Source of the DNA: Actinomycetota bacterium | Lineage (GTDB): Bacteria > Actinomycetota > Geothermincolia > Geothermincolales > RBG-13-55-18 | Length of the DNA stretch: 64,000 nucleotides | Reading direction: 5' to 3' | Assembly (NCBI GenBank): GCA_034188985.1 | Contig: JAXHVT010000023.1 | Coordinates: 62,005 to 126,004 of the forward strand | Shown: in pieces, positions 1-64,000 of the stretch | How the letters are laid out: each line of letters begins with the position of its first letter | How positions within the stretch are numbered: position 1 is the stretch's first letter | The notes under the pieces: generated by a model | What the model was told of the DNA's origin: nothing | What the model saw: the letters and a program-made list of their open reading frames with translations, nothing else | Databases searched by the model: none | Made by a program: the position numbers and the translations under genes

Positions 1-1106
1 GGCGATAATCGGTCTACCGGCTCCCAGGTACTCGAAGATCTTGCCCCCGTACACGCCCTTGGTGTAGGGATCGTTCCACTGGAGTATCAACAGCGCCGTC
101 GATTCCTGCTGACGGCGTATCGATTCCGAGCGGCTTATAACGCCGCGGATCTCCACGATCTCCGGATGTTGGAGTGAGTTCCTCAATTGCGTCAATTTCG
201 GCTCGTAGGGACCGTAGAACCTGATGCCGACATCCCCGGGATCGACAAACCCCTCGTCTATCAACTGCTCGACGGCTTCGACCACCACGGTAGGATCGCG
301 CTTGAATCCGTAGAGCATGCCCGCGTAGGTAAGTATGAACCTGTCGGTCGTCGGGGTCATCTTCTCCTCGTAGTCATCGGGATCGAAACCGCTCATTATG
401 CAGCGAACGCCATGGGGCCTCTGGCCGTGAAGCTCCCGCAGGGCGTCGGCCCAGGGCCGGGTAACGGCGACAATCGCGCCGGCGCGAGAGAGGACGAATC
501 TCTCGAAACGTCGTTCTATGGAAAGCCTCAAGGGAGAGAGCTTCTCGGCCAGGAAGTCGTTCTGGGTCCAGGGATCGCGGAAATCCGCCACCCATGGCAA
601 GCCGCTAAGCCTCTGCAGGGCCGCGGCGACGACGTGGTTGGTGACGGGGGGAGAGGTGCTGTATAAGGCCCGGTAATCCCCCGAAAGAAGCTCCAGGCCC
701 CCCTTGAACAGGGCGAAGGGAAACCACAGGGAATAATCGTCGGGGAAGACGATCCATTGCCTGGCGCCCTTGCGTATACCCTGGAGGAAACGCCTGATCT
801 TTCTCTTGTACCCGGGCTCGTCCCCGCTCTCCACCAGCCCCTCTTCCTCGCCGGGATCCCAGGAAGGGAAGATCCCCATGGAGATCATCGTTCTCTTGGC
901 GGCCTGAATGATATCCGGAAAAGCGGCACGTATGACCTTGCACTCCGCGCCGTTTATCTCCGCAGGCTCCCCTTGCGCCCAGAAGGTCCTGTCCCTCTTT
1001 ACCGTCAAAACGGTCGGAACCCATCCGTGATCGGGCAGGTACTTGGCGAATTTCTGCGTACGTACGCCCCCCATGGTGCCGATGGGGGGGTAGACGTAAC
1101 TTACCA
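1..1106 (-). CDS. Glycosyltransferase family 4 (GT-B fold), 3'-truncated by window edge
   Basis: Manual minus-strand translation from the ATG at 1104-1106 gives an uninterrupted >360-aa frame (MVSYVYPPIGTMGGVRTQKFAKYLPDHGWVP...GGKIFEYLGAGRPIIA). The ORF track omits it because it has no stop inside the window. It has a GT4-like N-domain and an E-x7-E-type C-motif. Its ATG overlaps the upstream GT2 stop (TAATG). Confidence 0.55.
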
Positions 1107-2120
1107 TTAGGACCCGGCTCGCCACGGTGATCCCTTCCGGTAGGAGGTGCGCTGAGGATAAAATGCCGATGCAGCCGCCAATACCTGCATGCCCAGGGTG
1201 ATTACGAAAGCCGACAGAGTCAGGAAGGCGCTTGAATGCCGGTCGGGACGAGCCAGTCTGCAGAAGACGTAGCGGTAGCAATTATAGATCCAGTTATGAC
1301 CGCTCACTTTCTTGACGATCCGCCTGTTTCTGTAGAGGAACCTCCATGTGTTTACGAGGCGAAACAGGCTTATCGCCAATCTATCCCCGCCCAGTCGCCG
1401 GTGACCCCCGGTATCCCACGTATTGCCCCTCAAGTGGTAACATCTGGCGTCCGGGACATACACGAGGGTTTCACCGAGATCCAGCGCTCGGTAGTAGAAA
1501 TCCGTCTCCTCACGGAAGGAGTTCCACCTGTAACCGGGGTCGAAGGCCAGCTTCCCAAGCAGCGAGTTGTGGATCAACGCGATCGCGCACAGGTTGGGCG
1601 TCTCGACCGGTGTTTCCGAACCGGCTTCGAGTTCTAAGAATATACATCCGCCGACAGCCGGGTTCTCCCGTATCTCGAAATCCGTTATCTCCTTTTCGGC
1701 CAAGCCATGAGTACCCCCCGGGATATTTACATCGAGGCAATCGCCCGCCGCTATCGAGGCCCCTCTGGTCACGATGCTTTCGAGCAATAATTCGATATAA
1801 TCGTCCGCTAGAAGGACGTCGTCTTCACCGATGAGAACGTAATCGCCGACGGCCATGGATGCGCCGTCGTTCTTGGATATCTGTGAGCCCATTCTGCGAT
1901 CGTGCTTCAGGTACTTGATGGGCACGGGGCATTCAGCCCGCAATCCCGGTACCAGCTCTTCCATGTGGTCCGGGGACGCATCGTCAACGACGATTATCTC
2001 CACGACGTGAGGCTGGATGTACGATTTCAGGGTGTGGGAAAGGATGTCCGCGCGATTATAGGTTGGAATTATCACGGAAACAGAGTGCTCTCCCAGGGGC
2101 ATATTATTCTCCGTCGTCAT
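1107..2120 (-). CDS. Glycosyltransferase family 2
   Basis: 337-aa ORF. N-terminal VSVIIPTYNRADIL and a DDASPD-type motif are typical of GT-A/GT2 enzymes. Confidence 0.8.
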   Translation of the reverse strand: MTTENNMPLGEHSVSVIIPTYNRADILSHTLKSYIQPHVVEIIVVDDASPDHMEELVPGLRAECPVPIKYLKHDRRMGSQISKNDGASMAVGDYVLIGEDDVLLADDYIELLLESIVTRGASIAAGDCLDVNIPGGTHGLAEKEITDFEIRENPAVGGCIFLELEAGSETPVETPNLCAIALIHNSLLGKLAFDPGYRWNSFREETDFYYRALDLGETLVYVPDARCYHLRGNTWDTGGHRRLGGDRLAISLFRLVNTWRFLYRNRRIVKKVSGHNWIYNCYRYVFCRLARPDRHSSAFLTLSAFVITLGMQVLAAASAFYPQRTSYRKGSPWRAGS

Positions 2121-2407
2121 GGTGAGAATTATATACTTCCCCGTAAATCATATTCAATCGCTATGAGCGACGTATCCCGGCCGCGCGAGAGGGATTGATT
2201 ACTCATGAGGATGTCGCGATCTCCCGAGCCATGCACAGCCCGCTGCAACGCCCGCGCCATACGACAGGACGGGTGTCCACTCGGCGCGCCGCGGCGACGG
2301 CCCCACGGCCGCCGGCGCGGAGAACCGGGGCAGACCTAGCGGACGCTCGGGGCGGCGGCGACGGATATCGACAGCCGGTAAGCACCGGGAGGAGAGAGAT
2401 GTCCCGC

Positions 2408-2436
2408 TTTCCAGCCGGTGGTTATTCCAATAGAAT
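2408..2436 (+). promoter_or_regulatory. Candidate sigma70-like promoter (TTCCAG-16nt-TAGAAT) for wecB
   Basis: The track ORF 2195-2506 preceding wecB has low third-position GC, unlike true genes here, so it is read as non-coding. It contains a -10-like TAGAAT with a plausible -35. Confidence 0.25.
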
Positions 2437-2506
2437 TGTGCGTGTGCGAGAGATGCTATCGACAGCGATTACCGCTCGCACCGCGTCGTTTATATGCGTA
2501 GAAGGC

Positions 2507-3610
2507 ATGGTGAATGAATTGAAGATCGCCCTGATAGTCGGCGCACGGCCCAATTTCATAAAGATCGCCCCCATAGTCAGGGAGCTGGAAGAGCGACGCA
2601 TGGACTACACCCTGATACATACCGGCCAGCATTACGATTTCGAGATGAGCGAGACCTTCTTCGCATCCCTGGGCCTGCGGGAGCCCGATTACTATATCGG
2701 GATTGGATCGGGTACTAACAATTACCAGACGGCGAAGGCGATGCTCGGGCTCGAGGGGGTCCTCGACGAGACGGGGCCGGATCTCGTCGTGGTGGTCGGG
2801 GACGTGAACAGCACCCTCGCCGGTGCCCTGTCCGCGGTCAAACTAGGTATCGAGGTTGCTCACGTCGAGGCGGGCTTGAGAAGCTTCGACCGTTCCATGC
2901 CCGAGGAGATAAACAGGGTCCTCACCGACGCCATATCCGACCTGCTTTTCACCTCCTGCGAGGACGCCGACGAGAATCTCGCGAGAGAGGGTATCAGCAG
3001 GGACAAGATATTCTTCGTCGGCAATATCATGATAGATACGCTGGTGGACCTGATGCCCGAGATCAGGCGATCCACGATACTGGAGGAATTTGGCCTGAAG
3101 CGCGGGGAGTACGCATTCGTCACGTTGCACCGACCCAGCAACGTCGATGCCAGAGAGACGCTCGCCGAGATCGCCGGGGCGCTCGAGTCGATAGGAGGCA
3201 TGGGGCTTAGAATCGTTTTTCCGGTGCATCCGCGCACAAGACGGAGGATCGGGGATTTCGGATTAACGGGCAGGTTCGACGGGATTCAGAACCTGATACT
3301 ACTCGATCCTCTGGGTTACGTGGAGTCCATGGCCGCCACGTATTCGGCGCGGCTCGTACTCACCGATTCCGGGGGCTTGCAGGAGGAGACGACTTACCTC
3401 GGGATTCCCTGTCTGACGTTGAGGCCCAACACGGAACGCCCCGTTACTATCCGCATAGGGACCAACGTGTTGCTCGATAAAGGACCGTCGATGATACCCT
3501 CGGCGATGTCGACGATTCTCGAGGGCGGCGAAATACCACACCGGATTCCTGATCTATGGGACGGAAATACAGCGAAGAGGATAATCGAGACGGTGATCGA
3601 CCGCCTGTAG
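2507..3610 (+). CDS. wecB: UDP-N-acetylglucosamine 2-epimerase (non-hydrolysing)
   Basis: MVNELKIALIVGARPNFIKIAPI...HTGQHYD...HVEAGLRS... is the canonical WecB/MnaA signature. Start moved to the ATG at 2507. The ORF-track extension back to 2195 is Ala/Arg-rich with low GC3. Confidence 0.85.
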   Translation: MVNELKIALIVGARPNFIKIAPIVRELEERRMDYTLIHTGQHYDFEMSETFFASLGLREPDYYIGIGSGTNNYQTAKAMLGLEGVLDETGPDLVVVVGDVNSTLAGALSAVKLGIEVAHVEAGLRSFDRSMPEEINRVLTDAISDLLFTSCEDADENLAREGISRDKIFFVGNIMIDTLVDLMPEIRRSTILEEFGLKRGEYAFVTLHRPSNVDARETLAEIAGALESIGGMGLRIVFPVHPRTRRRIGDFGLTGRFDGIQNLILLDPLGYVESMAATYSARLVLTDSGGLQEETTYLGIPCLTLRPNTERPVTIRIGTNVLLDKGPSMIPSAMSTILEGGEIPHRIPDLWDGNTAKRIIETVIDRL

Positions 3611-3636
3611 AGCCCATTCACTCGCCCCGCCCGCGA

Positions 3637-3650
3637 TGACGTTTACGTCA
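3637..3650. promoter_or_regulatory. Perfect palindrome TGACGTTTACGTCA downstream of wecB
   Basis: 14-nt inverted repeat seen directly, followed by a GC-rich hairpin (CCGGCcgtGCCGG). Possible terminator or regulator site. Confidence 0.25.
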
Positions 3651-3874
3651 CCGGCCGTGCCGGTCGTCTCATTAGGCCACGGCTGGACGCCTGGAACGGC
3701 AAGGCGATCTTGAAGGTGAATTACCACACACGACGCCCTTATCAACCCGATAAGAGGTTGCAGGTTTCACCCCGGCCCGTGTTTTACGCCGCCCCAGAGG
3801 AACGACGCAACCCCGTGTATGCCTGTGAAGCAAGAACACATAACCATCCTGACCGGCCTGTCTTATAAAGTAGT

Positions 3875-3906
3875 ACACACTAAATACACATAAAGTGTGT
3901 TATAAT
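3875..3906 (+). promoter_or_regulatory. Extended -10 promoter (TGTTATAAT) with overlapping inverted repeat ACACACT-n12-AGTGTGT (candidate RHH operator)
   Basis: TATAAT at 3901-3906 is preceded by TG, an extended -10. A 7-bp inverted repeat at 3875-3881/3894-3900 lies immediately upstream of the RHH-domain gene. This is the typical arrangement for autoregulated antitoxin operons. Confidence 0.45.
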
Positions 3907-3937
3907 TTGCGTTAGCAATGATTTCGAAGGGAGCACG

Positions 3938-4597
3938 ATGGCGATCAGGGTGAACGTAACCATGCCCGAGAAGTTCCTCGAGGCGGTGGATGACGCGGCT
4001 AGGGAGGAACACCGCGGCCGCAGTGAGCTGATAAGAGAGGCACTCAGGTTGTACCTAAGCCGGGTCGGTGAAAGCGGCGGAGGGGCCGGGGAGGCGAAAC
4101 GGAAGGTGGAGGGAGATACTAAAGCGATGAACGCCGCCAGGGAGGCTGCGCCGGTATCCGGTACGCCCGGGACCGGCTCGCGCCAGGCGCTTCGCGATAT
4201 CCTCCGGGGGGATGGTGACGTGGAGTTGGCCTTTCTCTTGCCGCCCCCGGCTGCGGGTGGAGCGGGGATAGAGGGAGAGGCCCATTTAGCCGTGCTGTTA
4301 AAGAAGGACTTGACGGGAGGAACGCTCGAGCGGAAGCGGCTCGAACTGCGCCGGCTTGCCGCGGGGGCGGCGGGACCCGACGTTGCGGACGTAATCGTCC
4401 TCAACCGGGCGCCGCCGGGGCTTAGTTACGATGTGGCGGGGAAAGGAAGGGCCGCGTACGAAAAGGAGGATGGGGTGAGGCAGTCCTTCGAGGTGAGCGC
4501 GATAAACGGGTATCTCGATTTCGCGAAGGTGGAGAAGGAATACAACGCCCTCCTGGCCGAGAGGATAAAGAAAGGGGAGATGGTATCTGAACGCTAA
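3938..4597 (+). CDS. RHH (CopG/MetJ-like) DNA-binding domain fused to MntA-like minimal-nucleotidyltransferase-fold antitoxin with degenerate catalytic motif
   Basis: N-terminus MAIRVNVTMPEKFLEAVDDAAREEHRGRSELIREALRLYL is a ribbon-helix-helix. C-terminus VADVIVLNRAPPGLSYDVAGKGRAAYEKEDGVRQSFEVSAINGYLDF matches the MNT C-terminal helix region. The GS...DxD position reads LAFLLPPPAAGGAGIEGEAHLAVLL, giving GS->PP and DID->EAH. Confidence 0.65.
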   Translation: MAIRVNVTMPEKFLEAVDDAAREEHRGRSELIREALRLYLSRVGESGGGAGEAKRKVEGDTKAMNAAREAAPVSGTPGTGSRQALRDILRGDGDVELAFLLPPPAAGGAGIEGEAHLAVLLKKDLTGGTLERKRLELRRLAAGAAGPDVADVIVLNRAPPGLSYDVAGKGRAAYEKEDGVRQSFEVSAINGYLDFAKVEKEYNALLAERIKKGEMVSER

Positions 4598-5015
4598 ACC
4601 GATCTGGAGGCTTCTCGATCATCTCAGGGAGGTTCTTGGCGAGCTCTCGAGGCTGCATGCGTGGGGAGCGGCGGATCTCCGGGAGCAGCGGGATTTCAAG
4701 GAGGAGAGAGCCCTTGAGCGCTGCCTTTACCTGGCCATCCAGGACGTGCTGGATATCGGTTCCCACATCGTTTCCTCGCTGTCTCTGGGGATGCCCGAGT
4801 CCTACCGGGACATCGTGGATAAGCTGGGCGGCGAGGGGGTAGTCCCCATGGAGCTGGTGGAGCGCTTGAGGGAGCTGGCCTCCTTCAGGGACGTCCTGGA
4901 GCACGGGTACCTGGCGCTCGATGCCTCCCAGGTCCGCGAATATCTTGAGCGGGGTGGAGACATGGAGGAATTCGCCCGCTGCGTGGTGGACTTTCTCGAT
5001 GACCGCGGGACTTAA
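4587..5015 (+). CDS. hepT: HepT-like HEPN toxin (DUF86), start codon uncertain
   Basis: Rx4HxY HEPN motif (FRDVLEHGY). ORF track gives 4746-5015 from an internal GTG. The same frame is open back to 4569 and encodes a HepT-like N-terminus (IWRLLDHLREVLGELSRLHAWGAADLREQRDFKEERALERCLYLAIQD). That stretch has no in-frame ATG/GTG/TTG. It overlaps the mntA-like stop at 4595-4597. Confidence 0.55.
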   Translation: MNAKPIWRLLDHLREVLGELSRLHAWGAADLREQRDFKEERALERCLYLAIQDVLDIGSHIVSSLSLGMPESYRDIVDKLGGEGVVPMELVERLRELASFRDVLEHGYLALDASQVREYLERGGDMEEFARCVVDFLDDRGT

Positions 5016-5331
5016 GTGACTCGCGTCGTGACCGGCCGGCGCAATAGCTAAGCTAGGGGCGGGGAGGCCGGAAGGTTGATCGAAGATTTGGTTGGAGGTG
5101 CGGTAATGCGGGAGACGGGATGCGGGATCGACGGCGTGGAGCCCATATGGCGGCGGTATCAGCCCTCGATCGGGTCGAAAACCGAAGACCTCGGCGCGGA
5201 ACGTGAGATCGACGTGAGATACCGGGGGACCCGGGAGGCGGACCACGGCGTCGTAAGTCTGGGACATGGTTGTAGAATCGGGTATAGGCCCGGGTGGGTC
5301 GATGATAGCGATGCGAGGGAGGGACGTTGAT

Positions 5332-6147
5332 GTGAGAAGAGCGATACCGGCGTCCTTGGCCCTGCTGTTGGTGGCCGCTGTGGCCTGCTGGGGATGCGGC
5401 GGCGGAAAGGAGCCCCGGGCCTGGCTGGACGAGACCTCCCAGTCCGCGTCCCGATATATCGAGGATGGGGGCTATCTCCATTTCGGGGAGGAGGTTGAAT
5501 ACCGGCTGACCACCGGGGAATCCAGCGTGGAACAGTCGATCGAGATGGAGGGCGACAACATCTTCCCCTACCGCCAGCGTTACGATTACCGGGAGACGGT
5601 GATCAGCGCGGAGATGCCGGATCAACCCCAGGAGAACAGTTTCTCCTACTTGACCGTCGATGGCGGAGCGACGGCGTTCGTGGAGGGGGAGCGCCTCACG
5701 GAGCAGCTGGGAGTTATCGGATGGATACATTACACTCCCACCGAGGAGGAAAACCGTTTCTTCAACTACCCCGACCTGATAAAGACCCTTACCAGCACCG
5801 AGGACGAGGTGAGGAGCCTGGGTTATAAGGAAGTCGACGGGACGAGATGCGTCCATCTCCAGTACAAGGTCAGCGGGGAGGATCTGATGCGGATGCGCCT
5901 GCAGGAGGATCCCTCACTGCAGGAGAAATACCAGGACGTGGATATATCAGAGCTGTTCGATGACATGGAAGTAGAGCTGTGGATAGGCGAGGACGACGGC
6001 CTGCCCCGGCAGGTTGTCATGAGCCAGGTTATCCTCGAGGAGGAGCAGGCGAATGCCGAGATACGCTTTCATATCCTGCTGAGTGGATACGGTGAGGAGG
6101 CGCCTGTGCAGATTGAGCAACCCGCCTTCTTCACAGATGCCATGTGA
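5332..6147 (+). CDS. Lipoprotein of unknown function
   Basis: GTG start with an AGGGAGGGA SD. Signal peptide MRRAIPASLALLLVAAVAC has a lipobox (AVAC). The mature ~250-aa acidic domain has no recognised motif. Confidence 0.55.
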   Translation: MRRAIPASLALLLVAAVACWGCGGGKEPRAWLDETSQSASRYIEDGGYLHFGEEVEYRLTTGESSVEQSIEMEGDNIFPYRQRYDYRETVISAEMPDQPQENSFSYLTVDGGATAFVEGERLTEQLGVIGWIHYTPTEEENRFFNYPDLIKTLTSTEDEVRSLGYKEVDGTRCVHLQYKVSGEDLMRMRLQEDPSLQEKYQDVDISELFDDMEVELWIGEDDGLPRQVVMSQVILEEEQANAEIRFHILLSGYGEEAPVQIEQPAFFTDAM

Positions 6148-6183
6148 CTCGAGGGACCGGGTGCTGAAAATGGGATTTGCGGC

Positions 6184-6192
6184 TGGTATAAT
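6184..6192 (+). promoter_or_regulatory. Extended -10 element TGgTATAAT upstream of the 6251 operon
   Basis: TATAAT at 6187-6192 preceded by TG. Candidate promoter for the EamA-like/GT4/GT2/GT2/membrane-protein operon. Confidence 0.3.
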
Positions 6193-6250
6193 ACGCTAGA
6201 TTCTTTCATCAACCGGATATGGATTCCGTAACGCGGGGTTAGGAGGAGAT

Positions 6251-6661
6251 ATGCACGCAGCGATCAAGCCGACGTCTTTCGTTTTAATATTTTTCGCGGT
6301 GACCCTTGCCGTAGCGGGCCAGATCTGCCTCAGGCGGGGGATGAACACCCTGACGGAGAGGACGGGTCTGGAGGGCACCGACCTCCTCAAGCAGCCGATC
6401 ACATTCATAAAGGAGATCTGCAAGACCTGGGTGGTCTTGCTGGGACTGCTCTTCTTCGTCTCCTCTGCCTTCTTCTGGCTGATGGTACTGTCATCCGTAC
6501 CGCTGGGCGTGGCGTATCCCTTCGTAGCCCTTACCTATATCGCGGTCATGGTTTACGACAAGATATTCGAGAACTATCCCATCAACGCATGGAACTGGGT
6601 GGGGGTGTTCTTGATCGTCACGGGAGTGATCATGATATCGATGAGGGCCACTCCGGAATGA
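6251..6661 (+). CDS. Small 4-TM DMT/EamA-like membrane protein (ArnE/ArnF-like candidate lipid-linked sugar flippase subunit)
   Basis: 136 aa with four hydrophobic segments and an EamA-like C-terminal pattern (...GVAYPFVALTYIAVMVYDKIFENYPINAWNWVGVFLIVTGVIMIS). Confidence 0.6.
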   Translation: MHAAIKPTSFVLIFFAVTLAVAGQICLRRGMNTLTERTGLEGTDLLKQPITFIKEICKTWVVLLGLLFFVSSAFFWLMVLSSVPLGVAYPFVALTYIAVMVYDKIFENYPINAWNWVGVFLIVTGVIMISMRATPE

Positions 6662-6693
6662 CGCCTGTAAGGGAGGCTGGAGCTGAACTGAGG

Positions 6694-7854
6694 ATGAAGG
6701 TCGTATTCGACGGCACTCCTTTCCTGCTGGAGAAGACGGGGATAGGGCATTACACCGACAACATGATCGCCCAGCTCCTACGGGAGTCGGCGGGGCTGGA
6801 GATAAGCCTATTCACCATCTCTTTACGGGGCGGTCACCGCCTGAAACGATCCGCCCCCGCTATTCCCGGGGTGGAGGCTAGAGGCTATAACCTTCCAGCC
6901 AACTTCCTGTACTATCACTGGTGGAATAGGACTTCTCTTTTTCCCGCGGAGAGACTGGTGGGCGAGTTCGATATCTTCCATTCCACCAACTACCAGGCGC
7001 CGGTCCTGCGGGAGGCGCGACTGGTATCCACGGTACACGATATAAATTTCGTGCGCTTCCCGGAGATGCAGAGCAGGGGCATCAGGCGATTCATCAAGGC
7101 CCTGCCGCCCCTCCTGGAGAGGTCCAGCGCCGTCCTGGCCGACTCCCACTTTACAGCCGGGGAGCTGATGGAGGTCTACGGCCTGCCCGGGGATAAGCTG
7201 CGGGTGGTCTATCCTGGCCTGAACCCTGTTTTCAGGGACGAGCCCGGGGCGGAGGAGACGGAGACCTCGCTGCGCGCCTACTGCCTGGAACCCCCCTACC
7301 TCGCCTATATCGGCAGCCTGCATCCCCGCAAGAACCTGGCCACGCTGATCGAGGCCTATTCCATGTTGCGTGACCGGGGTCTGGAGCACCGCCTGGCGGT
7401 GATAGGCGGAGGGGGCTTGGGGCAGCTTCATAACGTCGAGTATCGCAAGCTCACCAGGCGGGTGAGGGAGCTGGGCCTGGAGGAAAACATAGTGTTCACC
7501 GGGTACGTACCCGACGAGCGCCTGAAATGCCTACTAGTCGCGGCGGACATGATGGTGTTCCCGTCCATCTACGAGGGATTCGGCCTGCCGCCGCTGGAGG
7601 CCATGGCCTGTGGCGTGCCCGTCATCACCTCGCGACGGGCCTCCCTGCCGGAGGTGGTGGGTGATGCCGCCCTGCTTCTGGAGGACCCCCTGGAACCCAC
7701 CGAGATAGCGGACAAGGCGGAGGCCCTGCTCTCCGATACCTCCCTTCGCTCCGAACTGGTGGAGCGGGGCCGCGAGCTATCGCGCCGTTTCACCTGGGCG
7801 AAGGCGGCCCGAGAAGTGCTGCAGGTCTACCGCCAGGTAATGGAGGGAGGATAG
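6694..7854 (+). CDS. Glycosyltransferase family 4
   Basis: Starts MKVVFDGTPFLL (GT4 N-domain). C-terminal EGFGLPPLEAMACGVPVITS is the E-x7-E motif. An alternative ATG at 6658 overlaps the upstream stop as ATGA. Confidence 0.8.
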   Translation: MKVVFDGTPFLLEKTGIGHYTDNMIAQLLRESAGLEISLFTISLRGGHRLKRSAPAIPGVEARGYNLPANFLYYHWWNRTSLFPAERLVGEFDIFHSTNYQAPVLREARLVSTVHDINFVRFPEMQSRGIRRFIKALPPLLERSSAVLADSHFTAGELMEVYGLPGDKLRVVYPGLNPVFRDEPGAEETETSLRAYCLEPPYLAYIGSLHPRKNLATLIEAYSMLRDRGLEHRLAVIGGGGLGQLHNVEYRKLTRRVRELGLEENIVFTGYVPDERLKCLLVAADMMVFPSIYEGFGLPPLEAMACGVPVITSRRASLPEVVGDAALLLEDPLEPTEIADKAEALLSDTSLRSELVERGRELSRRFTWAKAAREVLQVYRQVMEGG

Positions 7855-7858
7855 GGGT

Positions 7859-8833
7859 GTGTCGGGGGGAGAGGCTGACGACCGCCGCGATGCCGGGATC
7901 TCCTTGATAGCAACGCTGCTCGACGAGAAGGCGACCCTCGGGGAGTGGTGGCGGAGTATCATGGCCCAGACCCGGCCGCCGCGGGAGATAGTGGTGGTGG
8001 ACGGCGGGTCGAGGGACGGCACCCCCGGGATTCTACGCGAGATGGCCGAGGAAGCGCCCTTCCCGGTGCGTATCCACGAGGAGCCCGGCTGCAATATCGC
8101 CCGGGGAAGAAACCGCGCAATAGAGCTGGCCTCGCATCGCGTCATCGCCGTGACCGACGGCGGCTGCGTGCTGCATAAGCGCTGGCTGGAGAACCTGGTG
8201 CGTCCTATGCTGGACGATCCGGAGATCAACCTGGTGGCCGGTTTTTACCAGCCCCTGGAGGGCGACTGGTTCCAGGGGCTTTCCGCCTGCGCCACACTTC
8301 CCCTGCCCTGGGAGGTGAGGGCGGGCCGCTTCATGCCCTCCTCGCGCTCCATCGCCTTCCGGCGCGAGGTTTGGGAGGAGGTGGGCGGTTATCCGGAATG
8401 GCTGGATATAGGCGAGGATATGTACTTCAATCATGCCTGGAAGGTCTCCGGAATCAGCTTCGCCACGGCCAAGGGAGCCCTGGCTTACTGGAGGATGAGA
8501 AAGGACCTGGCCGGCCTGCTGAAACAATATTTCCTTTACGCCCGGGGGGACGGGGAATCCGGCATGTATCCCCAGCGCCACGCCATACGCTTCTCGGCCT
8601 ACGGCTGGCTGGTTCTGGCCGCGTTCTCGTGGCGCGGGTTCTTAGAACCCACCCTGGTCGCGGCGTCGCTTTACAGCGGCAGGCGCTGGCTGCGCGTCCC
8701 TTTCTATATGCGTAACGAGACCCCGCTGCGGCAGGCGGCGGCCTACGCGGCCCTCCCGCCACTCCTGGCGGCCATCGACGGCGCCAAGATGGCGGGATAT
8801 ATATGCGGTCTGCTCGGAGGGCGGCGGAGATGA
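7859..8833 (+). CDS. Glycosyltransferase family 2
   Basis: GTG start after a GGAGG SD. GISLIATLLDE...VVVDGGSRDGT... is GT-A/GT2-like. Confidence 0.75.
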   Translation: MSGGEADDRRDAGISLIATLLDEKATLGEWWRSIMAQTRPPREIVVVDGGSRDGTPGILREMAEEAPFPVRIHEEPGCNIARGRNRAIELASHRVIAVTDGGCVLHKRWLENLVRPMLDDPEINLVAGFYQPLEGDWFQGLSACATLPLPWEVRAGRFMPSSRSIAFRREVWEEVGGYPEWLDIGEDMYFNHAWKVSGISFATAKGALAYWRMRKDLAGLLKQYFLYARGDGESGMYPQRHAIRFSAYGWLVLAAFSWRGFLEPTLVAASLYSGRRWLRVPFYMRNETPLRQAAAYAALPPLLAAIDGAKMAGYICGLLGGRRR

Positions 8834-9702
8834 ACCTGGCTCTGATCATCGTCAACTACAACACCAGGGAAGATCTGCGCAAGTGCCTGCTGTCCCTGCG
8901 TGAAAAGCTGGACGAACCGTATACCGTGGTGGTTGACAACGGGTCTAGCGACGGCAGCAGGGAGATGGTCCTTGAGGATTTTCCCTGGGTCCGGTTGGTG
9001 GACAACCCCGGCAATCCCGGCTACGCTTCCGCCTGCAACCGGGGCCTGGCGGAGACGACCCAGCCCTACGTGCTCATACTCAACAGCGACGTGGAGTTCG
9101 AGGAGAACGGGCTGCGGGAAGTCCTGGCCTACCTGGAGCAAAACGAGGACGTGGGGGTCCTGGGACCCCTGGTCCTCAACAGCGACGGCTCCGTTCAGAT
9201 GTCCTGCCGGCGCTTTCCCTCCATGCGCCAGAACGTGGTCCACGGCTTCCTGGGGGATATCTGGCCCGACAATCGCCTCACCCGCTCCTACCAGATGAAG
9301 GAGCTCGAGCGGGACCGGCCCTGCGAGGTGGACTGGGTATCCGGCGCGGCCATATTTCTCAGGCGCAGCGCCGTCCGCGAGGTTGGCGGTTTCGACGAGG
9401 ACTATTTCATGTACGTGGAGGACGTGGACATCTGCTGGCGCCTGGCCCGGGCGGGTTTCAGGACGGTGTTCCACCCCGCCTTCAGCCTGGTCCATCACAT
9501 AGGCAGGACCAGCTCGCAGCAGTCCGTTCGTATGCTCTACCAGCACCACCGCAGCATGTACATTTTCTTCCGCCGCAGGTACGAGGGGTGGAGGGGTGCG
9601 GCGATGGCACCCGTGGTGATGGCCGGGCTGGCCGGCAGGTTCCTGCTTTCCCTGCTCATCCAGAGGTTACGAGCCCGGAGAGAAAGGGTGGGAGGGTCTT
9701 GA
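8830..9702 (+). CDS. Glycosyltransferase family 2 (rhamnosyltransferase-like)
   Basis: MNLALIIVNYNTREDLRKCL...VVVDNGSSDGS...DVDICWR; WbbL/GT2-like. Its ATG overlaps the previous stop (ATGA). Confidence 0.8.
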   Translation: MNLALIIVNYNTREDLRKCLLSLREKLDEPYTVVVDNGSSDGSREMVLEDFPWVRLVDNPGNPGYASACNRGLAETTQPYVLILNSDVEFEENGLREVLAYLEQNEDVGVLGPLVLNSDGSVQMSCRRFPSMRQNVVHGFLGDIWPDNRLTRSYQMKELERDRPCEVDWVSGAAIFLRRSAVREVGGFDEDYFMYVEDVDICWRLARAGFRTVFHPAFSLVHHIGRTSSQQSVRMLYQHHRSMYIFFRRRYEGWRGAAMAPVVMAGLAGRFLLSLLIQRLRARRERVGGS

Positions 9703-11906
9703 TCGCCCTCAAGGCCCTGGCCCTGGCGGCGTTCGTATTCGTCCCGGGGTGGTTGGCCGCGTCCCTTCTCGACGGCACCTGGGGTTGGCTGGATAACCGG
9801 GACAGGCTGTTTCTGGCTTTATGCCTGGGGGCCGGCGTGGTTTCCGCGGCGGCCCTGGCCCTCTCCCTGGCCTCCACCTACAGCCTGCCCAGGTTGCTTC
9901 TCCTGGTGGGTTTCGCCAGCGCCCTGCTGGTTATCGCTGCAGGGAAAAAGATATCCTGGATTAGGCGGGTACGGCCCGGTGACGTCCTCCTCGTCATCCT
10001 ATTCGTCATCGTAGGCCTTATCCTCTTCTCCCCACCCGGCCGCACCGTCTTCGGCTGGTCGGACGTGGGCATCTACCCTAATATATCCGCCAACGTGGTG
10101 CGGGAGGGGGGAGAAGTCATGGAGGCGACGACGGTGAGGGAGGTGTCACCCGAGCACCGCGAGCTTTTGTACATGCGGAACGACAACCCCGACGTTTCCT
10201 ACGAAGCCTACGAGAACAAAGCCTTTTTTATAACGGATTACGACAGTGGAAGGGTTATTCCCCAGTTCTACTTCCTCTGGCCGGCGTTTATGGCCGTCTT
10301 CGCCTCTTTCCTGGGATTGGAGGCGCAATTCTGGGCCGTAACGGCGATGGGGATCCTGGCCCTGATGGGGATCTATCTCCTGGCCCACAGGTTTCTGGGC
10401 TGGAGGTGGGGGTTGGCCGTCACCGTGCTGGGTGCGTTGTCGCCCCTGATGATCTATTTCACCCGCTATGCGTCGACGGAGATGATGAACATGGCCTTCT
10501 TCATCCCCGGGGCCTTTTGCCTGGTGGGGTACCTGCGGGCTGAGGGCGAGGGCATGAGGAGAACGGGTATGCGGCTGACAGTGGCCGCGTCCTTCTTTTT
10601 CACGCTGTGTTTTCTGTGCCGCATCGACTTCCTGCTCGTGCTCATCCCCATAGGCTTGAGCTATCTGGGAAGGCGGGTTTATAACGGCCTGTCAAGGGTC
10701 GACTGGTGGTTCCTGGGCCTGACCCTGGCCGGCGCGGTGCTCGCCGTCCTGGTGGGGGTGGTATATTCCGCGCCGTACTTCTATTCCATACTGGGCTCAT
10801 TTGCTAGTTTCCGGGATTTCATTTTCAATCCCTTCGCCCTGGCCTTCCTGGTGATAGCAATCGTCTTCATATTCGCACCTGGATTGAGGGGGGCGGCGAG
10901 GCGGCTGGCTGCCGCCCGCGGTCTTCTGCTGGCCGTTTTCTGGCTGGCGCTTGCAGGCGGCTTTATATTTCTATATTTCGTGCGGCCGTCCGGCGGGGAC
11001 CCGGTCATCGAGTACGGCATAATCAATCCCATCCAGGGCTCGTCCTACGTAAGCCAGACCATGGTGAGGTGGGGATGGTATTTCTCCTTCGTGGGCACCC
11101 TGGCCATATTCGCCGGCTACGGTCTGTGGTTTACACGGCGCAGGAGATTCGACCATATCACTGTGGGTATGATAGGGTTCGTTTTCACGCTGGTATACAG
11201 CTGGAGTATGCGCTGCACCCCCATGCATATTCTCACCATGCGACGCCTGGTTCCGGTTGTTCTGCCCATGGCGGTGATCATGATCGCCTATGCCCTGAAA
11301 AGCCTGGTGGAGGGTGCGAGCCGTGTCTCGAGGCGCGGATCGTGGGGGACGTGGACCGCCAGGCTGGCCGCCGCGGCCGTGCTGTTCTATCTCGTATGCT
11401 ACCTGGCGAATGCCTCCATACCCATAATGGGCCTGGAGGAGGGAGGCAACCAGTTGGAGCTTTGCGGGGAGATAGCGCGGGAGGCCGGGGAGGATGCCGT
11501 CGTGCTCATGGATTTCAACCTGGGCGATCTGTTCGGCCCACCGCTGCGCTGTTTCTACGGCGTGGAGAACGGGTGGATAATGGACAACGGGGATATGGAC
11601 ACGGAGGATTTCCGGGGACTGCTCGGCGACCTGGGATTCCCGAACAGGAAGGTGTGCATACTGTGGCGCCCCGGGTTGTCGGGAGAGCACGTGCCCCTTC
11701 CCGATAGCCTGGGCTACGATCTCGAGGGCGAATATGTTTCTAGGGAGGAGATGCTGGAGAAGAGCTTCGAGCACCGGCCGGACCGGAGGGAATACGAGCA
11801 AGAGGAGATATGGCTGCTGCGGTTGAAAGAGGAATACGGGGAGGGTGACGTGCCCAGCGGCGGCCTGGAGGCGCGCGGCCGGAATCTCGAGAATGCCCGC
11901 AGCTGA
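9699..11906 (+). CDS. Large polytopic membrane protein (~735 aa, >=12 TM), GT-C-like candidate glycosyltransferase/polymerase
   Basis: TTG start with a GGGAGGG SD, overlapping the upstream stop (TTGA). There are many hydrophobic helices, plus a large loop after TM3-4 and a C-terminal soluble domain. No confident family assignment. Confidence 0.55.
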   Translation: MIALKALALAAFVFVPGWLAASLLDGTWGWLDNRDRLFLALCLGAGVVSAAALALSLASTYSLPRLLLLVGFASALLVIAAGKKISWIRRVRPGDVLLVILFVIVGLILFSPPGRTVFGWSDVGIYPNISANVVREGGEVMEATTVREVSPEHRELLYMRNDNPDVSYEAYENKAFFITDYDSGRVIPQFYFLWPAFMAVFASFLGLEAQFWAVTAMGILALMGIYLLAHRFLGWRWGLAVTVLGALSPLMIYFTRYASTEMMNMAFFIPGAFCLVGYLRAEGEGMRRTGMRLTVAASFFFTLCFLCRIDFLLVLIPIGLSYLGRRVYNGLSRVDWWFLGLTLAGAVLAVLVGVVYSAPYFYSILGSFASFRDFIFNPFALAFLVIAIVFIFAPGLRGAARRLAAARGLLLAVFWLALAGGFIFLYFVRPSGGDPVIEYGIINPIQGSSYVSQTMVRWGWYFSFVGTLAIFAGYGLWFTRRRRFDHITVGMIGFVFTLVYSWSMRCTPMHILTMRRLVPVVLPMAVIMIAYALKSLVEGASRVSRRGSWGTWTARLAAAAVLFYLVCYLANASIPIMGLEEGGNQLELCGEIAREAGEDAVVLMDFNLGDLFGPPLRCFYGVENGWIMDNGDMDTEDFRGLLGDLGFPNRKVCILWRPGLSGEHVPLPDSLGYDLEGEYVSREEMLEKSFEHRPDRREYEQEEIWLLRLKEEYGEGDVPSGGLEARGRNLENARS

Positions 11907-11957
11907 TCCGGGGGGATGAGAGAGCGTGGGCTTCCCCGAGGCTGGAGATGGGATTAT

Positions 11958-13310
11958 ATGGGACGGAAGGGCGGTTTTTCCGTAAACCTGGTGCTCAACG
12001 TTCTCCTGGCCGCGGCCATCGCTTTGGCCCTGTGGGGATTCGCGGCCGACGTCGACAATACCCTGGATTACGGCGGCGTCGACTTGAGAAACCGGGTCGT
12101 AGGCGCCCGGGTAATGCTGGAGGACCAGGATCCCTACTACTATAAGTGGAGCGAGGGTCAGCCCTATACCCTCCTGGACCCCATCGACAACCTTGAGAAT
12201 CCCGTCTCCAGGATAACGGTTACCCCTACGGCCTTGATGCTGCACGCGCCTTTCGCGTGTATCCCCTACCGGGCCCAGAGGATCGCCTGGCTGGTGGGGC
12301 AATGGCTGCTGCTGCTGGCGAGCATCCTCCTCTTCGCGTCTCGTGCGGACAGCGGGATCAAGCGCAAGATTATATGGATTATCGGCCTGTTTTTCTCCGC
12401 CACGTATATATGGCGTTTTCACGTCGAGAGAGGCCAGATGTATATCCTCTACGTTTTTCTTATAGCCCTGTCCTTTTGGGTGGCGGACGGTTCGAGCAGG
12501 TATTCCGGTTTCGTGGGGGGGGTGGTGCTCGGCATCGCGGTCAGCCTGAGGCCCACGCTTGTGGTCATGGCCATACCCATATTGATCTACAGGAAGTGGT
12601 CGCTGGTGCTGGGGGTGGTCGCCGGGATGGTCATCTTCGTATCCCTCTCCCTGGCCGTTTTCGGGCTTCCCGCGTGGAGAAGCTATGCCTCGGCCATGCG
12701 CTATCATCAGAAACCGAACCTGGGAGAGGCGATCATGGAGAGCTTCGACCACCACGATGTCACCATCGAGGGGATGGACAACATCGATGACTACCTGCCC
12801 TTCCCGAATGTCAACACCTCGCTGCAATATACCTTCAGGCGCGCCTTCGACGTTAAAGTCTCCTCCACCGCCTTTCTCGTGGCGCTCTTCTTGATAACGC
12901 TGCTGATGTCCGTTTACCTGTTACGGTACCGCGAAGCCAGGCTTTCGCTGAGTGCGATCTTCGTAATCGGCTCGACAATGATGCTGGTGGCCGACTTCTT
13001 TCTACCGGCCATCAAGGCCTATTACTCCGATATCATGTGGTTGGTGCCCCTGGCGTTTGTCATCATCGAGGGGGACAAGCTGCTGTCCGTGAGCAGGATT
13101 ATCATCGGAACCTGCCTGTTTCTGCTTGTTACAGGGTTGTTTCTTTCCTTCTCCGTTTTGTGGGCCGGCTACGACGTCCTGCTGGGCGAGTGGTGTATTA
13201 TATTGTTTCTAATAGTGGTTTCGTGGTTCCTGCCGAGGTCGTACCGGGGTGCTACCGGGCCGGATAGCGAGGTGAGTGGGTACGGGCTGGAGACGAGCGG
13301 TGGCCCTTGA
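11958..13310 (+). CDS. Polytopic membrane protein (GT87/DUF2029-like or GT-C) with DPYYY first-loop motif
   Basis: 451 aa. TM1 is followed by the loop ...VMLEDQDPYYYKWSEGQPY..., then ~10 further TM segments. Confidence 0.55.
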   Translation: MGRKGGFSVNLVLNVLLAAAIALALWGFAADVDNTLDYGGVDLRNRVVGARVMLEDQDPYYYKWSEGQPYTLLDPIDNLENPVSRITVTPTALMLHAPFACIPYRAQRIAWLVGQWLLLLASILLFASRADSGIKRKIIWIIGLFFSATYIWRFHVERGQMYILYVFLIALSFWVADGSSRYSGFVGGVVLGIAVSLRPTLVVMAIPILIYRKWSLVLGVVAGMVIFVSLSLAVFGLPAWRSYASAMRYHQKPNLGEAIMESFDHHDVTIEGMDNIDDYLPFPNVNTSLQYTFRRAFDVKVSSTAFLVALFLITLLMSVYLLRYREARLSLSAIFVIGSTMMLVADFFLPAIKAYYSDIMWLVPLAFVIIEGDKLLSVSRIIIGTCLFLLVTGLFLSFSVLWAGYDVLLGEWCIILFLIVVSWFLPRSYRGATGPDSEVSGYGLETSGGP

Positions 13311-13457
13311 GGCCGGTGACCGAGGTCTTATATAAGGGTTAAAACCAGGCGCTCGACTCCAGGCGGCGGGGTTTGGCAATATGATTCGGGAAAGCGTTGT
13401 TCAGTAACGGATAAGCCGCATTGCCGGCGGGTTTATATACGGTGGTGAAAAGAGGAT

Positions 13458-14948
13458 ATGGTGATGTCCGGTTATCCCAGGTGGCGAAGGGCCAGGTTTG
13501 CCGTCACCATGCTGATCACCCTGGCGGTGATCGTTTTATTCCTGGTATTGATCTTCAAGAACGTGGCCCCCTTTGGGGCGTCGGTCGAATACCATATCGA
13601 TCTGGAAACGGGCGTCGGCGACAAAGCCTTGCCGTCTCCCCTGGAGCCATCGGCCGCCTTGGGGGTGGATGAAAACGGGGTAGCCTACCAGGTACCCCAG
13701 AGCATGATGACGAGCGATTTGTTGACCTTCGAACTCGAGATCCCCTACGAGAATTTCGATACCGCCGAGCTGACTATCAGGTACCAGGGTGATCCCGAGG
13801 AGTTCCTGTTCGGCCTCAGGGGGGATAAGGAGAGCGAGTATCGGTATAAGCCCATACACAACAGGTCCTTGAACGAGTTGGACTGGTTCAATACGGAGGA
13901 TGCCGGTATCACCCTGTGGGAGAGGCAGGAGGATTACGCGAGCGTCGAGGAGTTCATAAGCGATCCCCTGGTGACCTCGAGCGAAGACGGACAGGAGGCT
14001 GGTCGCGCTCTCGTAGCCAGCTATTACTACGAGGTCGAACAGCCTTACCCGGAGATCGACGCTTCCGGAATCGACAGCGGCACGCGGGTCGGATCGTTAC
14101 TGAGGGGATTGCATGTTTTCTACACCGTAGTGGGCGTGGAACCACTCAGCTTCTCCTTCGACAAGAGGGAGCTGAACTGGAAAGAGGGCCCGGATCCCCT
14201 GGGTGTATTCGTTTATTCCGGCTCGGAGCTGATATGGTCCACGAGTATACCCGATGACGGGGATGAATTCGAGAGCGGCGTCATATCGCCCGCCGTGGAG
14301 TTCGACCTCACTCTTCCGGACCTGCCGGAGGGAGTATACAGGATCGAGCTGTTCTGCGACACCGATGTGATAATCGAGAACTTGAGAGCCACTCAAGGAT
14401 ACCTGAGCTTCGTGGACAAGATATTCGTGGCCGATCACGAACTCTACGAAATCGCCCCGAGCAGGCCGCAGACTGTATTCACCAACGCCGAGGCACTGTA
14501 TGTATGGACCTGGCACCCCGAGGCCTATCAGACCATAGGCGTGGACGGGGAAGAGGAGATAGTGATGGAAGAGGCGGGAATCAAGACATTCGCCTTATTG
14601 CCATATGGTGTCAAGGAATTGCGGATGGAGATGGGCGATCTGTCTTTTCTCTCTAAGGAAAGCAGCTTCGCCTTTTCCAGGGCATCGTTTTTCGATCCCT
14701 ATCCCGTGAAGGTAAAGGAATACAGCAGGGAGATCCTATATTCCGATATCGAGTACGTGATCGCGGACTACACTGTCCCGGACGAAGAGGGGGAGTGGCT
14801 GACCAGAAAGTTGACCTTCGATCTGGAGGATATGGAGATCGAGGACAATAAACTCAGATGCACGCTATGGGCACCGAACCTGGCGGTTCTTGATGGAGAG
14901 ATCGTGCTCGGTTCCCTCGATATAAAGCTGCAAAAGGATGGATCGTGA
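13458..14948 (+). CDS. Membrane-anchored acidic extracytoplasmic protein, unknown function
   Basis: 496 aa. A single N-terminal TM (FAVTMLITLAVIVLFLVLIF) is followed by a ~460-aa Asp/Glu-rich domain without recognisable motifs. Good SD (AAGAGGA). Confidence 0.5.
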   Translation: MVMSGYPRWRRARFAVTMLITLAVIVLFLVLIFKNVAPFGASVEYHIDLETGVGDKALPSPLEPSAALGVDENGVAYQVPQSMMTSDLLTFELEIPYENFDTAELTIRYQGDPEEFLFGLRGDKESEYRYKPIHNRSLNELDWFNTEDAGITLWERQEDYASVEEFISDPLVTSSEDGQEAGRALVASYYYEVEQPYPEIDASGIDSGTRVGSLLRGLHVFYTVVGVEPLSFSFDKRELNWKEGPDPLGVFVYSGSELIWSTSIPDDGDEFESGVISPAVEFDLTLPDLPEGVYRIELFCDTDVIIENLRATQGYLSFVDKIFVADHELYEIAPSRPQTVFTNAEALYVWTWHPEAYQTIGVDGEEEIVMEEAGIKTFALLPYGVKELRMEMGDLSFLSKESSFAFSRASFFDPYPVKVKEYSREILYSDIEYVIADYTVPDEEGEWLTRKLTFDLEDMEIEDNKLRCTLWAPNLAVLDGEIVLGSLDIKLQKDGS

Positions 14949-15418
14949 TGGAGACGGGAGCGGACGACATGGCCTCCGGGCCGCGAGACGGCGGCCCGGC
15001 CGGTGGCGGACTCGCATATTATCTGAGGGGATCCCTCAAGTTTCTGCTCTACATAAACTGGAACGTCTTCGCGGCCTCCTTGAACGCGTATATCGTCCTG
15101 ATAGTGCTGGACAAGCTGAAATATGGTTTTGCCAGCTTTTTCTTCAACATGAATATATTGCTGGCCGTAGTCGTGGTCACGGGCTGCGTGGCCGTTTTAA
15201 CTTCGAGCCTTACGAGAGATAGGGGAACCGCGACGACCCCGGCCCTATCCTGGAACAAGGTCTGTATTGCGGTGGTATTTCTGGGCGTAGCCGGGGCGAT
15301 CATGATCTATTTCGGATCCGCCACGACGGGCGCGACCTTGATCGTGTCGCTGGTGGTGGGAGGGGTATTGATATACGTGCTGGCTCTGCTGCTGATTTTG
15401 GACCAGGCTCTATCCTGA
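14948..15418 (+). CDS. Small 4-TM membrane protein (GtrA-like flippase candidate)
   Basis: 156 aa and hydrophobic. Its ATG overlaps the upstream stop (GTGATG). Confidence 0.45.
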   Translation: METGADDMASGPRDGGPAGGGLAYYLRGSLKFLLYINWNVFAASLNAYIVLIVLDKLKYGFASFFFNMNILLAVVVVTGCVAVLTSSLTRDRGTATTPALSWNKVCIAVVFLGVAGAIMIYFGSATTGATLIVSLVVGGVLIYVLALLLILDQALS

Positions 15419-15435
15419 TTTCCGATCCCGCTCGT

Positions 15436-15449
15436 TTTGACGTCCGCAT
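15436..15449. promoter_or_regulatory. 14-mer TTTGACGTCCGCAT, exact copy of the motif at 19974-19987
   Basis: Exact 14-nt identity between two intergenic regions, each upstream of a glycosyltransferase operon. Contains the palindromic core GACGTC. Confidence 0.35.
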
Positions 15450-15683
15450 AAACACGCCGCGTCCTTTCCCGCCCCTTTGCGACGGTCCGGCACTTTGCCG
15501 TCACGAGCATGATGGTGGGGGTGTCTTCACAATCGGCCGCTCGCATGCGGAATCTTGACTGATCCATATCCGAACCGTAGGATGATATTTGGCATAATGG
15601 TAGGGATCAAAATTCAATGGACAGCTGTTTCCAGGCCAGCGTGATAGGGAAACAACAAAGGCTTCGTAGACAAGGGAGATGCG

Positions 15684-16853
15684 ATGAACGTCGTTATTAT
15701 GCAGAATGTTAGTCTGTGCACCCATCTGGCGCTGTCGACGTATCTGAGGAGCATCGCCAAGTACCTGGCGGCACGCGAGGAAGTGAACCTGTACCTGGTG
15801 GTACAGGGCCCGGTCGCGACCCTGCCGGAAGTGCCGCCGCGCAATATTTGCTTTATCGACGCCGATACCTATTCAATCAAGTCCAATTTCAGGTTCTCCT
15901 GGCTGTCGTATAAGGCCCTCAAGGAGCTGAACAGGGAGTCGAGTATAGACCTGATCCATTGCCTGTACCCCAATTCCTCGTTGATGGGAGCGGCCATGTT
16001 CAAGCACTTGTACTCGCCGGACGTGAAGATAATCTACGATGTCCGGAGCCCCTGGATAGAGGCGAGTATCGGCAGGTTGTCCCTGGGCCTGGAATCGATA
16101 CTGTACCGCAAGATCGCCTATGCCGGCGAGGGCTTCCTGGGCCGCTTCGTGGACGGGTACATATTCATCACCAGGGGGCTGAAGGATATCTACGAGGAGA
16201 TGCTGAAGGGAGACCTGGAGCCCTCGATACTCATCCCCTCGGGCGTGGACCTCGACATCTTCGCGCGCATGGATTCGTCATCGGTCAGGGACAGTTACCG
16301 TATCGATGATGACGATATCCTGATAGGATACGTGGGGGTCCTGTCGAGGGAGAGAGAGCTGGATTTCTCCATCAGGGCGCTGCACGAGCTGAGCGATGAA
16401 GATGATAGATATAAATTGATGTTCGTAGGTCGTGGAGACGACCAGGACAGGCTGCGGCATATCTCCAGGGAGCTGGGCATCCAGGAGAAGATCATCTTCA
16501 CCGGGAGCGTGGATTACGAAATGGTTCCACAGTTCATCTCCGCCTTCGATTTCGGCTTATGCCATCTTCCGGACAAGCTGTTTTTCCGCCACAGCTTTCC
16601 CATGAAAGTCCTTGAGTACATCGCCTGCGGAACGCCGGTTCTCGCGTCCAACATAGCGGCACACCGCGATATCGCCGAGGATATCCCCATGAGCTTGTAC
16701 GGCAACGGTAGCCCGTCCGAACTGGCGCGGAAGGTGATGGAACTCAATGGCGACAACGCGGAGGCAGAGGATAACATACACATGTTCGCCTGGCCCAATA
16801 TAGCCAGCGACCTGGTTGAATACTACAGGGATATGACGGGATCCCAAGCCTGA
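15684..16853 (+). CDS. Glycosyltransferase family 4
   Basis: GT-B architecture. ...FPMKVLEYIACGTPVLAS is the E-x7-E motif. Confidence 0.8.
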   Translation: MNVVIMQNVSLCTHLALSTYLRSIAKYLAAREEVNLYLVVQGPVATLPEVPPRNICFIDADTYSIKSNFRFSWLSYKALKELNRESSIDLIHCLYPNSSLMGAAMFKHLYSPDVKIIYDVRSPWIEASIGRLSLGLESILYRKIAYAGEGFLGRFVDGYIFITRGLKDIYEEMLKGDLEPSILIPSGVDLDIFARMDSSSVRDSYRIDDDDILIGYVGVLSRERELDFSIRALHELSDEDDRYKLMFVGRGDDQDRLRHISRELGIQEKIIFTGSVDYEMVPQFISAFDFGLCHLPDKLFFRHSFPMKVLEYIACGTPVLASNIAAHRDIAEDIPMSLYGNGSPSELARKVMELNGDNAEAEDNIHMFAWPNIASDLVEYYRDMTGSQA

Positions 16854-16859
16854 TGCCAA

Positions 16860-18350
16860 ATGGATGCGGTTGAAGGGCTGAGACCCGAGGAAAAACCCGG
16901 ATTACCACCCTTATTGAGGCGGATTCCCGCTGATACATGTATATATGTCGTCCTGGTTCTCGTCCTGGTAGCATTCTCGGTATTCGTCCTCATCGAGGTA
17001 TACAGCGTGGACGGCCTTTTCTCATACGACCCTTACTATCACATGCACCTGTCCGAGTTGATGGAACGGGAAGGGGATCTGGTAACCGAGATCCAGTTCT
17101 ACGAAACCGAAGAGGCTCCTCAATACGTGAGCAGCATGAGATCGCTCACGGCTCTGATACACGAATATACCGGCATTTCGTATTTAAATATCTATAAGGG
17201 GTTCGGTCTTTTCTGTAGGATTTTCACCGCGCTGGCCCTGTTCATCACCGCCGCTTATTTCCTGCGAAGCAAGAAATACGCCCTGATCGCGGTGATCCTC
17301 TTTCTGTCGTCGCCGTACATCATTTACAGGAGCTTCATCACCTTCCCTGAGAACCTGGTTATGCCCTTCCATATCCTCATCTTCTATTCCCTGATAAAGA
17401 GCCTGAGGGAGAAAAAGGCGGACCATATTCTGCCCGTATTGATCGCCGCTTCTCTTTACATCCATTACAGGTCGATTATCGTGCCGGCGGTTCTGGTACT
17501 GGTATTTCTGCTCTTCTGGAGGAGGATAAGATACACCGTCGGTCTGCTGGCGAGCATGGCGATTCTCGCCGCCCCCATACTGGTAAGCGCGGTGGAGCAA
17601 TACGTGGCATATCTGCAGGTGAACGTAGGACCCAGCGCGGCCTGGAAACCTTATACAGTGGCCGATCCCAGCTATACCGTCCCCACGCTCAGTGGTTATC
17701 AATCTCAACTCGGAGCCCTTCTATTGCTCTTCTCCCTGCTGGGCATCCCCTTTCTCATACGCAAGATCAACGCCCAGAAATTCCTGCTGCTGGTATGGCT
17801 GGTATTCACTTTCGCGCTTACCAGGGGAAAGGCGATCGGCCTGTATGTACCCCCGGACAGGATGCTGGCGTATCTCTGCATGCCGGCCGCGCTGACGGCC
17901 GCGGTATTCTTCAAGGAGATAGTCGGACTTGAGGTTCTCACCTCGCGGGCCAGATACGTATTCGTGGCGGCGGTAACGGTGGTCCTGATCTTCTTCTTAT
18001 TCGTAAACCTGCCCTCCGTACACGGCTGGGTCGGCGTGGGAGCGGACGAGCTGAACACGTCCGAATGGCTCAACGACAACGTGTCGCAGGACGCGGTGAT
18101 TCTGCCCTTCGACCTGGACCTTATAACCATCGGTCTCGAGAGCTATAAGAACGTGGACGGCTTGAGCTATGGCGATTGGACGGAGATCTTCAGCCATCCG
18201 CTGGGCGTGAAGGACAGACTGAGGCAGTTGTATCCCGACAAGCGGATATATATCGTGACCGGAAACAAGGTTTTCTCGCTACATGACGCGGAGATCGTCT
18301 TCAGCGAGGGCGATATGAGAGTCTATACTTACTGGGATGAAGGAACATGA
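16860..18350 (+). CDS. GT-C fold polytopic membrane protein with STT3/AglB-like first-loop motif (candidate polyprenol-linked glycan transferase)
   Basis: 496 aa. TM1 is followed by ...YSVDGLFSYDPYYHMHLSELMEREGD... (compare eukaryotic STT3 HEFDPYFNYR). About 11 TM follow, then a ~110-aa C-terminal soluble domain. No WWDYG motif. Confidence 0.55.
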   Translation: MDAVEGLRPEEKPGLPPLLRRIPADTCIYVVLVLVLVAFSVFVLIEVYSVDGLFSYDPYYHMHLSELMEREGDLVTEIQFYETEEAPQYVSSMRSLTALIHEYTGISYLNIYKGFGLFCRIFTALALFITAAYFLRSKKYALIAVILFLSSPYIIYRSFITFPENLVMPFHILIFYSLIKSLREKKADHILPVLIAASLYIHYRSIIVPAVLVLVFLLFWRRIRYTVGLLASMAILAAPILVSAVEQYVAYLQVNVGPSAAWKPYTVADPSYTVPTLSGYQSQLGALLLLFSLLGIPFLIRKINAQKFLLLVWLVFTFALTRGKAIGLYVPPDRMLAYLCMPAALTAAVFFKEIVGLEVLTSRARYVFVAAVTVVLIFFLFVNLPSVHGWVGVGADELNTSEWLNDNVSQDAVILPFDLDLITIGLESYKNVDGLSYGDWTEIFSHPLGVKDRLRQLYPDKRIYIVTGNKVFSLHDAEIVFSEGDMRVYTYWDEGT

Positions 18351-18441
18351 ATACCCGCCAGCCTGTAGATGGGTTCCATACGAGGCGGTCCGGCGTGGAC
18401 GGCTGCATGGAAAGGCGCGTTATTAATCGGGGAGGACAGCC

Positions 18442-19584
18442 TTGAAGGTACTCTTCGTAACGAGTGAGCTGTATCCCTGGAAGACGGGCGGAGTGCAGAA
18501 CGTGGTTTATAACCTCGCCGCCCGGCTGGGGGAAGAGATCGATCTGGAGATGATCTGTATTCACCTCGGCGACGGCGAAGAGGGCCTGGACGGCTACGGC
18601 GACGGAGTCACCTTTCGCTTTATCGAGGACCGGGGAGCCGGCCCCCTCAAGTACCTGTACCGCAACCTGGCCTACATCCGGGCCGACGGTGGCCTGGAGG
18701 ATTTCGATATCGTGCATTTCCATATCCTCCCAGGCGCTAACTGCGCGTTTCTTCCCCGCCATATCAAAAGGCGTTCGGAGGCCAGGCTCCTGCTCTCCGT
18801 GTATGATTGGATTCCCGATGAGCTGGAGTTCTATGATACGGGCGAGAAGGTGAGGCATCTTATGCATTGGGCGGCCGCGAAGCGGGGTCTCAAGAATTTC
18901 GACGGCTATATCGTGAACAGTTCATACGTAAAGGACATTGTCGAATCCTACGGCCTTACCGGGGTGACGATAATGCCCAACGGTATCGATATGGATGAAT
19001 GGAGGACCTCGAGAAGGCTGGCCTTGCGAGGATCGACGAACATCCTGTTCTGGGGACGGCTGTTTCCCAAGAAAGGCGTGGATCACCTTATCAAGGCCTT
19101 TGCCGTGGTGACGCGGCGGTACAGGGACATTCATCTCTATATCGGAGGAGAGGGCCCCCACGAATGTCACTACCGGAAGCTATGCCGCCGTCTAGGCCTG
19201 GAAAACAGGACGACCTTTCTGGGAGGGTTGAGCAAGGATGACCTGAAGGCTTACCTGAATTCATGTGACTTCTGCGTCTTTCCTTCCATCTACGAGGGTT
19301 TCGGGATAGCGGTACTGGAGGCCATGGCGGCCTCCAGACCGGTCATCGTCTCCGAGAGGGGTGGGCAGGTCGATTTCGCCAGGCATGCATTCAACGCCTT
19401 ACTGGTCGACCTCGACAAGCCCGACCAGTTGCCCCACGCGATCCAGAGCCTGGCCACGGATGAGCGCCTGAGGCGGGAATTGGGCGAAAACGCCGCGAGG
19501 ACCGCCACCGAGTATAACTGGCGCGATATCGCCGGGCGTTATGTCGAACTGTACGAGAGCATGTTATCGAAGGGTGGGATATAA
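18442..19584 (+). CDS. Glycosyltransferase family 4
   Basis: TTG start with a GGGGAGGA SD. MKVLFVTSELYPWKTGGVQNVVYNLA...FPSIYEGFGIAVLEAMAASRPVIVS. Confidence 0.8.
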   Translation: MKVLFVTSELYPWKTGGVQNVVYNLAARLGEEIDLEMICIHLGDGEEGLDGYGDGVTFRFIEDRGAGPLKYLYRNLAYIRADGGLEDFDIVHFHILPGANCAFLPRHIKRRSEARLLLSVYDWIPDELEFYDTGEKVRHLMHWAAAKRGLKNFDGYIVNSSYVKDIVESYGLTGVTIMPNGIDMDEWRTSRRLALRGSTNILFWGRLFPKKGVDHLIKAFAVVTRRYRDIHLYIGGEGPHECHYRKLCRRLGLENRTTFLGGLSKDDLKAYLNSCDFCVFPSIYEGFGIAVLEAMAASRPVIVSERGGQVDFARHAFNALLVDLDKPDQLPHAIQSLATDERLRRELGENAARTATEYNWRDIAGRYVELYESMLSKGGI

Positions 19585-19586
19585 AT

Positions 19587-19913
19587 ATGGCGTTTCTCGA
19601 CGGCCTCAGGTCCATAGCGGCACTGCTGTTTCTGATTTTCATTCCGGGCTTCGCCTGGACCTTGGTCTTTTTTAAAGAGAGGGAGGTGGACATTCTGGAG
19701 AGGTTCGTCTATTCCATCGCCCTCTCCATCGCCCTGATGGCCATAGCCCTGTTCTTCGCGAACCGGCTCCTGGGCGTGAGGATCAACGTTCCCAACTCCT
19801 TTGCAATCGTCGTGGTGCTGACCGCGATACCGTTCATCCATAGATTTTTAAGCAAGCGGGGACACTACGACAGATTGCGCCTGAGGAGGTCGCGGAACGG
19901 CTTGAAGACCTGA
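19587..19913 (+). CDS. Small 3-TM membrane protein, unknown
   Basis: 108 aa and hydrophobic. Its ATG sits 2 nt after the upstream stop. Confidence 0.45.
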   Translation: MAFLDGLRSIAALLFLIFIPGFAWTLVFFKEREVDILERFVYSIALSIALMAIALFFANRLLGVRINVPNSFAIVVVLTAIPFIHRFLSKRGHYDRLRLRRSRNGLKT

Positions 19914-19973
19914 GGTATTCATGCCACGATAGCTTTGCGTCGACTCCGTTATTCTCGCGGGAATCAGGTTATC

Positions 19974-20002
19974 TTTGACGTCCGCATTTGGGAATCTATA
20001 AA
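19974..20002 (+). promoter_or_regulatory. Promoter TTGACG-16nt-TATAAA containing the shared 14-mer TTTGACGTCCGCAT
   Basis: The -35 TTGACG (19975-19980) and -10 TATAAA (19997-20002) lie upstream of the GtrB-like gene. Confidence 0.45.
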
Positions 20003-20058
20003 ATGGGTGGCGAATTTATGAGATATCTAGCGGAATCAGTTGATTAGGGGGTATTTTC

Positions 20059-20919
20059 TTGAAGGTAAGCCTGGTGATACCGGCCTACAACGAGGAAAAG
20101 GCCATCCCCGGCGTCATAAGGGAAGCCGTGGAGGTCTTGGAGGCCAGCCCGTACGAATGGGAGATAGTAGTGGTGGATGACGGATCCAGTGATGGCACCG
20201 CGGATATCGCGGTCTCCTTCCCCGAGGTGAACCTGGTGAGACACCCGTACAACATGGGAGGCGGCAGGGCTCGAAACTCCGGGATCGACAAGGCCACGGG
20301 GGACGTGGTCGTGATAACGGATGGAGATGGCACCTATCCCATGCAGGACATCCCCAGACTGGTGGAGGAGCTGGAAGACTGCGACATGGTCGTCGGGGCC
20401 CGCACCAGGGAGGCGGGGACGATGAAAGCGTTGCGGATCCCCGCCAAGTTCGTTATCCGCAAGCTGGCGGAGTTCATAAGTGGTTCCAAGATTCCGGACC
20501 TGAACTCCGGCATGAGAGCCATGCGCAAGGAGATCATGCTTCCATATTTACACATGCTGCCGCCCGGCCATTCCTGGGTGAGCACCATAACCCTGATTCT
20601 CTTGAACAGCGGTCGCAGCGTCAAATACGTGCCTATCGCCTACTATCCCCGCAAGGGCAAATCGACCTTTCATCCCATAAGGGATACTGGAAGCTATCTC
20701 ATGACCATATTCCGTACAATAACCTGGTTCAGCCCGCTGAAGATATTCCTGCCGCTGGGCCTGCTGCTGCTTCTGGGGGGCTTCGCAAAGCTGATAGCTG
20801 ATTTCGTGCGATATAACTGGTCCGTTACCCCGAGCACGGTGATCCTGCTGTTGGGAGGCTTGCAGATACTCGTTTTGGGCTTGATAGCCGATCTGATCGT
20901 AAAAAGGAGTGGGCCATGA
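20059..20919 (+). CDS. GT2 polyprenyl-phosphate hexose synthase (GtrB/DPM1/ArnC-like) with C-terminal TM helices
   Basis: TTG start. MKVSLVIPAYNEEKAIPGVIRE...VVVDDGSSDGT...VITDGDGTYP plus two C-terminal TM segments is the typical Und-P/Dol-P sugar synthase layout. Confidence 0.8.
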   Translation: MKVSLVIPAYNEEKAIPGVIREAVEVLEASPYEWEIVVVDDGSSDGTADIAVSFPEVNLVRHPYNMGGGRARNSGIDKATGDVVVITDGDGTYPMQDIPRLVEELEDCDMVVGARTREAGTMKALRIPAKFVIRKLAEFISGSKIPDLNSGMRAMRKEIMLPYLHMLPPGHSWVSTITLILLNSGRSVKYVPIAYYPRKGKSTFHPIRDTGSYLMTIFRTITWFSPLKIFLPLGLLLLLGGFAKLIADFVRYNWSVTPSTVILLLGGLQILVLGLIADLIVKRSGP

Positions 20920-21890
20920 GCGATAAAGTACTCATTACCGGAGCGGACGGTTTCGTGGGAAGGCATCTGGCGGCGTATCTTGCCGACGAGGTGGGGACGG
21001 AGGTGTTGGGCCTCGACCTGAAACCGGCCAGGTTCCCCGAGCCCTGGGACAGGTGTGGCTACGGGGAGTGCGACGTTCTGGATCGCGACAAGGTCTTCTC
21101 CTACGTGCATGGATTCAAGCCGGATTACGTGTTCCACCTGGCCGCCCAGAGCTCCGTACGCCTGTCCTGGGAGGAACCCCAGCTCACATACAATATCGCC
21201 CTTACCGGGCAGGCCAACATCTTCGACGCGGTAAGGGATACGGGCAGGGATGCGGTTCTGCACGTAGCCTGCTCGGCCGAGGAATACGGCCGGGTGAGCG
21301 AGGACGATCTCCCCATAACCGAGCGGCAGCCCTTGAGGCCGGCGAGCCCCTATGCCCTGAGCAAGGTGATGCAGTATTACCATGCCGTTTTCAACCACCA
21401 GGCTTACGGTACCCGGGTCGTTATCACCCGAGCCTTCAACCAGACCGGCCCGGGGCAGGCCCCCGAGTTCGTGGTCTCCGACTTCGCCAGGCAGATAGCC
21501 GAGGCGGAGGCGGGCGACAGGACCCCGGTAATAAGGGTGGGCAACCTGGAGGCCAGAAGGGACTTCTCCGACGTGCGCGACCTGGTGGGCGCCTACTGGC
21601 TCCTGGTCCAGAAGGGGAAGCCGGGGGAGGTGTACAACGTATGCTCCGGCTGCGATTATTCCATAAGGGAGATCCTGGACATGCTGCTGTCCCACAGCAA
21701 GGTTCCCATCAGGGTGGAGGTGGACCCCACGCGTATGCGCAAGGCGGATATCCCCGTTCTGAAGGGGGACAACACCAAGATGAGGGAGCTGGTGGACTGG
21801 GCCCCGGTGTGCGCCCTGGACAGGACCCTGGAGGATGTACTGGAATGGTGGCGGGAGGAGATACGGTCGAGGAAGGAAGGCGGCAAATAG
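20916..21890 (+). CDS. NAD(P)-dependent extended SDR, GDP-4-keto-6-deoxy-D-mannose reductase (Rmd)-like
   Basis: ITGADGFVGRHL and a YxxxK motif (YALSK). Homologous to the gmd-like gene downstream (shared FN.TGP....FV...F.RQ.A block). ATGA overlap with the upstream stop. Confidence 0.65.
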   Translation: MSDKVLITGADGFVGRHLAAYLADEVGTEVLGLDLKPARFPEPWDRCGYGECDVLDRDKVFSYVHGFKPDYVFHLAAQSSVRLSWEEPQLTYNIALTGQANIFDAVRDTGRDAVLHVACSAEEYGRVSEDDLPITERQPLRPASPYALSKVMQYYHAVFNHQAYGTRVVITRAFNQTGPGQAPEFVVSDFARQIAEAEAGDRTPVIRVGNLEARRDFSDVRDLVGAYWLLVQKGKPGEVYNVCSGCDYSIREILDMLLSHSKVPIRVEVDPTRMRKADIPVLKGDNTKMRELVDWAPVCALDRTLEDVLEWWREEIRSRKEGGK

Positions 21891-21994
21891 CCCGCGGGGC
21901 ACGGCGCGTCCGGACCGGAGGCCCGCCGCCTGTAGACCGGGATGGAGAGCACCTACGACGGCGGAGAGGCGGAGACTGATACGGAGGTCTATAA

Positions 21995-23107
21995 ATGCAG
22001 GCTGTGATACTGGTAGGGGGGCAGGGAACGCGGCTGAGGCCGCTCACTCTGACCGTCCCCAAACCCATGCTGCCCCTGATGAACAGACCCTTTCTCGAGT
22101 TCCAGGTCCAGCTGTGCCTGCGGCACGGCATCTCCGACATCATTATGAGCACGGCCTACCTGCCAGAGGTCTTCGAGGAGCATTTCGGGGACGGCAGCGG
22201 CCTGGGGGCGAAGATGACCTACGTCACCGAGGACGAGCCCCTGGATACGTGCGGCGCGGTCAAGAACGTGGAGGAGTATATCAAGGGCCCTTTCCTGGTG
22301 TTCAACGGTGATATCCTGACCGATCTCGACCTGACCAACCTTATCGCCTATCACCGCGAGAAGGGCTCGAAAGCCACCATCTCGCTGACCAGGGTGGAGG
22401 ATCCCACCGCCTACGGACTGGTGCCCCTGGACCGGTCCGGGCGTATAAATGAGTTTCTGGAGAAGCCGAGCTGGGAACAGGTGGTCACCGACCTGATCAA
22501 CGCCGGGACCTACGTGATGGAACCCGAGCTCCTGGACAGAGTGCCGCGAGGTGAGCGCTACTCCTTCGAGCGGCAGCTTTTTCCCCAGCTGCTGGAGGAC
22601 GGGGTGCCCATGTACGGCTTCGCAACCGATGCCTACTGGATGGACATCGGCACGCCGGCCAAGTACCTGCAGGCGCATTACGACATACTGGGCCGGATGA
22701 TCCCCTTCGATTTCGCGGGAGACGAGATAAAGCCCTCGGTCTGGGCGGAGGAGGGGGCGGAGATATCCCCCGAGGCCTCCGTTTTCGGCCCCACCATAAT
22801 CGGCTCCGGATGCCGTATAGCTCCCCATGCCATCGTATCCAGCCGATGTGTATTGGGTCCCGATTGCGAGCTGGGTGAGGGCGTGCACGCGGAGGGGGTG
22901 GTGATGCACTCCGGCTGCAAGGTGGGAGAGGAGAGCGTATTGAGCCGCTGCGTCATCTCCAGCGACGTGGAGATCGAGGAGAAGGTACACGTCGCCGATC
23001 AGTCCGTGCTGGGCGGGAGAGTAGTGGTGGAGAGGGAAAACGACCTGAAATGCGGCATCAGGGTATGGCCGGAGGCCCATATCCCGCCCTCCACATTGCA
23101 CTTCTAG
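21995..23107 (+). CDS. manC: Mannose-1-phosphate guanylyltransferase (NDP-sugar pyrophosphorylase with LbH C-domain)
   Basis: MQAVILVGGQGTRLRPLT...PKPMLPL... N-terminal NTP-transferase signature, plus C-terminal hexapeptide repeats. Confidence 0.8.
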   Translation: MQAVILVGGQGTRLRPLTLTVPKPMLPLMNRPFLEFQVQLCLRHGISDIIMSTAYLPEVFEEHFGDGSGLGAKMTYVTEDEPLDTCGAVKNVEEYIKGPFLVFNGDILTDLDLTNLIAYHREKGSKATISLTRVEDPTAYGLVPLDRSGRINEFLEKPSWEQVVTDLINAGTYVMEPELLDRVPRGERYSFERQLFPQLLEDGVPMYGFATDAYWMDIGTPAKYLQAHYDILGRMIPFDFAGDEIKPSVWAEEGAEISPEASVFGPTIIGSGCRIAPHAIVSSRCVLGPDCELGEGVHAEGVVMHSGCKVGEESVLSRCVISSDVEIEEKVHVADQSVLGGRVVVERENDLKCGIRVWPEAHIPPSTLHF

Positions 23108-23196
23108 CGGGCTCTGGAAAAAGAGGCGGTTTACAGTCATAATATTACGGATGATGTAAGAGACTGCGTATTGATACGCCGACAAAGGAGGAAGGC

Positions 23197-24150
23197 TTGC
23201 GGATTCTTATAACGGGAATAACCGGCTTTGTGGGCAGCCATCTGGCGGAATATACTTTTAGCAAGGACGGCGTAGAGGTTTACGGGACCGTCCGCTGGAG
23301 ATCCCGTATGGAGAACGTCGAGCATATCCTGGACCGGATTAATCTCGTCGACTGCGACCTGCGCGATGCCGCGGCGGTCAGGAACACTCTGGACGAGGTG
23401 AGGCCGGATTTTATCTTTCACCTGGCGGCGCAGAGCTTCGTGCCCACCTCCTGGAAGGCGCCGGAGGAGACCCTGACCACCAACATCATCTCCGAGCTGC
23501 ACCTGCTGGAGGCCATGCGCGAGTCGAAGCTGGATTGCCGCATACAGGTGGCAGGCTCCAGCGAGGAATACGGCCTGGTACGCGAGGAAGAAGCCCCGAT
23601 TACCGAGGACAACCCGCTGCGGCCTTTGTCCCCCTACGCGGTGAGCAAGGTGGCCCAGGACTTGCTGGCTTACCAGTACCATAAGAGTTACGGCCTCTTT
23701 ACCGTGCGCACCCGCGCCTTCAACCACACCGGCCCCAGGCGTGGACACGTCTTCGTCACCAGCAACTTCACCCGCCAGGTGGCCATGATAGAGCGGGGAA
23801 AGAAAGAACCGGTTATCGAGGTGGGCAACCTGGAGGCCAGGAGGGACTTCACGGACGTCAGGGACATCGTGCGCGCCTACTGGCTCAGCCTGGAGAAGGG
23901 GGAGCCGGGGGAGGTATATAATATCGGCTCCGGCAAGGCCATCACCATCCGGGAGCTCCTGGACCTCATCCTCTCCATGACCGACGTGGAGATAGAGGTG
24001 AGACAGGACCCCGCGCGCATGCGACCCTCGGACGTCATGCTCCTGCTCACCGACTACGGCAAGTTCAACAGGGCCACGGGATGGAAGCCCGAGATACCCC
24101 TGGATAAAACGGTCGGGGACCTCCTCGACTACTGGCGCGAGAGGGTCTGA
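23197..24150 (+). CDS. gmd: GDP-mannose 4,6-dehydratase (short form)
   Basis: TTG start. ITGITGFVGSHL...VRWRSRMENVEHI...FNHTGPRRGHVFVTSNFTRQVA matches the Gmd block [22 protein letters not shown]. Confidence 0.7.
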   Translation: MRILITGITGFVGSHLAEYTFSKDGVEVYGTVRWRSRMENVEHILDRINLVDCDLRDAAAVRNTLDEVRPDFIFHLAAQSFVPTSWKAPEETLTTNIISELHLLEAMRESKLDCRIQVAGSSEEYGLVREEEAPITEDNPLRPLSPYAVSKVAQDLLAYQYHKSYGLFTVRTRAFNHTGPRRGHVFVTSNFTRQVAMIERGKKEPVIEVGNLEARRDFTDVRDIVRAYWLSLEKGEPGEVYNIGSGKAITIRELLDLILSMTDVEIEVRQDPARMRPSDVMLLLTDYGKFNRATGWKPEIPLDKTVGDLLDYWRERV

Positions 24151-24363
24151 CCCCGTCCCGTACGGCCCGGCGCGGTTTAATAAGCCGGGTAAGCCGCTCG
24201 CTTACGATTGATTCTATATGGAGCATATGCGAACTGGACTCTGTTCCTTTACCGCCGAGCACTCCGCAGATGTGACGGGCCAGGGATTGTTCCTCGAGGT
24301 CAGGCGCCATACTTCGATGACGGCGGGACCGGATCGGCCCCCGTGATGTCCCCCCGTAGATAC

Positions 24364-26988
24364 CTACTCGCTGGGAGTGTATATCTGTTCGTCCTCGCTC
24401 CAGGCCTCGTACCAGCCGGAGTCGTAGCCCTCGCGGTAGCCGTCGATGTAGCCGAAGATGTATTCCTCGTTGGGGCCTACGGCGTCGAAGGGTTCCGAGT
24501 AATAGGGCGTCCCTGCGTAGTAGTCGCTGTACCCCATGCTATGTCCCTCCGCGAACCCCGTGTTGTAGCCGTAGTCGTAATCGGTCATGGTCCAGCCGTC
24601 GTCCTGCGGCACGGGGGCCGGCTCGGGCTGTGGTGCCGGGGCCTCCGGCTGGGGCTTCGCCGGCTGCGGTTCCGGCTCGGGCTGTGGCTCCTCCCCAGTC
24701 TCTTCCTCCTCCCCGTCCGGCTCCTCCCAGGCTACGGCCATCGTCTCCGGATTGACGGCCGTAATCCCCTCGCCGTCGGTCTTGAGCAGCCAGGCGTCTC
24801 TCATGCCGCTGCCGAAGGATACGGTATAGCCGGCCAGGATATAACCGCCATCCGGTGTCTGCCGCAGGGAATTGAAGCCGTCCTCGTAATCCCCCCCATA
24901 AACCTCGCTCCACATGTACTCACCGTCGCCGTCGGTTTTCACCAGCCAGCCGTCGCCGCCCTCGCCGTAGGAATCGCTCTGGCCGGCGAGAGCGTATCCA
25001 CCATCCGACGTCTGCACTACGCTTTTCGCGCTGTCGCTTTCCGGCCCGCCGTAATTACGGCTCCACAACTCGTTGCCGTCGTCGTCGGTCTTGACTATCC
25101 AGGCATCCCTGCCTTCCCCCATGGAGTCGGTATAACCCGCCAGGATATAGCCGCCGTCGGAGGTCTGTTGAAGCGAGCTGGCCAGATCCGATTTAGTGCC
25201 ACCGTAGGTATGGCTCCAGAGCTGGGTTCCCTCGGAGTCGGTTTTCACCAGCCAGGCGTCCCTCATATCACTGTCGGAGGATTGGGTATAGCCCGCCATG
25301 GCGTAACCTCCGTCGGAGGTCTGAACGGCGGTGGAGAAACGGTCGGTATTCTCCCCGCCGTAGTCCTGCCTCCAGAGCTCCTCGCCGTCCACGTCGGTCT
25401 TTATCAGGAAGCCGTCCCCGGCCTTGTCGGAGGACTCGGTATAGCCCGCCAGGATATAGCCGCCGCCGGAGGTCTGTTGGACCGAATTGGAGAGATAGGC
25501 CACCTCGCCACCGTAGGTCCGATCCCAGAATTGGGATCCCCGGGAATCGACCTTGATCATCCTGGCGTCGTTCTCCCCGCCCGAGGAGGGCGGCGTGAAG
25601 ACAGCGACGGCATACCCGCCGTCGGAGGTCTGCTGGACGGAGGTGGCGGCGTCGTCTTTCTCCCCGCCACAGGCGCTGTCCCATACCAGGTTGCCCTGCG
25701 CGTCCGTCTTGACCACCAGGGCATCGCTTTTGCCGGAGTCGGAGGAGAGCGCTTTACCGCCCAGTATGTATCCGCCGTCCGCTGTTTCCCCCACCGACAT
25801 GAAGGCATCGTCCAGCTTCCCGCCGAAGACCTTCTGGAAAGTGATCGTGGCCCCTCCGTCTCCCTTGAACGCGAAAACCAGGCCGATCGCCGCTCCGCCG
25901 GCGATCAACAGGGAGAGGACCACGACGAGCCACAGCTTGCCGCGTTTCCTGGCGGGTTTCTCCAGCCCCGGGATACCGGGGGCCGTCATCTCACCGGCGG
26001 CGGCGGCCGATACGGCCTGGTCGGGGGGCAGTCCGGGAGCCGCCGGTGCGGCCGTTATCGCCGTCGTTTCCACGCCGACTTGCGGCAGTGGAGCCTGCGT
26101 CTTGATGGTAGGCGGGGAAGGGGGCGGTACCACGACCGTGGGAGGAGAAACGGCCGCCGCGGTCTCCGGGGAGGCCTTTATTTTCTCGAGGTCCTCTTTC
26201 ATCTCCCGGATATCCTGGTAGCGGTCCTCCTTCTTCTTGGCAAGGGTCCTGTCGACGACCGCCTGCAGGTGGGAGGGCAGGGAGGAATCGTGATCGCTTA
26301 AGGGCCGCGGTTGGTCGTGGACTACCTTATACATGGCCGAGGGGAGGCTGTCGGACAGAAAGGGATTGACGCCGGTGAGCATCTCGTAAAGGAGCGCGCC
26401 GGTGGAGAAGATGTCGGTGCGCCAGTCGGTCTTCTCGCCCCGTACTTGCTCGGGGCTCATGTAACCCGGGCTGCCCATAACCGTGCCAACCCTGGTCATG
26501 GTGGAGGAGCTCATGATGCGGGCGATGCCGAAGTCGGTTATCTTGGCCCGCCCGTCGAAGAGAAGGAAGATGTTGTCCGGCTTGACGTCACGGTGGGCTA
26601 TGTCGTGGTCGTGGGCATAGGCCAGGGCATCGCATATCTGGCAGGCGATGTCCATGGCGCGCTCGGGCTCCATGGCGCCTTCCTGCAGGGCCTTGTGGAG
26701 GGTGATGCCCTCCAGGAACTCCATGACGATGAAAGGGGTGCCGTCTGCCTTCTCCACCCCGTACACAGTAACGATATTGGGGTGGGAAAGTCCGCCCGCC
26801 GCCTGGGCCTCGCGCGTGAAGCGCTCGAAGGCATCCTCTATCTCCTCCGGGCTGAGGCCGTCGGGAAGGACGAGTTCCTTCACGGCCACGTTGCGTTTGA
26901 TGACCTCGTCGTAGGAGAGATAAACACGGCCCATAGCGCCGCGCCCTATCTCCCTGAGCACGCTGTAGTTGCCGATATTCTCGCGCAT
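24364..26988 (-). CDS. Ser/Thr protein kinase with TM helix and 7-repeat beta-propeller-like extracellular domain
   Basis: Hanks kinase motifs (VAVKEL, HRDVKPDNIF, DFGIA, SPGYMSPE). It has a Pro-rich linker, one TM (LWLVVVLSLLIAGGAAIGLVFAF), and seven ~48-aa repeats (..QTSDGGYILAGYT...DAWLVKTD..G..LW..TYGG). The tail is acidic Pro-rich, then Tyr/Gly-rich. Confidence 0.8.
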   Translation of the reverse strand: MRENIGNYSVLREIGRGAMGRVYLSYDEVIKRNVAVKELVLPDGLSPEEIEDAFERFTREAQAAGGLSHPNIVTVYGVEKADGTPFIVMEFLEGITLHKALQEGAMEPERAMDIACQICDALAYAHDHDIAHRDVKPDNIFLLFDGRAKITDFGIARIMSSSTMTRVGTVMGSPGYMSPEQVRGEKTDWRTDIFSTGALLYEMLTGVNPFLSDSLPSAMYKVVHDQPRPLSDHDSSLPSHLQAVVDRTLAKKKEDRYQDIREMKEDLEKIKASPETAAAVSPPTVVVPPPSPPTIKTQAPLPQVGVETTAITAAPAAPGLPPDQAVSAAAAGEMTAPGIPGLEKPARKRGKLWLVVVLSLLIAGGAAIGLVFAFKGDGGATITFQKVFGGKLDDAFMSVGETADGGYILGGKALSSDSGKSDALVVKTDAQGNLVWDSACGGEKDDAATSVQQTSDGGYAVAVFTPPSSGGENDARMIKVDSRGSQFWDRTYGGEVAYLSNSVQQTSGGGYILAGYTESSDKAGDGFLIKTDVDGEELWRQDYGGENTDRFSTAVQTSDGGYAMAGYTQSSDSDMRDAWLVKTDSEGTQLWSHTYGGTKSDLASSLQQTSDGGYILAGYTDSMGEGRDAWIVKTDDDGNELWSRNYGGPESDSAKSVVQTSDGGYALAGQSDSYGEGGDGWLVKTDGDGEYMWSEVYGGDYEDGFNSLRQTPDGGYILAGYTVSFGSGMRDAWLLKTDGEGITAVNPETMAVAWEEPDGEEEETGEEPQPEPEPQPAKPQPEAPAPQPEPAPVPQDDGWTMTDYDYGYNTGFAEGHSMGYSDYYAGTPYYSEPFDAVGPNEEYIFGYIDGYREGYDSGWYEAWSEDEQIYTPSE
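24756..25851. repeat. Intragenic tandem repeat (~144-nt units x7) encoding the kinase ectodomain blades
   Basis: Periodic protein repeat seen directly. It also creates the long spurious antisense ORF 24208-26301. Confidence 0.6.
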
Positions 26989-27149
26989 ATCTCACCCCGT
27001 CGCTCCATACTCCCCGTTTATCGACGTTTGTCGATTATGATATCACGAGGGGGACCTTAAGGTCGTAGGCGGGGGTTTCTTGAGATAGTCGGGCCGTGGA
27101 ATTATACTTCTAGGGATATGGACGAGAGGGATAAACCAAGGAGTGTGAT

Positions 27150-28406
27150 ATGGATTACGATGTGAGATACCTGGGTAAGGCCGATGAGGGAAGGCTAAGG
27201 ACAGAGTGGGCGGAACGGGACATGCCCGTAATGCGCATGATAAAGGAGCGCTTCGAGCGAGAGAAGCCCCTGGAGGGCGTGAAGGTGGGAGCGTGCCTTC
27301 ACGTCACCACGGAGACCGCCAACCTGGCCATAACCCTGAAGGCGGGAGGGGCCCAGGTGGCCCTTTGCGCTTCGAACCCGCTTTCCACCCAGGACGACGT
27401 GGCGGCCTCGCTGGTCAAGCACAGTGAGATACCGGTTTTTGCCATCAAGGGGGAGGATAACGATACCTACTACGAGCATATAAACGCCGTTCTGGACAGC
27501 TCGCCCCAGATGACCCTGGACGACGGCGCGGACCTCATATCCACCCTGCACGCGGACAGAGAGGATCAGGCCCGGCAGGTGTGGGCAGGGGCGGAGGAGA
27601 CCACCACCGGCGTCATCCGCTTGAGGAGCATGGCTGAAAAGGGGGTGCTTCTCTACCCGGTTATCGCGGTGAATAACGCCATGACCAAGCATCTCTTTGA
27701 CAACCGCTTCGGCACCGGGCAGTCCACCCTGGATGGCATAATGCGCGCCACCAACGTCCTGTTCGCGGGAAGGCGGGTGGTGGTATGCGGTTACGGAATG
27801 TGCGGCAGGGGGGTGGCGTCCCGGGTGCGCGGGCTGGGGGCCAACGTCACAGTGGTGGAGGCCGAGCCGCTGAAGGCGCTGGAGGCCGTCATGGAGGGCT
27901 TCGATGTCTGCGGAGGCCTGGCCGCGGCGGAGAAGGGAGATATCTTTATAACCGTGACCGGGGATATCCACGTCCTGAGGCGTGAGCATTTCGAGAGGAT
28001 GAAGGACGGGGCCATAATGTCGAACTCCGGCCATTTCAACGTGGAGATAGATATCCCGGTCCTGGAGGAGATGGCCAAATCCAAACGCAGGGTGAGGGAG
28101 AACGTCGAGGAATTCGTCATGCCCGACGGCAGAAAGCTCTACCTGCTGGCCGAGGGAAGGCTGGTCAACCTGGCATCCGCTGAAGGCCATCCCGCCTCGG
28201 TTATGGACATGAGCTTCGCCAACCAGGCCCTTTGCGTGGAGTACGTCAAGGATCAGCACAAGTCGCTCGACCGGGTTGTATACGACGTGCCCGAGAAGGT
28301 GGACTCGGAGATAGCGCGCCTGAAACTGGAGAGCATGGGCATAGAGATAGACGATCTCACCGAGGAGCAGGACGAATACCTGCACTCCTGGGAGATGGGT
28401 ACCTAG
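27150..28406 (+). CDS. ahcY: Adenosylhomocysteinase
   Basis: The 418-aa protein matches SAH hydrolase throughout, including the NAD-binding segment GYGMCGRGVASRVRGLGANVTVVE and the downstream HFNVEID motif. Confidence 0.9.
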   Translation: MDYDVRYLGKADEGRLRTEWAERDMPVMRMIKERFEREKPLEGVKVGACLHVTTETANLAITLKAGGAQVALCASNPLSTQDDVAASLVKHSEIPVFAIKGEDNDTYYEHINAVLDSSPQMTLDDGADLISTLHADREDQARQVWAGAEETTTGVIRLRSMAEKGVLLYPVIAVNNAMTKHLFDNRFGTGQSTLDGIMRATNVLFAGRRVVVCGYGMCGRGVASRVRGLGANVTVVEAEPLKALEAVMEGFDVCGGLAAAEKGDIFITVTGDIHVLRREHFERMKDGAIMSNSGHFNVEIDIPVLEEMAKSKRRVRENVEEFVMPDGRKLYLLAEGRLVNLASAEGHPASVMDMSFANQALCVEYVKDQHKSLDRVVYDVPEKVDSEIARLKLESMGIEIDDLTEEQDEYLHSWEMGT

Positions 28407-28528
28407 CTGCCGGAAACGGCCCGGGAGCGTAATCGTAGGGGCTCAACACCGTTGAGCCCGCAAGCAGCGAGGCCGGACAGTGGCTGGCGTCCATAAAGGC
28501 GCCGTTAGAGGAGTGACATCATAATCCC

Positions 28529-29557
28529 ATGAGCGGTTTCAAGGCTGTGGATTGGAAGGACGGGAAGATGGTTCTTCTCGACCAGACGGCGTTGCCCTCG
28601 CGAGAGGAGTACCTGAGCCTTGATGACTGGAGGGACGTGGCGGAGGCCATTCGAACCATGCGGGTACGAGGTGCCCCGGCCATCGGTATAGCCGCGGCAT
28701 ATGGGGTGGCGCTGGCGGCCCGTTCTTCTGGTAACCCCGATGAGGAAGTGCTCCGCGCCTGCGAGGGGCTGTCGGGTACCAGGCCCACGGCCGTCAATCT
28801 CTTCTGGGCCCTGGAGCGTATGAGGCGAGCGGCGGTGATGGCGAAAGGACGGGAGATGGGAGAGGTCCTGCTGGCCGAGGCGAGGGCTATCGCCGAGGAG
28901 CAGGATGAAGCCGACCGTGCCATCGGAGAACTGGGCGCGGAGCTGCTGTCCCCGAGGTGCCGGATTCTGACCCACTGCAACGCGGGAGGTCTGGCCACCC
29001 ATTCCCTTGGCACCGCGCTGGGGGTGATAAAGACCGCGCATCGTGCCGGCAAGGAGATATTCGTGTGGGTGGACGAGACCAGGCCGCTTCTGCAGGGAGC
29101 ACGCCTCACCGCCTGGGAGCTGCGGCGGGAAGAAATCGAGATGGCGGTTATCTGCGACAACATGGCCGGCCATATCATGTCAAGGGGAGAGGTGGACGCG
29201 GTGGTGGTGGGGGCCGACCGTATAGCCGCCAACGGGGACACCGCCAACAAGATAGGTACGTACACCCTGGCCGTTCTGGCCGAACGGCACCGCATACCAT
29301 TCTACGTCGCCGCCCCCTCCTCAACCCTGGACTCGGAGCTCGGGCAAGGTTCCGATATACCCATAGAGGAACGGGATCCCGGAGAGGTCACCGAAGTCGG
29401 GGGGCTCGCGGTTACGCCGCAGGGAACCCGGGCTCGTAATTTCGCCTTCGACGTTACGCCCTCTGGGCTGATTTCGGCTATTATTACCGAGGAAGGAGTC
29501 GCACGCCAGCCTTTCCGGGAGGCACTGAGGCGGTTCGTGAAGAAAGGCAGACGATGA
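28529..29557 (+). CDS. mtnA: Methylthioribose-1-phosphate isomerase (eIF-2B alpha/beta/delta family)
   Basis: VRGAPAIGIAAAYG...THCNAGGLAT...GADRIAANGDTANKIGTY is the MtnA signature. Confidence 0.85.
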   Translation: MSGFKAVDWKDGKMVLLDQTALPSREEYLSLDDWRDVAEAIRTMRVRGAPAIGIAAAYGVALAARSSGNPDEEVLRACEGLSGTRPTAVNLFWALERMRRAAVMAKGREMGEVLLAEARAIAEEQDEADRAIGELGAELLSPRCRILTHCNAGGLATHSLGTALGVIKTAHRAGKEIFVWVDETRPLLQGARLTAWELRREEIEMAVICDNMAGHIMSRGEVDAVVVGADRIAANGDTANKIGTYTLAVLAERHRIPFYVAAPSSTLDSELGQGSDIPIEERDPGEVTEVGGLAVTPQGTRARNFAFDVTPSGLISAIITEEGVARQPFREALRRFVKKGRR

Positions 29558-30711
29558 AGGCGATGATATTGGCGGCGGGTCTGGGAACGCGGCTGCGCCC
29601 CCTGACGGTGGAGATATCCAAGCCCATGGTGCCCATCGTGAACCGCCCGGTGATGGAGCATATAGTGGAACTGCTGTACCGGCACGGCTTCCGGGACATA
29701 TACGTCAACCTTCACTGGCACCCGGACGTGATTACCAGCCATTTCGGCGATGGAGCGAAATGGGGGGTCTCTCTCTCCTACTCCTACGAGGAGAAACTTC
29801 TGGGCACGGCGGGAGGGGTGAAGAAACTGGAAGGCGAGCTGGGCGACGGGACCTTCCTGGTCATAAGCGGCGATGCCCTGACCGACCTGGACCTGACCGC
29901 GCTGGTCGATTTCCACCGCGGGCACGGCGCGATCGCGACCCTGGTTACAACCCCTGTGAGCGACCCCTCCAAATACGGAGTGGTGATTACCGACGAGGAG
30001 GGTCGTATCACCGGTTTCCAGGAGAAGCCCAAGCGAGAGGAGGCCAGGAGCTACGTGGCCAACAGCGGCATATACGTATTCGAGCCCGGGGTGCTAGAGA
30101 TGATGCCGGAGGGTTCCTTCTACGATTTCGGCTCGCAGCTCTTCCCGCGCTTCCTGGAAGAAGGGCTGGATTTCTATGGCTACATACACTTGGATTACTG
30201 GAACGACGTGGGTAGCCTGGAGGAATACAAGGCGGGCAATTTCGATGCCCTGAATGGTAAGGTGGATATCAAGATACCCGGCGTACGCATCGGCGAGGAT
30301 GTGTGGATCGGAGACGAGACGGTGATAGAGGAAGATGTAGTCATGATGGGGCCCATCTGCGTCGGTTCCAACTGCCAAGTCAAGCGAGGGGCCAGACTTT
30401 TCGGCCCCCTGGTGGTGGGGGACAAGACGGTTATCGACCAGGGCGCCATCCTTTATCGCGGCATCAAGTGGGGCGACAGCTATATCGGTAAGGACGCTCA
30501 TCTCATGGACAGTATCGTGGGGCTCAAGACGGAGATAGGGGAGGGTGCGGCCGTGCTCTCCGATACGGTGGTGGGACACCGCAGTATCATCGGTGACGGC
30601 AGTATCATCCATCCCAGCGTTAGCATCATGCCCGGCTCCGTTATCGAGAAAGACCTCCACTTCAAGGGGGAGGAAGACCGAAAAGACGGGGGCAAAGACC
30701 CCGAGCGATAA
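29554..30711 (+). CDS. NDP-sugar pyrophosphorylase (mannose-1-phosphate guanylyltransferase-like) with LbH domain
   Basis: MKAMILAAGLGTRLRPLT...SKPMVPI... Second manC-like paralog. ATGA overlap with the mtnA stop. Confidence 0.75.
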   Translation: MKAMILAAGLGTRLRPLTVEISKPMVPIVNRPVMEHIVELLYRHGFRDIYVNLHWHPDVITSHFGDGAKWGVSLSYSYEEKLLGTAGGVKKLEGELGDGTFLVISGDALTDLDLTALVDFHRGHGAIATLVTTPVSDPSKYGVVITDEEGRITGFQEKPKREEARSYVANSGIYVFEPGVLEMMPEGSFYDFGSQLFPRFLEEGLDFYGYIHLDYWNDVGSLEEYKAGNFDALNGKVDIKIPGVRIGEDVWIGDETVIEEDVVMMGPICVGSNCQVKRGARLFGPLVVGDKTVIDQGAILYRGIKWGDSYIGKDAHLMDSIVGLKTEIGEGAAVLSDTVVGHRSIIGDGSIIHPSVSIMPGSVIEKDLHFKGEEDRKDGGKDPER

Positions 30712-30724
30712 CAACCCCAACCCT

Positions 30725-30769
30725 AAAACATCGGAAGATGGGGTCAGGCACTGACATCGGACATTTTCG
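30725..30769. repeat. Dispersed palindromic repeat family, copy A
   Basis: aaaacatcggaagatggggtcaggcactgacatcggacattttcg shares the GTCAGAAGACGGGGTCA...CATCGGACATTTTCG core with copies at 41.8, 50.3 and 59.7 kb. Confidence 0.5.
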
Positions 30770-30974
30770 TCCGAGCCCTCGTGACTGACCGGCAGCCCCC
30801 ACACGATAAGGCCTCGGTTATAAGCGATAGATCCATATGGGCAACCCGCCTCGGGGCGGGAGCGTTTGGGTCACTTCGTCGGCGCGGGCGCCTCCTCGCG
30901 ATGACGGTCACGTGATTTGAGACCCCATCCGGTGCTTTTCGGATAGAGTTATCCCCACTGGCACCGAGAATCGG

Positions 30975-31003
30975 TTGACTTTAATAGTTAACTATTATAT
31001 GTT
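30975..31003 (+). promoter_or_regulatory. Sigma70-like promoter TTGACT-15/16nt-TATATG with 10-bp palindrome TAGTTAACTA in the spacer
   Basis: AT-rich island in otherwise GC-rich DNA, immediately upstream of comF. The perfect palindrome at 30985-30994 is a candidate operator. Confidence 0.4.
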
Positions 31004-31028
31004 ATAGAACATGATTAACTATGGCAAT

Positions 31029-31733
31029 ATGGCGGAACTGTTCTTCCCCACGCGCTGCGCCGGCTGCGGAAGGTATTCCGGCAGGCCGCTTTGCCTGGAG
31101 TGCACCGCCTCGCTTCCCCTGATAAGAGGCCCGGTATGCAGCCTCTGCGGCAAGCCCACGCTCTATGACGTGGAGGACTGCCTCGAATGCCGGGGCAGGA
31201 TAAGATACCTGGATGCGACCGTGGCCCTGGCCGTCTACGAAGAGCCCTTGAGGTCGATGATCCACAAGTTGAAATATCGCAATGGGTGGAGGCTGGCGAT
31301 GCCCCTCGGGGCCATGGCCGCCGTGCGGCTGGCTCCAATGCTCGGCGGGGACGAGCCTGTCGTTACCTACGTGCCCATGTACCGCCGTAATCGCAAGGCA
31401 CGCGGCTACGATCATGCGGAGGAGCTGGCCCGAGGCGTGGCAAGGGCTCTAGGCTTGAAGGTTGAAACGCTCCTGGGCAGGACGCGCCCCTGCAAAGCCC
31501 AGAGCGGTCTGACCCATGAAGACAGGAGAGTGAACGTACTGGGGGCCTTCCAGGAGCGAGCCACGGCGGCACATGTGAGGGAGGCCGTGCTGGTGGACGA
31601 CGTACTGACCACCGGTTATACACTGCGCGAGTGCGCTGGTGCGTTGAAGAAAGCGGGAGTGGAAAGGGTGATCGCCTGCGTTCTGGCCAGGGATCTGCTG
31701 GGCGAACCCACCCGCCGTCATGGTACGGGATAA
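31029..31733 (+). CDS. comF: ComF-family phosphoribosyltransferase (competence protein ComFC-like)
   Basis: N-terminal Cys-rich zinc-finger-like CAGCG...CLEC...CSLCG, then a PRTase fold (VLVDDVLTTGYTL). Confidence 0.7.
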   Translation: MAELFFPTRCAGCGRYSGRPLCLECTASLPLIRGPVCSLCGKPTLYDVEDCLECRGRIRYLDATVALAVYEEPLRSMIHKLKYRNGWRLAMPLGAMAAVRLAPMLGGDEPVVTYVPMYRRNRKARGYDHAEELARGVARALGLKVETLLGRTRPCKAQSGLTHEDRRVNVLGAFQERATAAHVREAVLVDDVLTTGYTLRECAGALKKAGVERVIACVLARDLLGEPTRRHGTG

Positions 31734-31814
31734 ATTGCAGCGCCTTTTTTTCGCGTAAATAGAACCCCCCGGGATGACGATAAAAATCATAGAGCCTAAG
31801 GAGGCAAGTGAGGC

Positions 31815-32069
31815 ATGCGAATATCGGACAGAGAGATAGAGAACTCGCTGCGGTTTTTATCCCAGGAGCCCTTCGCATCGGGCGGAAAGCCGCACATTGC
31901 GCAGGATATAGAGCAGATGGTGCTGGGGCAGCTGAGGGAGATGCCGGATGTCCGGATGGACAGGGTGCTATCACTACGCACCGCCATCCAGGAGAAACGC
32001 TATTCGGTGTCCAGCGAGGACGTGGCCAAGAAGATACTTGGCCGCTGCGTTGCCGATCATATCCGTTGA
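31815..32069 (+). CDS. flgM: FlgM-family anti-sigma-28 factor (orphan)
   Basis: 84 aa. C-terminus RVLSLRTAIQEKRYSVSSEDVAKKIL resembles the FlgM sigma-28-binding helix. Strong SD (AAGGAGG). No flagellar genes in the window. Confidence 0.45.
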   Translation: MRISDREIENSLRFLSQEPFASGGKPHIAQDIEQMVLGQLREMPDVRMDRVLSLRTAIQEKRYSVSSEDVAKKILGRCVADHIR

Positions 32070-32138
32070 CGTGCAAGAGATGGTGCTCAGAAGAAAGGCG
32101 GCCCCTGCGGGGGCCGCCTTTGATATCGGTAGGGTCCG

Positions 32139-33330
32139 TAGCTGAATGGCCTCGATAAGGTTGGCTCCCTCCTGTACGCCGCCGCACAGGGTAGCCATAT
32201 CGTACCTGGCGCCTTTCTCCTTGAGGATGCGGGCCAGGGAGCAGGTGAGCATGGGCCCGGAACAGGCCAGGGGGTGGCCTATGGCGATAGTGCCCCCTTG
32301 ACGTTGACCTTCTCCGGGCCCAGTCCCAGCTCCCTGATGCCGTACAGGGTGATCACGGCGAAGGTCTCGTTTATCTCTCAGTACTCGATATCGCCAATAT
32401 CCATCGCAGCTTTCTACAGAGTCATCCTGGAGGCGGGGAACGGACCCACGCCCATTAAACCGGGATCGACGCCCGTCCATTCCATGGATACGACCCTCGC
32501 CAGGGGCTTGAGTCCCAGTGAATCGGCCTTGTTCTCGTTCATAAGGAGCACCGCGGTGGCCCCGGCGTTCAGGGATGAGGAGTTTCCGGCCGTTATCTGA
32601 CCATCGGGCTTGAAGGCCGGCTTGAGCTCGGCCAGCTTCTCCATGGTGGTGCTGGCGCGCATGGAGAGATCGGTGTCGAAGCGCTGCACGCTTCCGTCCT
32701 CCTGCTCCACCTCGACTGGAAGGATCTCGCCCGCGAAATAGCCCTCCTTTACCGCCCTTGCGGCTCTCTGGTGGCTGAACAGGGACCACTCGTCCATCTC
32801 CTCCCTGGTGATGCCAGACTGGCCATGGAGCTTCTCGGCGGTCAGCCCCATGCTCATAGCGGTCTGGAAATCGAGCTGCTTCAGGCTCTCGTCCTGGAAG
32901 AACCTGGGGTTTATAGCCATGAGGTCGGTGCTCCCCGGCGGATCCAGGGGAACGTGAGTCATGTGCTCCATGCCGCAGACCAGAACTAGGTCGGAACAAC
33001 CGAGAATTTTATCCATGGAACCCTGGTGGAGGGCGGACACCCCGGAGATACATACCCGGTCCATTCCCTGTGCCGGGGTGGTCACGGGCAGGCCGGCCAG
33101 GAAGGCAATGGTTCGACCGCCCATGAGGTAGTACGCATCTGCAGGGCGCAGCCCACCAGGAGGTCGTCGATATCCTCCGGGTTCACCTGGTTGCGGGACA
33201 GTATCTCCTTCACCAACAGAGACAGCGCATCGTCCATCCTCAACTTGTTGAAGGCGTCTCTCTCCGGTTGACGGGACCTGGATCTGGAGTAGGGGGCTCT
33301 GAGCATGTCCACGATAACCGCTTCGGTCAT
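32139..33330 (-). pseudogene. Acetyl-CoA acetyltransferase (thiolase) pseudogene with multiple lesions
   Basis: Thiolase homology is spread over three frames: N-terminus 33330-33130, middle 33124-32417, C-terminal fragments 32376-32139 (contains GHPLACSG). There is a frameshift near 33125-33135. In-frame TAG at 32414-32416 (GPFPASRMTL*KA). In-frame TGA at 32378-32380 (DIEY*EINETF). A frameshift sits in the C5 run at 32294-32298 (KGG/TIAIGHP). The native stop after ...IEAIQL is absent. Confidence 0.6.
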
Positions 33331-34219
33331 CTTTTCCTACTTTGGTTACGTTTCCCAGAATATATTAATCGTAGGTTAATACTATTGTGGTTCCGTATGT
33401 CTTAACGGAACTTAGGCCCGGGCATAGCATATATAGATGCCGTAATGGCTCTCGCGCGACCCAAGGCCCGCTTATGAGCCGAGAGGTTCCGGGATCCGAG
33501 ACCTTGCGGCTCTCCTTGAACGGTTGGGCTTGCCACCTGGGACCCGTTCGGATCATTCCAGCCTTATCCTGGGCATGAAGAGGGAGAGGGCGAAGGCCAG
33601 ACCAGCCACCACCACCGCCGTAAACACATGTGGCTTCAACAGGGTCGGTGCCGGCCCTTCAGACTCGGGCCGAAGAGACTTATAATAATGGTGGAAGGTT
33701 TCGGCCCGGGTCTGTGGTTGAAAGTCGATGCTAGCCGCAGGCGAAACGACCCACGTAAGCCAACTTTTTGTTGGTGAGCATGGTGCGGCTTAGGGGTAAG
33801 ACCTGCCCGGCTCAGATCCGGAGAAGCGCAATAGTGGCGGGCATTCCGGTAACCCTTGAAGGGCGGATTCCCGCTGCGAGCCGCTCAGCAGGCGAGTGTG
33901 GGGTCAAAGACCAGGTCAGCCGGGTTCGAAACCTTTTAATAAAAACGATGCTCCCCGCGGTTATACGCGGAGGCCTGGTGGGGGCCCCGCCGGAAGGGAA
34001 ACGACGGACGGGGACCCTGCGATGAGACGGCGTATCGAAAAGCGAGTGGGATTCGAGGGATTGTGTGGAGGCCCGGAAACGCGGGGTTCATATGGTGGTG
34101 GACTTTCTTGGCACAGGAATAAACCTGTGGTAGGCTTATGCGAGTCAAAAACGAGATAAACCGGGGCAGCCCCGGGTATTCGATGAGCTTATATAGCTTA
34201 TTTATAGGGATCGAGGTCG

Positions 34220-34254
34220 GCCCATACCGCACCTTGTAAGGGTATGGGCTTTTG
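34220..34254 (+). terminator. Intrinsic-terminator-like hairpin (9-bp stem GCCCATACC/GGTATGGGC, 12-nt loop) followed by TTTT
   Basis: Seen directly. It lies 26 nt upstream of the hpf start, at the end of a 0.9-kb ORF-free region. Confidence 0.4.
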
Positions 34255-34279
34255 CACGGAAGAGAAGGGAGCAAAGGTT

Positions 34280-34834
34280 ATGCAGATCATCGTGAAAGGC
34301 AAGCACCTTGAGATGACGGATGCCCTGCGGAGCTATGCGGAGGAAAAGGTGGGCAAGGTAGAGAAGTACTTCGACCGCATACTCAAGACGGAGATCGAGA
34401 TGAGTGTGGAGCGTAACCCCAAGATCTCGGATAACCAGGTAGTGGAGGTTACCATCTTTACCTCCGGACCGGTAATCAGGGCAAAGGAAAGCGCTTCGGA
34501 TATGTACCAGGCTATAGACCTGGTCACCAGCAAGTTGGAGCGCCAGGCCAGGAAGGCGAAGAAGAAGATGATAGACAGGTCTCATCATGCTAAGAATCCC
34601 TTCAAGGAGCCATCATCCCTGCACCTGGAGGAGGAGGAGGAGGAAGAGGAAGAAGCCTTGATCGTAAAGACCAAGAGCTTCCCGCTCAAGCCCATGATAC
34701 CCGAGGAAGCCTGCCTGCAGATGGACCTGGTGGGACACGATTTCTTCGTCTTTATAAATGCCGATACGGAGGAGACTAACGTGGTTTATAGAAGAAAAGA
34801 TGGGAACTACGGCTTGATAGAGCCAGGAGGTTGA
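34280..34834 (+). CDS. hpf: Ribosome hibernation promoting factor (long HPF)
   Basis: MQIIVKGKHLEMTDALRSYAEEKVGKVEKYFDRI... is the RaiA/HPF N-domain. C-terminal extension carries a poly-Glu linker. Confidence 0.85.
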   Translation: MQIIVKGKHLEMTDALRSYAEEKVGKVEKYFDRILKTEIEMSVERNPKISDNQVVEVTIFTSGPVIRAKESASDMYQAIDLVTSKLERQARKAKKKMIDRSHHAKNPFKEPSSLHLEEEEEEEEEALIVKTKSFPLKPMIPEEACLQMDLVGHDFFVFINADTEETNVVYRRKDGNYGLIEPGG

Positions 34835-34941
34835 TATGCGCAAGTTCCTGGACATGGTGCGGCAGGTGCTCGATTACGTGATACGACGCGGGGCCTCGAT
34901 GCGCCTTTGAGATCCCGTCGGAGAAGAGTAGAAAGGCAATC

Positions 34942-36564
34942 ATGAACAGGCGAGTTACAACCCTGGGCGCCCCGTTCCTGGTGGGCTCGTTGGGGGTCAT
35001 ACTCTACCTTACCTTGGTCTCCGACCAGCCTATATTCTGGTTCTCGGTGATCCTTCTGGGGATGCTGATCGTAATCTGCGAGACTCTGGGCGAGAAAATG
35101 GTATCGGGAGGCAGGTCCACCTACGGTATCATAGCGCTTTTCGGTGCTATCGCAGCTCTCAATACACCCTCGGCCATGATAGTCGCGCTGCTCGGTTCGT
35201 TACATCTGCTTCTTATACGTCGCAAAGACGAGCCGGGGAATATGCTCTATAGCGGCGCGGTTTATGCCATAGGTACCTGGGCGGCGGCCGCTCTCTATCA
35301 CGCCCTGGGCGGGACCTCACGCCTGTTCACGTTCGGTGACGGAATGCGTTCCATAGCGCCTCTCCTGGCGGCGGCGGCGGCCTTCTGGGTCATAAACACC
35401 GTTTTCGTTGCCGTGGCCCTGCATTGGTCGAAGGGGGTGAAACCCAGGGATTTCCTGGCCTCGGACGCCTTGAGGCTGCTCCCCAACCAGCTCATATACG
35501 CCCTGGTGGGGTTGGGAGTGGGAGTTATATATGCCCAGAACGCCTTTCACCTGGACCCTCTCAGTGGAATGATTGTGGGCTCCACGGCCGAATCGCTGCG
35601 CGGCCTCTTCGCCGTGCTGTGCCTGATCGCGCTTCTCGGTGTGGCCTGGTATTTCAGCGGCAAGAACATCGAGCTCCTGGAGGCTTATGACCGCAGCATA
35701 GAGGTTCTGGTTACCCACCTGGAGAAGAGGGAGCCCTACCTCGACGGCCACGCCGTGCGGGTGGCGGAATACGCATCCATGATCGCCAGTGATATGCATC
35801 TGCCCTTTTATGAGGTCAACCGCATACGACACGCTGCCTTGCTGCATGACCTGGGGCGCCCGGCGATACCCCGCGAGATACTGCTGAGGCGTGGAGCCTT
35901 GAGCGAGGAGGAATTCGAGAAGGTCAAGACGCATCCTCTGGAGGGAAGCACGCTGCTCGAAGAGGTGGAGTATCTCTCCGATATGGCGGAGGCGGTGCGT
36001 CACCACCACGAGTATTACGACGGTGGAGGCTATATAGACCATATCTCCGCCGACACCATACCGCTGAGCGCCCGCATTATCGCGGTGGCCGACGCTTACG
36101 ACGCTATGCTTCACCACAGGCCCTGGAGGGATGCCAAGGGCCCGAAAGGAGCGGCGGCGGAGTTGAGGCAGAACAGCGGCAGGCAGTTCGACCCCGATGT
36201 AGTGGAGCATTTCCTATCCTCCCTGGAGCGGTCCGCGGTGGTGGAGGAGGCCGGTGCCGAGACCATGGGGCGGGCGCCGGTCGAGGCGGAGCCGCGGGAC
36301 AAAGCCGAACCTCGTCCTAGGGGGCGCAGGACGAAGCGGCGCGAGGAGATGCTGCGCGCCCGCCGGGAGGCGAGGGAGCGTATAGAGCGAGAGGCCTTGC
36401 AGGCCCTGGAGGAGCCACGGGATACGGAGAAGGAGGAAATGTATTCAGGCGGCGGAGCCGGCGATTACGCGGATACCACGGGTCGGGATCCCGGGCCCGT
36501 TGAGCCGGAGGAGAACCCGCCTCCGGAGGATAGGCCACCCGATGAGGGGGGTGAGAGGCCGTGA
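34942..36564 (+). CDS. 7TM-sensor membrane protein with HD-GYP-type phosphodiesterase domain (variant HHExxDGGGYI)
   Basis: ~8 N-terminal TM segments, then an HD domain (LLHDLGRPAI...HHHEYYDGGGYIDH). Arg/Glu-rich low-complexity tail. Confidence 0.7.
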   Translation: MNRRVTTLGAPFLVGSLGVILYLTLVSDQPIFWFSVILLGMLIVICETLGEKMVSGGRSTYGIIALFGAIAALNTPSAMIVALLGSLHLLLIRRKDEPGNMLYSGAVYAIGTWAAAALYHALGGTSRLFTFGDGMRSIAPLLAAAAAFWVINTVFVAVALHWSKGVKPRDFLASDALRLLPNQLIYALVGLGVGVIYAQNAFHLDPLSGMIVGSTAESLRGLFAVLCLIALLGVAWYFSGKNIELLEAYDRSIEVLVTHLEKREPYLDGHAVRVAEYASMIASDMHLPFYEVNRIRHAALLHDLGRPAIPREILLRRGALSEEEFEKVKTHPLEGSTLLEEVEYLSDMAEAVRHHHEYYDGGGYIDHISADTIPLSARIIAVADAYDAMLHHRPWRDAKGPKGAAAELRQNSGRQFDPDVVEHFLSSLERSAVVEEAGAETMGRAPVEAEPRDKAEPRPRGRRTKRREEMLRARREARERIEREALQALEEPRDTEKEEMYSGGGAGDYADTTGRDPGPVEPEENPPPEDRPPDEGGERP

Positions 36565-37931
36565 AATTCGACCGCGAGAAGGCGTTGCGCTGGTTGTCCA
36601 GCATCCTGTGCCTGTTGGTACTGGCGGCCTGCATACCTTTCATAAAGTGGGGCGACCTGGATCCGGGAAGAACCCTGGGGCTGGTGGCCATACTGGCCTT
36701 CTTCGAGACGTGGCGTATCCAGTATCGTTGGGGAAGGCCGCTGCGCCTGGGCATGGCCGTCACCCTATGCGTCATGGCCATAAGGCCCCTCCCGGAGGCG
36801 GTCTGGATATTCTTCCTGGGAAGCATGCTGGGCCGGGGGGTCTCAATGGCCATCCACAAGGAGGAGGAGAGCGATTTCTTCCACATCGTGCAGCGTACCT
36901 ATATCGTGGCCTTGACCGCCCTGGTCTACCAGGTGATTATCAACCTGGGATGGAATTTCACCTGGAATCCCTACCCGCCCAATTTCTTCGGGCCGGGACC
37001 GGCCAGCGCCACGGAGTTCTTCACCTATTACAATCCCGCCGTGCTCCAACGCGCCCTGGTCTTTCCCATCGCCTTTATCGTTATGGCCGTAATCTTCTAT
37101 CTGGGCGAGGTCTTCACGTCTTCGGTGGAGACGGGGATGACGCTCTCCGGCAGCTGGAGGGTAATCCTCCCCCAGCATATGCGGCAGACCTTTCCCGCCT
37201 ACCTCGCCATCTCGGGGGCGGGCGCCCTCATGGCCCTGTATTTTCCCCGCATCGCCTGGTTCAACTTTCTGATCTTTTTCATACCCTTGTTGCTGGTACG
37301 CCTGGAATCCAACCGGGACAAGGAGCTGGACGAGAGATATTTCCAGACCATGCGCATCATTGGCGATGCCTTCGACCTGGCCAGGGGCCTTCCCGGTCAT
37401 TCCGGCCGGGTGAGCAACCTGTCCGCGGAGGTTGCCAGGGAGATGGGCGTGGCCAGGGACCTGACCCGCAATATCCGCTACGCAGCCGCGCTGCACGATA
37501 TCGGCCGCGTCGAGTTCGAGGGCGATGAGGAGGCCAAGGGACACGCGGAGCGGGGCGCGGAGGTGCTCGAGCAGGTACCTCGCCTCCAGCCTATCGCGGA
37601 TATTGTGCGTTACCACCATCCCGGTCCAGGTGATGAGGCTGGAACCCAGCGCCTGGAGATGGGGTCGAAGATTATCGGAGTGGTCAGCGACTACGACCTG
37701 CTGACCAACCGGGCCTCCAACAAGCTCTCCTCGGAGGAAGCATTGAAGGAGATGAGCGTGGAGCGAGGAAAGCTCTACGATTCCAAGGTGCTGCGAACCC
37801 TGGCCCAGGTGGTGGAGACGCAGGCCATGGCGCGTCGCCGCCCGGAGAGGGAGATCCAGCAAAGAGCCAAGGTCCTCGAGAAGGAGGAGCTGGGGGAGAG
37901 CCTGGAGGAGATATTCCGGGATAAGGAGTAG
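36561..37931 (+). CDS. 7TM-sensor membrane protein with divergent HD domain (paralog of upstream gene; HHP, no GYP)
   Basis: GTG start overlapping the upstream stop (GTGA). It has the same architecture as its upstream neighbour. HD is present (LHDIGRVEF), but the metal-binding HHE is replaced by [11 protein letters not shown] and the GYP motif is absent. Confidence 0.65.
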
Positions 37932-37938
37932 ATGCCTG

Positions 37939-40599
37939 ATGCTCAAAGCACTGGGCAAAGTCCTGCGCATGGGGGAGCGCAAGCGGCTGGAACAATTTAT
38001 GGAGATGGCCCAGGTCGTAAACGACCTGGAACCGGAGGTCAAGAAGCTAGGCGACCAGGAGCTCAAGGCCAAGACGGATGAGTTCAGGTCGAGGCTGGAT
38101 AAGGGCCAATCGCAGGACGACATCCTTCCCGAGGCATACGCGGTGGTAAGGGAGGCGGCGGTCCGAACCCTGGGGCAGAGGCACTTCGACGTCCAGGTCG
38201 TGGGGGGCATAGTCCTGCACCAGGGCAAGATAGCGGAGATGAAGACCGGGGAGGGTAAGACCCTGGTTTCCACGCTTCCCGCCTACCTCGACGCCCTGCA
38301 GGGGAAGGGCGTACATATAGTAACCGTAAACGATTACCTGGCCCGACGCGATAGCGAGTGGATGGGAACCATCTACAGGTTTCTGGGTCTGGAGGTGGGG
38401 CTTATACAGGCCCAGATGCCCAAGGATATCAGGAAAGTGGCCTACGGGGCGGATATCACCTACGGTACCAACAACGAGTTCGGTTTCGATTACCTCCGCG
38501 ACAACCTGGAGGCGAATCCCGAGCGCATGGTACAGCGCGGTCACAATTACGCCATCGTGGACGAGGTCGACTCCATCCTGATAGACGAGGCCAGAACCCC
38601 GCTCATAATATCCGGTGCCTCGGAGGAATCCGCCCGCCTCTACCGCCAGTTCTCGGGGGTGGCCCCGCGCCTGAAGGAAGGCCAGGACTACGAGGTGGAG
38701 GAGAAATCCCGCACCGTGGCCGTGACCGAGGAGGGCATCCGCAAGGTGGAGGGTATCCTGGGGCTGGATAACCTCTACGATCACGTCAACACGCCCCTGG
38801 TTCATCACCTGCAGAACGCCCTCAAGGCCAAGGAGCTCTACCGGCGTGACGTGGATTACGTGGTCAAGGAAGGGCAGGTGGTCATCGTGGACGAGTTCAC
38901 CGGCCGCCTCATGCCGGGCCGCAGGTGGAGCGATGGCCTGCACCAGTCCGTGGAGGCCAAAGAGAACCTCAAGGTCAGGCAGGAGAACCAGACCCTGGCT
39001 ACTATCACCCTGCAGAACTACTTCCGTATGTACGACAAGCTGGCCGGCATGACCGGCACGGCGGCCACGGAGGCGGGCGAGTTCGAGGAGATATACGACC
39101 TGGAGGTGGTGGTTATCCCCACCAACGAGCCCATGATACGCGAGGACAACAACGACGTCATCTACAAGAACGAGGAGGCCAAGTTCAACTCCGTGGTGGA
39201 GGATATCGCATCCTGCTACGAGAGGGGCCAGCCGGTCCTGGTGGGAACCATATCCATCGAGAAGTCGGAGATCCTCTCGGATATGCTCAAGAAGAGAGGC
39301 ATCAAGCACCAGGTCCTCAACGCCAAGCAACACGCCAGGGAGGCGGAGATAGTGGCCCAGGCCGGGCGCCTGGGAACGGTTACCATAGCGACCAACATGG
39401 CCGGACGGGGTACGGATATCATGCTCGGGGGCAACCCAGAGAAGATGGCCCGTAAAACAATCACCGGCAGGTTTATAGACAGCGAGGAGGAATGGGAGGG
39501 CATCCTCGAGGAGGTAGGCGAGGAGGAGTGGAACCAGGTTTACCGGGAGACACTCGGTGAATGCGAGGAGGAGAAGAGCAAGGTAATCGAGTTGGGGGGC
39601 CTGTACGTTCTGGGCACGGAACGCCACGAGGCCAGGCGCATCGACAACCAGTTGCGGGGCCGTTCCGGCCGGCAGGGGGATCCCGGGTCCTCACGATTTT
39701 ACCTGTCCTTGGAGGACGACCTGATGAGGGTCTTCGCCGCTAGCGCCGTATCCTCCCTGATGGAGAGGTTCCGTTTTCCCGAGGACGTCCCCATCGAGAA
39801 CAAGATGGTTACCAAGGCCATAGAGACGTCGCAGAAGAACGTGGAGGCCAACAACTTCGAGACAAGGAAGAACCTTCTCAAGTACGACGATGTCATGAAC
39901 ACTCAGCGAGAGGTTATCTACGAGGAGAGGGATAAGATACTGCTGGGTCAGGATCTCCAAGCCCAGGTGGAGGAGATCATACCCGACGTGATAGAGGACG
40001 TCCTGATGAGGTATATCGATCCCCAGGCGGATCCCTCGGACTGGGATCTCGAGGGCCTCTTTCTGTACATAAAAGGGCTATTCCCGGCCAGCTTCGATAT
40101 CGGGGATATCGACATGGAGGTGGTGAGCCCGGAGGGTCTCAAGGAAGCCCTGGTGGAAGACGCTACGGAGGCTTATTCCAGGAGGGAGGAGGAGTTCGCC
40201 GAATCCGGCGAGGACATAAGGGACCTGGAGCGGCTGGTAATGCTCAGGGTCGTCGACAACCGCTGGAGGGATCACCTCTACGATATGGATCATCTCCGGG
40301 ACTCCGTAGGCCTGCGTTCCATGGCTGGTCGCGACCCGCTTATCGAGTACCAGAACGAGGCCTTCAGTACCTTCCAGGAGCTCACCTTCAACATCCAGGA
40401 GGAGTTCCTACGCTACATGTATCACGTCAAGGTGGTCAAGGCGGAGGAGCGACCATCCCTCCACCTGGTGGAGGAAGGTATAGGGGGAGAGAAGAAGAAG
40501 AAGCCCGCGCAGGCCCGCTCCCAGAAGGTGGGGAGAAACGCTCCATGCCCCTGTGGGAGCGGAAAGAAGTACAAGCACTGCTGCGGCAAGAGCGTTTGA
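37939..40599 (+). CDS. secA: Preprotein translocase ATPase SecA
   Basis: 886 aa. N-terminus [37 protein letters not shown]..., Walker [10 protein letters not shown]-terminal zinc finger [14 protein letters not shown]. Confidence 0.95.
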
Positions 40600-40698
40600 T
40601 TATCATGGGAAGACGCCGCCGGTCTCCGGGGCTTACCGGAGGCGGCACAGCTGGATTGTGAGATCGGATAGGGACTTGGATAATGCGAGGTTGATAGG

Positions 40699-41803
40699 AT
40701 GCTTGGCGATCATGTAAGCGAACTGGAGGGGTTGGCCGGCAGGCTCGTGAAGATAAAGGAGTATCTTTGACATAGAAGGTAAAAGGAGCCGGGTGGCCGA
40801 GCTCGAGAAACAGAGCGCCAGGCCCGATCTCTGGGATGACCAGGAGAATGCCCGGCGCCTGTTGGGGGAGCTCTCCAATACCAAGGAACTGGTGGATAGC
40901 TGGGAGAGGCTATCGGGGGACAGCGGGGAGTTGGGCGAGTTGATCCAGTTGGCAAGGGAGGAGGATGACTCCAGCCTCAGCGAAGAGATAATCCAGGGCG
41001 TGGAAAGGCTGCGACGTGAGGTGAATCGGCTGGAGGAGGAGAGTCTCCTGGGCGGAGAGCTTGACTCCCACGACGCCATCGTCAGCATCCATCCTGGAGC
41101 GGGTGGGCTGGAATCCCAGGACTGGGCTGAGATCATGCTGCGGATGTACCTGCGTTGGGCGGAGTCGAGGGGGTTCAAGGTGGATCTCAACGACGTGCAG
41201 CCCGGGGATGGAGGCGGGATTAAGAGTGCCACCTTTACCATTCATGGCCACAACGCATACGGTCTTTTCATGTCTGAGAAAGGCGTTCACCGCCTGGTGC
41301 GCATCTCCCCCTTCGACGCCTCGCATCGCCGCCACACCTCCTTCGCCTCACTGGACGTGATCCCCATGCTGCAGGAGACGGGCGAGATCGAAATAGACCC
41401 CAAGGATCTCCGCGTGGAGACCTACAGGTCGAGCGGGGCCGGGGGGCAGCACGTTAACGTCACCGATTCGGCCGTGCGCATCACCCACGAACCCACGGGC
41501 ATTGTCGTTTCCTGCCAGAACGAGCGTTCTCAGATATCCAATCGTCAGACGGCCATGCGCATATTGGAGGCACGGCTGGCTGAGCGGGTGCGGCAGGAGC
41601 GGGAAAAGAGGATAGAGAAGCTGCGGGGCGAGAGGAAGGATATCGGCTTCGGGAGCCAGATACGCTCCTACGTACTCCATCCCTATCGCATGGCCAAGGA
41701 CCACCGAACCGATCTGGAGATAGGCAACGCGGACGCCGTGCTGGACGGCGACCTGGACGACCTCGTCGACTCCTACCTGCGCTGGAAGGCCACCCCCGAC
41801 TAA
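40699..41803 (+). CDS. prfB: Peptide chain release factor 2, programmed +1 frameshift at CTT TGA C (40765-40771)
   Basis: Frame 0 runs ATG 40699...AAGGAG TAT CTT TGA (40768-40770). The +1 frame continues GAC ATA GAA GGT... into the RF2 body. GGQ appears as SSGAGGQHVNVTDSAVRITH. ORF track only reports 40793-41803. Confidence 0.9.
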
Positions 41804-41817
41804 GATGAGGCCAGGCG

Positions 41818-41836
41818 CTTACATCGGACATTTTCA
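41818..41836. repeat. Dispersed repeat family, partial copy B1 (CTTACATCGGACATTTTC)
   Basis: Matches the 3' arm of copies A and D. Confidence 0.4.
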
Positions 41837-41925
41837 TATCGAAAGCGTGGGAAAACACCCGTCCTCGAGCCTGAGGGGCACCAAAGGACAGCGGCGCCAT
41901 CGCAACCGTTTTTACTCTGGACCTG

Positions 41926-41966
41926 CAAAATGTCAGATGTGAGTGACCCCGTCTTCTGAGGTTTTT
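41926..41966. repeat. Dispersed repeat family, copy B2 (inverted orientation)
   Basis: Its reverse complement, aaaaacctcagaagacggggtcactcacatctgacattttg, aligns with copy D. Confidence 0.5.
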
Positions 41967-42007
41967 GGGTGCAGGTGTTAGTATAATAGGCGCTTTGAAA
42001 GGAGAAG

Positions 42008-42763
42008 GTGACGGTGAACGAAAAGCGTGGCTACGACATCAAGGTGGATCTGCACGTTCATACCATTTCAAGCGGGCACGCCTATTCCACGGTGGAGGAG
42101 TGTGTGCGAAGCGCCTCGGAGAAGGGGCTGGAGGCTATCGCCATCTCCGATCACGGGCCGGCTATACCCGGATCCGGCAACCTTTATCATTTCCGGAACA
42201 TGAAGGTGTTGCCGCGTTGCTGGCATGGCATATGGGTATTGCGTTCAGTCGAGGCAAACATACTGGATACGGAGGGAAACCTGGACCTGCCGGACAAGGT
42301 CCTCAACAGCCTGGACGTGGTTCAGGCCGGCCTTCATCCCTATACCGGATACCAGGGTGAGAGCCGGGAGGAGAATACGGAGGCCCTTATAGGCGCCCTG
42401 TCACATCCTCTGGTGGATGTCATCGCACACCCCGACAATCCCAACTATCCCGTGGACATGGAGAGAGTGGTGGAGGCGGCGGTCGGTGAGGGCAAGGCAC
42501 TGGAGATAAACAACAGCTCCTTTGTATATACCCGCGACGGCAGTGAGGAGATATGCTTGGAGATGGCTCGGGAAATAAAGCGAAAAGGAGGGTACGTAAC
42601 GGTGGGAAGCGACGCTCATGTGGCCACTTTTGCAGGAGAATTTTCGCGGGCGGTAGAAATATTACTCGAAACTGACATAGCTCCTCATAGCGTGATAAAC
42701 TACTCCATCGGGAGGCTGGCGGATTTTCTGCGGTCAAGGGGCAGGGAGCTTATCCTGGAGTGA
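42008..42763 (+). CDS. PHP-domain phosphoesterase (YcdX/histidinol-phosphatase family)
   Basis: VDLHVHTISSGHAYSTVEE...ISDHGP...DVIAHP...GSDAHV metal-binding motifs. GTG start. A TATAAT -10 sits at 41982-41987. Confidence 0.7.
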   Translation: MTVNEKRGYDIKVDLHVHTISSGHAYSTVEECVRSASEKGLEAIAISDHGPAIPGSGNLYHFRNMKVLPRCWHGIWVLRSVEANILDTEGNLDLPDKVLNSLDVVQAGLHPYTGYQGESREENTEALIGALSHPLVDVIAHPDNPNYPVDMERVVEAAVGEGKALEINNSSFVYTRDGSEEICLEMAREIKRKGGYVTVGSDAHVATFAGEFSRAVEILLETDIAPHSVINYSIGRLADFLRSRGRELILE

Positions 42764-42797
42764 GGGAGAGAGGTAGCGAAGAGGGAAGGAAGTCGAT

Positions 42798-43670
42798 ATG
42801 AGCGTCGATACGAGAGGATCGGAAGGTGTCGGTTTGAGGGAAGGCGAAGCGAGGGAGATGCAGGGCAAGCTGGAATCTGTTTCCAGAGATATCCGTTGGG
42901 ATATAGTCCGCATGATAGGGCTAGCTGGAAGCGGGCATCCCGGTGGCTCCCTCTCCTGCGTGGAGATACTCGTATCTCTCTATCTCTATAAGATGAACCA
43001 CAACCCCAAGAAGCCGGACTGGCGCCTTCGCGACCGTTTCGTACTCTCCAAGGGACATGCGGCTCCCGCCCTCTACGCCGTGCTGGCCAGGTGCGGATAT
43101 TTCGATCGCGAGGAGCTGTGGAAATTGAGACAGCTCGGTTCCATCCTGCAGGGTCACCCGGACAGGATCGGCACACCGGGGGTGGAGATATCTACGGGAT
43201 CCCTGGGACAGGGGCTCTCCGCCGCCTGCGGCATGGCCCTGGGATTGCGCATGGAGGATATGACCTCGATGGTCTATGCGCTGGTCGGCGACGGAGAGAG
43301 CCAGGAGGGGAATATCTGGGAGGCGGCCATGCTGTCGGCCCACCATTGTCTGGACAACCTGGTGGTGATCACCGATCGTAACAACATGCAGATCGACGGC
43401 AGGTGCTGCGAGGTGGTCAGCATGGATGGATTGGCCGACAGGTGGAGTTCCTTCGGCTGGGATGTCCAGGAGGTGGACGGCCATGACGTTCTGGCGCTCT
43501 GCGACGCGCTGGACCGCGCCGGTGGGACTCCGGACCAGCCGAGCATGATAATAGCCGATACCGTGAAGGGAAAAGGCGTTTCCTTCATGGAAAATGTCCT
43601 GGAGTTCCACGGCAAGGCTCCCACCCTCGAGCAGATGGAAGAGGCTCTGAAGGAGATCGAGCGCTCTTGA
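42798..43670 (+). CDS. Transketolase, N-terminal subunit
   Basis: GSGHPGGSLS...GHAAPALYA...GSLGQGL...GDGESQEGNIWEA thiamine-diphosphate-binding motifs. Split-gene form. Confidence 0.85.
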   Translation: MSVDTRGSEGVGLREGEAREMQGKLESVSRDIRWDIVRMIGLAGSGHPGGSLSCVEILVSLYLYKMNHNPKKPDWRLRDRFVLSKGHAAPALYAVLARCGYFDREELWKLRQLGSILQGHPDRIGTPGVEISTGSLGQGLSAACGMALGLRMEDMTSMVYALVGDGESQEGNIWEAAMLSAHHCLDNLVVITDRNNMQIDGRCCEVVSMDGLADRWSSFGWDVQEVDGHDVLALCDALDRAGGTPDQPSMIIADTVKGKGVSFMENVLEFHGKAPTLEQMEEALKEIERS

Positions 43671-44614
43671 TACCCGATAGAGGCAGTAAACACACCCGCG
43701 AGGGATACGCGGAGGCTCTCCTGGAGCTGGGAGAAAAGGATCCCCGTATAGTGGTGCTCGATGCCGACCTGGCCAAGTCCACGAAGACCGAGAAATTCGC
43801 ACAACGTTTTCCCGAGCGCTTCGTGGACTGCGGCGTGGCCGAGCAGAACCTCATGACCACCGCCGCCGGATTGGCGGCCACCGACAAGATCGTTTTCGCC
43901 TCCACCTTCGCCATGTTCGCTACCGGGCGCGCCTACGACCAGGTACGCAACACTATCTCTTATTCGAGGCTCAACGTGAAGATATGTGCTACCCACGGCG
44001 GTATAACTGTGGGCGAGGACGGCTCGTCCCATCAGGCGCTGGAGGATGTAGCTCTGATGAGATTGATACCGGGCATGCAGGTGGTTGTTCCCGCGGACTA
44101 TATCGAGGCCCGCGAGGCGGTGAAGGCGGTGGCCTATATCGACGGGCCCTTCTATGTGCGGCTGGGTCGGCCGAGCGTGCCCGTTCTCTACGATGACGAT
44201 TACCGTTTCGACTTCGGAAGGGCCGTCAGCATGCGTTCCGGGAAGGACGTGAGCATCATGGCCTGCGGGCTGATGGTCTATAAAGCCCTGGTGGCGGCCG
44301 AACAGCTGGCGGACGAAGGTATAGAGGCCGAAGTCTTGAACGTGCATACCATCAAACCCCTGGACGAGCAAGGCCTGCTGGAATCGGTATCGATAACCGG
44401 AAGGGTGGTTACCTGCGAAGATCATACCGTTTTGGGGGGTTTGGGCGGGGCGGTGGCCGAGTTGCTGGGAGAGAGGATGCCCGCGCCCATGCGCCGAATA
44501 GGGATAAGGAATCATTTCGGCGTCTCCGGCAAGGCGGATGAGCTGGTGGAACATTTCGGCCTCAGCCCCCGTCACATCGCCGAGGCGGCACGTGACCTGT
44601 GCGAGTCGGGATAG
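43667..44614 (+). CDS. Transketolase, C-terminal subunit
   Basis: TTG start overlapping the upstream stop (TTGA). Pyrimidine-binding and C-terminal domains (...EDGSSHQALEDVALMRLIPGM...). Confidence 0.85.
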   Translation: MIPDRGSKHTREGYAEALLELGEKDPRIVVLDADLAKSTKTEKFAQRFPERFVDCGVAEQNLMTTAAGLAATDKIVFASTFAMFATGRAYDQVRNTISYSRLNVKICATHGGITVGEDGSSHQALEDVALMRLIPGMQVVVPADYIEAREAVKAVAYIDGPFYVRLGRPSVPVLYDDDYRFDFGRAVSMRSGKDVSIMACGLMVYKALVAAEQLADEGIEAEVLNVHTIKPLDEQGLLESVSITGRVVTCEDHTVLGGLGGAVAELLGERMPAPMRRIGIRNHFGVSGKADELVEHFGLSPRHIAEAARDLCESG

Positions 44615-44657
44615 GATCGAAAGAGCGGATCGAGAGAATACGAGGAGATGATGACGC

Positions 44658-45341
44658 GTGATCCGTATGAGAAGGGTCACCAAGGTATATAAGGGCAACG
44701 TATTCGCACTGGAGGACGTTACCCTGGACATCGAGAAAGGGGAGTTCGCCTTCCTGGTGGGACCCTCCGGCTCTGGAAAGACGACCTTCATAAAGCTTCT
44801 GATCAAGGAGGAGGAACCCACCCAGGGGCAGATATACATTGCGGATACCAATATCGGCCAGATGCGCAAGTGGAAGGTACCCTACCTGAGGCGTAAGATG
44901 GGAACGGTTTTCCAGGATTTCAAGCTGTTGCCCCACAAGACCGTATTCCAGAACGTGGGATACGCCATGGAGGTGACGGGGAAGAGCCGGCGCCTCATCG
45001 ACCAGCAGGTACCGGAGGTTCTCAAGCTGGTGGGACTGGGCCACAAGCTGGATTCCTTCCCGGACGAGCTCTCCGGCGGCGAGCAGCAGCGTGTGGCTAT
45101 AGCCAGGGCTTTCATCAACCGCCCTCCTATCCTACTGGCCGACGAGCCCACCGGGAACGTCGATCCCTCCCTGGCCGAGGGTATCGTGCGCCTGCTTGAG
45201 AAGATCAATTCCGGCGGCACCACGGTGATCATGGCCACCCATGACAAGCAGATAGTCAACGCCTTCCGCAAGCGGGTGATCGCCATGGAAAACGGGCGTA
45301 TAATCCGCGACCAGGACAGGGGCGTGTACGGATATGAATAG
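44658..45341 (+). CDS. ftsE: Cell-division ABC transporter ATP-binding protein FtsE
   Basis: GTG start. Walker A GPSGSGKTT, signature LSGGEQQRVAIARA, Walker B ILLADEPTGN. Confidence 0.9.
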   Translation: MIRMRRVTKVYKGNVFALEDVTLDIEKGEFAFLVGPSGSGKTTFIKLLIKEEEPTQGQIYIADTNIGQMRKWKVPYLRRKMGTVFQDFKLLPHKTVFQNVGYAMEVTGKSRRLIDQQVPEVLKLVGLGHKLDSFPDELSGGEQQRVAIARAFINRPPILLADEPTGNVDPSLAEGIVRLLEKINSGGTTVIMATHDKQIVNAFRKRVIAMENGRIIRDQDRGVYGYE

Positions 45342-46233
45342 CGTAAAGTACTTCACCTCCGAGACCTGGGCTTCCCTGCGCAAGAACATCATCCTGGCCG
45401 TGGCCGCCATAGCCGTGGTCTGCGTTTCCCTGGCCATCCTCGGGCTGGTGGTCATGGGATGGGACATGTTCAGCAACATGATAAAAAACGCCGAGCGCAA
45501 AGTGGGGGAGATCGACATATACCTGACGGACCTGACCATGGAGGAGGAACGCCAGGCCATACAGGATTTTATCATCTCCATACCGGAGGTTGATCCCAAC
45601 ACGGTGGTTTACAAGACCAAGGGAGAGGCGCTGGAGGAGTTCAAGGAGCGCTTCTCCGACCAGCCGGAGCTGTGGGAATACATACAGGAAAACCCCCTGC
45701 CCAACTCCTTCGAACTCATGACCAAGGACCCCAAGAACGTGGGCGTGGTAGTCAGCAAAATCGATGTCGAGTCGCCGTACAGGGAACGCATCGAGGATAT
45801 CCGTTCGGCCAGTTCGGCCATCGAGAAGCTGGAGAATATCTTCGACAAGTTTCGCCAGATAGGCATCGTGGCCGTGGTGGCGCTGGCCGTGGTGGCCATA
45901 CTGCTGGTGTCGGTAACCATACAGGTGGCCATCTTCGCCCGCCGCAGGGAGATCGGCATCATGAAACTGGTGGGCGCCACCAACTGGTTCATCCGCTGGC
46001 CTTTCCTCCTGGAGGGGGTTTTCGAGGGGCTGGTGGGTTCGCTGGTGGCCGTCCTGGTGGCGCTGGCCGTAAAGGTGTGGATCCTGGACAGGCTTGTCGA
46101 GAACCTGGCATTCTTAAGGCTGTCTTTCTCATCGGGCCTGCTCGCGGTGCTCATCCCCTGCATGCTGGTGGGGGGTATAGTTATCGGCGCGCTGGGCAGC
46201 GCCTACGCTCTGGGGCGTTTCCTGGAGGTGTGA
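45334..46233 (+). CDS. ftsX: Cell-division ABC transporter permease FtsX
   Basis: 4-TM FtsX topology with a large periplasmic loop. 8-nt overlap with ftsE. Confidence 0.85.
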   Translation: MNSVKYFTSETWASLRKNIILAVAAIAVVCVSLAILGLVVMGWDMFSNMIKNAERKVGEIDIYLTDLTMEEERQAIQDFIISIPEVDPNTVVYKTKGEALEEFKERFSDQPELWEYIQENPLPNSFELMTKDPKNVGVVVSKIDVESPYRERIEDIRSASSAIEKLENIFDKFRQIGIVAVVALAVVAILLVSVTIQVAIFARRREIGIMKLVGATNWFIRWPFLLEGVFEGLVGSLVAVLVALAVKVWILDRLVENLAFLRLSFSSGLLAVLIPCMLVGGIVIGALGSAYALGRFLEV

Positions 46234-46273
46234 TCCTCCTCATCAGGTACAATAGAACTGGCGAGATAATCCC

Positions 46274-47551
46274 ATGAGAGAAAAAATGACCCGCCGCGAG
46301 AGGAATATCCTCATCCTGGTGGTCGCCCTGTCCCTGATAGTGGTGGCCTCCTGTTTCGCCTTGCCCTATATCCTGCGATCCAGGGATTCCTCCACCTCTT
46401 CGTCGGGCGAATCGGGCCCGGAATCCGAAAACCTCGTGGAGCTGCTTGAGGGCAGCGAGGCCTACCGCGACGCGCGGGACATCGTGGAGAGAAATTACGT
46501 GGAGGAGGTGGACGGCGACGATCTTCTCGAGGCGGCGGAGAAGGGCATGCGCAGGATGGCCGAGGAGGGCTACGACGATGAGGAGCTGGTGGAAAGGGGC
46601 ATCGTGGCCATGATAGATTCCCTGGAGGATCCCTTCTCGTCCTACATGGACGCCAGGCAGGTGGAGATGCTGGATACCCAGCTCGCCGGGCATTTCTCGG
46701 GTATCGGGGTGGCCATGCAATCGGTGAAGAACGAGATCCGTGTGGTGGAGGTGCTCAAGAATACTCCGGCCGAGGAGGTCGGCCTGCAGGAGGGAGATAT
46801 CATCAGGGAGGTTGACGGTGCCGACGTGACGGATATGGCGCTGGACGAAGTGGTGATGCTTATCAGGGGCCCCGAGGGTACGACCGTGAACCTGGGGATC
46901 TTGAGGGCACCCTCCTCCAGCCTCGAGTATTACGATATCGTCAGGCGGGAGATAGAGCTGCCGGTCATAGAATACGAGATGAAGGAGGGAGACATAGGGT
47001 ACCTCAGGCTGACGGACTGGACCGAGGACGTTGATGCAAAGCTCACGGAGGTATTGAGGGAACTCAAGTCCCAGGGGGCCAAGGGCCTGGTGCTGGACCT
47101 GCGGGGAAACACGGGGGGCTATATGGATCCGGCCATCCGGGCGGCGGACCTCTTTCTGCACGGCGGCGTGATAGTGACCAGCAAAGGCCGCATCGGGGGC
47201 GCGTCCAACGAGTACGAGGTGGACGACGCGGTGGAGTGGGACCTGCCCGTCGTGCTCCTGGTGAACCGGGGCTCGGCCAGCTCGTCTGAGATCTTCTCCG
47301 CCGCCCTGCGCGATAACGACCGCTGCCTCCTGGTGGGCGAGACCACTTTCGGCAAAGGCTCTATCCAGAAGTTATACCGGCAGGATGACGGGACCGCACT
47401 GAAGCTGACCATCGCCCTCTACTACACTCCCTCGGGGATCAACATCACCGACGAGGGCATAGAGCCGGACGTGTTCGTCAAGAACCCAGTGGTGGGGGAT
47501 GAGGATCTGCAACTGCGGGAAGCCCTCGAGTTGGTCTCAACAGAGATTTGA
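46274..47551 (+). CDS. ctpA: Carboxyl-terminal processing protease (S41) with PDZ domain
   Basis: PDZ (GDIIREVDGADV), catalytic Ser context LVNRGSASSSEIFSAAL, and the Lys region. Confidence 0.85.
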   Translation: MREKMTRRERNILILVVALSLIVVASCFALPYILRSRDSSTSSSGESGPESENLVELLEGSEAYRDARDIVERNYVEEVDGDDLLEAAEKGMRRMAEEGYDDEELVERGIVAMIDSLEDPFSSYMDARQVEMLDTQLAGHFSGIGVAMQSVKNEIRVVEVLKNTPAEEVGLQEGDIIREVDGADVTDMALDEVVMLIRGPEGTTVNLGILRAPSSSLEYYDIVRREIELPVIEYEMKEGDIGYLRLTDWTEDVDAKLTEVLRELKSQGAKGLVLDLRGNTGGYMDPAIRAADLFLHGGVIVTSKGRIGGASNEYEVDDAVEWDLPVVLLVNRGSASSSEIFSAALRDNDRCLLVGETTFGKGSIQKLYRQDDGTALKLTIALYYTPSGINITDEGIEPDVFVKNPVVGDEDLQLREALELVSTEI

Positions 47552-47555
47552 TCGC

Positions 47556-47768
47556 TCAGTTGGAGGGCGGGGATTCCACGGCTACATTCAGTATAAACTG
47601 GAACTCCGTCAGCTCCCTTTCCCTTACCGAGCCCCTCTGTTCCGCCACCTGGAAGAAATGCACCTTGTCATCCGATGCGACATTTCCTCCGCCGCGCCCC
47701 TCACCGCCTCGGAATAACCTATGGGCGATGTGTCGGATACCTCCCTGAATACGAGCATTTTCACCCTC
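47556..47768 (-). pseudogene. Dodecin-family flavin-binding protein, disrupted by a 1-nt frameshift
   Basis: Minus-strand ATG at 47768 with SD GGAGGGTG. Frame 1 gives MLVFREVSDTSPIGYSEAVRGAAEEMSHRM, then stops. The +1 frame continues DKVHFFQVAEQRGSVRERELTEFQFILNVAVESPPSN*. Junction at ATGAC, inferred ancestral ATGGAC, near 47655. Confidence 0.5.
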
Positions 47769-48289
47769 CTTTTCTTCTCCCTGTTCGGATACTCACCCGC
47801 GAAGGCGGTGAAAAGGTTGCCGTCGCGAGTGAGCGCCGTTGAGGACCGGCCGCTCGAAGAGCCGGTCTACGATATTGTTCCCTCTTGATCGCGATGAAAA
47901 CCAGTTGGCCCATCCACCGCGAATACGGGCATGCCGGTGCTGGTGATGCAGCGCCCCTGCGAAGAGCTGGTTGAAATCCAGGCGTCATGTAAGGGGCGAA
48001 AGAGGGGTTAGCAGACGGTCGGGATTATCGTATTCGAACTGCAATAGGATAGAATTGCCGTAAGACTTGACGCGGTGAGCATGAACGAGATAGCCTTACG
48101 GCTTATGGCGCGCAGGACCCCGTGGCAGCCCGAGTAGCGATGGAACGTCGCGGGGGTGCGCCGTCCGTTGAAATCCTCGTGGGCGGCGGGGGTCCGTCGG
48201 GCTGGAGAGAAGTTCCGGGGCGACTCGAGGACGTTGGGGTAGAGAGAGCGGAACGCAATCAGGAGGTAATGGGGTTGACCGGAGGCTGC

Positions 48290-50281
48290 ATGGGAGAGGT
48301 ACTGGTGGTGAACCTGTCCGATTGCGACAGCGAGAAGCAGGAGGTACCCGAGGATGTTTACCGGGATTTCATAGGGGGCTATGGGCTGGGCGCATGGTAT
48401 ATATATCGTGGCCAGCCCAAGGGAGTTGATCCCATGGGCGATAAGGCCGTCCTGGGTTTCCTCCCCGGACTTCTGGGGGGTACCTCCGTGCCCTTCAGCG
48501 GCAGGTTCATGATAGCGGGCAAGTCCCCCCTTACGGGTGGATGGGGCGACTCGAACGGCGGAGGTCATCTCTCCCCCGCCATAAAGGCCGCGGGATACGA
48601 CGGGATATTTGTCACGGGCGTTTCGCCGGATCCCGTGTATGTAGTGATCAGAGGAAAAAAAGTAGAGATAAAGAGCGCCTCCCATCTCTGGGGAAAGGAT
48701 ACGGTGGAGACGGAGGAGATAATCCGGAGAGAGACCGGAGACCCCAGGCTGCGCGTGGCCTGCATAGGACCGGCGGGTGAGAAGAGGTCGCTACTGTCGG
48801 GGGTGGTTACTGAGGGAGGAAAGAGCGCCTCCGGCTCGGGGCTTGGGGCGGTGATGGGCTCCAAGGGACTCAAGGCCCTGGCGGTAAGCGGCAGACGGGA
48901 GACGCCCCTGGCTCGGGCCTTGGAGCTCGGAGAGCTCAACCGCCATTACCTGGACGGTTACGGCCGTTCCTCGTATCTGGGTCGAGCGGCTGCCAGGAGG
49001 ATAAGGATTCTCAGCAGCCTGCCGCGTTTCGTGCCCTCCAGGCTGTGGCGCAAAGCGCCGGTTCTAAAGGAGCTGTTACGGGCTTACGGCACGGCCGCCT
49101 GGACGACCGCCGCGGTGGGTCTGGGCGACTGCCCGGTAGGGAATTTCGCCGGCGGAGGCTTTGTCGATTTTCCCTTCAATGGCAGGGCGGGGGCCGTAAG
49201 CGGATGGGAGCTCGAGCGTTACCGCGTCAGGAGATACCACTGCCACGATTGCCCCCTGGGCTGCGGTGGCATATACGTTCTGGAGGAGGGTCCTTACGCG
49301 GTGGAGCAGTCCCTTGGGCCAGGATACCGGGCACTGGCCGCCTTGGGGCCCGACTGCATGTGCTCCGACCTCAAGGCTATCTTGTACATGAACGACCTGC
49401 TCAACCGGGCGTGTATGGACGTTGAGGCCGCCGGGGTGGTCCTGTCCTTTGCCATGGAATGTTTCGAGAAGGGCGTTATATCCACTGCGGATACCGGGGG
49501 CCTCGAGCTGACCTGGGGAAACAGCCGGGCCATGGTCGAGATGGCAAGGAAGATGATCAGGAGGGAGGGGCTGGGAGAGATCCTGGCGGATGGAGTCGAC
49601 AGAGCGGCCCTGAGCCTGGGAAAGGGATGCGAGGAATGGGCCATGAGCGCCGGCGGCAATGAGCTGGCCATGCACGACCCCCGACGCGACCCCGCGGTGG
49701 GCCTGTCCTACGTCGTGGAGCCCGTGCCCGGACGTGTCGGTATATATGGCGCTCCACGTGCCGAAGTACAGGAGCTGGAATTCGATATGGAGGAGGCCGG
49801 CGGGCTTGCCCCGGAGTTCACCGGGGGGGGCGGAGGTGAACGGGAGGGGTCGGGTAGAGCGCTCGCTTTACGTAATCACTGGTCGCGGCTGCTGGACTGC
49901 TCAGGGCTCTGCCGCCTCGGAGCGGCCACCAGCGAGCTTCCGCTGGTGGAGTGGTTGAACGCCGTGACGGGCTGGGATCGTGATTTCGCCTTCTATCTGG
50001 AGGCGGGGGAGAGGATAGACGCCATCAGGCAGTGTTTCAATGCTAGGGAGGGCATAAGGCCGGAGAATATCGGCCTGCCAAACCGGGCCAGGGGAGTACC
50101 GCCCCTGGAAAAGGGACCCCTGGCGGGCGTGACCATCGATATCGAGTCCTCGCTGCATGCTTATCACGAGGCCATAGAATACGATCCAGAAAAAGGTTGG
50201 CCAAGCGAGAGGAAGCTGCGCCGGCTGGGCATGGTCTGGTGCCTGCCGGGCAAAGGCCAGAGGATGCAGTTCTTCCGCTAG
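48290..50281 (+). CDS. Aldehyde:ferredoxin oxidoreductase (tungsten-type AOR family)
   Basis: MGEVLVVNLSD...KSPLTGGWGDSNGGGHLSPAIKAAGYDGIFVTG... aligns with AOR N-terminal and catalytic domains. In-frame TTG 48275 or ATG 48269 are alternative starts. Confidence 0.85.
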   Translation: MGEVLVVNLSDCDSEKQEVPEDVYRDFIGGYGLGAWYIYRGQPKGVDPMGDKAVLGFLPGLLGGTSVPFSGRFMIAGKSPLTGGWGDSNGGGHLSPAIKAAGYDGIFVTGVSPDPVYVVIRGKKVEIKSASHLWGKDTVETEEIIRRETGDPRLRVACIGPAGEKRSLLSGVVTEGGKSASGSGLGAVMGSKGLKALAVSGRRETPLARALELGELNRHYLDGYGRSSYLGRAAARRIRILSSLPRFVPSRLWRKAPVLKELLRAYGTAAWTTAAVGLGDCPVGNFAGGGFVDFPFNGRAGAVSGWELERYRVRRYHCHDCPLGCGGIYVLEEGPYAVEQSLGPGYRALAALGPDCMCSDLKAILYMNDLLNRACMDVEAAGVVLSFAMECFEKGVISTADTGGLELTWGNSRAMVEMARKMIRREGLGEILADGVDRAALSLGKGCEEWAMSAGGNELAMHDPRRDPAVGLSYVVEPVPGRVGIYGAPRAEVQELEFDMEEAGGLAPEFTGGGGGEREGSGRALALRNHWSRLLDCSGLCRLGAATSELPLVEWLNAVTGWDRDFAFYLEAGERIDAIRQCFNAREGIRPENIGLPNRARGVPPLEKGPLAGVTIDIESSLHAYHEAIEYDPEKGWPSERKLRRLGMVWCLPGKGQRMQFFR

Positions 50282-50295
50282 CGAACGATATCACC

Positions 50296-50430
50296 AAGAA
50301 TGTCAGAAGACGCGGTCAGCCCCGAAAATCTGACATTTTCGTGAATCGGGAAGTGAATGATCCAGACGATATCGCTCTCTTGCGATAAGCCTCAGGCATG
50401 TATCCAGGCCTGATCCCGGTGCCTAAGGCA
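50296..50430. repeat. Dispersed repeat family, copy C (long form)
   Basis: aagaatgtcagaagacgcggtcagccccgaaaatctgacattttcgtgaatcgggaagtgaatgatccagacgatatcgctctcttgcgataagcctcaggcatg... aligns over ~130 nt with copy D. Confidence 0.5.
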
Positions 50431-50562
50431 TGGCGCGAACGCTGAGGTTGTTCGCGGCAATCCATGATTCCCGTGATAAAGCATGAATATGGCCATAGCT
50501 CAACCCCGCTAGTTTGGCAATTTGTGGGTGATAATTTAAGATAAAAGATGCGACCCCACAAA

Positions 50563-51812
50563 TATTTCACATCGGGTTGCATCAGTAAGCGGGGACTATT
50601 GAAAGGGCATTCACCGGGCAGATCGAAACACATACACCGCAACGTTCGCAGAGTTCGAGCTCTATTTCCGGCTTGTCCCGGTTCACGGTAACCGCTCCGT
50701 AGATACAGGCGGAGCATTTACCGCAACCGTCGCACTTGTCCTAGCTCAAAACCAGGCGAAGGGTATCGGGCTCGGCGGCTGAGGCCATGAAACGGGAGAG
50801 GAACTCATCGAGGTTATATATTTGGGGCAAGGCGAGTCCGATCATATCCGGAACCCGCTCGTAGCCTTTTCTATTTATGAAGCGCCCGACGCCTACGATC
50901 GTATCCGTAAGAGCCTTGTAGCCCTTGTATTGGACCGCGCTCTCGAGGGCGGCCACAGTCGCCCCGAACATCAGGCGTTCGACGGCGTCCTTCCAGGTCC
51001 AGATGCCACGCTGCTGATGATGTGCAACTCGGTTCCATTGGCCGAGAGGTAGGCGACGTAATTTCCGAGACCTCTCAACCAGCGTCCGTAGCCGAAAGGG
51101 ACGTTGATGGGAGGGCTAGCCGTCTGCATATCCAGAGAAGTGATCCGGAAATCGCTGTAGACGTGTAGCGCTCCCGCGCCCCGGTCCCACATCTCGGCGA
51201 TATAGCGGTTCCAGTATACGTCGTGGTTAAACCCGAGTTTCAACCGGAAGGGAATCCCGAGGTGACCGTCGAGCGCCTCTAACGCCAGAGGAACGGCACT
51301 CTCGAGGAAGGTGGCGGTGTCACTGGGGGACAGGGACATGCCGCAGGTCCCTCGATGGCATCCGAGCCGGCTTCCTCGAGCTGCGTTATCATCACCCTCA
51401 GGGCTACCTCCGCTGGCGGCGATATCTCCTCGCAGGGGGACAGGCCGCTCCAGGGGTTGACCATGAATACGCCTCCTACGATCCGCGCGTCCTCACTCTC
51501 GGCCGGATCCTTGGAAGCGCTTACGCATTCGACGGCTTTCTCCAGGGGCAGAAGCCCCGAGTAATAGTTCATGAGAGTGCAGCGGTCGCCTATACCATAG
51601 TAAAACCAGTTGTCCGGACGGGGCGGAAGCTGCGCCAGTGGATCCAGACAGACGTGTTTTAGAACCAGCGCGCCTACGCCGGCTTCGATACAGCACTTGA
51701 TGGTATACGGTGCCGAGGCGATGGGACCCGCCGCATCTGCTATCGAATTCTTGAAACGCATCCCCGAGAACTCGACTTCCATTTCAGGCATTGTGTCGTA
51801 GCTCCACTTCAC
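50563..51812 (-). pseudogene. PreA/dihydroorotate-dehydrogenase-like flavoprotein with C-terminal 2x[4Fe-4S] ferredoxin domain, fragmented
   Basis: Four consecutive minus-strand pieces. 51812-51279 is a DHOD-like TIM-barrel N-terminus (VEFSGMRFKNSIADAAGPIA...). 51339-50974 and 50971-50744 are in other frames. The ferredoxin segment DKCDGCGKCSAC...CERCGVCVSICP (50738-50563) follows an in-frame TAG at 50741-50743. The pieces sum to ~420 aa, typical for PreA. Confidence 0.45.
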
Positions 51813-52026
51813 TTGCCTTACATCCCGGTGCTATCCCCCTTCAGGCTGGGGGTTGACGGCGGCCAGGAGCGTCTCAATACGGGATTTGTAACAAGCCCAC
51901 GATTCGTCCCCGGATCTAATCCGTGTCATCTTATTGTTCATGAACGCGGTCAGCCCGTCGAATGACGAGTATCCGTCAATATAATGACAATGTGTTCGAT
52001 ATTCGACAGGCTGACCCAATAAAAAA

Positions 52027-52374
52027 TGGTGGAGGCGGGGGGAGTCGAACCCCCGTCCAGAAACCCGGCCCAGTGGGCTCTACGAGTGTATTCGCCGGTT
52101 ACATTCGCCCCCGGGAAGCCCGGCGAAAGGCTGACCCGGTGACTATCCCGTTAAGGATGTCCCTAAGCCCTTACGGGAGTCGGGCTTCGGTGATCCCGCT
52201 AAACGACGCCCCTTCCCCGGTCGCGGGCCTCCCGGAGAGGAACGGGTCGCGTTATTACGCGGCCAGAGCTAACTCGCTGTCAGCATCTATTGGTTTTCCC
52301 GATTCTTAACGGGGTTCGGGGCCCCGGCTCGCTCCCGCTCGAACCGCCGATCCCTGTCGAAGCCGTTTCGCCCC
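52027..52374 (-). ncRNA. ssrA: tmRNA (SsrA)
   Basis: Minus strand reads 5'-GGGGGCGAAACGGCUUCGACAGGG...GGACGGGGGUUCGACUCCCCCCGCCUCCACCA-3'. Acceptor stem has a G3:U70 pair. Tag ORF GCT GAC AGC GAG TTA GCT CTG GCC GCG TAA TAA encodes ADSELALAA. Lies downstream of smpB. Confidence 0.85.
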
Positions 52375-52497
52375 CACGTTTTCAATGTCCAATGGATAAT
52401 CGATATCCTACCAATATTTTAGCACCTGAAGTCCGAGGCTGTATCGCACACGACCATGGCGGGCACGATCGCCGGGCATACCCCGGCGCTAAGTTCT

Positions 52498-52974
52498 CTA
52501 CCTTTCCCGGCCCTTCTTACTGCCAGTTTTCAAGGTTCTCTCCATGTCCCGCCGGGCCTCCCTTTCCATGATGTCGCGCCGGCGGTCGGCCTTCAGTTTT
52601 CCTTTGGCCAGCCCGAGTTCAACCTTTATCTTTCCCCGGTCGGTCGTGTACAGGCTGAGCGGGATCAGGGTATACCCCTTCTCGGCCACCTTGCCCTCCA
52701 GGCGGCGTATCTCATGTTTGTGCATGAGAAGCTTCTTGTCCCTCAAGGGCTGGTGGTCGAAGGCGCCGCCGTGGCTGTAGGGGGCGACGTGCATATTCTC
52801 CAGGAACAGCTCTCCGCCCTTGATCCTGGCGAAACTGTCCCTGAGATTGGCCCTGCCCTCACGGATGGACTTGACCTCGGAACCCAGCAGGGACAGGCCC
52901 GCCTCGAATTTTTCCTCTATATGGTAGTCATGCCTGGCCTTGCGATTCTCGGCCAGCGTTTTCAACCTGCTCAT
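52498..52974 (-). CDS. smpB: SsrA-binding protein
   Basis: MSRLKTLAENRKARHDYHIEEKFEAGLSLLGSEVKS... Start moved to the ATG at 52974 with a GGAGG SD; the ORF track starts at an upstream TTG. Confidence 0.9.
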   Translation of the reverse strand: MSRLKTLAENRKARHDYHIEEKFEAGLSLLGSEVKSIREGRANLRDSFARIKGGELFLENMHVAPYSHGGAFDHQPLRDKKLLMHKHEIRRLEGKVAEKGYTLIPLSLYTTDRGKIKVELGLAKGKLKADRRRDIMEREARRDMERTLKTGSKKGRER

Positions 52975-53138
52975 GATTCCTCCACGCAAGGGTCTTTGTG
53001 ACTATGATAACCCAGCCCGTGGTGGCTTGTAAGATACCCGGGCGGATTCCACATGCTGTTGGACGGGATCGCCCCATCCACGATACTCCTTCGAGGCGAG
53101 TCGGCCCTTTCGAGATCCCTGCTGCGTAACAGGCCGGC

Positions 53139-53858
53139 CTAGCCCTTTTCCGATAAGGGCCAGAGTTTGCCGTCGCGGTACAGGTCTCGGAAGATAGGTC
53201 CCGCGCTGGCCAGGATGGGATAACCGTGACCCGGCAGAAGGATATCGAAATCGTAGTCCGCTATGCGGTGCAGGGAGCGAACGGCGGCGGCGGGGTCGGG
53301 GGTGAACTGGGGCGGCGGACCCTCCATGACGCCGTTCTCGTTGCGTATGAGATCGCCGCTGAAGAGAATTTTCTTCTCACGGTTGTAGAGGCATATGCTG
53401 CCCACGGTATGTCCCGGGGTATGTACGACCTCCAGGCCTCCCAGGATGTCCAGGGCGTCGCCGTCCCGCAAAGAACGGTCCACGGAGAAGTGCCGGTAGC
53501 GGAAAAAGGGCCAGAGAAAGGTGTAGAAGACCAGCCGGGAGGTCGCAACCTCGAACCTCTCGTAAGGACGTTCCCCGCAGGCGAAGGGCACATCCTCCTC
53601 GTACATGGCGATGCGCGTCCCGTAGCGCCTCTTAATCCCGGCCATCGTCCCCACGTGATCTCCATGATAATGGGTGGCTACCATGAGGTTTATATCCCGG
53701 GGCCTGGCTCCGAGCCCCCTCAGCCCGAGGTGTATACAGGGCAGATCGACGGGGAAACCGGCATCAATCAGCGTCAATCCATTATCGGTGACCAGATAGA
53801 TGTTGGATCCGAAAGATCCCTTCACATGGTACAGGTTTTCCGCCAGATTGGTCGGCAT
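53139..53858 (-). CDS. MBL-fold metallo-hydrolase
   Basis: HYHGDHVG and TPGHTVGS/ LPGHG motifs. Start ambiguous between 53858 and 53879. Confidence 0.7.
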   Translation of the reverse strand: MPTNLAENLYHVKGSFGSNIYLVTDNGLTLIDAGFPVDLPCIHLGLRGLGARPRDINLMVATHYHGDHVGTMAGIKRRYGTRIAMYEEDVPFACGERPYERFEVATSRLVFYTFLWPFFRYRHFSVDRSLRDGDALDILGGLEVVHTPGHTVGSICLYNREKKILFSGDLIRNENGVMEGPPPQFTPDPAAAVRSLHRIADYDFDILLPGHGYPILASAGPIFRDLYRDGKLWPLSEKG

Positions 53859-54228
53859 TGTCCGCTTTTCTCCTCTCATTCAACCAGAGTTCTCGATGAC
53901 GCGGGACTTAAAAGGCCGCCGCCCACCCCCCTTCCGCAAACGCGGGGATACGACCTCCCACCGGGTGGCATATCCCGCATTATAGTCCCTGGACGGCGGT
54001 ATGCGCCAAGACATCATCTCATGCTGGAAAGGGCGGGGGTACGCGGGTGAGGCGGGCGAACCGCCGGAGGCGCTTGAATCTCGACCCGAGAGGCTTATGC
54101 GTACCGCGGCTCGATCCCCGATGAGGCCTTCAGATCGCGCTCCCGGGGACGCGCGGGAAGGAAGGCTATATGTCCGCGATATGTCCGCGGGGCGGTTGAT
54201 CCAGGGCGGTATAGGGGGTAGGCCGGGC

Positions 54229-55848
54229 CTATTCCCTCTCGGCCAGGCGCCTTGTCAGGGAGACTCGCTCGGCCCGCAGGCGATTCCGGAGCCTCCTGAG
54301 GCGCCCGGGGTACTGCTGGTCGAAGGAACCCTGGCAAAGGCGTTCATCTATGAAGCCGGCGGTACGCAGGGCCAGGGCCATGGTAGTCAACTGGGGATTT
54401 ACGCCGAGGGAAGTGGGAAGCACGCTGGCGTCGCATATGAAGAGGTTCTCCACCTCCCAGGTCTCACCGGATGGCTGTACCACGGACCAATCCGGATCGG
54501 AACCCATACTGCAGGTTCCCATGGGATGATAGGCGGTCAGGCCATAGATGCTGGCGCGCTTGATAGAGATGCGCGCCAGGCGCTGCAAGTCCTTGGGACT
54601 GGACAGTTCCTTGAAGCCGTCGATGGGCGTCTGTACGCTCCTGGCACCCGCGGCGAACCAGATCTCGGCCAGGAGCAGAATGGAGCGCTTTACCCTGTCC
54701 AGGTCCTCGCGACCTATCTGGTACAGGGTCAGGGGCTGCCTGGCGGAGGGTCCTGCCACCACCTTGCCCACCGAGTCGTGCTCGCAGATCATGGAGCCGA
54801 AACTGCCACAATAGGGGTAGTCGAGCATGGCCCTGGAATGGCGCCTGCCCACCCAGGGTATGGAGATGGCATAGACGAAAGGCGGCAGGGTAACCCCCTC
54901 CAGCATGATGCCCTCGGGGGCGAACTCGTCGACGTAGGTGCTCTGGGGTATACCCTTGGGGTTACCCAGCTTCTCATCCAGGATAGCCGTGACGCAGGCA
55001 CAGGGGTGGATAGACAGGTTCTTTCCCACCTGTCCCGATGAGAGGCAGAGGCGGTTGTGCATGAGCAGGGAGGGAGACTGTACGGCCCCACCTGCCAGTA
55101 CCACCACCGCGGCCTCCACCTCGATACGGTGGCTTTTCCTGCGCGTGACGGGATCGATAAACCGGCCCCGTACGCCCACCGCACGTCCGGAGCGTACCAG
55201 GATACGCTCGGCACGGCAATTGGTGTATACATCCGCTCCCGCTTTGACGGCGTCGGGTATGTAGGAGACGTTCACGCTTTGCTTGGCGCCGGAGGGACAC
55301 CCGTAGGCGCAGACACCGTATCCCTCGCAGTCCTTGGCATTGCGAGGCAGAAAGCCACCGGAGTAACCCAGTCCCTCCGCCGCTTCCAGGAATATTAGGG
55401 CGTTCTTCCCGGCGACCTCGGGATCGGCGCGCTTGACAAAGAGGTATTCCTCCACCGCGCTGTAGAGAAGATTGAGTTCGTCCTCGCTTATGTCTCTCAG
55501 CCCACGCTCCAGGTGCCAGCGCTTGAGGACATGGCGGGGTATGCGCAGGCAGGTGCCCGAGTTCACGGTAGTGGTGCCGCCCACGGTCTTACCCTGGGGC
55601 AGGAGGACAACCGGGAGTCCCAGGGTCACGGTCTGGCCGCCGTCGCGGTAGAAGCGGGTGAAGGCCGCTCCGGCCCGGAAATCAAAGTCCTCCCTGGTGA
55701 AACAGCCGCCTTCCTCCAGCACCACAACACTGTAGCCCTCCTCGGCCAGCTCCTTGGCTATGGGGCCGCCTCCCGCTCCGGAGCCGATGATTACCACGTC
55801 GGCGTCCCTGCTTATGTTGCCCGGTACCTCCCTCGGTTTTATTATCAA
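54229..55848 (-). CDS. GMC-family FAD-dependent oxidoreductase
   Basis: N-terminal Rossmann motif DVVIIGSGAGGG, and a C-terminal GMC block with the His active-site region (AYHPMGTCSMG). Confidence 0.8.
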   Translation of the reverse strand: MIIKPREVPGNISRDADVVIIGSGAGGGPIAKELAEEGYSVVVLEEGGCFTREDFDFRAGAAFTRFYRDGGQTVTLGLPVVLLPQGKTVGGTTTVNSGTCLRIPRHVLKRWHLERGLRDISEDELNLLYSAVEEYLFVKRADPEVAGKNALIFLEAAEGLGYSGGFLPRNAKDCEGYGVCAYGCPSGAKQSVNVSYIPDAVKAGADVYTNCRAERILVRSGRAVGVRGRFIDPVTRRKSHRIEVEAAVVVLAGGAVQSPSLLMHNRLCLSSGQVGKNLSIHPCACVTAILDEKLGNPKGIPQSTYVDEFAPEGIMLEGVTLPPFVYAISIPWVGRRHSRAMLDYPYCGSFGSMICEHDSVGKVVAGPSARQPLTLYQIGREDLDRVKRSILLLAEIWFAAGARSVQTPIDGFKELSSPKDLQRLARISIKRASIYGLTAYHPMGTCSMGSDPDWSVVQPSGETWEVENLFICDASVLPTSLGVNPQLTTMALALRTAGFIDERLCQGSFDQQYPGRLRRLRNRLRAERVSLTRRLAERE

Positions 55849-56267
55849 CGCGTTACCTCCCTCTTGGCCGCTTCCTCGCGTAGGGCTTCTACCTCGAACC
55901 CCAGATATATCTGTACGTCGTCACGGTTGTAGTGGGACATGTAGATGGGGGTACCCAGAAGCATCGGTATAGCACTTACGGTGGCGAAACGGCTGGAGAA
56001 AAGGGACTGGATAAAATCCTCCGCCTCCTCTTGCGGCAATGCGTACAGGGACTTCCCGCGCAAGAGCAGGCAGAGCCCCTGCAGGATCAGGATGAGAAAG
56101 AAGTAGAGCAAACGGTAAGCGGGCGTCCCATTTGTAAAGAACTCCTCTCCGAACTCATGTAGTTCGCGCGGGTCCGGCTGTGGCATTCCCGGCTGTGGAG
56201 AGATAAAATAGGGCGCGAGCGCGTTCATTCTCTGCAGGCAATAGCTCTTCATTCCTTCCACCTTCAT
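55845..56267 (-). CDS. Small subunit associated with GMC oxidoreductase (gluconate 2-dehydrogenase subunit 3-like)
   Basis: 140 aa, directly upstream with a 4-nt overlap. One hydrophobic segment. Confidence 0.45.
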   Translation of the reverse strand: MKVEGMKSYCLQRMNALAPYFISPQPGMPQPDPRELHEFGEEFFTNGTPAYRLLYFFLILILQGLCLLLRGKSLYALPQEEAEDFIQSLFSSRFATVSAIPMLLGTPIYMSHYNRDDVQIYLGFEVEALREEAAKREVTR

Positions 56268-56513
56268 GTATAATCCCGGTTATCCAGGTCAAACCTCTTT
56301 CTCCACTGAACATTCTAGCTGTTCCCTGTATAAGGGGTCAATGAAGCATCGCCGCTCAGCCCAGGCGCGTGGCGGGATTGCCGGGCCCCCGCGCTGTGCT
56401 ACAATTTATTGAAATCCGGATGCGGGAAAAGGGCAATGCCGCGCCCGGCGCGAACATGTGATATCCTCCTTGGAAGTGCTAATCGATACAATGGTCTGGG
56501 AGGGCGACAGGTT

Positions 56514-57332
56514 TTGAACGAGTCCCCGATAGGAGTATTCGATTCGGGCGTCGGCGGCCTCACGGTCGTAAAAGCCATGATGAGCAGGCTGCCGCGGGAA
56601 TCTATCTGTTATTTCGGAGATAACCAACGCGGTCCTTACGGCCCCAGGAACCTGGGGGAGATACGGGATTTCGCTCATGAGATCGCCGCTTTCCTGGAGA
56701 GCATGGGAGTCAAACTCATCGTCATCGCCTGCAACTCCGCCACCTCGGCCGGCTTGCTGGACGTGCAGCGCGAATGCCGGGTGCCGGTGTTGGGCGTAGT
56801 CGAGCCCGGGGCCAGAGGAGCCGTGCAGGCCACTGTAAACCGCTGTATCGGGGTTATAGGAACCACGGCCACCATCAAAAGCCGAGCCTACCAGAGGGGG
56901 ATACGCGTCCTGGACGCCGGGGCGCATGTACATTCCCGCGCCTGCCCCACCCTGGTGGAATTCGTGGAGAGAGGTGAGGTGAACGGTCCCGGTATAGAGG
57001 GGGAGATAAGGCAATACGTCAGGCCGCTCGTAAGGCGTGGCGTGGATACCCTCGTCCTGGGTTGTACCCATTACCCCCTCCTACGCGAGGTAATCGGCGA
57101 GGTGATGGGAGAGGACGTGCGCCTGATCAGCTCTGACGAGGAGGTGGCCAGGGAGGTAGAGGAGAACCTGGTGCGGCGTGGCTACCTGAGGGAATCGAAG
57201 TCACCGCCGGCGCACCGCTTCCTGTGCTCGGGCAGCGTGGAGCAGGCCATAAGCCTCGGCCGCATGTTTCTGGGGCCGGAGGTGGAGAGGGTTGAGAAGG
57301 TGGATCTGTCGTTGCAAGGGGTGAGATTATGA
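56514..57332 (+). CDS. murI: Glutamate racemase
   Basis: IGVFDSGVGGLTV...VIACNSAT...LGCTHYP motifs. TTG 56514 with a GGGAGGG SD is the likely start; the ORF track starts at 56409. Confidence 0.8.
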   Translation: MNESPIGVFDSGVGGLTVVKAMMSRLPRESICYFGDNQRGPYGPRNLGEIRDFAHEIAAFLESMGVKLIVIACNSATSAGLLDVQRECRVPVLGVVEPGARGAVQATVNRCIGVIGTTATIKSRAYQRGIRVLDAGAHVHSRACPTLVEFVERGEVNGPGIEGEIRQYVRPLVRRGVDTLVLGCTHYPLLREVIGEVMGEDVRLISSDEEVAREVEENLVRRGYLRESKSPPAHRFLCSGSVEQAISLGRMFLGPEVERVEKVDLSLQGVRL

Positions 57333-58105
57333 GGTTGGTGATACTGGGTTCCTCCGGGACCTATCCGCGACCCGGCGGTGCATGCAACGGCTTCCTCATC
57401 CAGGAAGGGGAAACGAACCTGATACTGGATTTGGGTAACGGGTGCCTCTCCAATTTCCTCCTGGAAGCGGACCTTACTTCGTTGGACGTGGTGGCTGTAT
57501 CCCATATGCATATAGATCATTTCGGCGATCTCTACCCCCTCTATTACGGCCTGCGTTTTCACCCTGACAAGCCTTGGGGGATGCGCCTGCTCATACCGGA
57601 GAGAGGACTGGATATCATGGGCCGTCTTCTGAGCGAGGACGCGAGAGCCTATCTTACGAGGATATACGAGGCGGAAACGGTGGCGGCCGGAAGGGAATAC
57701 ACGGTGGGAGATATGAAGCTGACATTCCACCCCACGCGACATCCCGTGGAGAGCTATGGTATAAGAGTGGAGGGGGAGGACTGGGTGCTGGCATATTCCT
57801 CGGATACCTCTCCCTGCGCGGGGCTGGATGAAGCGGCCAGGGGGGCGGACGTGTTCATATGCGAGGCGACGATGTCCCCGGAGAACGCCGACAAGGCGGA
57901 GGAGTACGGCCATATGACCGCGGCCCAGGCCGGGGAAGCGGCGGAAAGAGCGGGGGTGGGCCTTCTCATGCTCACCCATGTATGGCCTACCCGGGATCCG
58001 GCGGACGCGGTGAGGGAGGCCGGGAAGGCTTATTCGGGAAGGGTCCTGTACGAGCCGGAGGGCTGGTCGATGCATTGGGGAGGTGACTCTGATGCCCAGG
58101 AATGA
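57329..58105 (+). CDS. MBL-fold metallo-hydrolase
   Basis: HMHIDH motif. ATGA overlap with the murI stop. Confidence 0.7.
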   Translation: MRLVILGSSGTYPRPGGACNGFLIQEGETNLILDLGNGCLSNFLLEADLTSLDVVAVSHMHIDHFGDLYPLYYGLRFHPDKPWGMRLLIPERGLDIMGRLLSEDARAYLTRIYEAETVAAGREYTVGDMKLTFHPTRHPVESYGIRVEGEDWVLAYSSDTSPCAGLDEAARGADVFICEATMSPENADKAEEYGHMTAAQAGEAAERAGVGLLMLTHVWPTRDPADAVREAGKAYSGRVLYEPEGWSMHWGGDSDAQE

Positions 58106-58838
58106 AGGAAGAAAGGCGCGGGATATGCGGCCTATGAAGATCGTGCGCAACTGCATGATGTATGCGGAGGGATCCGCCCGGGTGGAGATGGGCAATACCA
58201 TCGTGATATGCACCGCCAGCTTGGAATATCGCGTACCCCAGTTCCTGAGGGGCACTGGGAAAGGATGGGTGACGGCGGAATACTCCATGCTTCCCCGCTC
58301 CACCCAGGAGAGAATCAACAGGGAGTCCTCGATCGGAAGGCAAGGGGGCAGAACCCTGGAGATACAGAGGCTTATAGGCCGATCCCTGAGGGCGGTAACC
58401 GATCTGGAGGCACTGGATGAATATACCCTTTGGATCGACTGCGACGTTATCCAGGCCGATGGGGGCACCAGGACGGCGGCGATAAACGGCGCCTACGTCG
58501 CTCTGCACGACGCCTTTCGGGGCATGGTCGAGAACAGGAAGTTGAAGGAGCTTCCCCTCTCCGATTTCGTAGCGGCCGTGAGCGTGGGCATGGTCGACGA
58601 ACGGCCTCTCCTGGACCTCGATTTCGAGGAGGATTCACGGGCGGACGTGGACATGAACGTGGTCATGACCGGCGACGAAAGGCTGATAGAGATACAGGGA
58701 ACAGCGGAGAAAAAGGCCTTTACCCGTGGGGAGCTCGACGAGATGCTGCAGCTAGCCCAGGAGGGCATCCAGAAAATGATTGATCTGCAGAAGCGGGTTT
58801 TGATGTCCGAGAACGGGATCGCCGCTTCGGGGGATTGA
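58092..58838 (+). CDS. rph: Ribonuclease PH
   Basis: ...RNCMMYAEGSARVEMGNTIVICTAS...DCDVIQADGGTRTAAINGA... is the RNase PH signature. ATG 58092 follows a GGAGG SD. Confidence 0.9.
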   Translation: MPRNEGRKARDMRPMKIVRNCMMYAEGSARVEMGNTIVICTASLEYRVPQFLRGTGKGWVTAEYSMLPRSTQERINRESSIGRQGGRTLEIQRLIGRSLRAVTDLEALDEYTLWIDCDVIQADGGTRTAAINGAYVALHDAFRGMVENRKLKELPLSDFVAAVSVGMVDERPLLDLDFEEDSRADVDMNVVMTGDERLIEIQGTAEKKAFTRGELDEMLQLAQEGIQKMIDLQKRVLMSENGIAASGD

Positions 58839-59464
58839 AAGTGATCCGTAAACGGCTGGTTTTAGCCACCCGCAACGCCGGAAAGATAAAGGAATTGCGG
58901 GACCTTCTGAGGGATATGCCCGTCGATATCCTTACCCACCGTGATCTCGATGGATGGCCCGATATGGAGGAAACAGGCGATACCTTCGAGGAGAATGCGG
59001 CCATCAAGGCCGAGACCATGGCGGCGTGGAGCGGCTTTCCAGCCCTGGCGGACGACTCGGGGCTGGAGGTGGAGGCGCTGGGAGGCGCCCCGGGGGTTAT
59101 AAGTGCTCGCTATAGCGGGAGCGAGGGGGGTGATGCCGCGAATATCGCCCACCTGCTGTGGGAACTGGAGGGGATACCGCAGGGAAAGAGGGGTGCCCGT
59201 TTCGCCTGCGTGCTCACCCTGGCGTATCCCCCCGAAGCCTCCCTGGAGGTCAGGGACATATGCGAGGGGGATATTATGCAGGAGCCAAGGGGTGAGGGCG
59301 GTTTCGGTTACGACCCCGTATTCCTGCCGAGGGGCATGAGCCGCACCATGGCCGAGCTCACCCGTGAGGAGAAGAACGCCATCAGCCACCGCGGGAAGGC
59401 GCTGCGCCGCCTGCGCGCGCTACTGGAGGCGGGCCAGCCCGCATGGTTCTGGGAAAAAGGCTGA
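58835..59464 (+). CDS. rdgB: dITP/XTP pyrophosphatase (RdgB/Ham1)
   Basis: LVLATRNAGKIKEL...FGYDPVF...EKNAISHRGKA motifs. Classic rph-rdgB pair. Confidence 0.85.
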   Translation: MKVIRKRLVLATRNAGKIKELRDLLRDMPVDILTHRDLDGWPDMEETGDTFEENAAIKAETMAAWSGFPALADDSGLEVEALGGAPGVISARYSGSEGGDAANIAHLLWELEGIPQGKRGARFACVLTLAYPPEASLEVRDICEGDIMQEPRGEGGFGYDPVFLPRGMSRTMAELTREEKNAISHRGKALRRLRALLEAGQPAWFWEKG

Positions 59465-59489
59465 AGGCCTGGGCCCTCAGCCTTAGCTT

Positions 59490-59565
59490 TGGAGCGGGAG
59501 ACGGGATTCGAACCCGCGACACCGAGCTTGGAAGGCTCGTACTCTACCAACTGAGCTACTCCCGC
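59490..59565 (-). tRNA. tRNA-Gly(TCC)
   Basis: Reverse complement GCGGGAGUAGCUCAGUUGGUAGAGUACGAGCCUUCCAAGCUCGGUGUCGCGGGUUCGAAUCCCGUCUCCCGCUCCA folds as a cloverleaf. Anticodon loop CUUCCAA. Confidence 0.85.
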
Positions 59566-59656
59566 ATGATGACAGACCATATTTTATCATAGCAGCACCC
59601 GATGTCCGATGCCGGTGAACGAACCCATCCCCGTGGATCATGAGCGCCCAGAACCC

Positions 59657-59780
59657 AAAACGTCAGAAGACGGGGTCACTAACATCGGACGTTTTCGGGG
59701 ACTGGAACATGAATGGCCTCAACCGTATCGCTATCCTGCGATGAGCTCCAGGCATCAGGCCGTGGCTGACCCCGGTGCAT
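59657..59780. repeat. Dispersed repeat family, copy D (long form) between tRNA-Gly and tRNA-Pro
   Basis: aaaacgtcagaagacggggtcactaacatcggacgttttcgg has terminal inverted arms AAAACGTC/GACGTTTT. It is followed by ~80 nt alignable with copy C. Confidence 0.5.
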
Positions 59781-59801
59781 GGGGTGATATAATCTTGGCG
59801 T

Positions 59802-59879
59802 CGGGGTGTAGCGCAGCTTGGTTAGCGCGCATGCTTTGGGAGCATGAGGTCGGCGGTTCAAGTCCGCCCACCCCGACCA
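59802..59879 (+). tRNA. tRNA-Pro(TGG)
   Basis: CGGGGUGUAGCGCAGCUUGGUUAGCGCGCAUGCUUUGGGAGCAUGAGGUCGGCGGUUCAAGUCCGCCCACCCCGACCA; anticodon loop UUUGGGA. A TATAAT lies at 59787-59792. Confidence 0.85.
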
Positions 59880-59933
59880 GATTTTGAGGCCATGAACACC
59901 GGTGCTCTTGATCGATGTTTAGGGGGGAGAGAG

Positions 59934-60560
59934 ATGCCCGAGGAAACAGGCTGGTTTGTACCGACCATACAGTTTGGAAAGGAGGACGTTTTTCTCTTTG
60001 AGGATTGGGAGGAAACGCCGGTAGGGCCTTACAGGGCCGTCTTTCATTTCAACCCCGACGATTTCCGCACCCTCTACGCCTCCACGCCGGAGGGTGGGGA
60101 TTTCGTCTCGAGCGTTCACCGCTTCGACGAAAAAAACGTAGTCGAGGTGAAATCGAGGCGAAACGGCGGCAGGTGGACCATAGAGGCGGACACGGGGGAT
60201 AAGGGCCCGCTGAAGATAGAGATAGACTACCGCGAGACCGGCCTGCTCAAGCTGGTGAATCCCATCGCTGCATATACTCCGAAGGCGATCGCCCGCAATG
60301 CCCTGTACTGCCGGCTGCTTCCCCGTATCGCCGGCCCCATGCTGGGGATTGACTCCGACCAGAAGATCGCGGCGGAGACGGAGATGGGACGTAAGGGCTG
60401 TTTCCAGATGTACAGGATCTACAGGGTTATCGCCGCCACCTGCACCTGGGGCGACAGGGATATGGGCCCCCTCGAGGATTGCTGCTACGATCACGACATA
60501 GGCGGTTTTAAGTTAACCACCAAGCCCATTATCAGTTATCTCACCCTCTATCTGGACTAG
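59934..60560 (+). CDS. Hypothetical protein
   Basis: 208-aa ORF after a GGGGGGAGAGAG SD. The ORF-track start (59844) would overlap tRNA-Pro. No recognised motif. Confidence 0.45.
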   Translation: MPEETGWFVPTIQFGKEDVFLFEDWEETPVGPYRAVFHFNPDDFRTLYASTPEGGDFVSSVHRFDEKNVVEVKSRRNGGRWTIEADTGDKGPLKIEIDYRETGLLKLVNPIAAYTPKAIARNALYCRLLPRIAGPMLGIDSDQKIAAETEMGRKGCFQMYRIYRVIAATCTWGDRDMGPLEDCCYDHDIGGFKLTTKPIISYLTLYLD

Positions 60561-60715
60561 CCCGCCTCCGCGCGAGAAAGACAGGGGAGGTCGGGAACTT
60601 GTCGGCAGGGCATAGCGGAGATATCATTAACCACTGAGCAATCAGCGATCAGGCTCGACCCATGTGGGCGTGTATCACGGGGACGGGTCGATGTTGGTCG
60701 AGGGGAGCCGGTGGG

Positions 60716-62218
60716 ATGCTCAAACCTACTCGGAAGGATCTGCGCAACATCTTCCACAACGTGGGGGGAGTCCTCATGCTGCTCGGATTATGCATGCTGG
60801 TCCCCCTCATCATCAGCGTGGTCGCGAAGGAATGGGGGACGGTCATCGATTTCGCCATCTCCGCTTTCGTCACCGTCGGGGTGGGCAACCTGCTCTATTT
60901 CGGCCTGCGTTCCCGCGGCAGGGTCACCTGGAACCAGGGCCTGGTTATCGTGGCTCTCTCCTGGTTTCTGGCCATGCTCTTCTCCGCCATCCCCCTCTAC
61001 CTGTCTGGCCATTTCGCCTCCTATCTCGACGCCTGTTTCGATTCCATGTCCGGCCTGGCCACCACCGGCCTGGCCCTTATCCACGACCTGGATCACCTTG
61101 CTTACGGCATGAACTTCTGGCGCCATCTAATCATGTTCCTGGGTGGCCAGGGGATCGTCATCCTGGTCATAGCCTACTTCGTCGCCGGCTCCAGCACCGC
61201 GACTCAGATGTACACGGGCGAGGGCCGGGAGAGCATCATGCCCAACGTTATCGAGAGTTCCCGCTTCATATGGAAGGTCAGCGTCATCTACTTGGCCGTA
61301 GGCACCATTTCGCTGGGCCTCTGTCTGCTCTTCCAGGGCATGGCGCCCGTGCGGTCCTTCTTCCAGTCTTCCTGCTTATTCATGGCCGGATTCGATACCG
61401 GGGGCTTCACCCCCCAGGCACTGAGCATCATCTATTACCACAGCATGCCGGTGGAGTTGATCACCATAGCCTTCATGCTCCTGGGCATGTTCAATTTCGC
61501 CGTGCAGTACGAGGTATGGAACCGCCGTCCCCGCGAACTGGTCAGGAACATCGAGACGCGGACTCTTACCTTCACCGTCCTGGCCACCATGGTGCTGGTG
61601 ATAGCCGGCTTGTGCATAGTGGGGGCCTTCGGCTCCTTCGAGGCCACCCTGCGCCGGGGTGCCTACCAGCTAATATCGGGCCACAGCGGTACCGGATTCA
61701 TGACCGTATACGGCACCCAGATGGGGATGCGCTGGGGCGAGATAGCGCTCTTCGGGCTGATTATAGCCATGGGCCTGGGGGGCTGCGCCTGCTCGACATC
61801 CGGGGCTATCAAGGCTTTCCGGGTGGGGGTGGTGTTCAAGTGGCTGAAGCTCAAGATAAAGCAGGCCCTGTCCCCGGCCTCCGCGGTGGTCATAGAGCGC
61901 ATCCACCACGTAAAGGATTTTACCATGACCGAGGGGCTGGTCGGCGCCGCTCTGCTGACCACCCTGCTCTACATCGGGCTCTACCTGCTAGGGGCCCTGG
62001 TAGGTCTATTCTACGGCTACGGCTTTACCGCCTCCGCCTTCGAGTCGGTATCCGCGGCGGGCAATGTGGGCATGACCACCGGCGTTACCCATTACACCAT
62101 GCCGGTATTTCTAAAGATCGTATATATAGTCGAGATGTGGGCCGGAAGGCTGGAGATACTGGCCGTGGTGGCCATGTTCGCCTACTTCTTTAACTTCCTG
62201 AGGAGGGGGCGGCGTTGA
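60716..62218 (+). CDS. trkH: TrkH/KtrB-family cation (K+) transporter
   Basis: 500 aa polytopic; repeated M-P-M units with SGLATTG-type selectivity motifs. Confidence 0.8.
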   Translation: MLKPTRKDLRNIFHNVGGVLMLLGLCMLVPLIISVVAKEWGTVIDFAISAFVTVGVGNLLYFGLRSRGRVTWNQGLVIVALSWFLAMLFSAIPLYLSGHFASYLDACFDSMSGLATTGLALIHDLDHLAYGMNFWRHLIMFLGGQGIVILVIAYFVAGSSTATQMYTGEGRESIMPNVIESSRFIWKVSVIYLAVGTISLGLCLLFQGMAPVRSFFQSSCLFMAGFDTGGFTPQALSIIYYHSMPVELITIAFMLLGMFNFAVQYEVWNRRPRELVRNIETRTLTFTVLATMVLVIAGLCIVGAFGSFEATLRRGAYQLISGHSGTGFMTVYGTQMGMRWGEIALFGLIIAMGLGGCACSTSGAIKAFRVGVVFKWLKLKIKQALSPASAVVIERIHHVKDFTMTEGLVGAALLTTLLYIGLYLLGALVGLFYGYGFTASAFESVSAAGNVGMTTGVTHYTMPVFLKIVYIVEMWAGRLEILAVVAMFAYFFNFLRRGRR

Positions 62219-62805
62219 AGAAGATAATCCTGCTCCTGATGCTGGCGGTGGCCGTCATGGCCCTCTTCACCGTCCCGGCGACGGCGCGGGGGGAGGGGAC
62301 CGAGGTCACTGTCTCTCAACTGTTGGAGGACTGGGAGGAATACGACGGGCGTGAGGTTATCCTGTGCGGCGAGGTGGTGGGGGACGTCATGGCCAGGGGC
62401 GAATACGCCTGGATAACCGTAAACGACGATACCTACAGCCGCCAGGCCCTGCATGAGGAGGGAACCCTGGACGGGCAGAACAGCGGCATCGGGGTGTGGC
62501 TCCCGACCGGCGAGGCGGAGAAGATAGGGCGGCTGGGCAGGTACGGGAGCATGGGCGATTTCGTAGAGGTGCGGGGTATATTCCGTGCCGATGACGAGCA
62601 GCACGGCGGGGATTTCGATATCCAGGGCCAGTCATTGACTATCCTGGAGAAGGGGCGGTCGGTGGACACTTCCCCAGACGGCTGGGAGTACTTCGCGCTG
62701 GGAGCGGCACTGCTGTTTCTACTGGTAAGCCTGACCCCCATCCTCAAGCGGAGGGCGCTCGAGATGCAGAGAGCCAAGGCTCTCCTGGCCCGTGAGGAGG
62801 ACTAA
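62215..62805 (+). CDS. Secreted OB-fold (YgiW/BOF-like) protein with C-terminal TM anchor
   Basis: TTG start overlapping the trkH stop (TTGA). Signal peptide MKKIILLLMLAVAVMALFTVPATA, BOF-like TVSQLLEDWEEYDGREVILCGEVV, C-terminal hydrophobic helix. Confidence 0.45.
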   Translation: MKKIILLLMLAVAVMALFTVPATARGEGTEVTVSQLLEDWEEYDGREVILCGEVVGDVMARGEYAWITVNDDTYSRQALHEEGTLDGQNSGIGVWLPTGEAEKIGRLGRYGSMGDFVEVRGIFRADDEQHGGDFDIQGQSLTILEKGRSVDTSPDGWEYFALGAALLFLLVSLTPILKRRALEMQRAKALLAREED

Positions 62806-62839
62806 GCCGTCACCCGTTACCGGTCTTACTTAAAAAAAA

Positions 62840-62916
62840 TGGGGTGAGGGACGGGACTTGAACCCGCGACCTCTGGGGCCACAACCCAGTGCTCTACCTG
62901 CTGAGCTACCCCCACC
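62840..62916 (-). tRNA. tRNA-His(GTG)
   Basis: Reverse complement GGUGGGGGUAGCUCAGCAGGUAGAGCACUGGGUUGUGGCCCCAGAGGUCGCGGGUUCAAGUCCCGUCCCUCACCCCA. Has the extra 5' G(-1) typical of tRNA-His. Anticodon loop UUGUGGC. Confidence 0.85.
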
Positions 62917-62928
62917 ATATTATTATCC

Positions 62929-63004
<76 letters not shown>

Positions 63005-63238
63005 ATATCATACCGGGGGAAATATCCCTCCCGACAAGGTGAATTATAGCATGGGACAGCCTCGCATTGTCTCGTTGCCGGAGCAAGTTGCCGTGATAGA
63101 ATGAGGTCATATCGGAGCGCCCAGCGGCTTGCTTCCAACGTATTCTCAGGCCGCGGAAGCCATGCCCTTTGTCTTGGGCTTTGACGTTTGCCATGCCCCT
63201 TTCCCTGTAGTAGCATTAATTACGTTCCACCGGGACGG

Positions 63239-63323
63239 GCGAGAGTGGCGGAATAGGCAGACGCGCTGGGTTTAGGACCCAGTGGGTAAAACCGTGGGGG
63301 TTCGAATCCCCCCTCTCGCACCA
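63239..63323 (+). tRNA. tRNA-Leu(TAG), long variable arm
   Basis: GCGAGAGUGGCGGAAUAGGCAGACGCGCUGGGUUUAGGACCCAGUGGGUAAAACCGUGGGGGUUCGAAUCCCCCCUCUCGCACCA. Anticodon loop UUUAGGA. Confidence 0.8.
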
Positions 63324-63407
63324 AGCTTTCCTGCACCTGATATCGGGTGGGGATTATTTATCAGACATCGAGTGTAAGTGAATGATAGATGGGAAGGAGC
63401 TCTAGAG

Positions 63408-64000
63408 GTGGCAGTAAAGGCAGAGAAGGAAGTGCTGGAGGGTAACAAGGTGAAGATCAAGGTGGAGGTTCCCGCCGAGGAAGTGGACGGAGCCATCGAC
63501 CGCGCCTTCCGCGATATCTCCAGAGAGGTTTTCATCCCCGGATTCCGTAAGGGGAAGGTCCCGAAGAGGGTGCTGCAGGCCAGGCTGGGCATGGACGCCA
63601 TTTACGAAGAGGTAAAGCAGTCCAACCTGCCAGATTACTATGCCGAAGCACTGGACCAGCTGGGTATAAAGCCCATAGATGAGCCCGATATAGACATCGA
63701 AGAGCTCGAGATCGAGGAGGGTAAGCCCCTGGTCTTCGAGGCCGAGGTGGAGATAAAGCCCCAGGTGGAGCTGGAGGGGTATATAGGGATAGAGGTCGAG
63801 AAGCCTGACGAGGAAGTTGCCGACGAAGATATCGACAAAGCCCTGGAGAGCGTGAGGGAGAATTTCGCTCAGCTGGAGGTGGCCTCGGGGAAGGCATTGG
63901 ACGACGGCGATTACGCCCTCATCGACTACACCGGTACCGTCAACGGCGAGCCCTTCGGGGGCAGCAACGCTAAGGATATGATGCTGGAGTTGGGCACCGA
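63408..64000 (+). CDS. tig: Trigger factor, 3'-truncated by window edge
   Basis: GTG start after a GGAAGGAG SD. VAVKAEKEVLEGNKVKIKVEVPAEEVDGAIDRAFRDISREVFIPGFRKGKVPKRVLQARLG... is the canonical TF N-terminus. Runs off the window, so absent from the ORF track. Confidence 0.85.
   Translation, partial: MAVKAEKEVLEGNKVKIKVEVPAEEVDGAIDRAFRDISREVFIPGFRKGKVPKRVLQARLGMDAIYEEVKQSNLPDYYAEALDQLGIKPIDEPDIDIEELEIEEGKPLVFEAEVEIKPQVELEGYIGIEVEKPDEEVADEDIDKALESVRENFAQLEVASGKALDDGDYALIDYTGTVNGEPFGGSNAKDMMLELGT

Follow-up and report, generated by a model that had tools for sequence, protein, structure and literature searches.

Three-part systems that add sugars outside the membrane are known, and in published three-component systems a small protein with four transmembrane (TM) segments, ArnE/ArnF-like in kind, has been assigned as the flippase (PMC11127046). 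The stretch of DNA analysed here (the window; 64,000 nucleotides) comes from an uncultured, deep-branching actinobacterium, a Geothermincolia-like member of the Actinomycetota, and its positions 1 to 24150 hold most of a gene cluster for a cell-surface sugar polymer in which cytoplasmic sugar-adding enzymes are combined with such a three-part system. The locus is an unstudied example of this known design and not a new kind of system. Positions 1 to 24150 form the right-hand 24 kb of an envelope glycan locus that spans at least 33 kb. Our preferred explanation, to which we assign a probability of about 0.6, is that two linked branches, one making a backbone in the cytoplasm and the other extending or decorating it with GT-C enzymes outside the membrane, build a surface glycan; we infer a common product for both branches, and the acceptor could be a protein or lipid instead of a polysaccharide.

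Gene content was established from the ORF list, independent gene calls on the source contig, Pfam and NCBIfam. Positions 1 to 24150 contain four GT4 and four GT2 glycosyltransferases, wecB, a trio of Rmd-like, ManC and dehydratase-like genes, three small membrane proteins, three polytopic proteins, an MntA/HepT module and a lipoprotein. A first annotation made without database searches (the sequence-only reading) had described a surface-glycan assembly locus with this content, and both the description and the gene positions were borne out; its four GT2 enzymes, one of them GtrB-like, were recovered, while its five GT4 enzymes became four and its 19 co-directional genes became 20 to 21. Adjacent genes often overlap by 4 bases or sit a few bases apart, a spacing of start and stop codons that suggests operons. 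WecB was the sole assignment above an NCBIfam equivalog cutoff, almost every other functional assignment falling below.

In the cytoplasmic branch, WecB (g2; 2399..3610; genes are on the + strand unless indicated), a non-hydrolysing UDP-GlcNAc 2-epimerase with matches to TIGR00236 (326.4 bits; cutoff, 210) and PF02350 (E = 8.7e-102), would provide UDP-ManNAc. GDP-mannose would be supplied by g20 (21995..23107), a mannose-1-phosphate guanylyltransferase-like protein with an NTP transferase domain (PF00483; E = 1.8e-53) and a left-handed beta-helix, which matched NF052502 with 343.5 bits (E = 1.1e-102; below the cutoff of 440) and had an Rv-type mannose-1-phosphate guanylyltransferase as its top NCBIfam model. 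The Rmd-like SDR g19 (20916..21890) matched the Rmd structures 2pk3 (256.9 bits) and 6x3b of P. aeruginosa (175.8 bits) and is probably a GDP-4-keto-6-deoxymannose reductase. The Rmd/DmhA-like SDR g21 (23197..24150) matched 2pk3 (319.6 bits) and the GDP-heptose 4,6-dehydratase 7us5 (230.1 bits), with which it shares an insertion, carries SSE and YxxxK motifs and probably performs the GDP-mannose 4,6-dehydratase step. Against the gmd model TIGR01472 (cutoff, 415), g19 scored only 138 bits and g21 scored 190 bits. The order of the Rmd-like, ManC and dehydratase genes is consistent with GDP-6-deoxyhexose supply, and g21 followed by g19 would yield a GDP-6-deoxyhexose, e.g., GDP-D-rhamnose. These matches support the GDP-6-deoxyhexose pathway and the wecB and rmd-like/manC/gmd genes proposed previously.

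A polyprenyl-diphosphate-linked glycan would then be assembled by the four GT4 and three soluble-type GT2 enzymes. The GT4 gene g0 (1..1107, − strand; PF13579, E = 1.3e-10, and PF13439) crosses the window start, with the N-terminal 368 of the 451 amino acids called on the source contig lying inside. The other GT4 enzymes all matched PF00534 and are encoded by g7 (6658..7854; E = 2.1e-36), which among solved structures is closest to MshA-type retaining GT4 enzymes, g14 (15684..16853; E = 1.7e-23) and g16 (18442..19584; E = 3.5e-41). All three soluble-type GT2 enzymes matched PF00535: g1 (1107..2102, − strand; 331 aa; E = 5.6e-21), which is divergent from the main operon, gave only weak NCBIfam matches, to generic GT2 models, and has no homolog in any of the 17 related loci; g8 (7859..8833; E = 8e-19); and g9 (8830..9702; E = 1.1e-22), for which the EpsD-like and rhamnosyltransferase-like NCBIfam matches stayed under their cutoffs.

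The locus continues past the window edge. On the same contig, no more than ~9 kb upstream, lie a Polysacc_synt/Wzx-type flippase (−5392..−6876 relative to the window) and five more glycan genes, encoding a methyltransferase, a heparinase II/III-like protein, a GFO/ADH fusion oxidoreductase and CapA-like and CapK-like proteins. This Wzx-type flippase would move the polyprenyl-diphosphate-linked glycan across the membrane. The backbone branch is incomplete as seen: neither the window nor the 9 kb upstream yielded an initiating phosphoglycosyltransferase, a Wzy polymerase, a chain-length regulator or a cell-wall ligase (LCP). The earlier statement that Wzx, Wzy, Wzz, an ABC exporter and an initiating phosphotransferase are missing is therefore true inside the window but is partly an edge effect. 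As Wzx and five glycan genes are present just upstream, there is probably also a conventional pathway for a lipid-linked backbone, and the GT-C branch most likely works alongside this pathway and not as its replacement. Dismissal of a classical O-antigen pathway was thus overstated, all the more as related loci carry Wzx or Wzm/Wzt.

In the second branch, following the known three-component mechanism, g18 (20059..20919) would put a single sugar on polyprenyl phosphate, the most economical guess being mannose from the locus's own GDP-mannose. This protein has a GT2 domain (PF00535; E = 1.8e-33) and a C-terminal TM hairpin (TM segments at 221-280), and its alignments with solved relatives in the PDB (ArnC, 82.9 bits; Pyrococcus DPMS, 59.5 bits; GtrB, ~53 bits) span residues 2-279, hairpin included. 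Its top NCBIfam model was AglJ (E = 4.2e-35), and ArnC, PpgS and Dol-P-hexose transferase models also matched, all of them below equivalog cutoffs. Homology thus supports the assignment of g18 as a polyprenyl-phosphate sugar synthase of the GtrB/ArnC/DPMS/AglJ type, in agreement with the GtrB-like Und-P-sugar synthase of the sequence-only reading. The lipid-linked sugar would be flipped by a small 4-TM protein, for which the main candidate is g6 (6251..6661), an SMR/EamA-type protein by its TM profile and ArnE/ArnF-like by NCBIfam (ArnF NF002816, E = 1.1e-12, 48.4 bits against a cutoff of 99; ArnE, E = 2.5e-10), in line with the earlier proposal of small 3-4-TM membrane proteins as flippase candidates. 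A possible second candidate is g13 (14948..15418), a 156-aa protein with a 4-TM profile, no Pfam or NCBIfam family match and no homolog detected by tblastn in any related locus; a 163-aa gene occupies the equivalent position in L005.

Extension or decoration of the glycan at the outer face would fall to the GT-C enzymes g10, g11 and g15 with g17. The first (9699..11906) is a 735-aa, PMT_2/ArnT-like protein of the GT-C(A) fold with ~12 TM segments, whose N-terminal module resembles g17 and whose C-terminal domain lies outside, and the second (11958..13310; 450 aa, ~10 TM segments) belongs to GT87, the family of PimE (PF09594; 48.9 bits, cutoff 25; E = 9.6e-13). The third, g15 (16914..18350; 478 aa, ~10 TM segments), had no Pfam or NCBIfam match and shares the GT-C(A) fold with g10; it is a compact STT3-like GT-C whose fold is nearest to oligosaccharyltransferase catalytic subunits. 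The 108-aa membrane protein g17 (19587..19913; weak DUF1616 match, E = 7.9e-7) matched the N-terminal extension of eight proteins related to g15 but longer, in each case ahead of the g15-like part, with DUF6541 found in 4/8 of these and DUF1616 in 3/8. It is the equivalent of the N-terminal module found in DUF6541/DUF1616-type GT-C proteins and probably partners g15, the gene order g14-g15-g16-g17 being kept in L005 and L006; together the two look like a split DUF6541-type enzyme. Of the earlier proposal, the three large GT-C-like membrane proteins stand, while periplasmic transfer instead of the classical pathway does not fit the Wzx upstream. Counting against the two-branch explanation is the stoichiometry of one lipid-sugar synthase to three GT-C enzymes.

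These folds bear on a plain Wzx/Wzy repeat-unit pathway, in which the polytopic proteins would be a Wzy and an O-antigen-ligase-like protein and g18 an ordinary GT2 enzyme, with no lipid-sugar branch. Wzx is indeed on the same contig, and the Wzy-like EpsG family was matched by one g15 homolog and 2/73 distant relatives. However, the match of g15 to WaaL was insignificant (Foldseek E = 0.65, probability 0.08) compared with those to STT3, PglB and ArnT (E = 1e-8 to 1e-7), and this pathway is largely refuted, and highly improbable, given the GT-C folds of g10 and g15, the GT87 membership of g11 and the alignment of g18 with GtrB, ArnC and DPMS across the defining TM hairpin of lipid-phosphate sugar synthases.

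The same proteins might instead modify secreted or membrane proteins, g10 by actinobacterial Pmt-like O-mannosylation with polyprenyl-phosphate-mannose from g18 as the donor and g15 with g17 by oligosaccharyltransferase-like en bloc transfer of the Wzx-flipped oligosaccharide, possibly onto the acidic proteins g12 or g5. Protein glycosylation is suggested by the g10 homologs, which carry PF13231 and are named 'GT39 family'; by the top structural matches of g15 with two methods (STT3, AglB and PglB); by the JGI name Stt3 of two g15 homologs and Pfam STT3 matches in 4/73 distant relatives; by the archaeal N-glycosylation enzyme AglJ as the top model of g18; and by a Wzx without recognisable Wzy, as in en bloc protein glycosylation pathways. 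We nevertheless consider it unlikely. The WWDYG motif is absent from g15, in which only G371 and G374, both invariant, and W372, nearly so, follow the last TM segment; its C-terminal domain is only ~100 aa, and Pfam STT3 did not match it. The GT4/GT2 genes (about 8-9) exceed the usual need of known protein-glycan pathways. The lineage-restricted g12 (13464..14948; 494 aa, pI 4.21), with one N-terminal TM segment, an acidic outside domain of ~460 aa, homologs in nine clusters only and no match in Pfam, NCBIfam or PDB, contains just one N-X-S/T sequon and lacks any Ser/Thr-rich tract.

Comparison with 17 related loci detected a colinear core, g5-g10 (lipoprotein, flippase candidate, GT4, GT2, GT2 and GT-C), in ~10 of them, all from Geothermincolia-like relatives; this block is a lineage-wide conserved core. 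Its first gene, g5 (5332..6147), encodes an acidic lipoprotein (lipobox AVAC, pI 4.25) with weak SCO4651-family (36.6 bits) and DUF2092/LolA-like matches and has homologs at the equivalent position in 10 loci (39-46% identity). Homologs of g6 (59-88%) and of g7, the most conserved core gene (72-77%), were also found in 10 loci, and those of g8 (52-64%) and g9 (54-71%) in 13, with an additional g9 match at 29% in L019; g10 is the last core gene. Outside the core, gene content differs from genome to genome, a pattern shared with O-antigen and capsule loci; the variable partners include GT87, YfhO, UDP-galactopyranose mutase, Wzx and Wzm/Wzt. In L003, L005 and L016, g18 is found close to the core. 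A conserved core with a genome-variable remainder suggests that the product is probably a cell-wall glycopolymer that is conserved but elaborated in a strain-specific way.

Lineage-wide conservation, as for a housekeeping envelope component, would also suit a lipomannan (LM/LAM)-type lipoglycan, for which GT4 enzymes on the cytoplasmic side would transfer mannose from GDP-mannose to a glycolipid anchor in the membrane and, after flipping, GT87 and other GT-C enzymes would elongate it with polyprenyl-phosphate-mannose from g18, with g5 in an LpqW- or LprG-like handling role. The actinobacterial host, the PimE family membership of g11, the Rv-type model of g20, the DPMS/Ppm-like nature of g18 and the weakly LolA-like g5 are in keeping with such a product. 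Nevertheless, it appears improbable: no phosphatidylinositol or PIM biosynthesis gene was recognised, the structures nearest to g7 are MshA, BshA and sucrose-phosphate-synthase-type GT4 enzymes and not PimA/PimB, GT87 homologs occur in only 3/17 related loci (L004, L009 and L019), and known LM/LAM synthesis proceeds without WecB, a 6-deoxyhexose pathway or Wzx.

The locus had also been called an island of possible horizontal origin. A GC dip to 0.54-0.57 across 12-20 kb (0.597 ± 0.015 outside the locus), the differing gene content of this stretch between related genomes and an internal toxin-antitoxin module could be taken as signs of recent acquisition. However, overall GC is 0.588 in the locus and 0.597 in the rest of the window, GC3 of locus genes (0.69-0.85) is essentially inside the housekeeping range (0.71-0.83), the locus showed no tRNA, integrase or flanking repeat, the core is colinear across ~10 related genomes, and the toxin-antitoxin module has the same location in L004. 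Nothing indicates recent horizontal transfer, which we regard as very unlikely.

The toxin-antitoxin module, reported previously together with the lipoprotein, was found inside the locus and has a counterpart at the equivalent place in L004, where a g3 homolog is present. The RHH-MntA-like antitoxin g3 (3938..4597; PF01402, E = 7.8e-10; NF047752, 31.8 bits, below the cutoff of 60) carries the nucleotidyltransferase GS...DxD motif (GSRQALRDILRGDGD). The HepT-like HEPN RNase toxin g4 (4587..5015; NF047751, 59.6 bits, cutoff 60) matched PF01934 (E = 1.8e-14) over profile positions 42-118 only; an ORF with a canonical start covers 4746-5015, but the frame already opens at 4569, and a CTG at 4587 may be the start. 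The Rx4H motif of g4 reads RDVLEH.

Open reading frames in window 1-24150 were listed with GC3-based selection, giving 23 genes in agreement with the independent gene calls for the source contig. The locus genes are numbered g0 to g21 in order, and the first two, a GT4 gene cut by the window start (g0) and a GT2 gene (g1), lie on the minus strand. The remaining genes are on the plus strand, where many neighbors overlap by 4 bases or lie only a few bases apart (g6/g7, g8/g9, g9/g10, g12/g13 and g18/g19), indicating that neighboring genes are organized in operons. Pfam and NCBIfam searches detected four GT4 enzymes (g0, g7, g14 and g16), four GT2 enzymes (g1, g8, g9 and g18) and WecB (g2), the last being the sole gene of the locus above an NCBIfam equivalog cutoff (326 versus 210 bits). 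The searches also showed an RHH-MntA-like/HepT-like pair followed by a lipoprotein (g5) and by a 4-TM protein resembling ArnE and ArnF (g6), and two SDR enzymes (g19 and g21) on either side of a ManC-like one (g20). Hydropathy analysis identified three polytopic proteins (g10, 735 aa; g11, 450 aa; g15, 478 aa), two small membrane proteins (g13 and g17) and a protein anchored by one TM segment, with an acidic domain outside the membrane (g12). An earlier sequence-only reading of this stretch as a glycan island agreed overall with this inventory, except that it counted five GT4 genes rather than four and 19 co-directional genes rather than 20 to 21. The g10 protein was identical to a protein from the MAG 'Actinomycetota bacterium' (locus tag SWK76_04970) and was also present in a Logan contig.

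The contig sequence around g1 demonstrated that the locus runs on past window position 1. The segment L002:12424-20996, equivalent to window -321 to about -8900 (negative positions lying before the window start), encodes, in the direction of the main operon, a CapK-like AMP ligase, a CapA-like (PGA_cap) protein, a Polysacc_synt/Wzx-type flippase at window -5392 to -6876 (PF01943; HfsF-like, E 1.1e-43), a SAM methyltransferase, a heparinase II/III-like protein and a 725-aa ADH-GFO/IDH/MocA fusion oxidoreductase. With these upstream glycan genes, the locus extends over at least 33 kb. The earlier statement that Wzx was lacking held inside the window but not on the contig, the absence thus being an edge effect. 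No initiating phosphoglycosyltransferase, Wzy polymerase or chain-length regulator (Wzz) was recognized, either within the window or in the 9 kb preceding it.

The three large polytopic proteins, g10, g11 and g15, are GT-C enzymes, a class using lipid-linked donors at the outer face of the membrane. For g11, this assignment came from a match to Pfam GT87 above threshold (PF09594, 48.9 versus 25 bits, profile positions 4-235 of 237). Neither g10 nor g15 had any Pfam, NCBIfam or PDB sequence match, and a sequence comparison of g10, g11, g12 and g15 with all solved structures yielded nothing usable; only fold comparison was informative. Homolog searches recovered 33 relatives of g10 and 17 of g15, and AlphaFold models built on the homolog alignments were confident, with a pLDDT of 88.7 and a pTM of 0.90 for g10 and of 81.7 and 0.82 for g15. 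Both proteins have the hallmarks of a GT-C(A) module, multiple TM segments and, in the first outside loop, an acidic residue, which in each case was an invariant Asp (D122 of g10; D39 of g15, within S-Y-D-P-x-x-H). Pfam PMT and PMT_2 did not match g10 at an E value of 0.01; precomputed PF13231 (PMT_2) annotations were present in 14 of the 33 listed g10 homologs, the match being weak in the sole locus for which a strength was shown, and three of the listed homologs bore the name 'GT39 family'. The proposal that the polytopic proteins are GT-C-like had been made from sequence and survived fold prediction, a test by which it could have been refuted. A Foldseek search with g15 placed nine STT3/PglB chains on top, with ArnT next, while the match to WaaL, a GT-C(B) O-antigen ligase, was insignificant (E 0.65, probability 0.08). 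A Wzy or O-antigen ligase identity was rejected for g15 on fold, given this WaaL result, and for g10 and g11 indirectly, on their assignment to the GT-C(A) fold and to GT87, respectively. On the same grounds, the polytopic proteins were not read as parts of a plain Wzx/Wzy pathway.

The TM domain of g15 has the overall fold of the oligosaccharyltransferases STT3, AglB and PglB, with which the protein also shares the invariant Asp of the first outside loop, a long flexible outside loop and, at the C terminus, a small domain outside the membrane. There were also differences: g15 has 478 aa against about 590-970 aa, identity was 11-14%, sequence similarity to solved structures was undetectable, and the family profile had no match in the PDB. 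Pfam STT3 (PF02516) matched neither g15 nor its 16 close homologs; two g15 relatives carry the JGI name Stt3. The C-terminal domain is only about 100 aa long and contains neither the WWDYG motif nor a conserved Asp; the last TM segment is followed by an invariant G371, a nearly invariant W372 and an invariant G374 (sequence HGWVGVG). These findings bear on the acceptor, the point on which the rival readings mainly differ. A protein acceptor would be in keeping with the resemblance of g15 to oligosaccharyltransferases, the most intriguing point of this reading, but g15 fails on both the WWDYG motif and membership of the STT3 family.

Relatives of g15 were not found when its profile was run against species-representative genomes. 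An exhaustive profile search of 1.84 billion representatives detected 348 clusters at an E value of 1e-3 or better, 45 of them at 1e-30 or better, delimiting a small family of STT3-like GT-C enzymes for which there is no curated model. Pfam analysis of 73 more-distant relatives yielded DUF6541 in 15, PMT_2 in 13, STT3 in 4, DUF1616 in 4 and EpsG in 2. The 108-aa g17 protein had a weak DUF1616 match, with neither g15 nor g17 attaining the Pfam thresholds, and it corresponds to the N-terminal part of both the DUF6541 and the DUF1616 models. In eight longer g15 relatives, g17 matched an N-terminal extension that was always upstream of the g15-like region, while control queries with g13 and g6 gave zero matches. 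Four of these eight had DUF6541, three had DUF1616 and three had no Pfam match; the DUF6541 model began at the g17-like segment in three of the four DUF6541 members. The middle part of one DUF6541 protein (P0170) overlapped PMT_2. The gene order GT4-g15-GT4-g17 was preserved in two related loci. From the N-terminal matches and the preserved order, we infer that g15 and g17 together form a split DUF6541-type GT-C enzyme, the module being divided here, unlike in DUF6541/DUF1616 proteins, over two genes with a GT4 gene between them. A g17-like module is probably fused to the N terminus of g10, where the matches were weak and not significant. These results tie Pfam DUF6541/DUF1616 to GT-C glycosyltransferases; literature searches on DUF6541, DUF1616 and Geothermincolia found nothing on function.

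It is conceivable, albeit quite improbable, that g15 and g17 represent a compact STT3-like branch of GT-C enzymes, about 480 aa in length, acting as an en bloc ligase in the manner of oligosaccharyltransferases. Such an enzyme, lacking the WWDYG sequon-reading motif, would move the Wzx-flipped, polyprenyl-diphosphate-linked oligosaccharide en bloc to a protein or cell wall acceptor and would stand, in a deep-branching Actinomycetota host, outside the known PglB, AglB and STT3 lineages. If true, this would explain the presence of Wzx without a Wzy or a WaaL-type enzyme.

A candidate source of donors for the outside enzymes was found in g18, which consists of a GT2 domain (PF00535, E 1.8e-33) followed by two TM helices (TM segments 221-280). 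The best NCBIfam matches were AglJ, Dol-P-hexose transferase, ArnC and PpgS, all under the equivalog cutoffs, and the best solved relatives were ArnC (82.9 bits), Pyrococcus DPMS (59.5 bits) and GtrB (about 53 bits), the alignment with GtrB spanning residues 2-279 and hence the TM segments. By these features, g18 is predicted to be a polyprenyl-phosphate glycosyltransferase of the GT2 type whose C terminus forms a TM hairpin. The 4-TM protein g6 matched ArnF (E 1.1e-12, 48 versus a cutoff of 99 bits) and ArnE (E 2.5e-10, 40 versus 92 bits), and g13, which also has 4 TM segments, was without any family match.

Three-component extracytoplasmic systems are exemplified by Gtr (GtrA/GtrB/Gtr*) of Shigella and Salmonella, CsbB/GtcA/YfhO of Bacillus and Listeria and GacI/GacL of streptococci. 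The published arrangement, to which the Citrobacter pentofuranose system also belongs, comprises a lipid-phosphate sugar synthase, a small flippase and a GT-C enzyme (PMC11127046), and it is this arrangement that the putative synthase g18, the candidate flippase g6 and the GT-C enzymes would make up. Shared features are a GT2 synthase that ends in a TM hairpin, GT-C enzymes predicted to act outside the membrane and a location among glycan genes with a separate export route (Wzx or ABC); the small 4-TM protein g6 is the candidate for the flippase. Unlike in the known systems, three GT-C enzymes of three different subfamilies accompany a single visible synthase for the lipid-linked sugar, the candidate flippase resembles ArnE/F and not GtrA, and g10 belongs to a lineage-wide core instead of being an accessory serotype-converting gene.

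The last three genes of the locus are likely to supply a GDP-6-deoxyhexose, with g21 as the predicted dehydratase and g19 as the predicted reductase. The g20 protein scored 343 bits against the Rv-type mannose-1-phosphate guanylyltransferase model (cutoff, 440). Both g19 and g21 were nearest to Rmd of A. thermoaerophilus (2pk3; 257 and 320 bits), and g21 retains the SSE and YxxxK motifs. The presence of two Rmd-like genes with a ManC-like gene between them resembles the Gmd/Rmd pathway to GDP-D-rhamnose of Aneurinibacillus thermoaerophilus and Pseudomonas aeruginosa, but a canonical Gmd is absent, the equivalog model TIGR01472 having been missed by g19 (138 bits) and g21 (190 bits) against a cutoff of 415. 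The second-nearest relative of g21 was a GDP-heptose 4,6-dehydratase (DmhA; 230 bits), with which it has an insertion in common. Due to this insertion and the absence of a canonical Gmd, the product could be D-rhamnose, 6-deoxy-D-talose or 6-deoxyheptose.

The best-supported model for the locus as a whole has two branches, cytoplasmic assembly with Wzx export and a three-component branch outside the membrane. Cytoplasmic GT4 and GT2 enzymes would assemble a glycan on a polyprenyl-diphosphate carrier, and Wzx would export the polyprenyl-diphosphate-linked product. Sugars from a polyprenyl-phosphate donor would be added outside the membrane through g18 and g6 (possibly g13), followed by g10, g11 and g15/g17. 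The finding of the sequence-only reading is real, and its suggestion of transfer outside the membrane from lipid-linked donors would, on these predictions, be largely right.

Mycobacteria and corynebacteria have a polyprenyl-phosphate-mannose glycan set consisting of Ppm1, PimE and MptC (GT87), MptA/B and Pmt, and the building of an envelope from outside with lipid-phosphate sugars and GT-C enzymes is best known from mycobacteria. The present locus is likewise from the Actinomycetota, encodes a DPMS-like synthase, an Rv-type ManC, a GT87, a PMT_2-type GT-C and GT4 enzymes, and is predicted to use a single lipid-sugar donor for several GT-C enzymes. A lipomannan-like lipoglycan as acceptor would fit the GT87, Ppm-like and ManC genes; this rival reading is countered by the fact that no PIM genes were seen. 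The locus further differs from the mycobacterial set in that inositol genes were not recognized, WecB, a GDP-6-deoxyhexose branch and Wzx are present, and GT87 is not conserved among related loci. The overall design, cytoplasmic GT-A/GT-B assembly combined with three-component outside glycosylation, is already well described; hence, the value of the locus lies in annotation and enzyme discovery rather than in a new principle. What is new is the host lineage, the six-gene core and the uncurated compact STT3-like GT-C family with its split DUF6541-type module. Geothermincolia-like Actinomycetota form a deep branch of the phylum without cultured members, and we know of no experimental work on their cell envelope. 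The locus provides a concrete parts list for the main surface glycan of this lineage and indicates that envelope building from outside is also present in this branch.

Conservation was examined by comparing every protein of the locus with 17 related loci (tblastn), together with gene tables. These loci were from uncultured Actinomycetota, including Candidatus Solincola daggyaiensis (class Geothermincolia), and a g10 profile detected 13 loci among species-representative genomes. A colinear core, g5-g6-g7-g8-g9-g10, was present in about ten genomes, with identities of 72-77% for g7, 62-71% for g9 and 39-58% for g10. Other genes were variable among the 17 loci, GT87 being found in three, g12 in three, g14-g17 in two, g18 in three and wecB in only one, while g0, g1 and the upstream genes were found in none. 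Variant loci carried, as extras, UDP-galactopyranose mutase, UDP-glucose dehydrogenase, a DegT-type aminotransferase, YfhO (GT-C) and Wzx or Wzm/Wzt. Judged from gene content, this combination of core and variable genes is the pattern of a putative conserved envelope polymer with strain-specific elaboration. The nearest solved relatives of g7 were generic retaining GT4 enzymes, which did not reveal the acceptor, and a homolog search with g12 yielded nine unannotated, lineage-restricted clusters and no functional lead.

Two of the related loci were distinctive. In L006:14458-21894, a 936-aa GT-C of the YfhO type and an ABC exporter (Wzm/Wzt, including a Wzt_C domain) take the place of part of the variable block, making this locus an ABC-transporter-dependent variant of the window-type system. 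The exporter genes adjoin an Rmd-like SDR, as in the common polysaccharide antigen locus of Pseudomonas. In L003, a UDP-galactopyranose mutase gene (8572-9669) is located directly upstream of the g10 homolog and divergent from it, suggesting that the glycan of this strain may contain galactofuranose.

GC content did not differ overall between the locus (0.588) and the rest of the window (0.597), and the GC3 of the locus was within the housekeeping range. A dip to 0.54-0.57 at window 12000-20000, relative to 0.597 +/- 0.015 elsewhere, coincided with the variable, membrane-protein-rich block g11-g17. No tRNA, Rfam element or mobile-element signature was detected within the locus. A recently acquired island was rejected, the modest dip being the sole signal, and the test of horizontal origin proposed with the sequence-only reading, carried out on GC and GC3 in comparison with the rest of the window, did not support recent acquisition.

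The RHH-MntA/HepT module (window 3938-5015) occupies the same position, directly before the core lipoprotein gene, in the related locus L004 (1015-2135; 39% and 54% identity), indicating that it is an old resident rather than a recent insertion. The two motifs that mark a type VII HepT/MntA toxin-antitoxin system, HEPN Rx4-6H in the toxin and the nucleotidyltransferase GS...DxD in the antitoxin, were both present in this candidate module, the latter ruling out a loss of the catalytic motif of the MntA antitoxin; scores were 59.6 bits for HepT and 31.8 bits for MntA, against a cutoff of 60 for each. The N-terminal ~40 residues of HepT are in frame without an ATG, GTG or TTG start, and a CTG at 4587 is preceded by a Shine-Dalgarno-like AAGGGGAG. 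Between the HepT and lipoprotein genes, the gene calls for the source contig include a putative 74-aa ORF without a family match (window 5106-5330).

To the right of 24150, the locus is abutted on the opposite strand by a gene for an 874-aa PknB-like Ser/Thr kinase (window 24364-26988, minus strand) whose C terminus contains a beta-propeller-like region (SBBP repeat match), followed by housekeeping genes that include AdoHcy hydrolase, SecA, PrfB, FtsX and a putative SmpB. Window 27150-30711 encodes in a row the AdoHcy hydrolase, an IF-2B/MtnA-family isomerase and a second ManC-like nucleotidyltransferase (NF052502, 237 bits), the latter two genes overlapping by 4 bases in an unusual pairing. 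A thiolase gene at window 32414-33330 (minus strand) is apparently broken, with two overlapping ORFs over the N-terminal domain, the second covering Thiolase_N positions 64-259, and no C-terminal domain seen. A raiA RNA motif (Rfam RF03072, 169.9 bits; window 33701-33928, plus strand) lies upstream of a 196-aa ORF (34244-34834) that, by the look of its sequence, we take to be a putative hibernation-factor-like gene. Window 34942-37931 contains a tandem pair of genes for membrane-anchored HD-GYP-type (HD_5) proteins, the first with a weak MASE9 sensor match. A tmRNA gene with the tag peptide ADSELALAA (window 52027-52989, minus strand) adjoins a 163-aa ORF (52498-52989), similarly taken to be a putative smpB, and five tRNA genes are located at window 59490-63323.

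Follow-up and report, generated by a model that had tools for sequence, protein, structure and literature searches.

A HepT/MntA-type toxin-antitoxin module with a degenerate antitoxin active site and no canonical toxin start codon in an Actinomycetota glycan locus

Within a glycan locus of the window, that is, the whole 64 kb stretch of DNA analyzed here, two overlapping co-directional genes form a toxin-antitoxin module, whose placement in this locus agrees with the initial annotation. A gene of the minimal nucleotidyltransferase (MNT) fold adjoins, on its upstream side, a gene of the HepT family (PF01934), which encodes a HEPN RNase toxin (Table 1). No toxin-antitoxin family is regarded as more abundant than HepT/MntA, whose defining trait is enzymatic neutralization of the toxin. 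The module in the window is a lineage-specific variant of this type VII system, and the nearest relatives of its proteins are merely 38-54% identical at the protein level. Neither open reading frame (ORF) contains a stop or frameshift (365 codons). Three further ORFs, two on the opposite strand (3880-4404 and 4422-5267) and one of 84 aa (5076-5330), had no Pfam match and were treated as high-GC shadow ORFs.

Table 1. Features of the module, with positions numbered from the first nucleotide of the window
Feature	Position	Strand	Basis
Operator TACACACtaaaTACACATaaagTGTGTTA, with inverted repeat ACACAC/GTGTGT at 3875-3900	3874..3902		Inverted-repeat search, ortholog conservation
Extended -10 element TGtTATAAT (putative promoter), adjoining/overlapping the right operator arm	3898..3906	+	Read from sequence
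Shine-Dalgarno (SD) sequence GAAGGGAG of the antitoxin	3926..3933	+	Anti-SD duplex -11.8 kcal/mol
Antitoxin gene (219 aa): RHH domain, linker and MntA-like domain with a degenerate active site	3938..4597	+	Pfam, NCBIfam, profile, alignment, AF2/Foldseek
Ribbon-helix-helix (RHH, CopG-type) DNA-binding domain, residues 4-40	3947..4057	+	Pfam RHH_1, E 7.8e-10
Low-complexity linker, residues 47-79, predicted disordered	4076..4174	+	pLDDT <50 over residues 47-79
MNT fold, residues 80-211	4175..4570	+	AF2 pLDDT mostly >90; Foldseek
Degenerate catalytic loop FLLPPPAAGGAGIEGEAHLA, residues 99-118, in place of YLFGSxAxGxAGPxSDxDVA	4232..4291	+	Alignments
SD sequence GAAAGGGGAG, 7 nt 5' of CTG 4587, within the antitoxin coding sequence	4570..4579	+	Anti-SD duplex -12.5 kcal/mol
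GGG in place of the in-frame GTG of ortholog L003	4575..4577	+	Same-register codon comparison
CTG, likeliest HepT initiation codon	4587..4589	+	Matches, in alignment, the ATG where HepT begins in orthologs L004 and L008; SD
HepT coding region, 142 codons counted from CTG; frame open from 4569	4587..5015	+	Pfam, NCBIfam, AF2
GTG called by gene callers (89-aa product), implausible start	4746..4748	+	SD merely -4.0 kcal/mol; residue 58
HepT active-site motif R-DVLE-H-G-Y (Rx4HxY)	4887..4910	+	Sequence; includes the tyrosine AMPylated by canonical MntA

The proposed architecture of the antitoxin, an RHH domain fused to an MNT fold, is supported by the RHH_1 match, by a profile made from 117 homologs without the window sequence, which aligned the whole protein (119 bits, E 6.9e-39), and by the AF2 model, whose MNT domain retrieved the MntA chains 7aer_A and 6m6u_A (E ~4e-6) and 7ae9 as top Foldseek matches. 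The NCBIfam model MntA_antitoxin matched residues 114-197 below threshold (E 1e-7, 31.8 bits vs a cutoff of 60), and Pfam NTP_transf_2 gave no match to the antitoxin. With the antitoxin alone as query, a word-indexed search returned only the self-match, probably because of low-complexity words. A single-sequence search of the PDB returned nothing; fusion relatives were gathered by exhaustive phmmer search and structural relatives by profile search. PADLOC had no match for either protein, and an Rfam scan of positions 3000-6500 yielded nothing at E <= 0.1. The RHH domain is 68-72% identical to that of the orthologs, and the linker differs in both length and sequence between RHH-MntA fusions. 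In the existing annotation, the antitoxin is named merely as an RHH protein.

At the family columns LFGS...SDxDVAVL, the window reads AFLLPPPAAGGAGIEGEAHLAVLL, with the substitutions G102P, S103P, S113G, D114E and D116H converting GS to PP and SDxD to GExH. The GSx10DxD adenylyltransferase motif is absent from these columns in MntA-family alignments, where PP...GEAH stands instead, as had been suspected from the sequence. A literal GSx10DxD string does occur elsewhere in the protein (GSRQALRDILRGDGD, residues 80-94), the kind of relocated motif that would have spoken against this loss. However, this string falls within helix alpha-1, 22 residues before the family motif columns and out of register with them, and is therefore a chance match, so that the motif loss stands. 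A compensated double frameshift scrambling the loop was also considered and rejected by eye, the other two frames giving a stop or unrelated residues. The in-frame alignment of the loop retains A105, G107 and A118 as well as the flanking hydrophobic pattern. Changes at conserved antitoxin columns are concentrated inside the loop (7/10, vs 0/7 outside; p = 0.006). By analogy with GS-to-AT and DxD-to-ExE mutants (PMC7641770), the antitoxin is expected to lack AMPylation activity.

Upstream of the antitoxin gene, the operator comprises two direct half-sites spaced 11 nt apart and one inverted half-site. This pattern occurs once in the 64 kb window (0.12 expected), solely at the module's own promoter, and the block has been kept upstream of orthologs L003, L004 and L008 even though the surrounding upstream regions have diverged. 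The earlier reading of a palindromic operator is supported, and the extended -10 element is present in the sequence. No -35 consensus was seen and a sigma-70 two-hexamer scan of the region found nothing, and it is therefore the extended -10 element by itself that suggests a promoter here. An RHH domain in the antitoxin combined with a candidate operator in its own promoter is a type II feature.

As initially described, the open HepT frame spans 4569-5015, carries the Rx4HxY motif and contains no ATG, GTG or TTG before GTG 4746. The protein matches the HepT models of Pfam (HepT-like, E 5e-20) and NCBIfam (HepT_toxin, E 7e-22). These matches begin at residue 25 of the 4569-5015 frame, well 5' of GTG 4746. 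The N-terminal stretch is genuine coding sequence, and conservation over its 57 codons equals that of the remainder. The AF2 model (pTM 0.83) resembles YutE and HEPN toxins (TM 0.82-0.86) and shows the HEPN fold to be complete, and identity to the syntenic orthologs is 50-54%. R105, H110 and Y112 are invariant across 120 homologs; the changes G103S and N106D lie beside the catalytic Arg. At 23/30 conserved columns the residue is retained and all 7 changes are conservative, a retention that exceeds that of the antitoxin's released loop (Fisher p = 0.012) and falls within about the lowest 10% of the 120 homologs.

At 8/8 other loci, HepT starts at an ATG, GTG or TTG overlapping the antitoxin stop, and the window is the sole exception among nine. 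The missing start is therefore a derived loss; one visible difference, the GGG that occupies the position of the in-frame GTG of L003, is synonymous in the antitoxin frame. Of the two non-canonical starts that had been put forward, ATC 4602 was rejected for want of an SD sequence (-2.9 kcal/mol), whereas CTG 4587 is aligned with the ATG of orthologs and preceded by an SD sequence that matches those of neighboring genes in strength; judged from these sequence features, it is most likely the sole credible non-canonical HepT start. Because the other loci all use canonical starts, this CTG may nevertheless be a dead start. Near-cognate CUG initiation reaches ~1-2% of AUG in E. coli (10.1101/063800), a value that may not be that of Actinomycetota. 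ATG 4580 was discarded, since it lies in the antitoxin frame, abuts the SD sequence and encodes MVSER only. The suggestion of a toxin truncated by 48 residues fails as well: GTG 4746 has no SD sequence and lies inside helix 2 (residues 41-68) of the predicted HEPN bundle, its product would be without helix 1 and the invariant E48 and R49, and the missing stretch would amount to 53-57 residues. Nor does HepT begin at the equivalent of this internal GTG at the eight other loci, all of which start it at the antitoxin stop, and homologs measure 135-148 aa. The 89-aa 'HepT' gene call is thus wrong.

RHH-MntA fusion is a recurrent architecture, seen in no fewer than 16 clusters when proteins are grouped at 50% identity, and the window shares the organization of this subfamily, namely RHH, linker and MNT in a single polypeptide (~200-245 aa), with a HepT gene that overlaps downstream. 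No mention of the subfamily was found in the searched literature. GS...DxD is kept in 16/16 other aligned fusions, including both syntenic orthologs. Since nearly all members retain these residues, fusion and catalytic loss are separate events, and the link initially drawn between the RHH fusion and catalytic death does not hold. A related-locus search starting from the HepT alignment yielded 2 + 5 loci. The same module occupies the same position in the same glycan locus of two other Actinomycetota lineages (L003 and L004), where the active site is intact, the HepT start is canonical and the operator is the same. Such stable placement in a glycan locus is unusual for a toxin-antitoxin module. 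All three module domains have evolved 2.3-3.3x faster on the window's branch, compared with 1.0-1.9 for five flanking genes, and this acceleration points to relaxed constraint.

Either this inherited module is a known system throttled down to binding alone, or it is being lost. The explanation given the greatest weight, although it falls a little short of an even chance, is that of an attenuated module, in which the RHH domain represses its own operon, HepT is bound by a pseudo-enzyme antitoxin, and CTG supplies HepT at a few percent. An RHH dimer would repress the operon at the conserved operator overlapping the -10 element. HepT would be initiated at CTG 4587, possibly with help from ribosomes that finish the antitoxin at its stop codon 8 nt farther on, and would reach a few percent of an ATG-driven level. 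With so little toxin present, the pseudo-enzyme antitoxin, in stoichiometric excess, may hold HepT by binding alone, with type II-like sequestration taking the place of AMPylation of Tyr112, and G103S and N106D may further weaken the RNase. Binding without catalysis has a precedent in the D39E/D41E MntA mutant, which still forms a complex with HepT (PMC7641770; PDB 6m6u, also among the Foldseek matches). However, GS or DxD mutants from S. oneidensis and T. cleftensis lost AMPylation and neutralized poorly, leading to the statement that 'binding is not sufficient', and binding alone by canonical MntA failed to neutralize overexpressed HepT (PMC7641770). Sequestration-type neutralization may operate in the window, and the conservation pattern of the two proteins indirectly favors it.

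The principal rival, tentative yet deserving serious consideration, is a decaying module, in which a point change at the start silenced HepT and the enzyme site then drifted, leaving at most an RHH autorepressor and a fossil toxin ORF. It is consistent with the coincidence of catalytic-motif loss with start loss in the only one of nine loci without a canonical HepT start, with the branch acceleration relative to the flanking genes, with the low rank of HepT in conserved-site retention and with the failure of binding-only neutralization in experiments. Another lineage (L012) carries a HepT with a frameshift, and the fully degenerate MNTs found besides that of the window (P0022 and P0154) both lack an adjacent HepT, which links catalytic loss to toxin loss. 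On the other hand, a long-silent HepT should erode like the loop, whereas its changes are 7/30 and conservative, against 7/10, some of them radical, in the loop (p = 0.012 as above). Uniform decay does not fit, because the antitoxin losses are confined to the loop, with none of the MNT fold outside it affected, and the conserved-site changes of HepT are conservative only. The 365 codons without stop or frameshift and the strong SD sequence kept before CTG also argue against decay, although the latter is part of the antitoxin coding sequence as well. These observations could be reconciled if the start had been lost very recently, yet this needs a long earlier coexistence of a dead antitoxin with a live toxin.

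Other explanations carry far less weight. Domestication as a regulator, whereby the lipoprotein, EamA-like and glycosyltransferase genes downstream are driven or tuned from the module promoter and HepT serves as a co-regulator or specific RNase, is improbable, and it overlaps the preceding explanations without mutually excluding them. The same position and the same co-directional downstream genes in three lineages, although the flanking GT4 is just ~74% identical, would suit such a role, as would the lack of any terminator-like site in the + strand stretch separating HepT from the next gene; against it stand the confinement of the operator pattern to the module's own promoter within the window and the unrelated contexts of the RHH-MntA/HepT pairs L015 and L016. 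That HepT is AMPylated in trans by an intact MntA paralog elsewhere, with the local antitoxin acting only as repressor and scaffold, appears highly unlikely: HEPN/MNT pairs are often multi-copy per genome (Makarova 2009, PMC2701414) and Tyr112 of Rx4HxY is retained, but no further MNT or HEPN gene lies within the 64 kb window and the lost start codon would be left unexplained. Equally little credence is given to another route to HepT or an artefact. Gene callers do report the 89-aa product from GTG 4746, against which the missing SD sequence and the incomplete helical bundle already count. A +1 frameshift fusion of antitoxin and toxin has precedents in natural fused MNT-HEPN proteins (PMC13000451), and the two frames overlap over 4569-4597; it was nonetheless rejected, as no recognizable shift signal is present, none is conserved and frame relations differ among orthologs. 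An assembly error at the junction is countered by a Logan assembly of SRR24907504 that is 100% identical over 1301 nt, although the two assemblies probably derive from the same reads.

In evolutionary terms, the attenuated module could tentatively be regarded as a reversion from type VII to a type II-like state, still rather doubtful, in which a DNA-anchored pseudo-enzyme MntA neutralizes by binding only, the toxin dose is capped by the CTG start, and the module is maintained vertically at the head of an envelope glycan operon that it may gate. If HepT is still made, the locus would offer a natural antitoxin that keeps the fold without the chemistry, show that evolution can cross the boundary between types VII and II, and provide a ready pair for gauging the toxin load that an MntA limited to binding can hold. 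If HepT is silent, the locus simply captures a toxin-antitoxin module in the course of decay and serves as a warning to annotators. The RHH-MntA subfamily provides a dedicated DNA-binding domain that canonical MntA lacks.

Among known systems, the HepT/MntA pair of S. oneidensis (SO_3166/SO_3165; type VII; PDB 5yep, 6m6u, 7bxo and 7aer) shares with the window the MNT-then-HepT order, overlapping ORFs, Rx4HxY with its acceptor Tyr and a conserved C-terminal helix region of the antitoxin; it is the best structural match to the MNT fold, and HepT reaches a target-normalized TM-score (TMt) of 0.85-0.91. Sequence identity to this system is only ~20%. In S. oneidensis, GSx10DxD is essential for AMPylation (PMC7641770) and SO_3165 has no RHH domain (PMC4621449), whereas the window antitoxin is without GSx10DxD and bears an N-terminal RHH, and the window HepT lacks a canonical start. 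The HEPN/MNT pair of Aphanizomenon flos-aquae (PDB 7ae2, 7ae6, 7ae8 and 7ae9) also resembles the window, the HepT model giving TM 0.81-0.86 over ~141 columns and the MNT matching too, but its MNT, which has no RHH domain, is active and di-AMPylates the toxin, and in the window the active site is absent. In the fused MNT-HEPN protein FhepTA (PMC13000451), the HEPN part likewise has no RBS or ATG of its own and the MNT lies directly upstream; both domains nevertheless share one frame and the MNT is active, whereas in the window the frames differ by +1 with a stop between them. The uncharacterized RHH-MntA + HepT subfamily (P0009/L003, P0010/L004, P0011/L015, P0014/L016 and 12 further clusters) has an identical layout of RHH, variable linker and MNT followed by an overlapping ~143-aa HepT; its other aligned members keep G-S and D-x-D and, in L003, L004, L015 and L016, an ATG, GTG or TTG for HepT, both of which the window has lost. 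Classical type II CopG/RHH antitoxins (ParD, RelB-type, and the HicB-RHH fusions in PMC2701414) place an N-terminal RHH on a palindrome in their own promoter and bind the toxin through the C-terminal part. They neutralize it by stoichiometric binding, and the window pair, should HepT be made, would have to rely on the same mechanism, with the difference that type II antitoxins use a short disordered tail, whereas the toxin-binding part in the window would be a folded pseudo-enzyme domain of type VII ancestry.

The antitoxin of the module joins an N-terminal ribbon-helix-helix (RHH) domain (RHH_1, residues 4-40, Pfam E 7.8e-10) to a minimal nucleotidyltransferase (MNT) fold, which matched MntA_antitoxin of NCBIfam over residues 114-197 below threshold (E 1e-7; 31.8 bits where 60 are required). 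Its AlphaFold model (pLDDT 79.7) places the RHH at residues 1-45 and the MNT domain, confident apart from a poorly defined loop at 102-114, at 80-211; the linker between them (47-79) is disordered. The PDB chains closest to the model (E 4e-6 to 1e-4) are the MntA subunits of the complexes from S. oneidensis and A. flos-aquae. When 1.84 billion representatives were searched exhaustively with phmmer, 397 relatives were retrieved, including 16 full-length RHH-plus-MNT fusions (200-244 aa) and roughly 100 MNTs that stand alone. In the alignment, the family columns read (A)YLFGSxAxGxAGPxSDxDVAVLL and those of the window antitoxin AFLLPPPAAGGAGIEGEAHLAVLL, giving the substitutions G102P, S103P, S113G, D114E and D116H; the same register was recovered by a profile built without the window (119 bits). 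The degenerate motif described in the initial annotation is thus borne out. Residues 80-94, GSRQALRDILRGDGD, fit the published GSx10DxD pattern literally by coincidence; profile alignment and structure model put this string in helix alpha-1, out of register, its distance upstream of the motif columns being 22 residues. Owing to this string, a regex-based screen would score the antitoxin as catalytically intact. Because GS-to-AT or DxD-to-ExE mutations of MntA abolish AMPylation and impair neutralisation, while the mutant still binds HepT (PMC7641770), the window antitoxin is probably catalytically dead. The locus lacks the GSx10DxD motif by which type VII membership is defined, despite clearly descending from the type VII HepT/MntA family.

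The initial annotation had also paired the RHH fusion with dead catalysis; the other fusions show that the first does not imply the second. All 16 aligned retain G-S and D-x-D, and an overlapping HepT of ~143 aa lies directly 3' of the fusion in the four fusion loci inspected. The fusion is therefore an architecture that recurs within the HepT/MntA system and does not result from catalytic loss.

Relatives at other loci also depart from the intact arrangement. Two stand-alone MNT proteins, P0022 (L017/L018) and P0154 (L019), also have degenerate active sites (ES...ARID, GL...ELGL) and a common, distinctive C-terminus, ATGLRHRL; they may form an orphan pseudo-MNT subfamily. At L012 (Ga0075530_1027867, 816-1709), an intact stand-alone MNT precedes a HepT split over two frames by a frameshift, which shows that toxin-first decay does occur in the family. 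At L009 (FWPU01039356.1, 1479-2138), HepT differs little from its L008 counterpart, and its first codons and the entire antitoxin are replaced by unrelated AT-rich sequence, reflecting either an antitoxin-removing insertion or an assembly chimera.

The HepT frame matches Pfam HepT-like (E 5e-20) and, over residues 25-128, HepT_toxin of NCBIfam (E 7e-22), the latter match beginning well upstream of GTG 4746. As initially reported, no in-frame ATG, GTG or TTG occurs across 4569-4745, GTG 4746 being the first canonical start. HepT homologs (135-148 aa) start 9-13 residues ahead of a conserved LDHLR, and in all eight other loci the start is an ATG, GTG or TTG overlapping the antitoxin stop by 4-20 nt, not the equivalent of GTG 4746. 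Set in register with L003 and L004, syntenic orthologous loci from two other Actinomycetota lineages (see table), the absence of a start is a loss particular to the lineage of the window; at codon 1, the GGT-to-GGG difference leaves the antitoxin residue unchanged. If made at all, HepT would start at CTG 4587, at low level, CUG initiation in E. coli reaching ~1-2% (range 0.02-3%) of AUG (10.1101/063800); the non-canonical start proposed initially remains unproven. The truncated toxin from GTG 4746, its other suggestion, is ruled out by the duplex energy (see table) and by the HepT model (pTM 0.83), which superposes over its full length on YutE and HEPN toxins (TM 0.8-0.9). Since this codon, residue 58, falls inside helix 41-68, the 89-aa product predicted by gene callers would lack helix 1 and the invariant E48 and R49 and is not credible. 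An 89-aa Logan call is the only HepT product on record.

Features of the module and adjoining genes in the window, with anti-Shine-Dalgarno (anti-SD) duplex energies upstream of candidate starts
Feature	Position	Strand	Remarks
Epimerase_2 gene	2195-3610		UDP-GlcNAc 2-epimerase-like; 403 aa in Logan record
TGtTATAAT	3898-3906		putative -10 element; adjoins putative operator block
Antitoxin ORF	3938-4597	+	219 aa
Antitoxin ATG	3938	+	-11.8 kcal/mol
GSRQALRDILRGDGD	4175-4219	+	out-of-register pattern match
HepT frame	4569-5015	+	open; follows antitoxin ORF in another frame
Start-region codon 1		+	GGG; GTG in L003
Start-region codon 4		+	TAT; TTG in L003 (better-SD start there)
Start-region codon 5	4587	+	CTG; ATG in L004 and L008; -12.5 kcal/mol
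ATC	4602	+	-2.9 kcal/mol
GTG	4746	+	-4.0 kcal/mol
HepT-to-lipoprotein gap	5016-5331		316 nt
Lipoprotein-like, EamA-like, GT4 trio	5266-7854		

The closest fusions, clusters P0009 (L003/L013) and P0010 (L004/L014, GCA_014360645.1; also L005 and L008), share the context of the window. Sugar-nucleotide enzymes precede the RHH-MntA/HepT pair, which is followed 3' by a lipoprotein-like protein, an EamA-like membrane protein, a GT4 and two GT2s, with a GT87 additionally at the downstream end in the window and L014. Both orthologs have an intact LFGS...SDxD and a canonical HepT start. A block, TACACAy-N4-TACAyA-N4/5-TGTGTT, is common to the otherwise diverged upstream regions and occurs once in the 64 kb window against 0.12 expected; there is good comparative evidence that it is an operator overlapping the -10 element, to which the RHH domain would bind. 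The trio 3' of the module, present in all three syntenic lineages (L013, 2816-5366; L014, 11184-13930), consists of a protein of ~271 aa bearing a lipoprotein-like signal, with no Pfam family above cutoff, a membrane protein of ~137 aa matching EamA weakly and the GT4; between lineages, the lipoprotein is only ~46% identical, versus ~74% for GT4. The gap preceding it measures 62-207 nt in the orthologs; in the window it contains no Rfam match, no plus-strand terminator-like site and an 84-aa ORF without Pfam match. Read mechanically, the epimerase ORF extends to a TTG that would give 471 aa, including a leader rich in Arg and Ala, so its true start is uncertain.

Three-taxon branch lengths gave window-to-ortholog ratios of 3.3 for the RHH, 2.3 for the MNT domain and 2.6 for HepT, versus 1.0-1.9 for five flanking genes, so that constraint on the pair is somewhat, though not uniformly, relaxed. 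Among 17 antitoxin columns with conservation of 80% or more over 117 homologs, losses affect 7/10 in the catalytic loop versus 0/7 outside it (p = 0.006), where the third carboxylate D151 and the C-terminal Y192 and D194 are kept. By the same criterion, HepT keeps 23 of 30 columns, including R105, H110 and Y112, a significantly better retention than that of the antitoxin loop (7/30 versus 7/10 changed, p = 0.012); its seven changes are all conservative (F>L, A>V, M>L, G>S, N>D, I>V, F>M). The first 57 HepT codons are conserved as well as the remainder, and neither ORF contains a stop or frameshift. These patterns argue for continued selection on the MNT fold and HepT during the time when the catalytic loop was released.

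An attenuated module is the most coherent account, put forward tentatively as falling just short of an even chance. The RHH domain would autorepress the module, the pseudo-enzyme antitoxin would still bind HepT, and CTG initiation would throttle HepT to a few percent, so that stoichiometric binding would suffice; HepT may be weakened further by two changes next to its catalytic Arg, G103S and N106D. Sequestration, as proposed initially, is possible but unproven. The main rival of the attenuated module, plausible if rather doubtful, is a remnant in which HepT has fallen silent: in the number of conserved sites retained, HepT ranks among the lowest ~10% of homologs, P0022 and P0154, which besides the window antitoxin were the only fully degenerate MNTs found, have no HepT nearby in any frame, and neutralisation by binding alone failed in model systems (PMC7641770). 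However, a toxin silenced before enzyme decay would be hard to reconcile with the conservation of the MNT fold and HepT while the loop was freed.

Other explanations carry minor weight. HepT could be AMPylated in trans by a paralog, the module could have been domesticated to regulate the glycan operon, or a truncated or frameshift-fused HepT could be produced; an assembly artefact is likewise a minor possibility. An independent Logan assembly (SRR24907504) is 100% identical to the window over 3800-5100.

The NCBI name of the antitoxin, merely 'ribbon-helix-helix domain-containing protein', overlooks the MNT domain, and together with the 89-aa HepT call it would conceal the module from domain-based toxin-antitoxin surveys. 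The locus is best regarded as a degenerate variant, specific to its lineage, of a hitherto undescribed RHH-MntA/HepT subfamily; no RHH-MNT fusion is mentioned in the papers searched, and whereas the window antitoxin carries an RHH domain, no DNA-binding domain is predicted in the canonical SO_3165 of S. oneidensis (PMC4621449, PMC7641770).

Follow-up and report, generated by a model that had tools for sequence, protein, structure and literature searches.

An exact 14-base repeat in an actinobacterial glycan locus: part of a conserved promoter at one copy and probably a coincidental match at the other

Introduction

Two glycosyltransferase units in one gene cluster of an actinobacterial genome are each preceded by an exact copy of the same 14-base sequence, TTTGACGTCCGCAT. 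Are these two copies one functional element? The preliminary description of this DNA had proposed a site for a common regulator, with GACGTC as its core, or, as the other option, duplicated promoter modules.

Results

Both copies were found where they had been placed, on the forward strand of the window (the whole 64-kb stretch of DNA that was analyzed, 59.5% G+C), as direct repeats 4538 nt apart. The genes downstream are indeed glycosyltransferases, one of family GT4 and one of family GT2 with C-terminal transmembrane (TM) segments, and the distance of 235 nt from the end of copy 1 to the GT4 start codon was borne out. The features surrounding the copies are as follows.

14945-15418, forward strand: multi-TM open reading frame (ORF) of 157 aa, unmatched in Pfam, whose stop codon comes before copy 1
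15436-15449, forward strand: copy 1 of TTTGACGTCCGCAT, 18 nt after the TGA (15416-15418) of the 157-aa ORF
15684-16853, forward strand: GT4 glycosyltransferase gene, 389 aa, ATG start at 15684
19587-19913, forward strand: small membrane ORF of 108 aa, weakly matching DUF1616, with its stop codon 61 nt upstream of copy 2
19974-19987, forward strand: copy 2 of TTTGACGTCCGCAT
20059-20919, forward strand: GT2 gene, 286 aa, TTG start; polyprenyl-phosphate glycosyltransferase-like, with TM-like segments at the C terminus

No similarity between the copies was found outside the 14 bases on either side, whether by gapped or extended comparison. An identity that ends this abruptly at the detection threshold looks like a chance match, and since the similarity stops at 14 nt, no module has been duplicated. 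The two regions share no RNA structure, and their folds do not differ from those of shuffled sequences (z = +0.38 and +0.01). No T-tract follows either copy and the folds there are no better than shuffles, which leaves no terminator. Rfam returned zero matches for either region even at E values up to 1, and a full-text literature search for TTGACGTC retrieved primers and vectors only. Within the window there are no variants of the 14-mer with one or two mismatches; at three mismatches there are three further matches, so that 5 are observed against 4.0 expected, which fits chance.

How surprising the repeat is depends on the DNA against which it is counted. Exact direct pairs of at least 14 nt number 50 in the window, compared to 11, 18, and 28 in sequences simulated with order-1, order-3, and order-5 Markov models. 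The 14-base identity is most probably a coincidence of the kind that arises dozens of times in a 64-kb window of this G+C content. For intergenic DNA (9.75 kb, a crude estimate), 0.17 pairs would be expected, and the probability of at least one is 0.16. When only the six intergenic gaps of the cluster (841 nt) are shuffled, a shared exact 14-mer appears with a P of ~0.00085, a restriction that was made post hoc. The same 4.8 kb also contains an exact 13-mer pair, many 12- to 14-mers with one mismatch, and a 12-nt perfect inverted pair.

Copy 2 coincides with a recognizable promoter:

19975-20004, forward strand: sigma-70/sigma-A-type promoter, TTGACG-18 nt-TAAAAT; 10 of 12 consensus matches; conserved in seven related upstream regions

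This is the best-scoring forward-strand promoter match of the region. Bases 2 to 7 of the 14-mer form its -35 hexamer (TTGACG at 19975-19980, five of six matches to the consensus), and bases 8 to 14 begin the spacer. Two -10 options stand behind TTGACG, one being TATAAA after 16 nt and the other TAAAAT (19999-20004) after 18 nt. The preliminary description had recognized the -35 upstream of the GtrB-like GT2 gene correctly and had paired it with TATAAA; comparison with relatives picks TAAAAT instead. With this -10, the promoter sits 54 nt before the GT2 start codon, and transcription of the GT2 operon would begin near 20011, assuming that the predicted promoter is active.

The comparison used seven promoters of orthologous or paralogous GT2 genes (74 to 84% amino acid identity), from loci L083, L084, L087 (both paralogues), L093, L094, and L003. 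All seven keep the architecture, with a -35 of TTGAC(C/G) or a near variant, a spacer of 17 to 18 nt, and a -10 of TA(A/G)(A/G)AT, the pair being placed 40 to 66 nt before the start codon. The spacer sequence drifts, but these elements stay in orthologous positions. Bases 7 to 14 of the 14-mer differ in every one of the seven, and the 8 bases following TTTGAC are unlike GTCCGCAT throughout. At the position of GACGTC, the relatives read GACCTC, GACCGC, GACCGG, or GACCAG; since base 7 (G), like the remainder of the 14-mer, varies across all seven, the palindrome is not conserved. In our model, copy 2 is the -35 element of a housekeeping sigma-70/sigma-A-type promoter together with the beginning of its spacer. 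This promoter would start the conserved operon GT2-epimerase-NDP-sugar pyrophosphorylase-epimerase, of which GT2 is the first gene (the third being an NTP transferase), and it stands where a hypervariable glycan-gene region meets the conserved core.

The surroundings of copy 1 differ. At spacings of 16 to 19 nt downstream of its TTGAC, the hexamers are GCGTCC, CGTCCT, GTCCTT, and TCCTTT, none of which fits TAnnnT, and the promoter scan reported no promoter there. No alignable counterpart of copy 1 exists upstream of the GT4 orthologues (L090, L091, L101, L095, L096, and L097), whose upstream regions align with that of this GT4 gene only at the ribosome-binding site and start codon. In L091, the next gene starts 5 nt after the 157-aa gene. 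Closer to the GT4 gene we identified the following.

15545-15551, reverse strand: inverted TCCGCAT (ATGCGGA on the forward strand), 3 nt ahead of the candidate -35 TTGACT
15555-15598, forward strand: GT4 promoter candidates, TTGACT-17-TAGGAT (15555-15583) and an extended -10, TGgCATAAT (15590-15598)

These candidates sit 106 to 150 nt downstream of copy 1, and the GT4 orthologues have comparable -10-like elements at a similar upstream distance. Both copies might be promoters, either as a duplicated module or as sites for an alternative sigma factor whose -35 would be TTGACGTCC, with a non-canonical -10 at copy 1. Copy 1 does contain a perfect TTGAC, and actinobacterial promoters can tolerate weak elements. 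However, the missing -10, the silent scan, and the better candidates at 15555-15598 make this highly improbable, and the proposal of duplicated promoter modules finds no support at copy 1, whose likeness to copy 2 is confined to the 14 bases. We instead suggest that copy 1 is unconstrained intergenic DNA just past the stop codon of a membrane-protein gene and that GT4 is most likely expressed by read-through, from its own proximal promoter around 15555-15598, or by both.

A second possibility is a lineage-specific operator, in which a transcription factor reads GTCCGCAT or the whole 14-mer beside -35 elements and controls the GT4 block together with the GT2 operon. Such a factor would cover the -35 and spacer at copy 2, as a repressor or a class II-type activator; the gap holding copy 1 would offer it two sites, copy 1 and the inverted TCCGCAT, possibly with DNA looping. 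That two gaps of one cluster share an exact 14-mer is in its favor (P of ~0.001 for the cluster gaps only, post hoc). Of the 10 copies of TCCGCAT in the window, 3 fall in the two gaps that hold the repeat, and 2 of these directly flank TTGAC hexamers; the inverted copy at 15545-15551 weakly supports reading TCCGCAT as a half-site. The gaps also have GCGGAATC in common along with a recurring GGAATC, which occurs three times in the 145-nt gap with copy 2 and once beside the inverted TCCGCAT, although these word counts are statistically marginal (P = 0.05 for the copy 2 gap alone and 0.12 for both). As an ECF-type -35, GGAATC was rejected on reading the sequence, as no CGT-type -10 follows at 16 to 18 nt.

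Set against the operator is the symmetry of the site, a dyad of only 6 bp (GACGTC) with no direct-repeat architecture and a left arm (TCTTTGAC or GTTTTGAC) that does not mirror GTCCGCAT. None of the seven related promoters keeps bases 7 to 14, and the nearest candidate -35 lies 106 nt downstream of copy 1. Intergenic DNA shows no enrichment of GACGTC (2 of 18 occurrences, against 2.8 expected) or of TGACGT. The proposed shared site with a GACGTC core is not supported, given the loss of the palindrome in all seven relatives and this lack of enrichment. A wider motif search had been recommended. In the ~70 kb of this genome that was covered (the window plus 6 kb of extra flank), the 14-mer has no further full or near copy. 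TGACGT-N2-ACGTCA has 6 matches at up to two mismatches against 1.1 expected, 4 of them inside genes. The 14-mer itself does not belong to that family, having three mismatches in the second arm as we read it. Related TGACGT palindromes had also been described at two places. The one at 3637-3650, TGACGTTTACGTCA, is present, while near 27020 stands ATCGACGTTTGTCGAT (27020-27035), which lacks TGACGT; as kin of the 14-mer, they are unrelated or absent. There are zero regulator genes within 9588-24150. An RHH protein (3938-4597) and a Ser/Thr kinase (24364-26988) are encoded nearby, with no link to the motif.

Searches of relatives at up to one mismatch did not find the 14-mer in the close relatives L083 to L091 or in a further 175 kb of related loci, a scan that left out the distant L004 to L082. 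JGI metagenomes gave zero matches to the GT4 protein; a 13-sequence profile retrieved 24 loci, all of which lack the 14-mer and none of which is closer than 63%. The closest relatives in the databases searched share 84% (GT2) and 65% (GT4) amino acid identity, a distance at which non-conservation says little about a young, lineage-specific site. Weighing these points, we regard an operator as unlikely and infer that no protein binds the 14-mer.

The copies also flank, as direct repeats, the block at 15684-19913 (GT4, a GT-C-like membrane protein, GT4, and the small membrane protein). They could therefore be remnants of recombination or of indel junctions left at the borders of this block by cassette gain or loss in a mosaic glycan locus, for example, through microhomology deletions or a Campbell-type insertion. 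Relatives do carry extra genes at both junctions, namely, a GT1 gene at the copy 1 gap (L090, L091, and L101) and a GT4-GT2-GT4-flippase block at the copy 2 gap (L084, L090, and L091), so that both copies lie in the two gaps that lack genes present in these loci. However, the block has the same gene order in L090 and L091, both of which are without the repeat, and neither an integrase nor a transposase is found in or beside it. Amino acid identity to L091 is 55 to 57% for the genes left of copy 1 (41% for the 157-aa protein) and 56 to 62% within the block, and this similar divergence gives no sign of a separate history. Searches of both gaps for leftovers of the L091 and L084 genes missing here (blastn-short and tblastx) returned noise only, and the relatives' own gaps contain no analogous junction repeats. 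The sole match of that junction-repeat search was a -10 region common to the promoters of both GT2 paralogues in L087. The genes upstream of GT4 are arranged differently in almost all relatives (L095, L096, and L097), so almost any gap would be a breakpoint, and two independent deletions would not yield identical microhomology. We consider such a remnant quite unlikely.

Discussion

With copy 2 lying in a conserved but ordinary promoter and copy 1 lacking both a promoter and conserved features, the match between them is most likely a coincidence. We therefore lean toward the view that the copies do not form a single functional element, copy 2 being an ordinary promoter part and copy 1 being unconstrained. 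The P of ~0.001 over the six gaps of the cluster, post hoc as it is, is the reason that a lineage-specific operator or a recombination scar keeps some probability. In its broadest form, the 14-mer, or its GTCCGCAT/TCCGCAT part, would be a young, lineage-specific operator or a recombination signal at the borders of exchangeable glycosyltransferase cassettes, tying these boundaries to -35 elements. We judge this rather unlikely. If true, it would be a cassette-border signal in a hypervariable locus for cell-envelope glycans in an uncultured Geothermincolia-like actinobacterium and a handle on the co-regulation or exchange of glycan-cluster cassettes in uncultured Actinomycetota, though still a variant of known themes.

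The solid gain in annotation is a conserved sigma-A-type promoter, located where a mosaic, fast-evolving glycosyltransferase region adjoins a conserved polyprenyl-phosphate-sugar/NDP-sugar operon, in a poorly known actinobacterial lineage whose relatives include Candidatus Solincola. There is a negative lesson as well, in that an exact 14-mer in two intergenic gaps of a 64-kb window of 60% G+C is not, taken alone, evidence of a regulatory motif.

Several known systems resemble parts of this arrangement. Identical direct repeats around a 4.5-kb block at synteny breakpoints recall the repeats that flank cassettes, such as att cores and target-site duplications, but this block lacks a recombinase and terminal inverted repeats and shows no presence/absence polymorphism. 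The eukaryotic CRE, TGACGTCA, is a look-alike only. Dimeric helix-turn-helix (HTH) operators placed over the -35 (class II sites of CRP/FNR and TetR/MarR-type sites) are similar in having a palindrome, here the 6-bp GACGTC, next to or inside the -35. However, known operators of this kind have dyad or direct-repeat symmetry over 12 to 20 bp and recur with degeneracy, whereas the 14-mer has 6-bp symmetry and two identical copies, none degenerate, and its palindrome is lost in the orthologous promoters. JUMPstart/ops elements, which recruit RfaH (LoaP-type NusG paralogues in Gram-positive bacteria), are likewise short sequences that recur upstream of glycan-synthesis units. They lie in the transcribed leader, whereas copy 2 overlaps the -35 and so is not transcribed from its own promoter; the 14-mer is also not conserved across relatives. 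The ops 8-mer, GGCGGTAG, occurs 4 times in the window (3.1 expected), with none near 15436 or 19974. The closest likeness is to the sigma-70/actinobacterial sigma-A housekeeping promoter (TTGACA, 17 ± 1 nt, TATAAT), which copy 2 resembles with nothing unusual and of which copy 1 has only the -35-like half.

Copy number and position of the 14-mer

The 14-mer TTTGACGTCCGCAT occurs exactly twice in the whole window, both times on the + strand, and both copies are present in an independent assembly of the same DNA (Logan run SRR24907504). Variants with one or two mismatches are absent from the window, and the count at three mismatches (5 observed, 4.0 expected) is at chance level. Another 6 kb of flank held no extra copy.

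15436-15449, + strand, copy 1, 18 nt past the TGA stop (15416-15418) of a membrane-protein ORF of 157 aa
19974-19987, + strand, copy 2, starting 61 nt past the stop codon of a membrane ORF of 108 aa

The end of copy 1 lies 235 nt from the ATG of the GT4 gene (15684). Copy 2 contributes the TTGACG (19975-19980) that precedes the GT2 gene (286 aa), whose TTG start codon is at 20059.

Copy 2 promoter and its relatives

Copy 2 had been described as the -35 of a TTGACG-16-TATAAA promoter. We compared it with regions upstream of GT2 orthologues and paralogues (74 to 84% amino acid identity) from related loci L083, L084, L087 (two paralogues), L093, L094, and L003. The -35 is TTGAC(C/G), with a weaker TTTAAT in L094 and TTTGCT in L003. 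All compared regions have a 17- to 18-nt spacer, a -10 of TA(A/G)(A/G)AT, and the promoter 40 to 66 nt before the start codon. This pattern confirms the TTGACG and fixes the window -10 at TAAAAT (19999-20004) with an 18-nt spacer, the same choice as the promoter scan, and not at TATAAA, where the spacer would be 16 nt.

After TTTGAC, the next eight bases read GTCCGCAT in the window and CTCAGTTG, CGCCGCGA, CGGGATGA, CGGGATAA, or CAGCACTA in the relatives, with L094 and L003 more distant. Because these bases differ, the GACGTC palindrome proposed as the core of a shared regulator site is kept at the GT2 promoter in none of the relatives. Judged from these sequence comparisons, copy 2 appears to be a real, conserved promoter with constraint only on its first 6 to 7 bases. 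Downstream, the order GT2-epimerase-NTP transferase-epimerase is kept in all loci compared, while the gene content upstream is different in each; thus, the promoter stands at the border of a conserved operon. Fine-scale footprinting is impossible, since the nearest sequences in the collections searched have 84% (GT2) and 65% (GT4) amino acid identity.

Copy 1 and the GT4 upstream region

We regard a second promoter at copy 1 as very improbable. Sequence inspection found no TAnnnT 16 to 19 nt downstream of copy 1, the promoter scan of the region did not call it, and two better GT4 promoter candidates lie closer to the gene.

15555-15583, candidate GT4 promoter, TTGACT-17-TAGGAT
15590-15598, candidate GT4 promoter element, TGgCATAAT

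The GT4 orthologues have -10-like elements upstream at start-codon distances similar to those of the window candidates; for orthologues with 51 to 65% amino acid identity, the ribosome-binding site and the start codon are the only parts of the upstream regions that align. RNA folds of the copy 1 and copy 2 regions equal those of shuffles, the two regions have no common RNA structure, and an Rfam search gave no match. Copy 1 is without supporting features.

Chance or signal

The window holds 50 exact direct pairs of at least 14 nt versus 11, 18, and 28 in order-1, order-3, and order-5 Markov simulations. In intergenic DNA (9.75 kb, crudely defined), 0.17 pairs are expected (probability of at least one, 0.16) and three are seen, of which one involves a tRNA and another is the longer repeat at 30741-30768 and 41808-41835. 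The 4.8 kb spanning the 14-mers also has many near-repeats, two exact copies of a 13-mer, and a 12-nt inverted pair without mismatch.

A lineage-specific operator is a doubtful alternative. GACGTC, TGACGT, and TTGACG show no notable enrichment between genes. For the six gaps of the cluster alone (841 nt), the probability of sharing at least 14 nt is 0.00085, which prevents a flat dismissal even though the restriction was chosen post hoc (any intergenic pair would have been flagged at the first stage). A weak hint for a site comes from a third TCCGCAT, in inverted orientation at 15545-15551; 3 nt separate it from the candidate TTGACT -35 downstream. GGAATC or GCGGAATC occurs three times within the 145-nt gap that precedes GT2 and once beside the inverted TCCGCAT and candidate GT4 -35; this recurrence is marginal (P = 0.05 for the GT2 gap alone and 0.12 for both gaps).

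15545-15553, GGAATC/GCGGAATC site beside the inverted TCCGCAT
19958-19965, GGAATC/GCGGAATC site
19989-19996, GGAATC/GCGGAATC site
20030-20037, GGAATC/GCGGAATC site

Other palindromes, repeats, and RNAs

Two TGACGT palindromes had been named as related. The one at 3637-3650, TGACGTTTACGTCA, exists, 27 nt beyond the stop codon of the gene at 2195-3610, which is UDP-GlcNAc 2-epimerase-like. It is followed by a second hairpin, CCGGCCGTGCCGG, and 3637-3675 resembles a terminator region more than an operator. The site near 27020 reads ATCGACGTTTGTCGAT and lacks TGACGT. At 27020-27035, an inverted repeat (ATCGAC-GTTT-GTCGAT), possibly an operator, occupies the divergent gap between a Ser/Thr kinase gene (24364-26988, -) and an S-adenosylhomocysteine hydrolase gene (27150-28406, +). 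Internal repeats of 14 to 21 nt, spaced roughly 150 to 465 nt (24618-25619), indicate a putative repetitive C-terminal domain in this kinase. In L084, a direct repeat (16 nt or longer, spacing 114 nt) lies at 11100-11235, in the gap that precedes the AdoHcyase gene.

Within the glycan locus, 3938-5015 encodes a 219-aa ribbon-helix-helix protein together with an 89-aa fragment of a HepT-like RNase. Upstream (3875-3906), a 7-nt inverted repeat (ACACACT...AGTGTGT) adjoining a TATAAT -10 is likely an autoregulatory operator of the ribbon-helix-helix gene.

The + strand intergenic repeat GGTCAGGCACTGACATCGGACATTTTC (30741-30768) and GGCCAGGCGCTTACATCGGACATTTTC (41808-41835) spans 27 nt with three mismatches and an exact 15-mer core. 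It was hit in 0 of 100 shuffles and looks genuine. Each copy directly follows the stop codon of a gene on the + strand. Calculated from its coordinates, the end of the independent Logan contig SRR24907504_8987 falls at 30754, exactly the core start, which suggests a multicopy, assembly-breaking element. The window also has a raiA RNA motif (33701-33928, +, 169.9 bits), a tmRNA (52027-52375, -, tag ADSELALAA), and tRNAs. These RNAs mark the DNA as bacterial, and the raiA RNA and tmRNA helped to place the organism; the source is a MAG of an uncultured member of the Actinomycetota.

Gene order around the repeats

A long cell-envelope glycan locus, mostly on the + strand, extends from about -6000 to 24150 (window G+C, 59.5%). 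It encodes GT2 and GT4 enzymes, GT87, GT-C-like multi-transmembrane proteins, a flippase, epimerases, and NDP-sugar pyrophosphorylases. Candidatus Solincola is among the named relatives of the GT2 protein. Related loci L090, L091, and L101 have the order GT87-508 aa-157 aa-(GT1)-GT4-495 aa-GT4-small membrane protein-(GT4-GT2-GT4-flippase(-))-GT2 and onward, where the blocks in parentheses are missing in the window; L084 also has the second block. The gaps that contain the 14-mers are exactly the two that lack these blocks, so the direct repeats bracket the four-gene block 15684-19913.

This placement would suit a recombination or indel-junction remnant, which we rate as unlikely. An 8803-like GT2 (L095) or a DUF1616-like ORF (L096) lies upstream of GT4 elsewhere; therefore, nearly every gap is a breakpoint somewhere. 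Identity to L091 is similar on both sides of copy 1, at 55 to 57% for the genes to its left (41% for the 157-aa protein) and 56 to 62% in the four-gene block. No recombinase is present among the annotated genes of the locus, remnants of the missing genes are undetectable in the two gaps, and the relatives' gaps have no analogous junction repeats. For these reasons, we do not think that the flanking position is meaningful.

Compared with L084, L090, L091, L095, L096, and L101, the region upstream of the GT2 operon (~9588-20058) is a mosaic, with 40 to 65% protein identity to relatives versus 75 to 82% in the core operon. Taken together, the best reading, which we hold with moderate confidence, is an ordinary conserved sigma-A-type promoter with a coincidental 14-base identity to unconstrained DNA.
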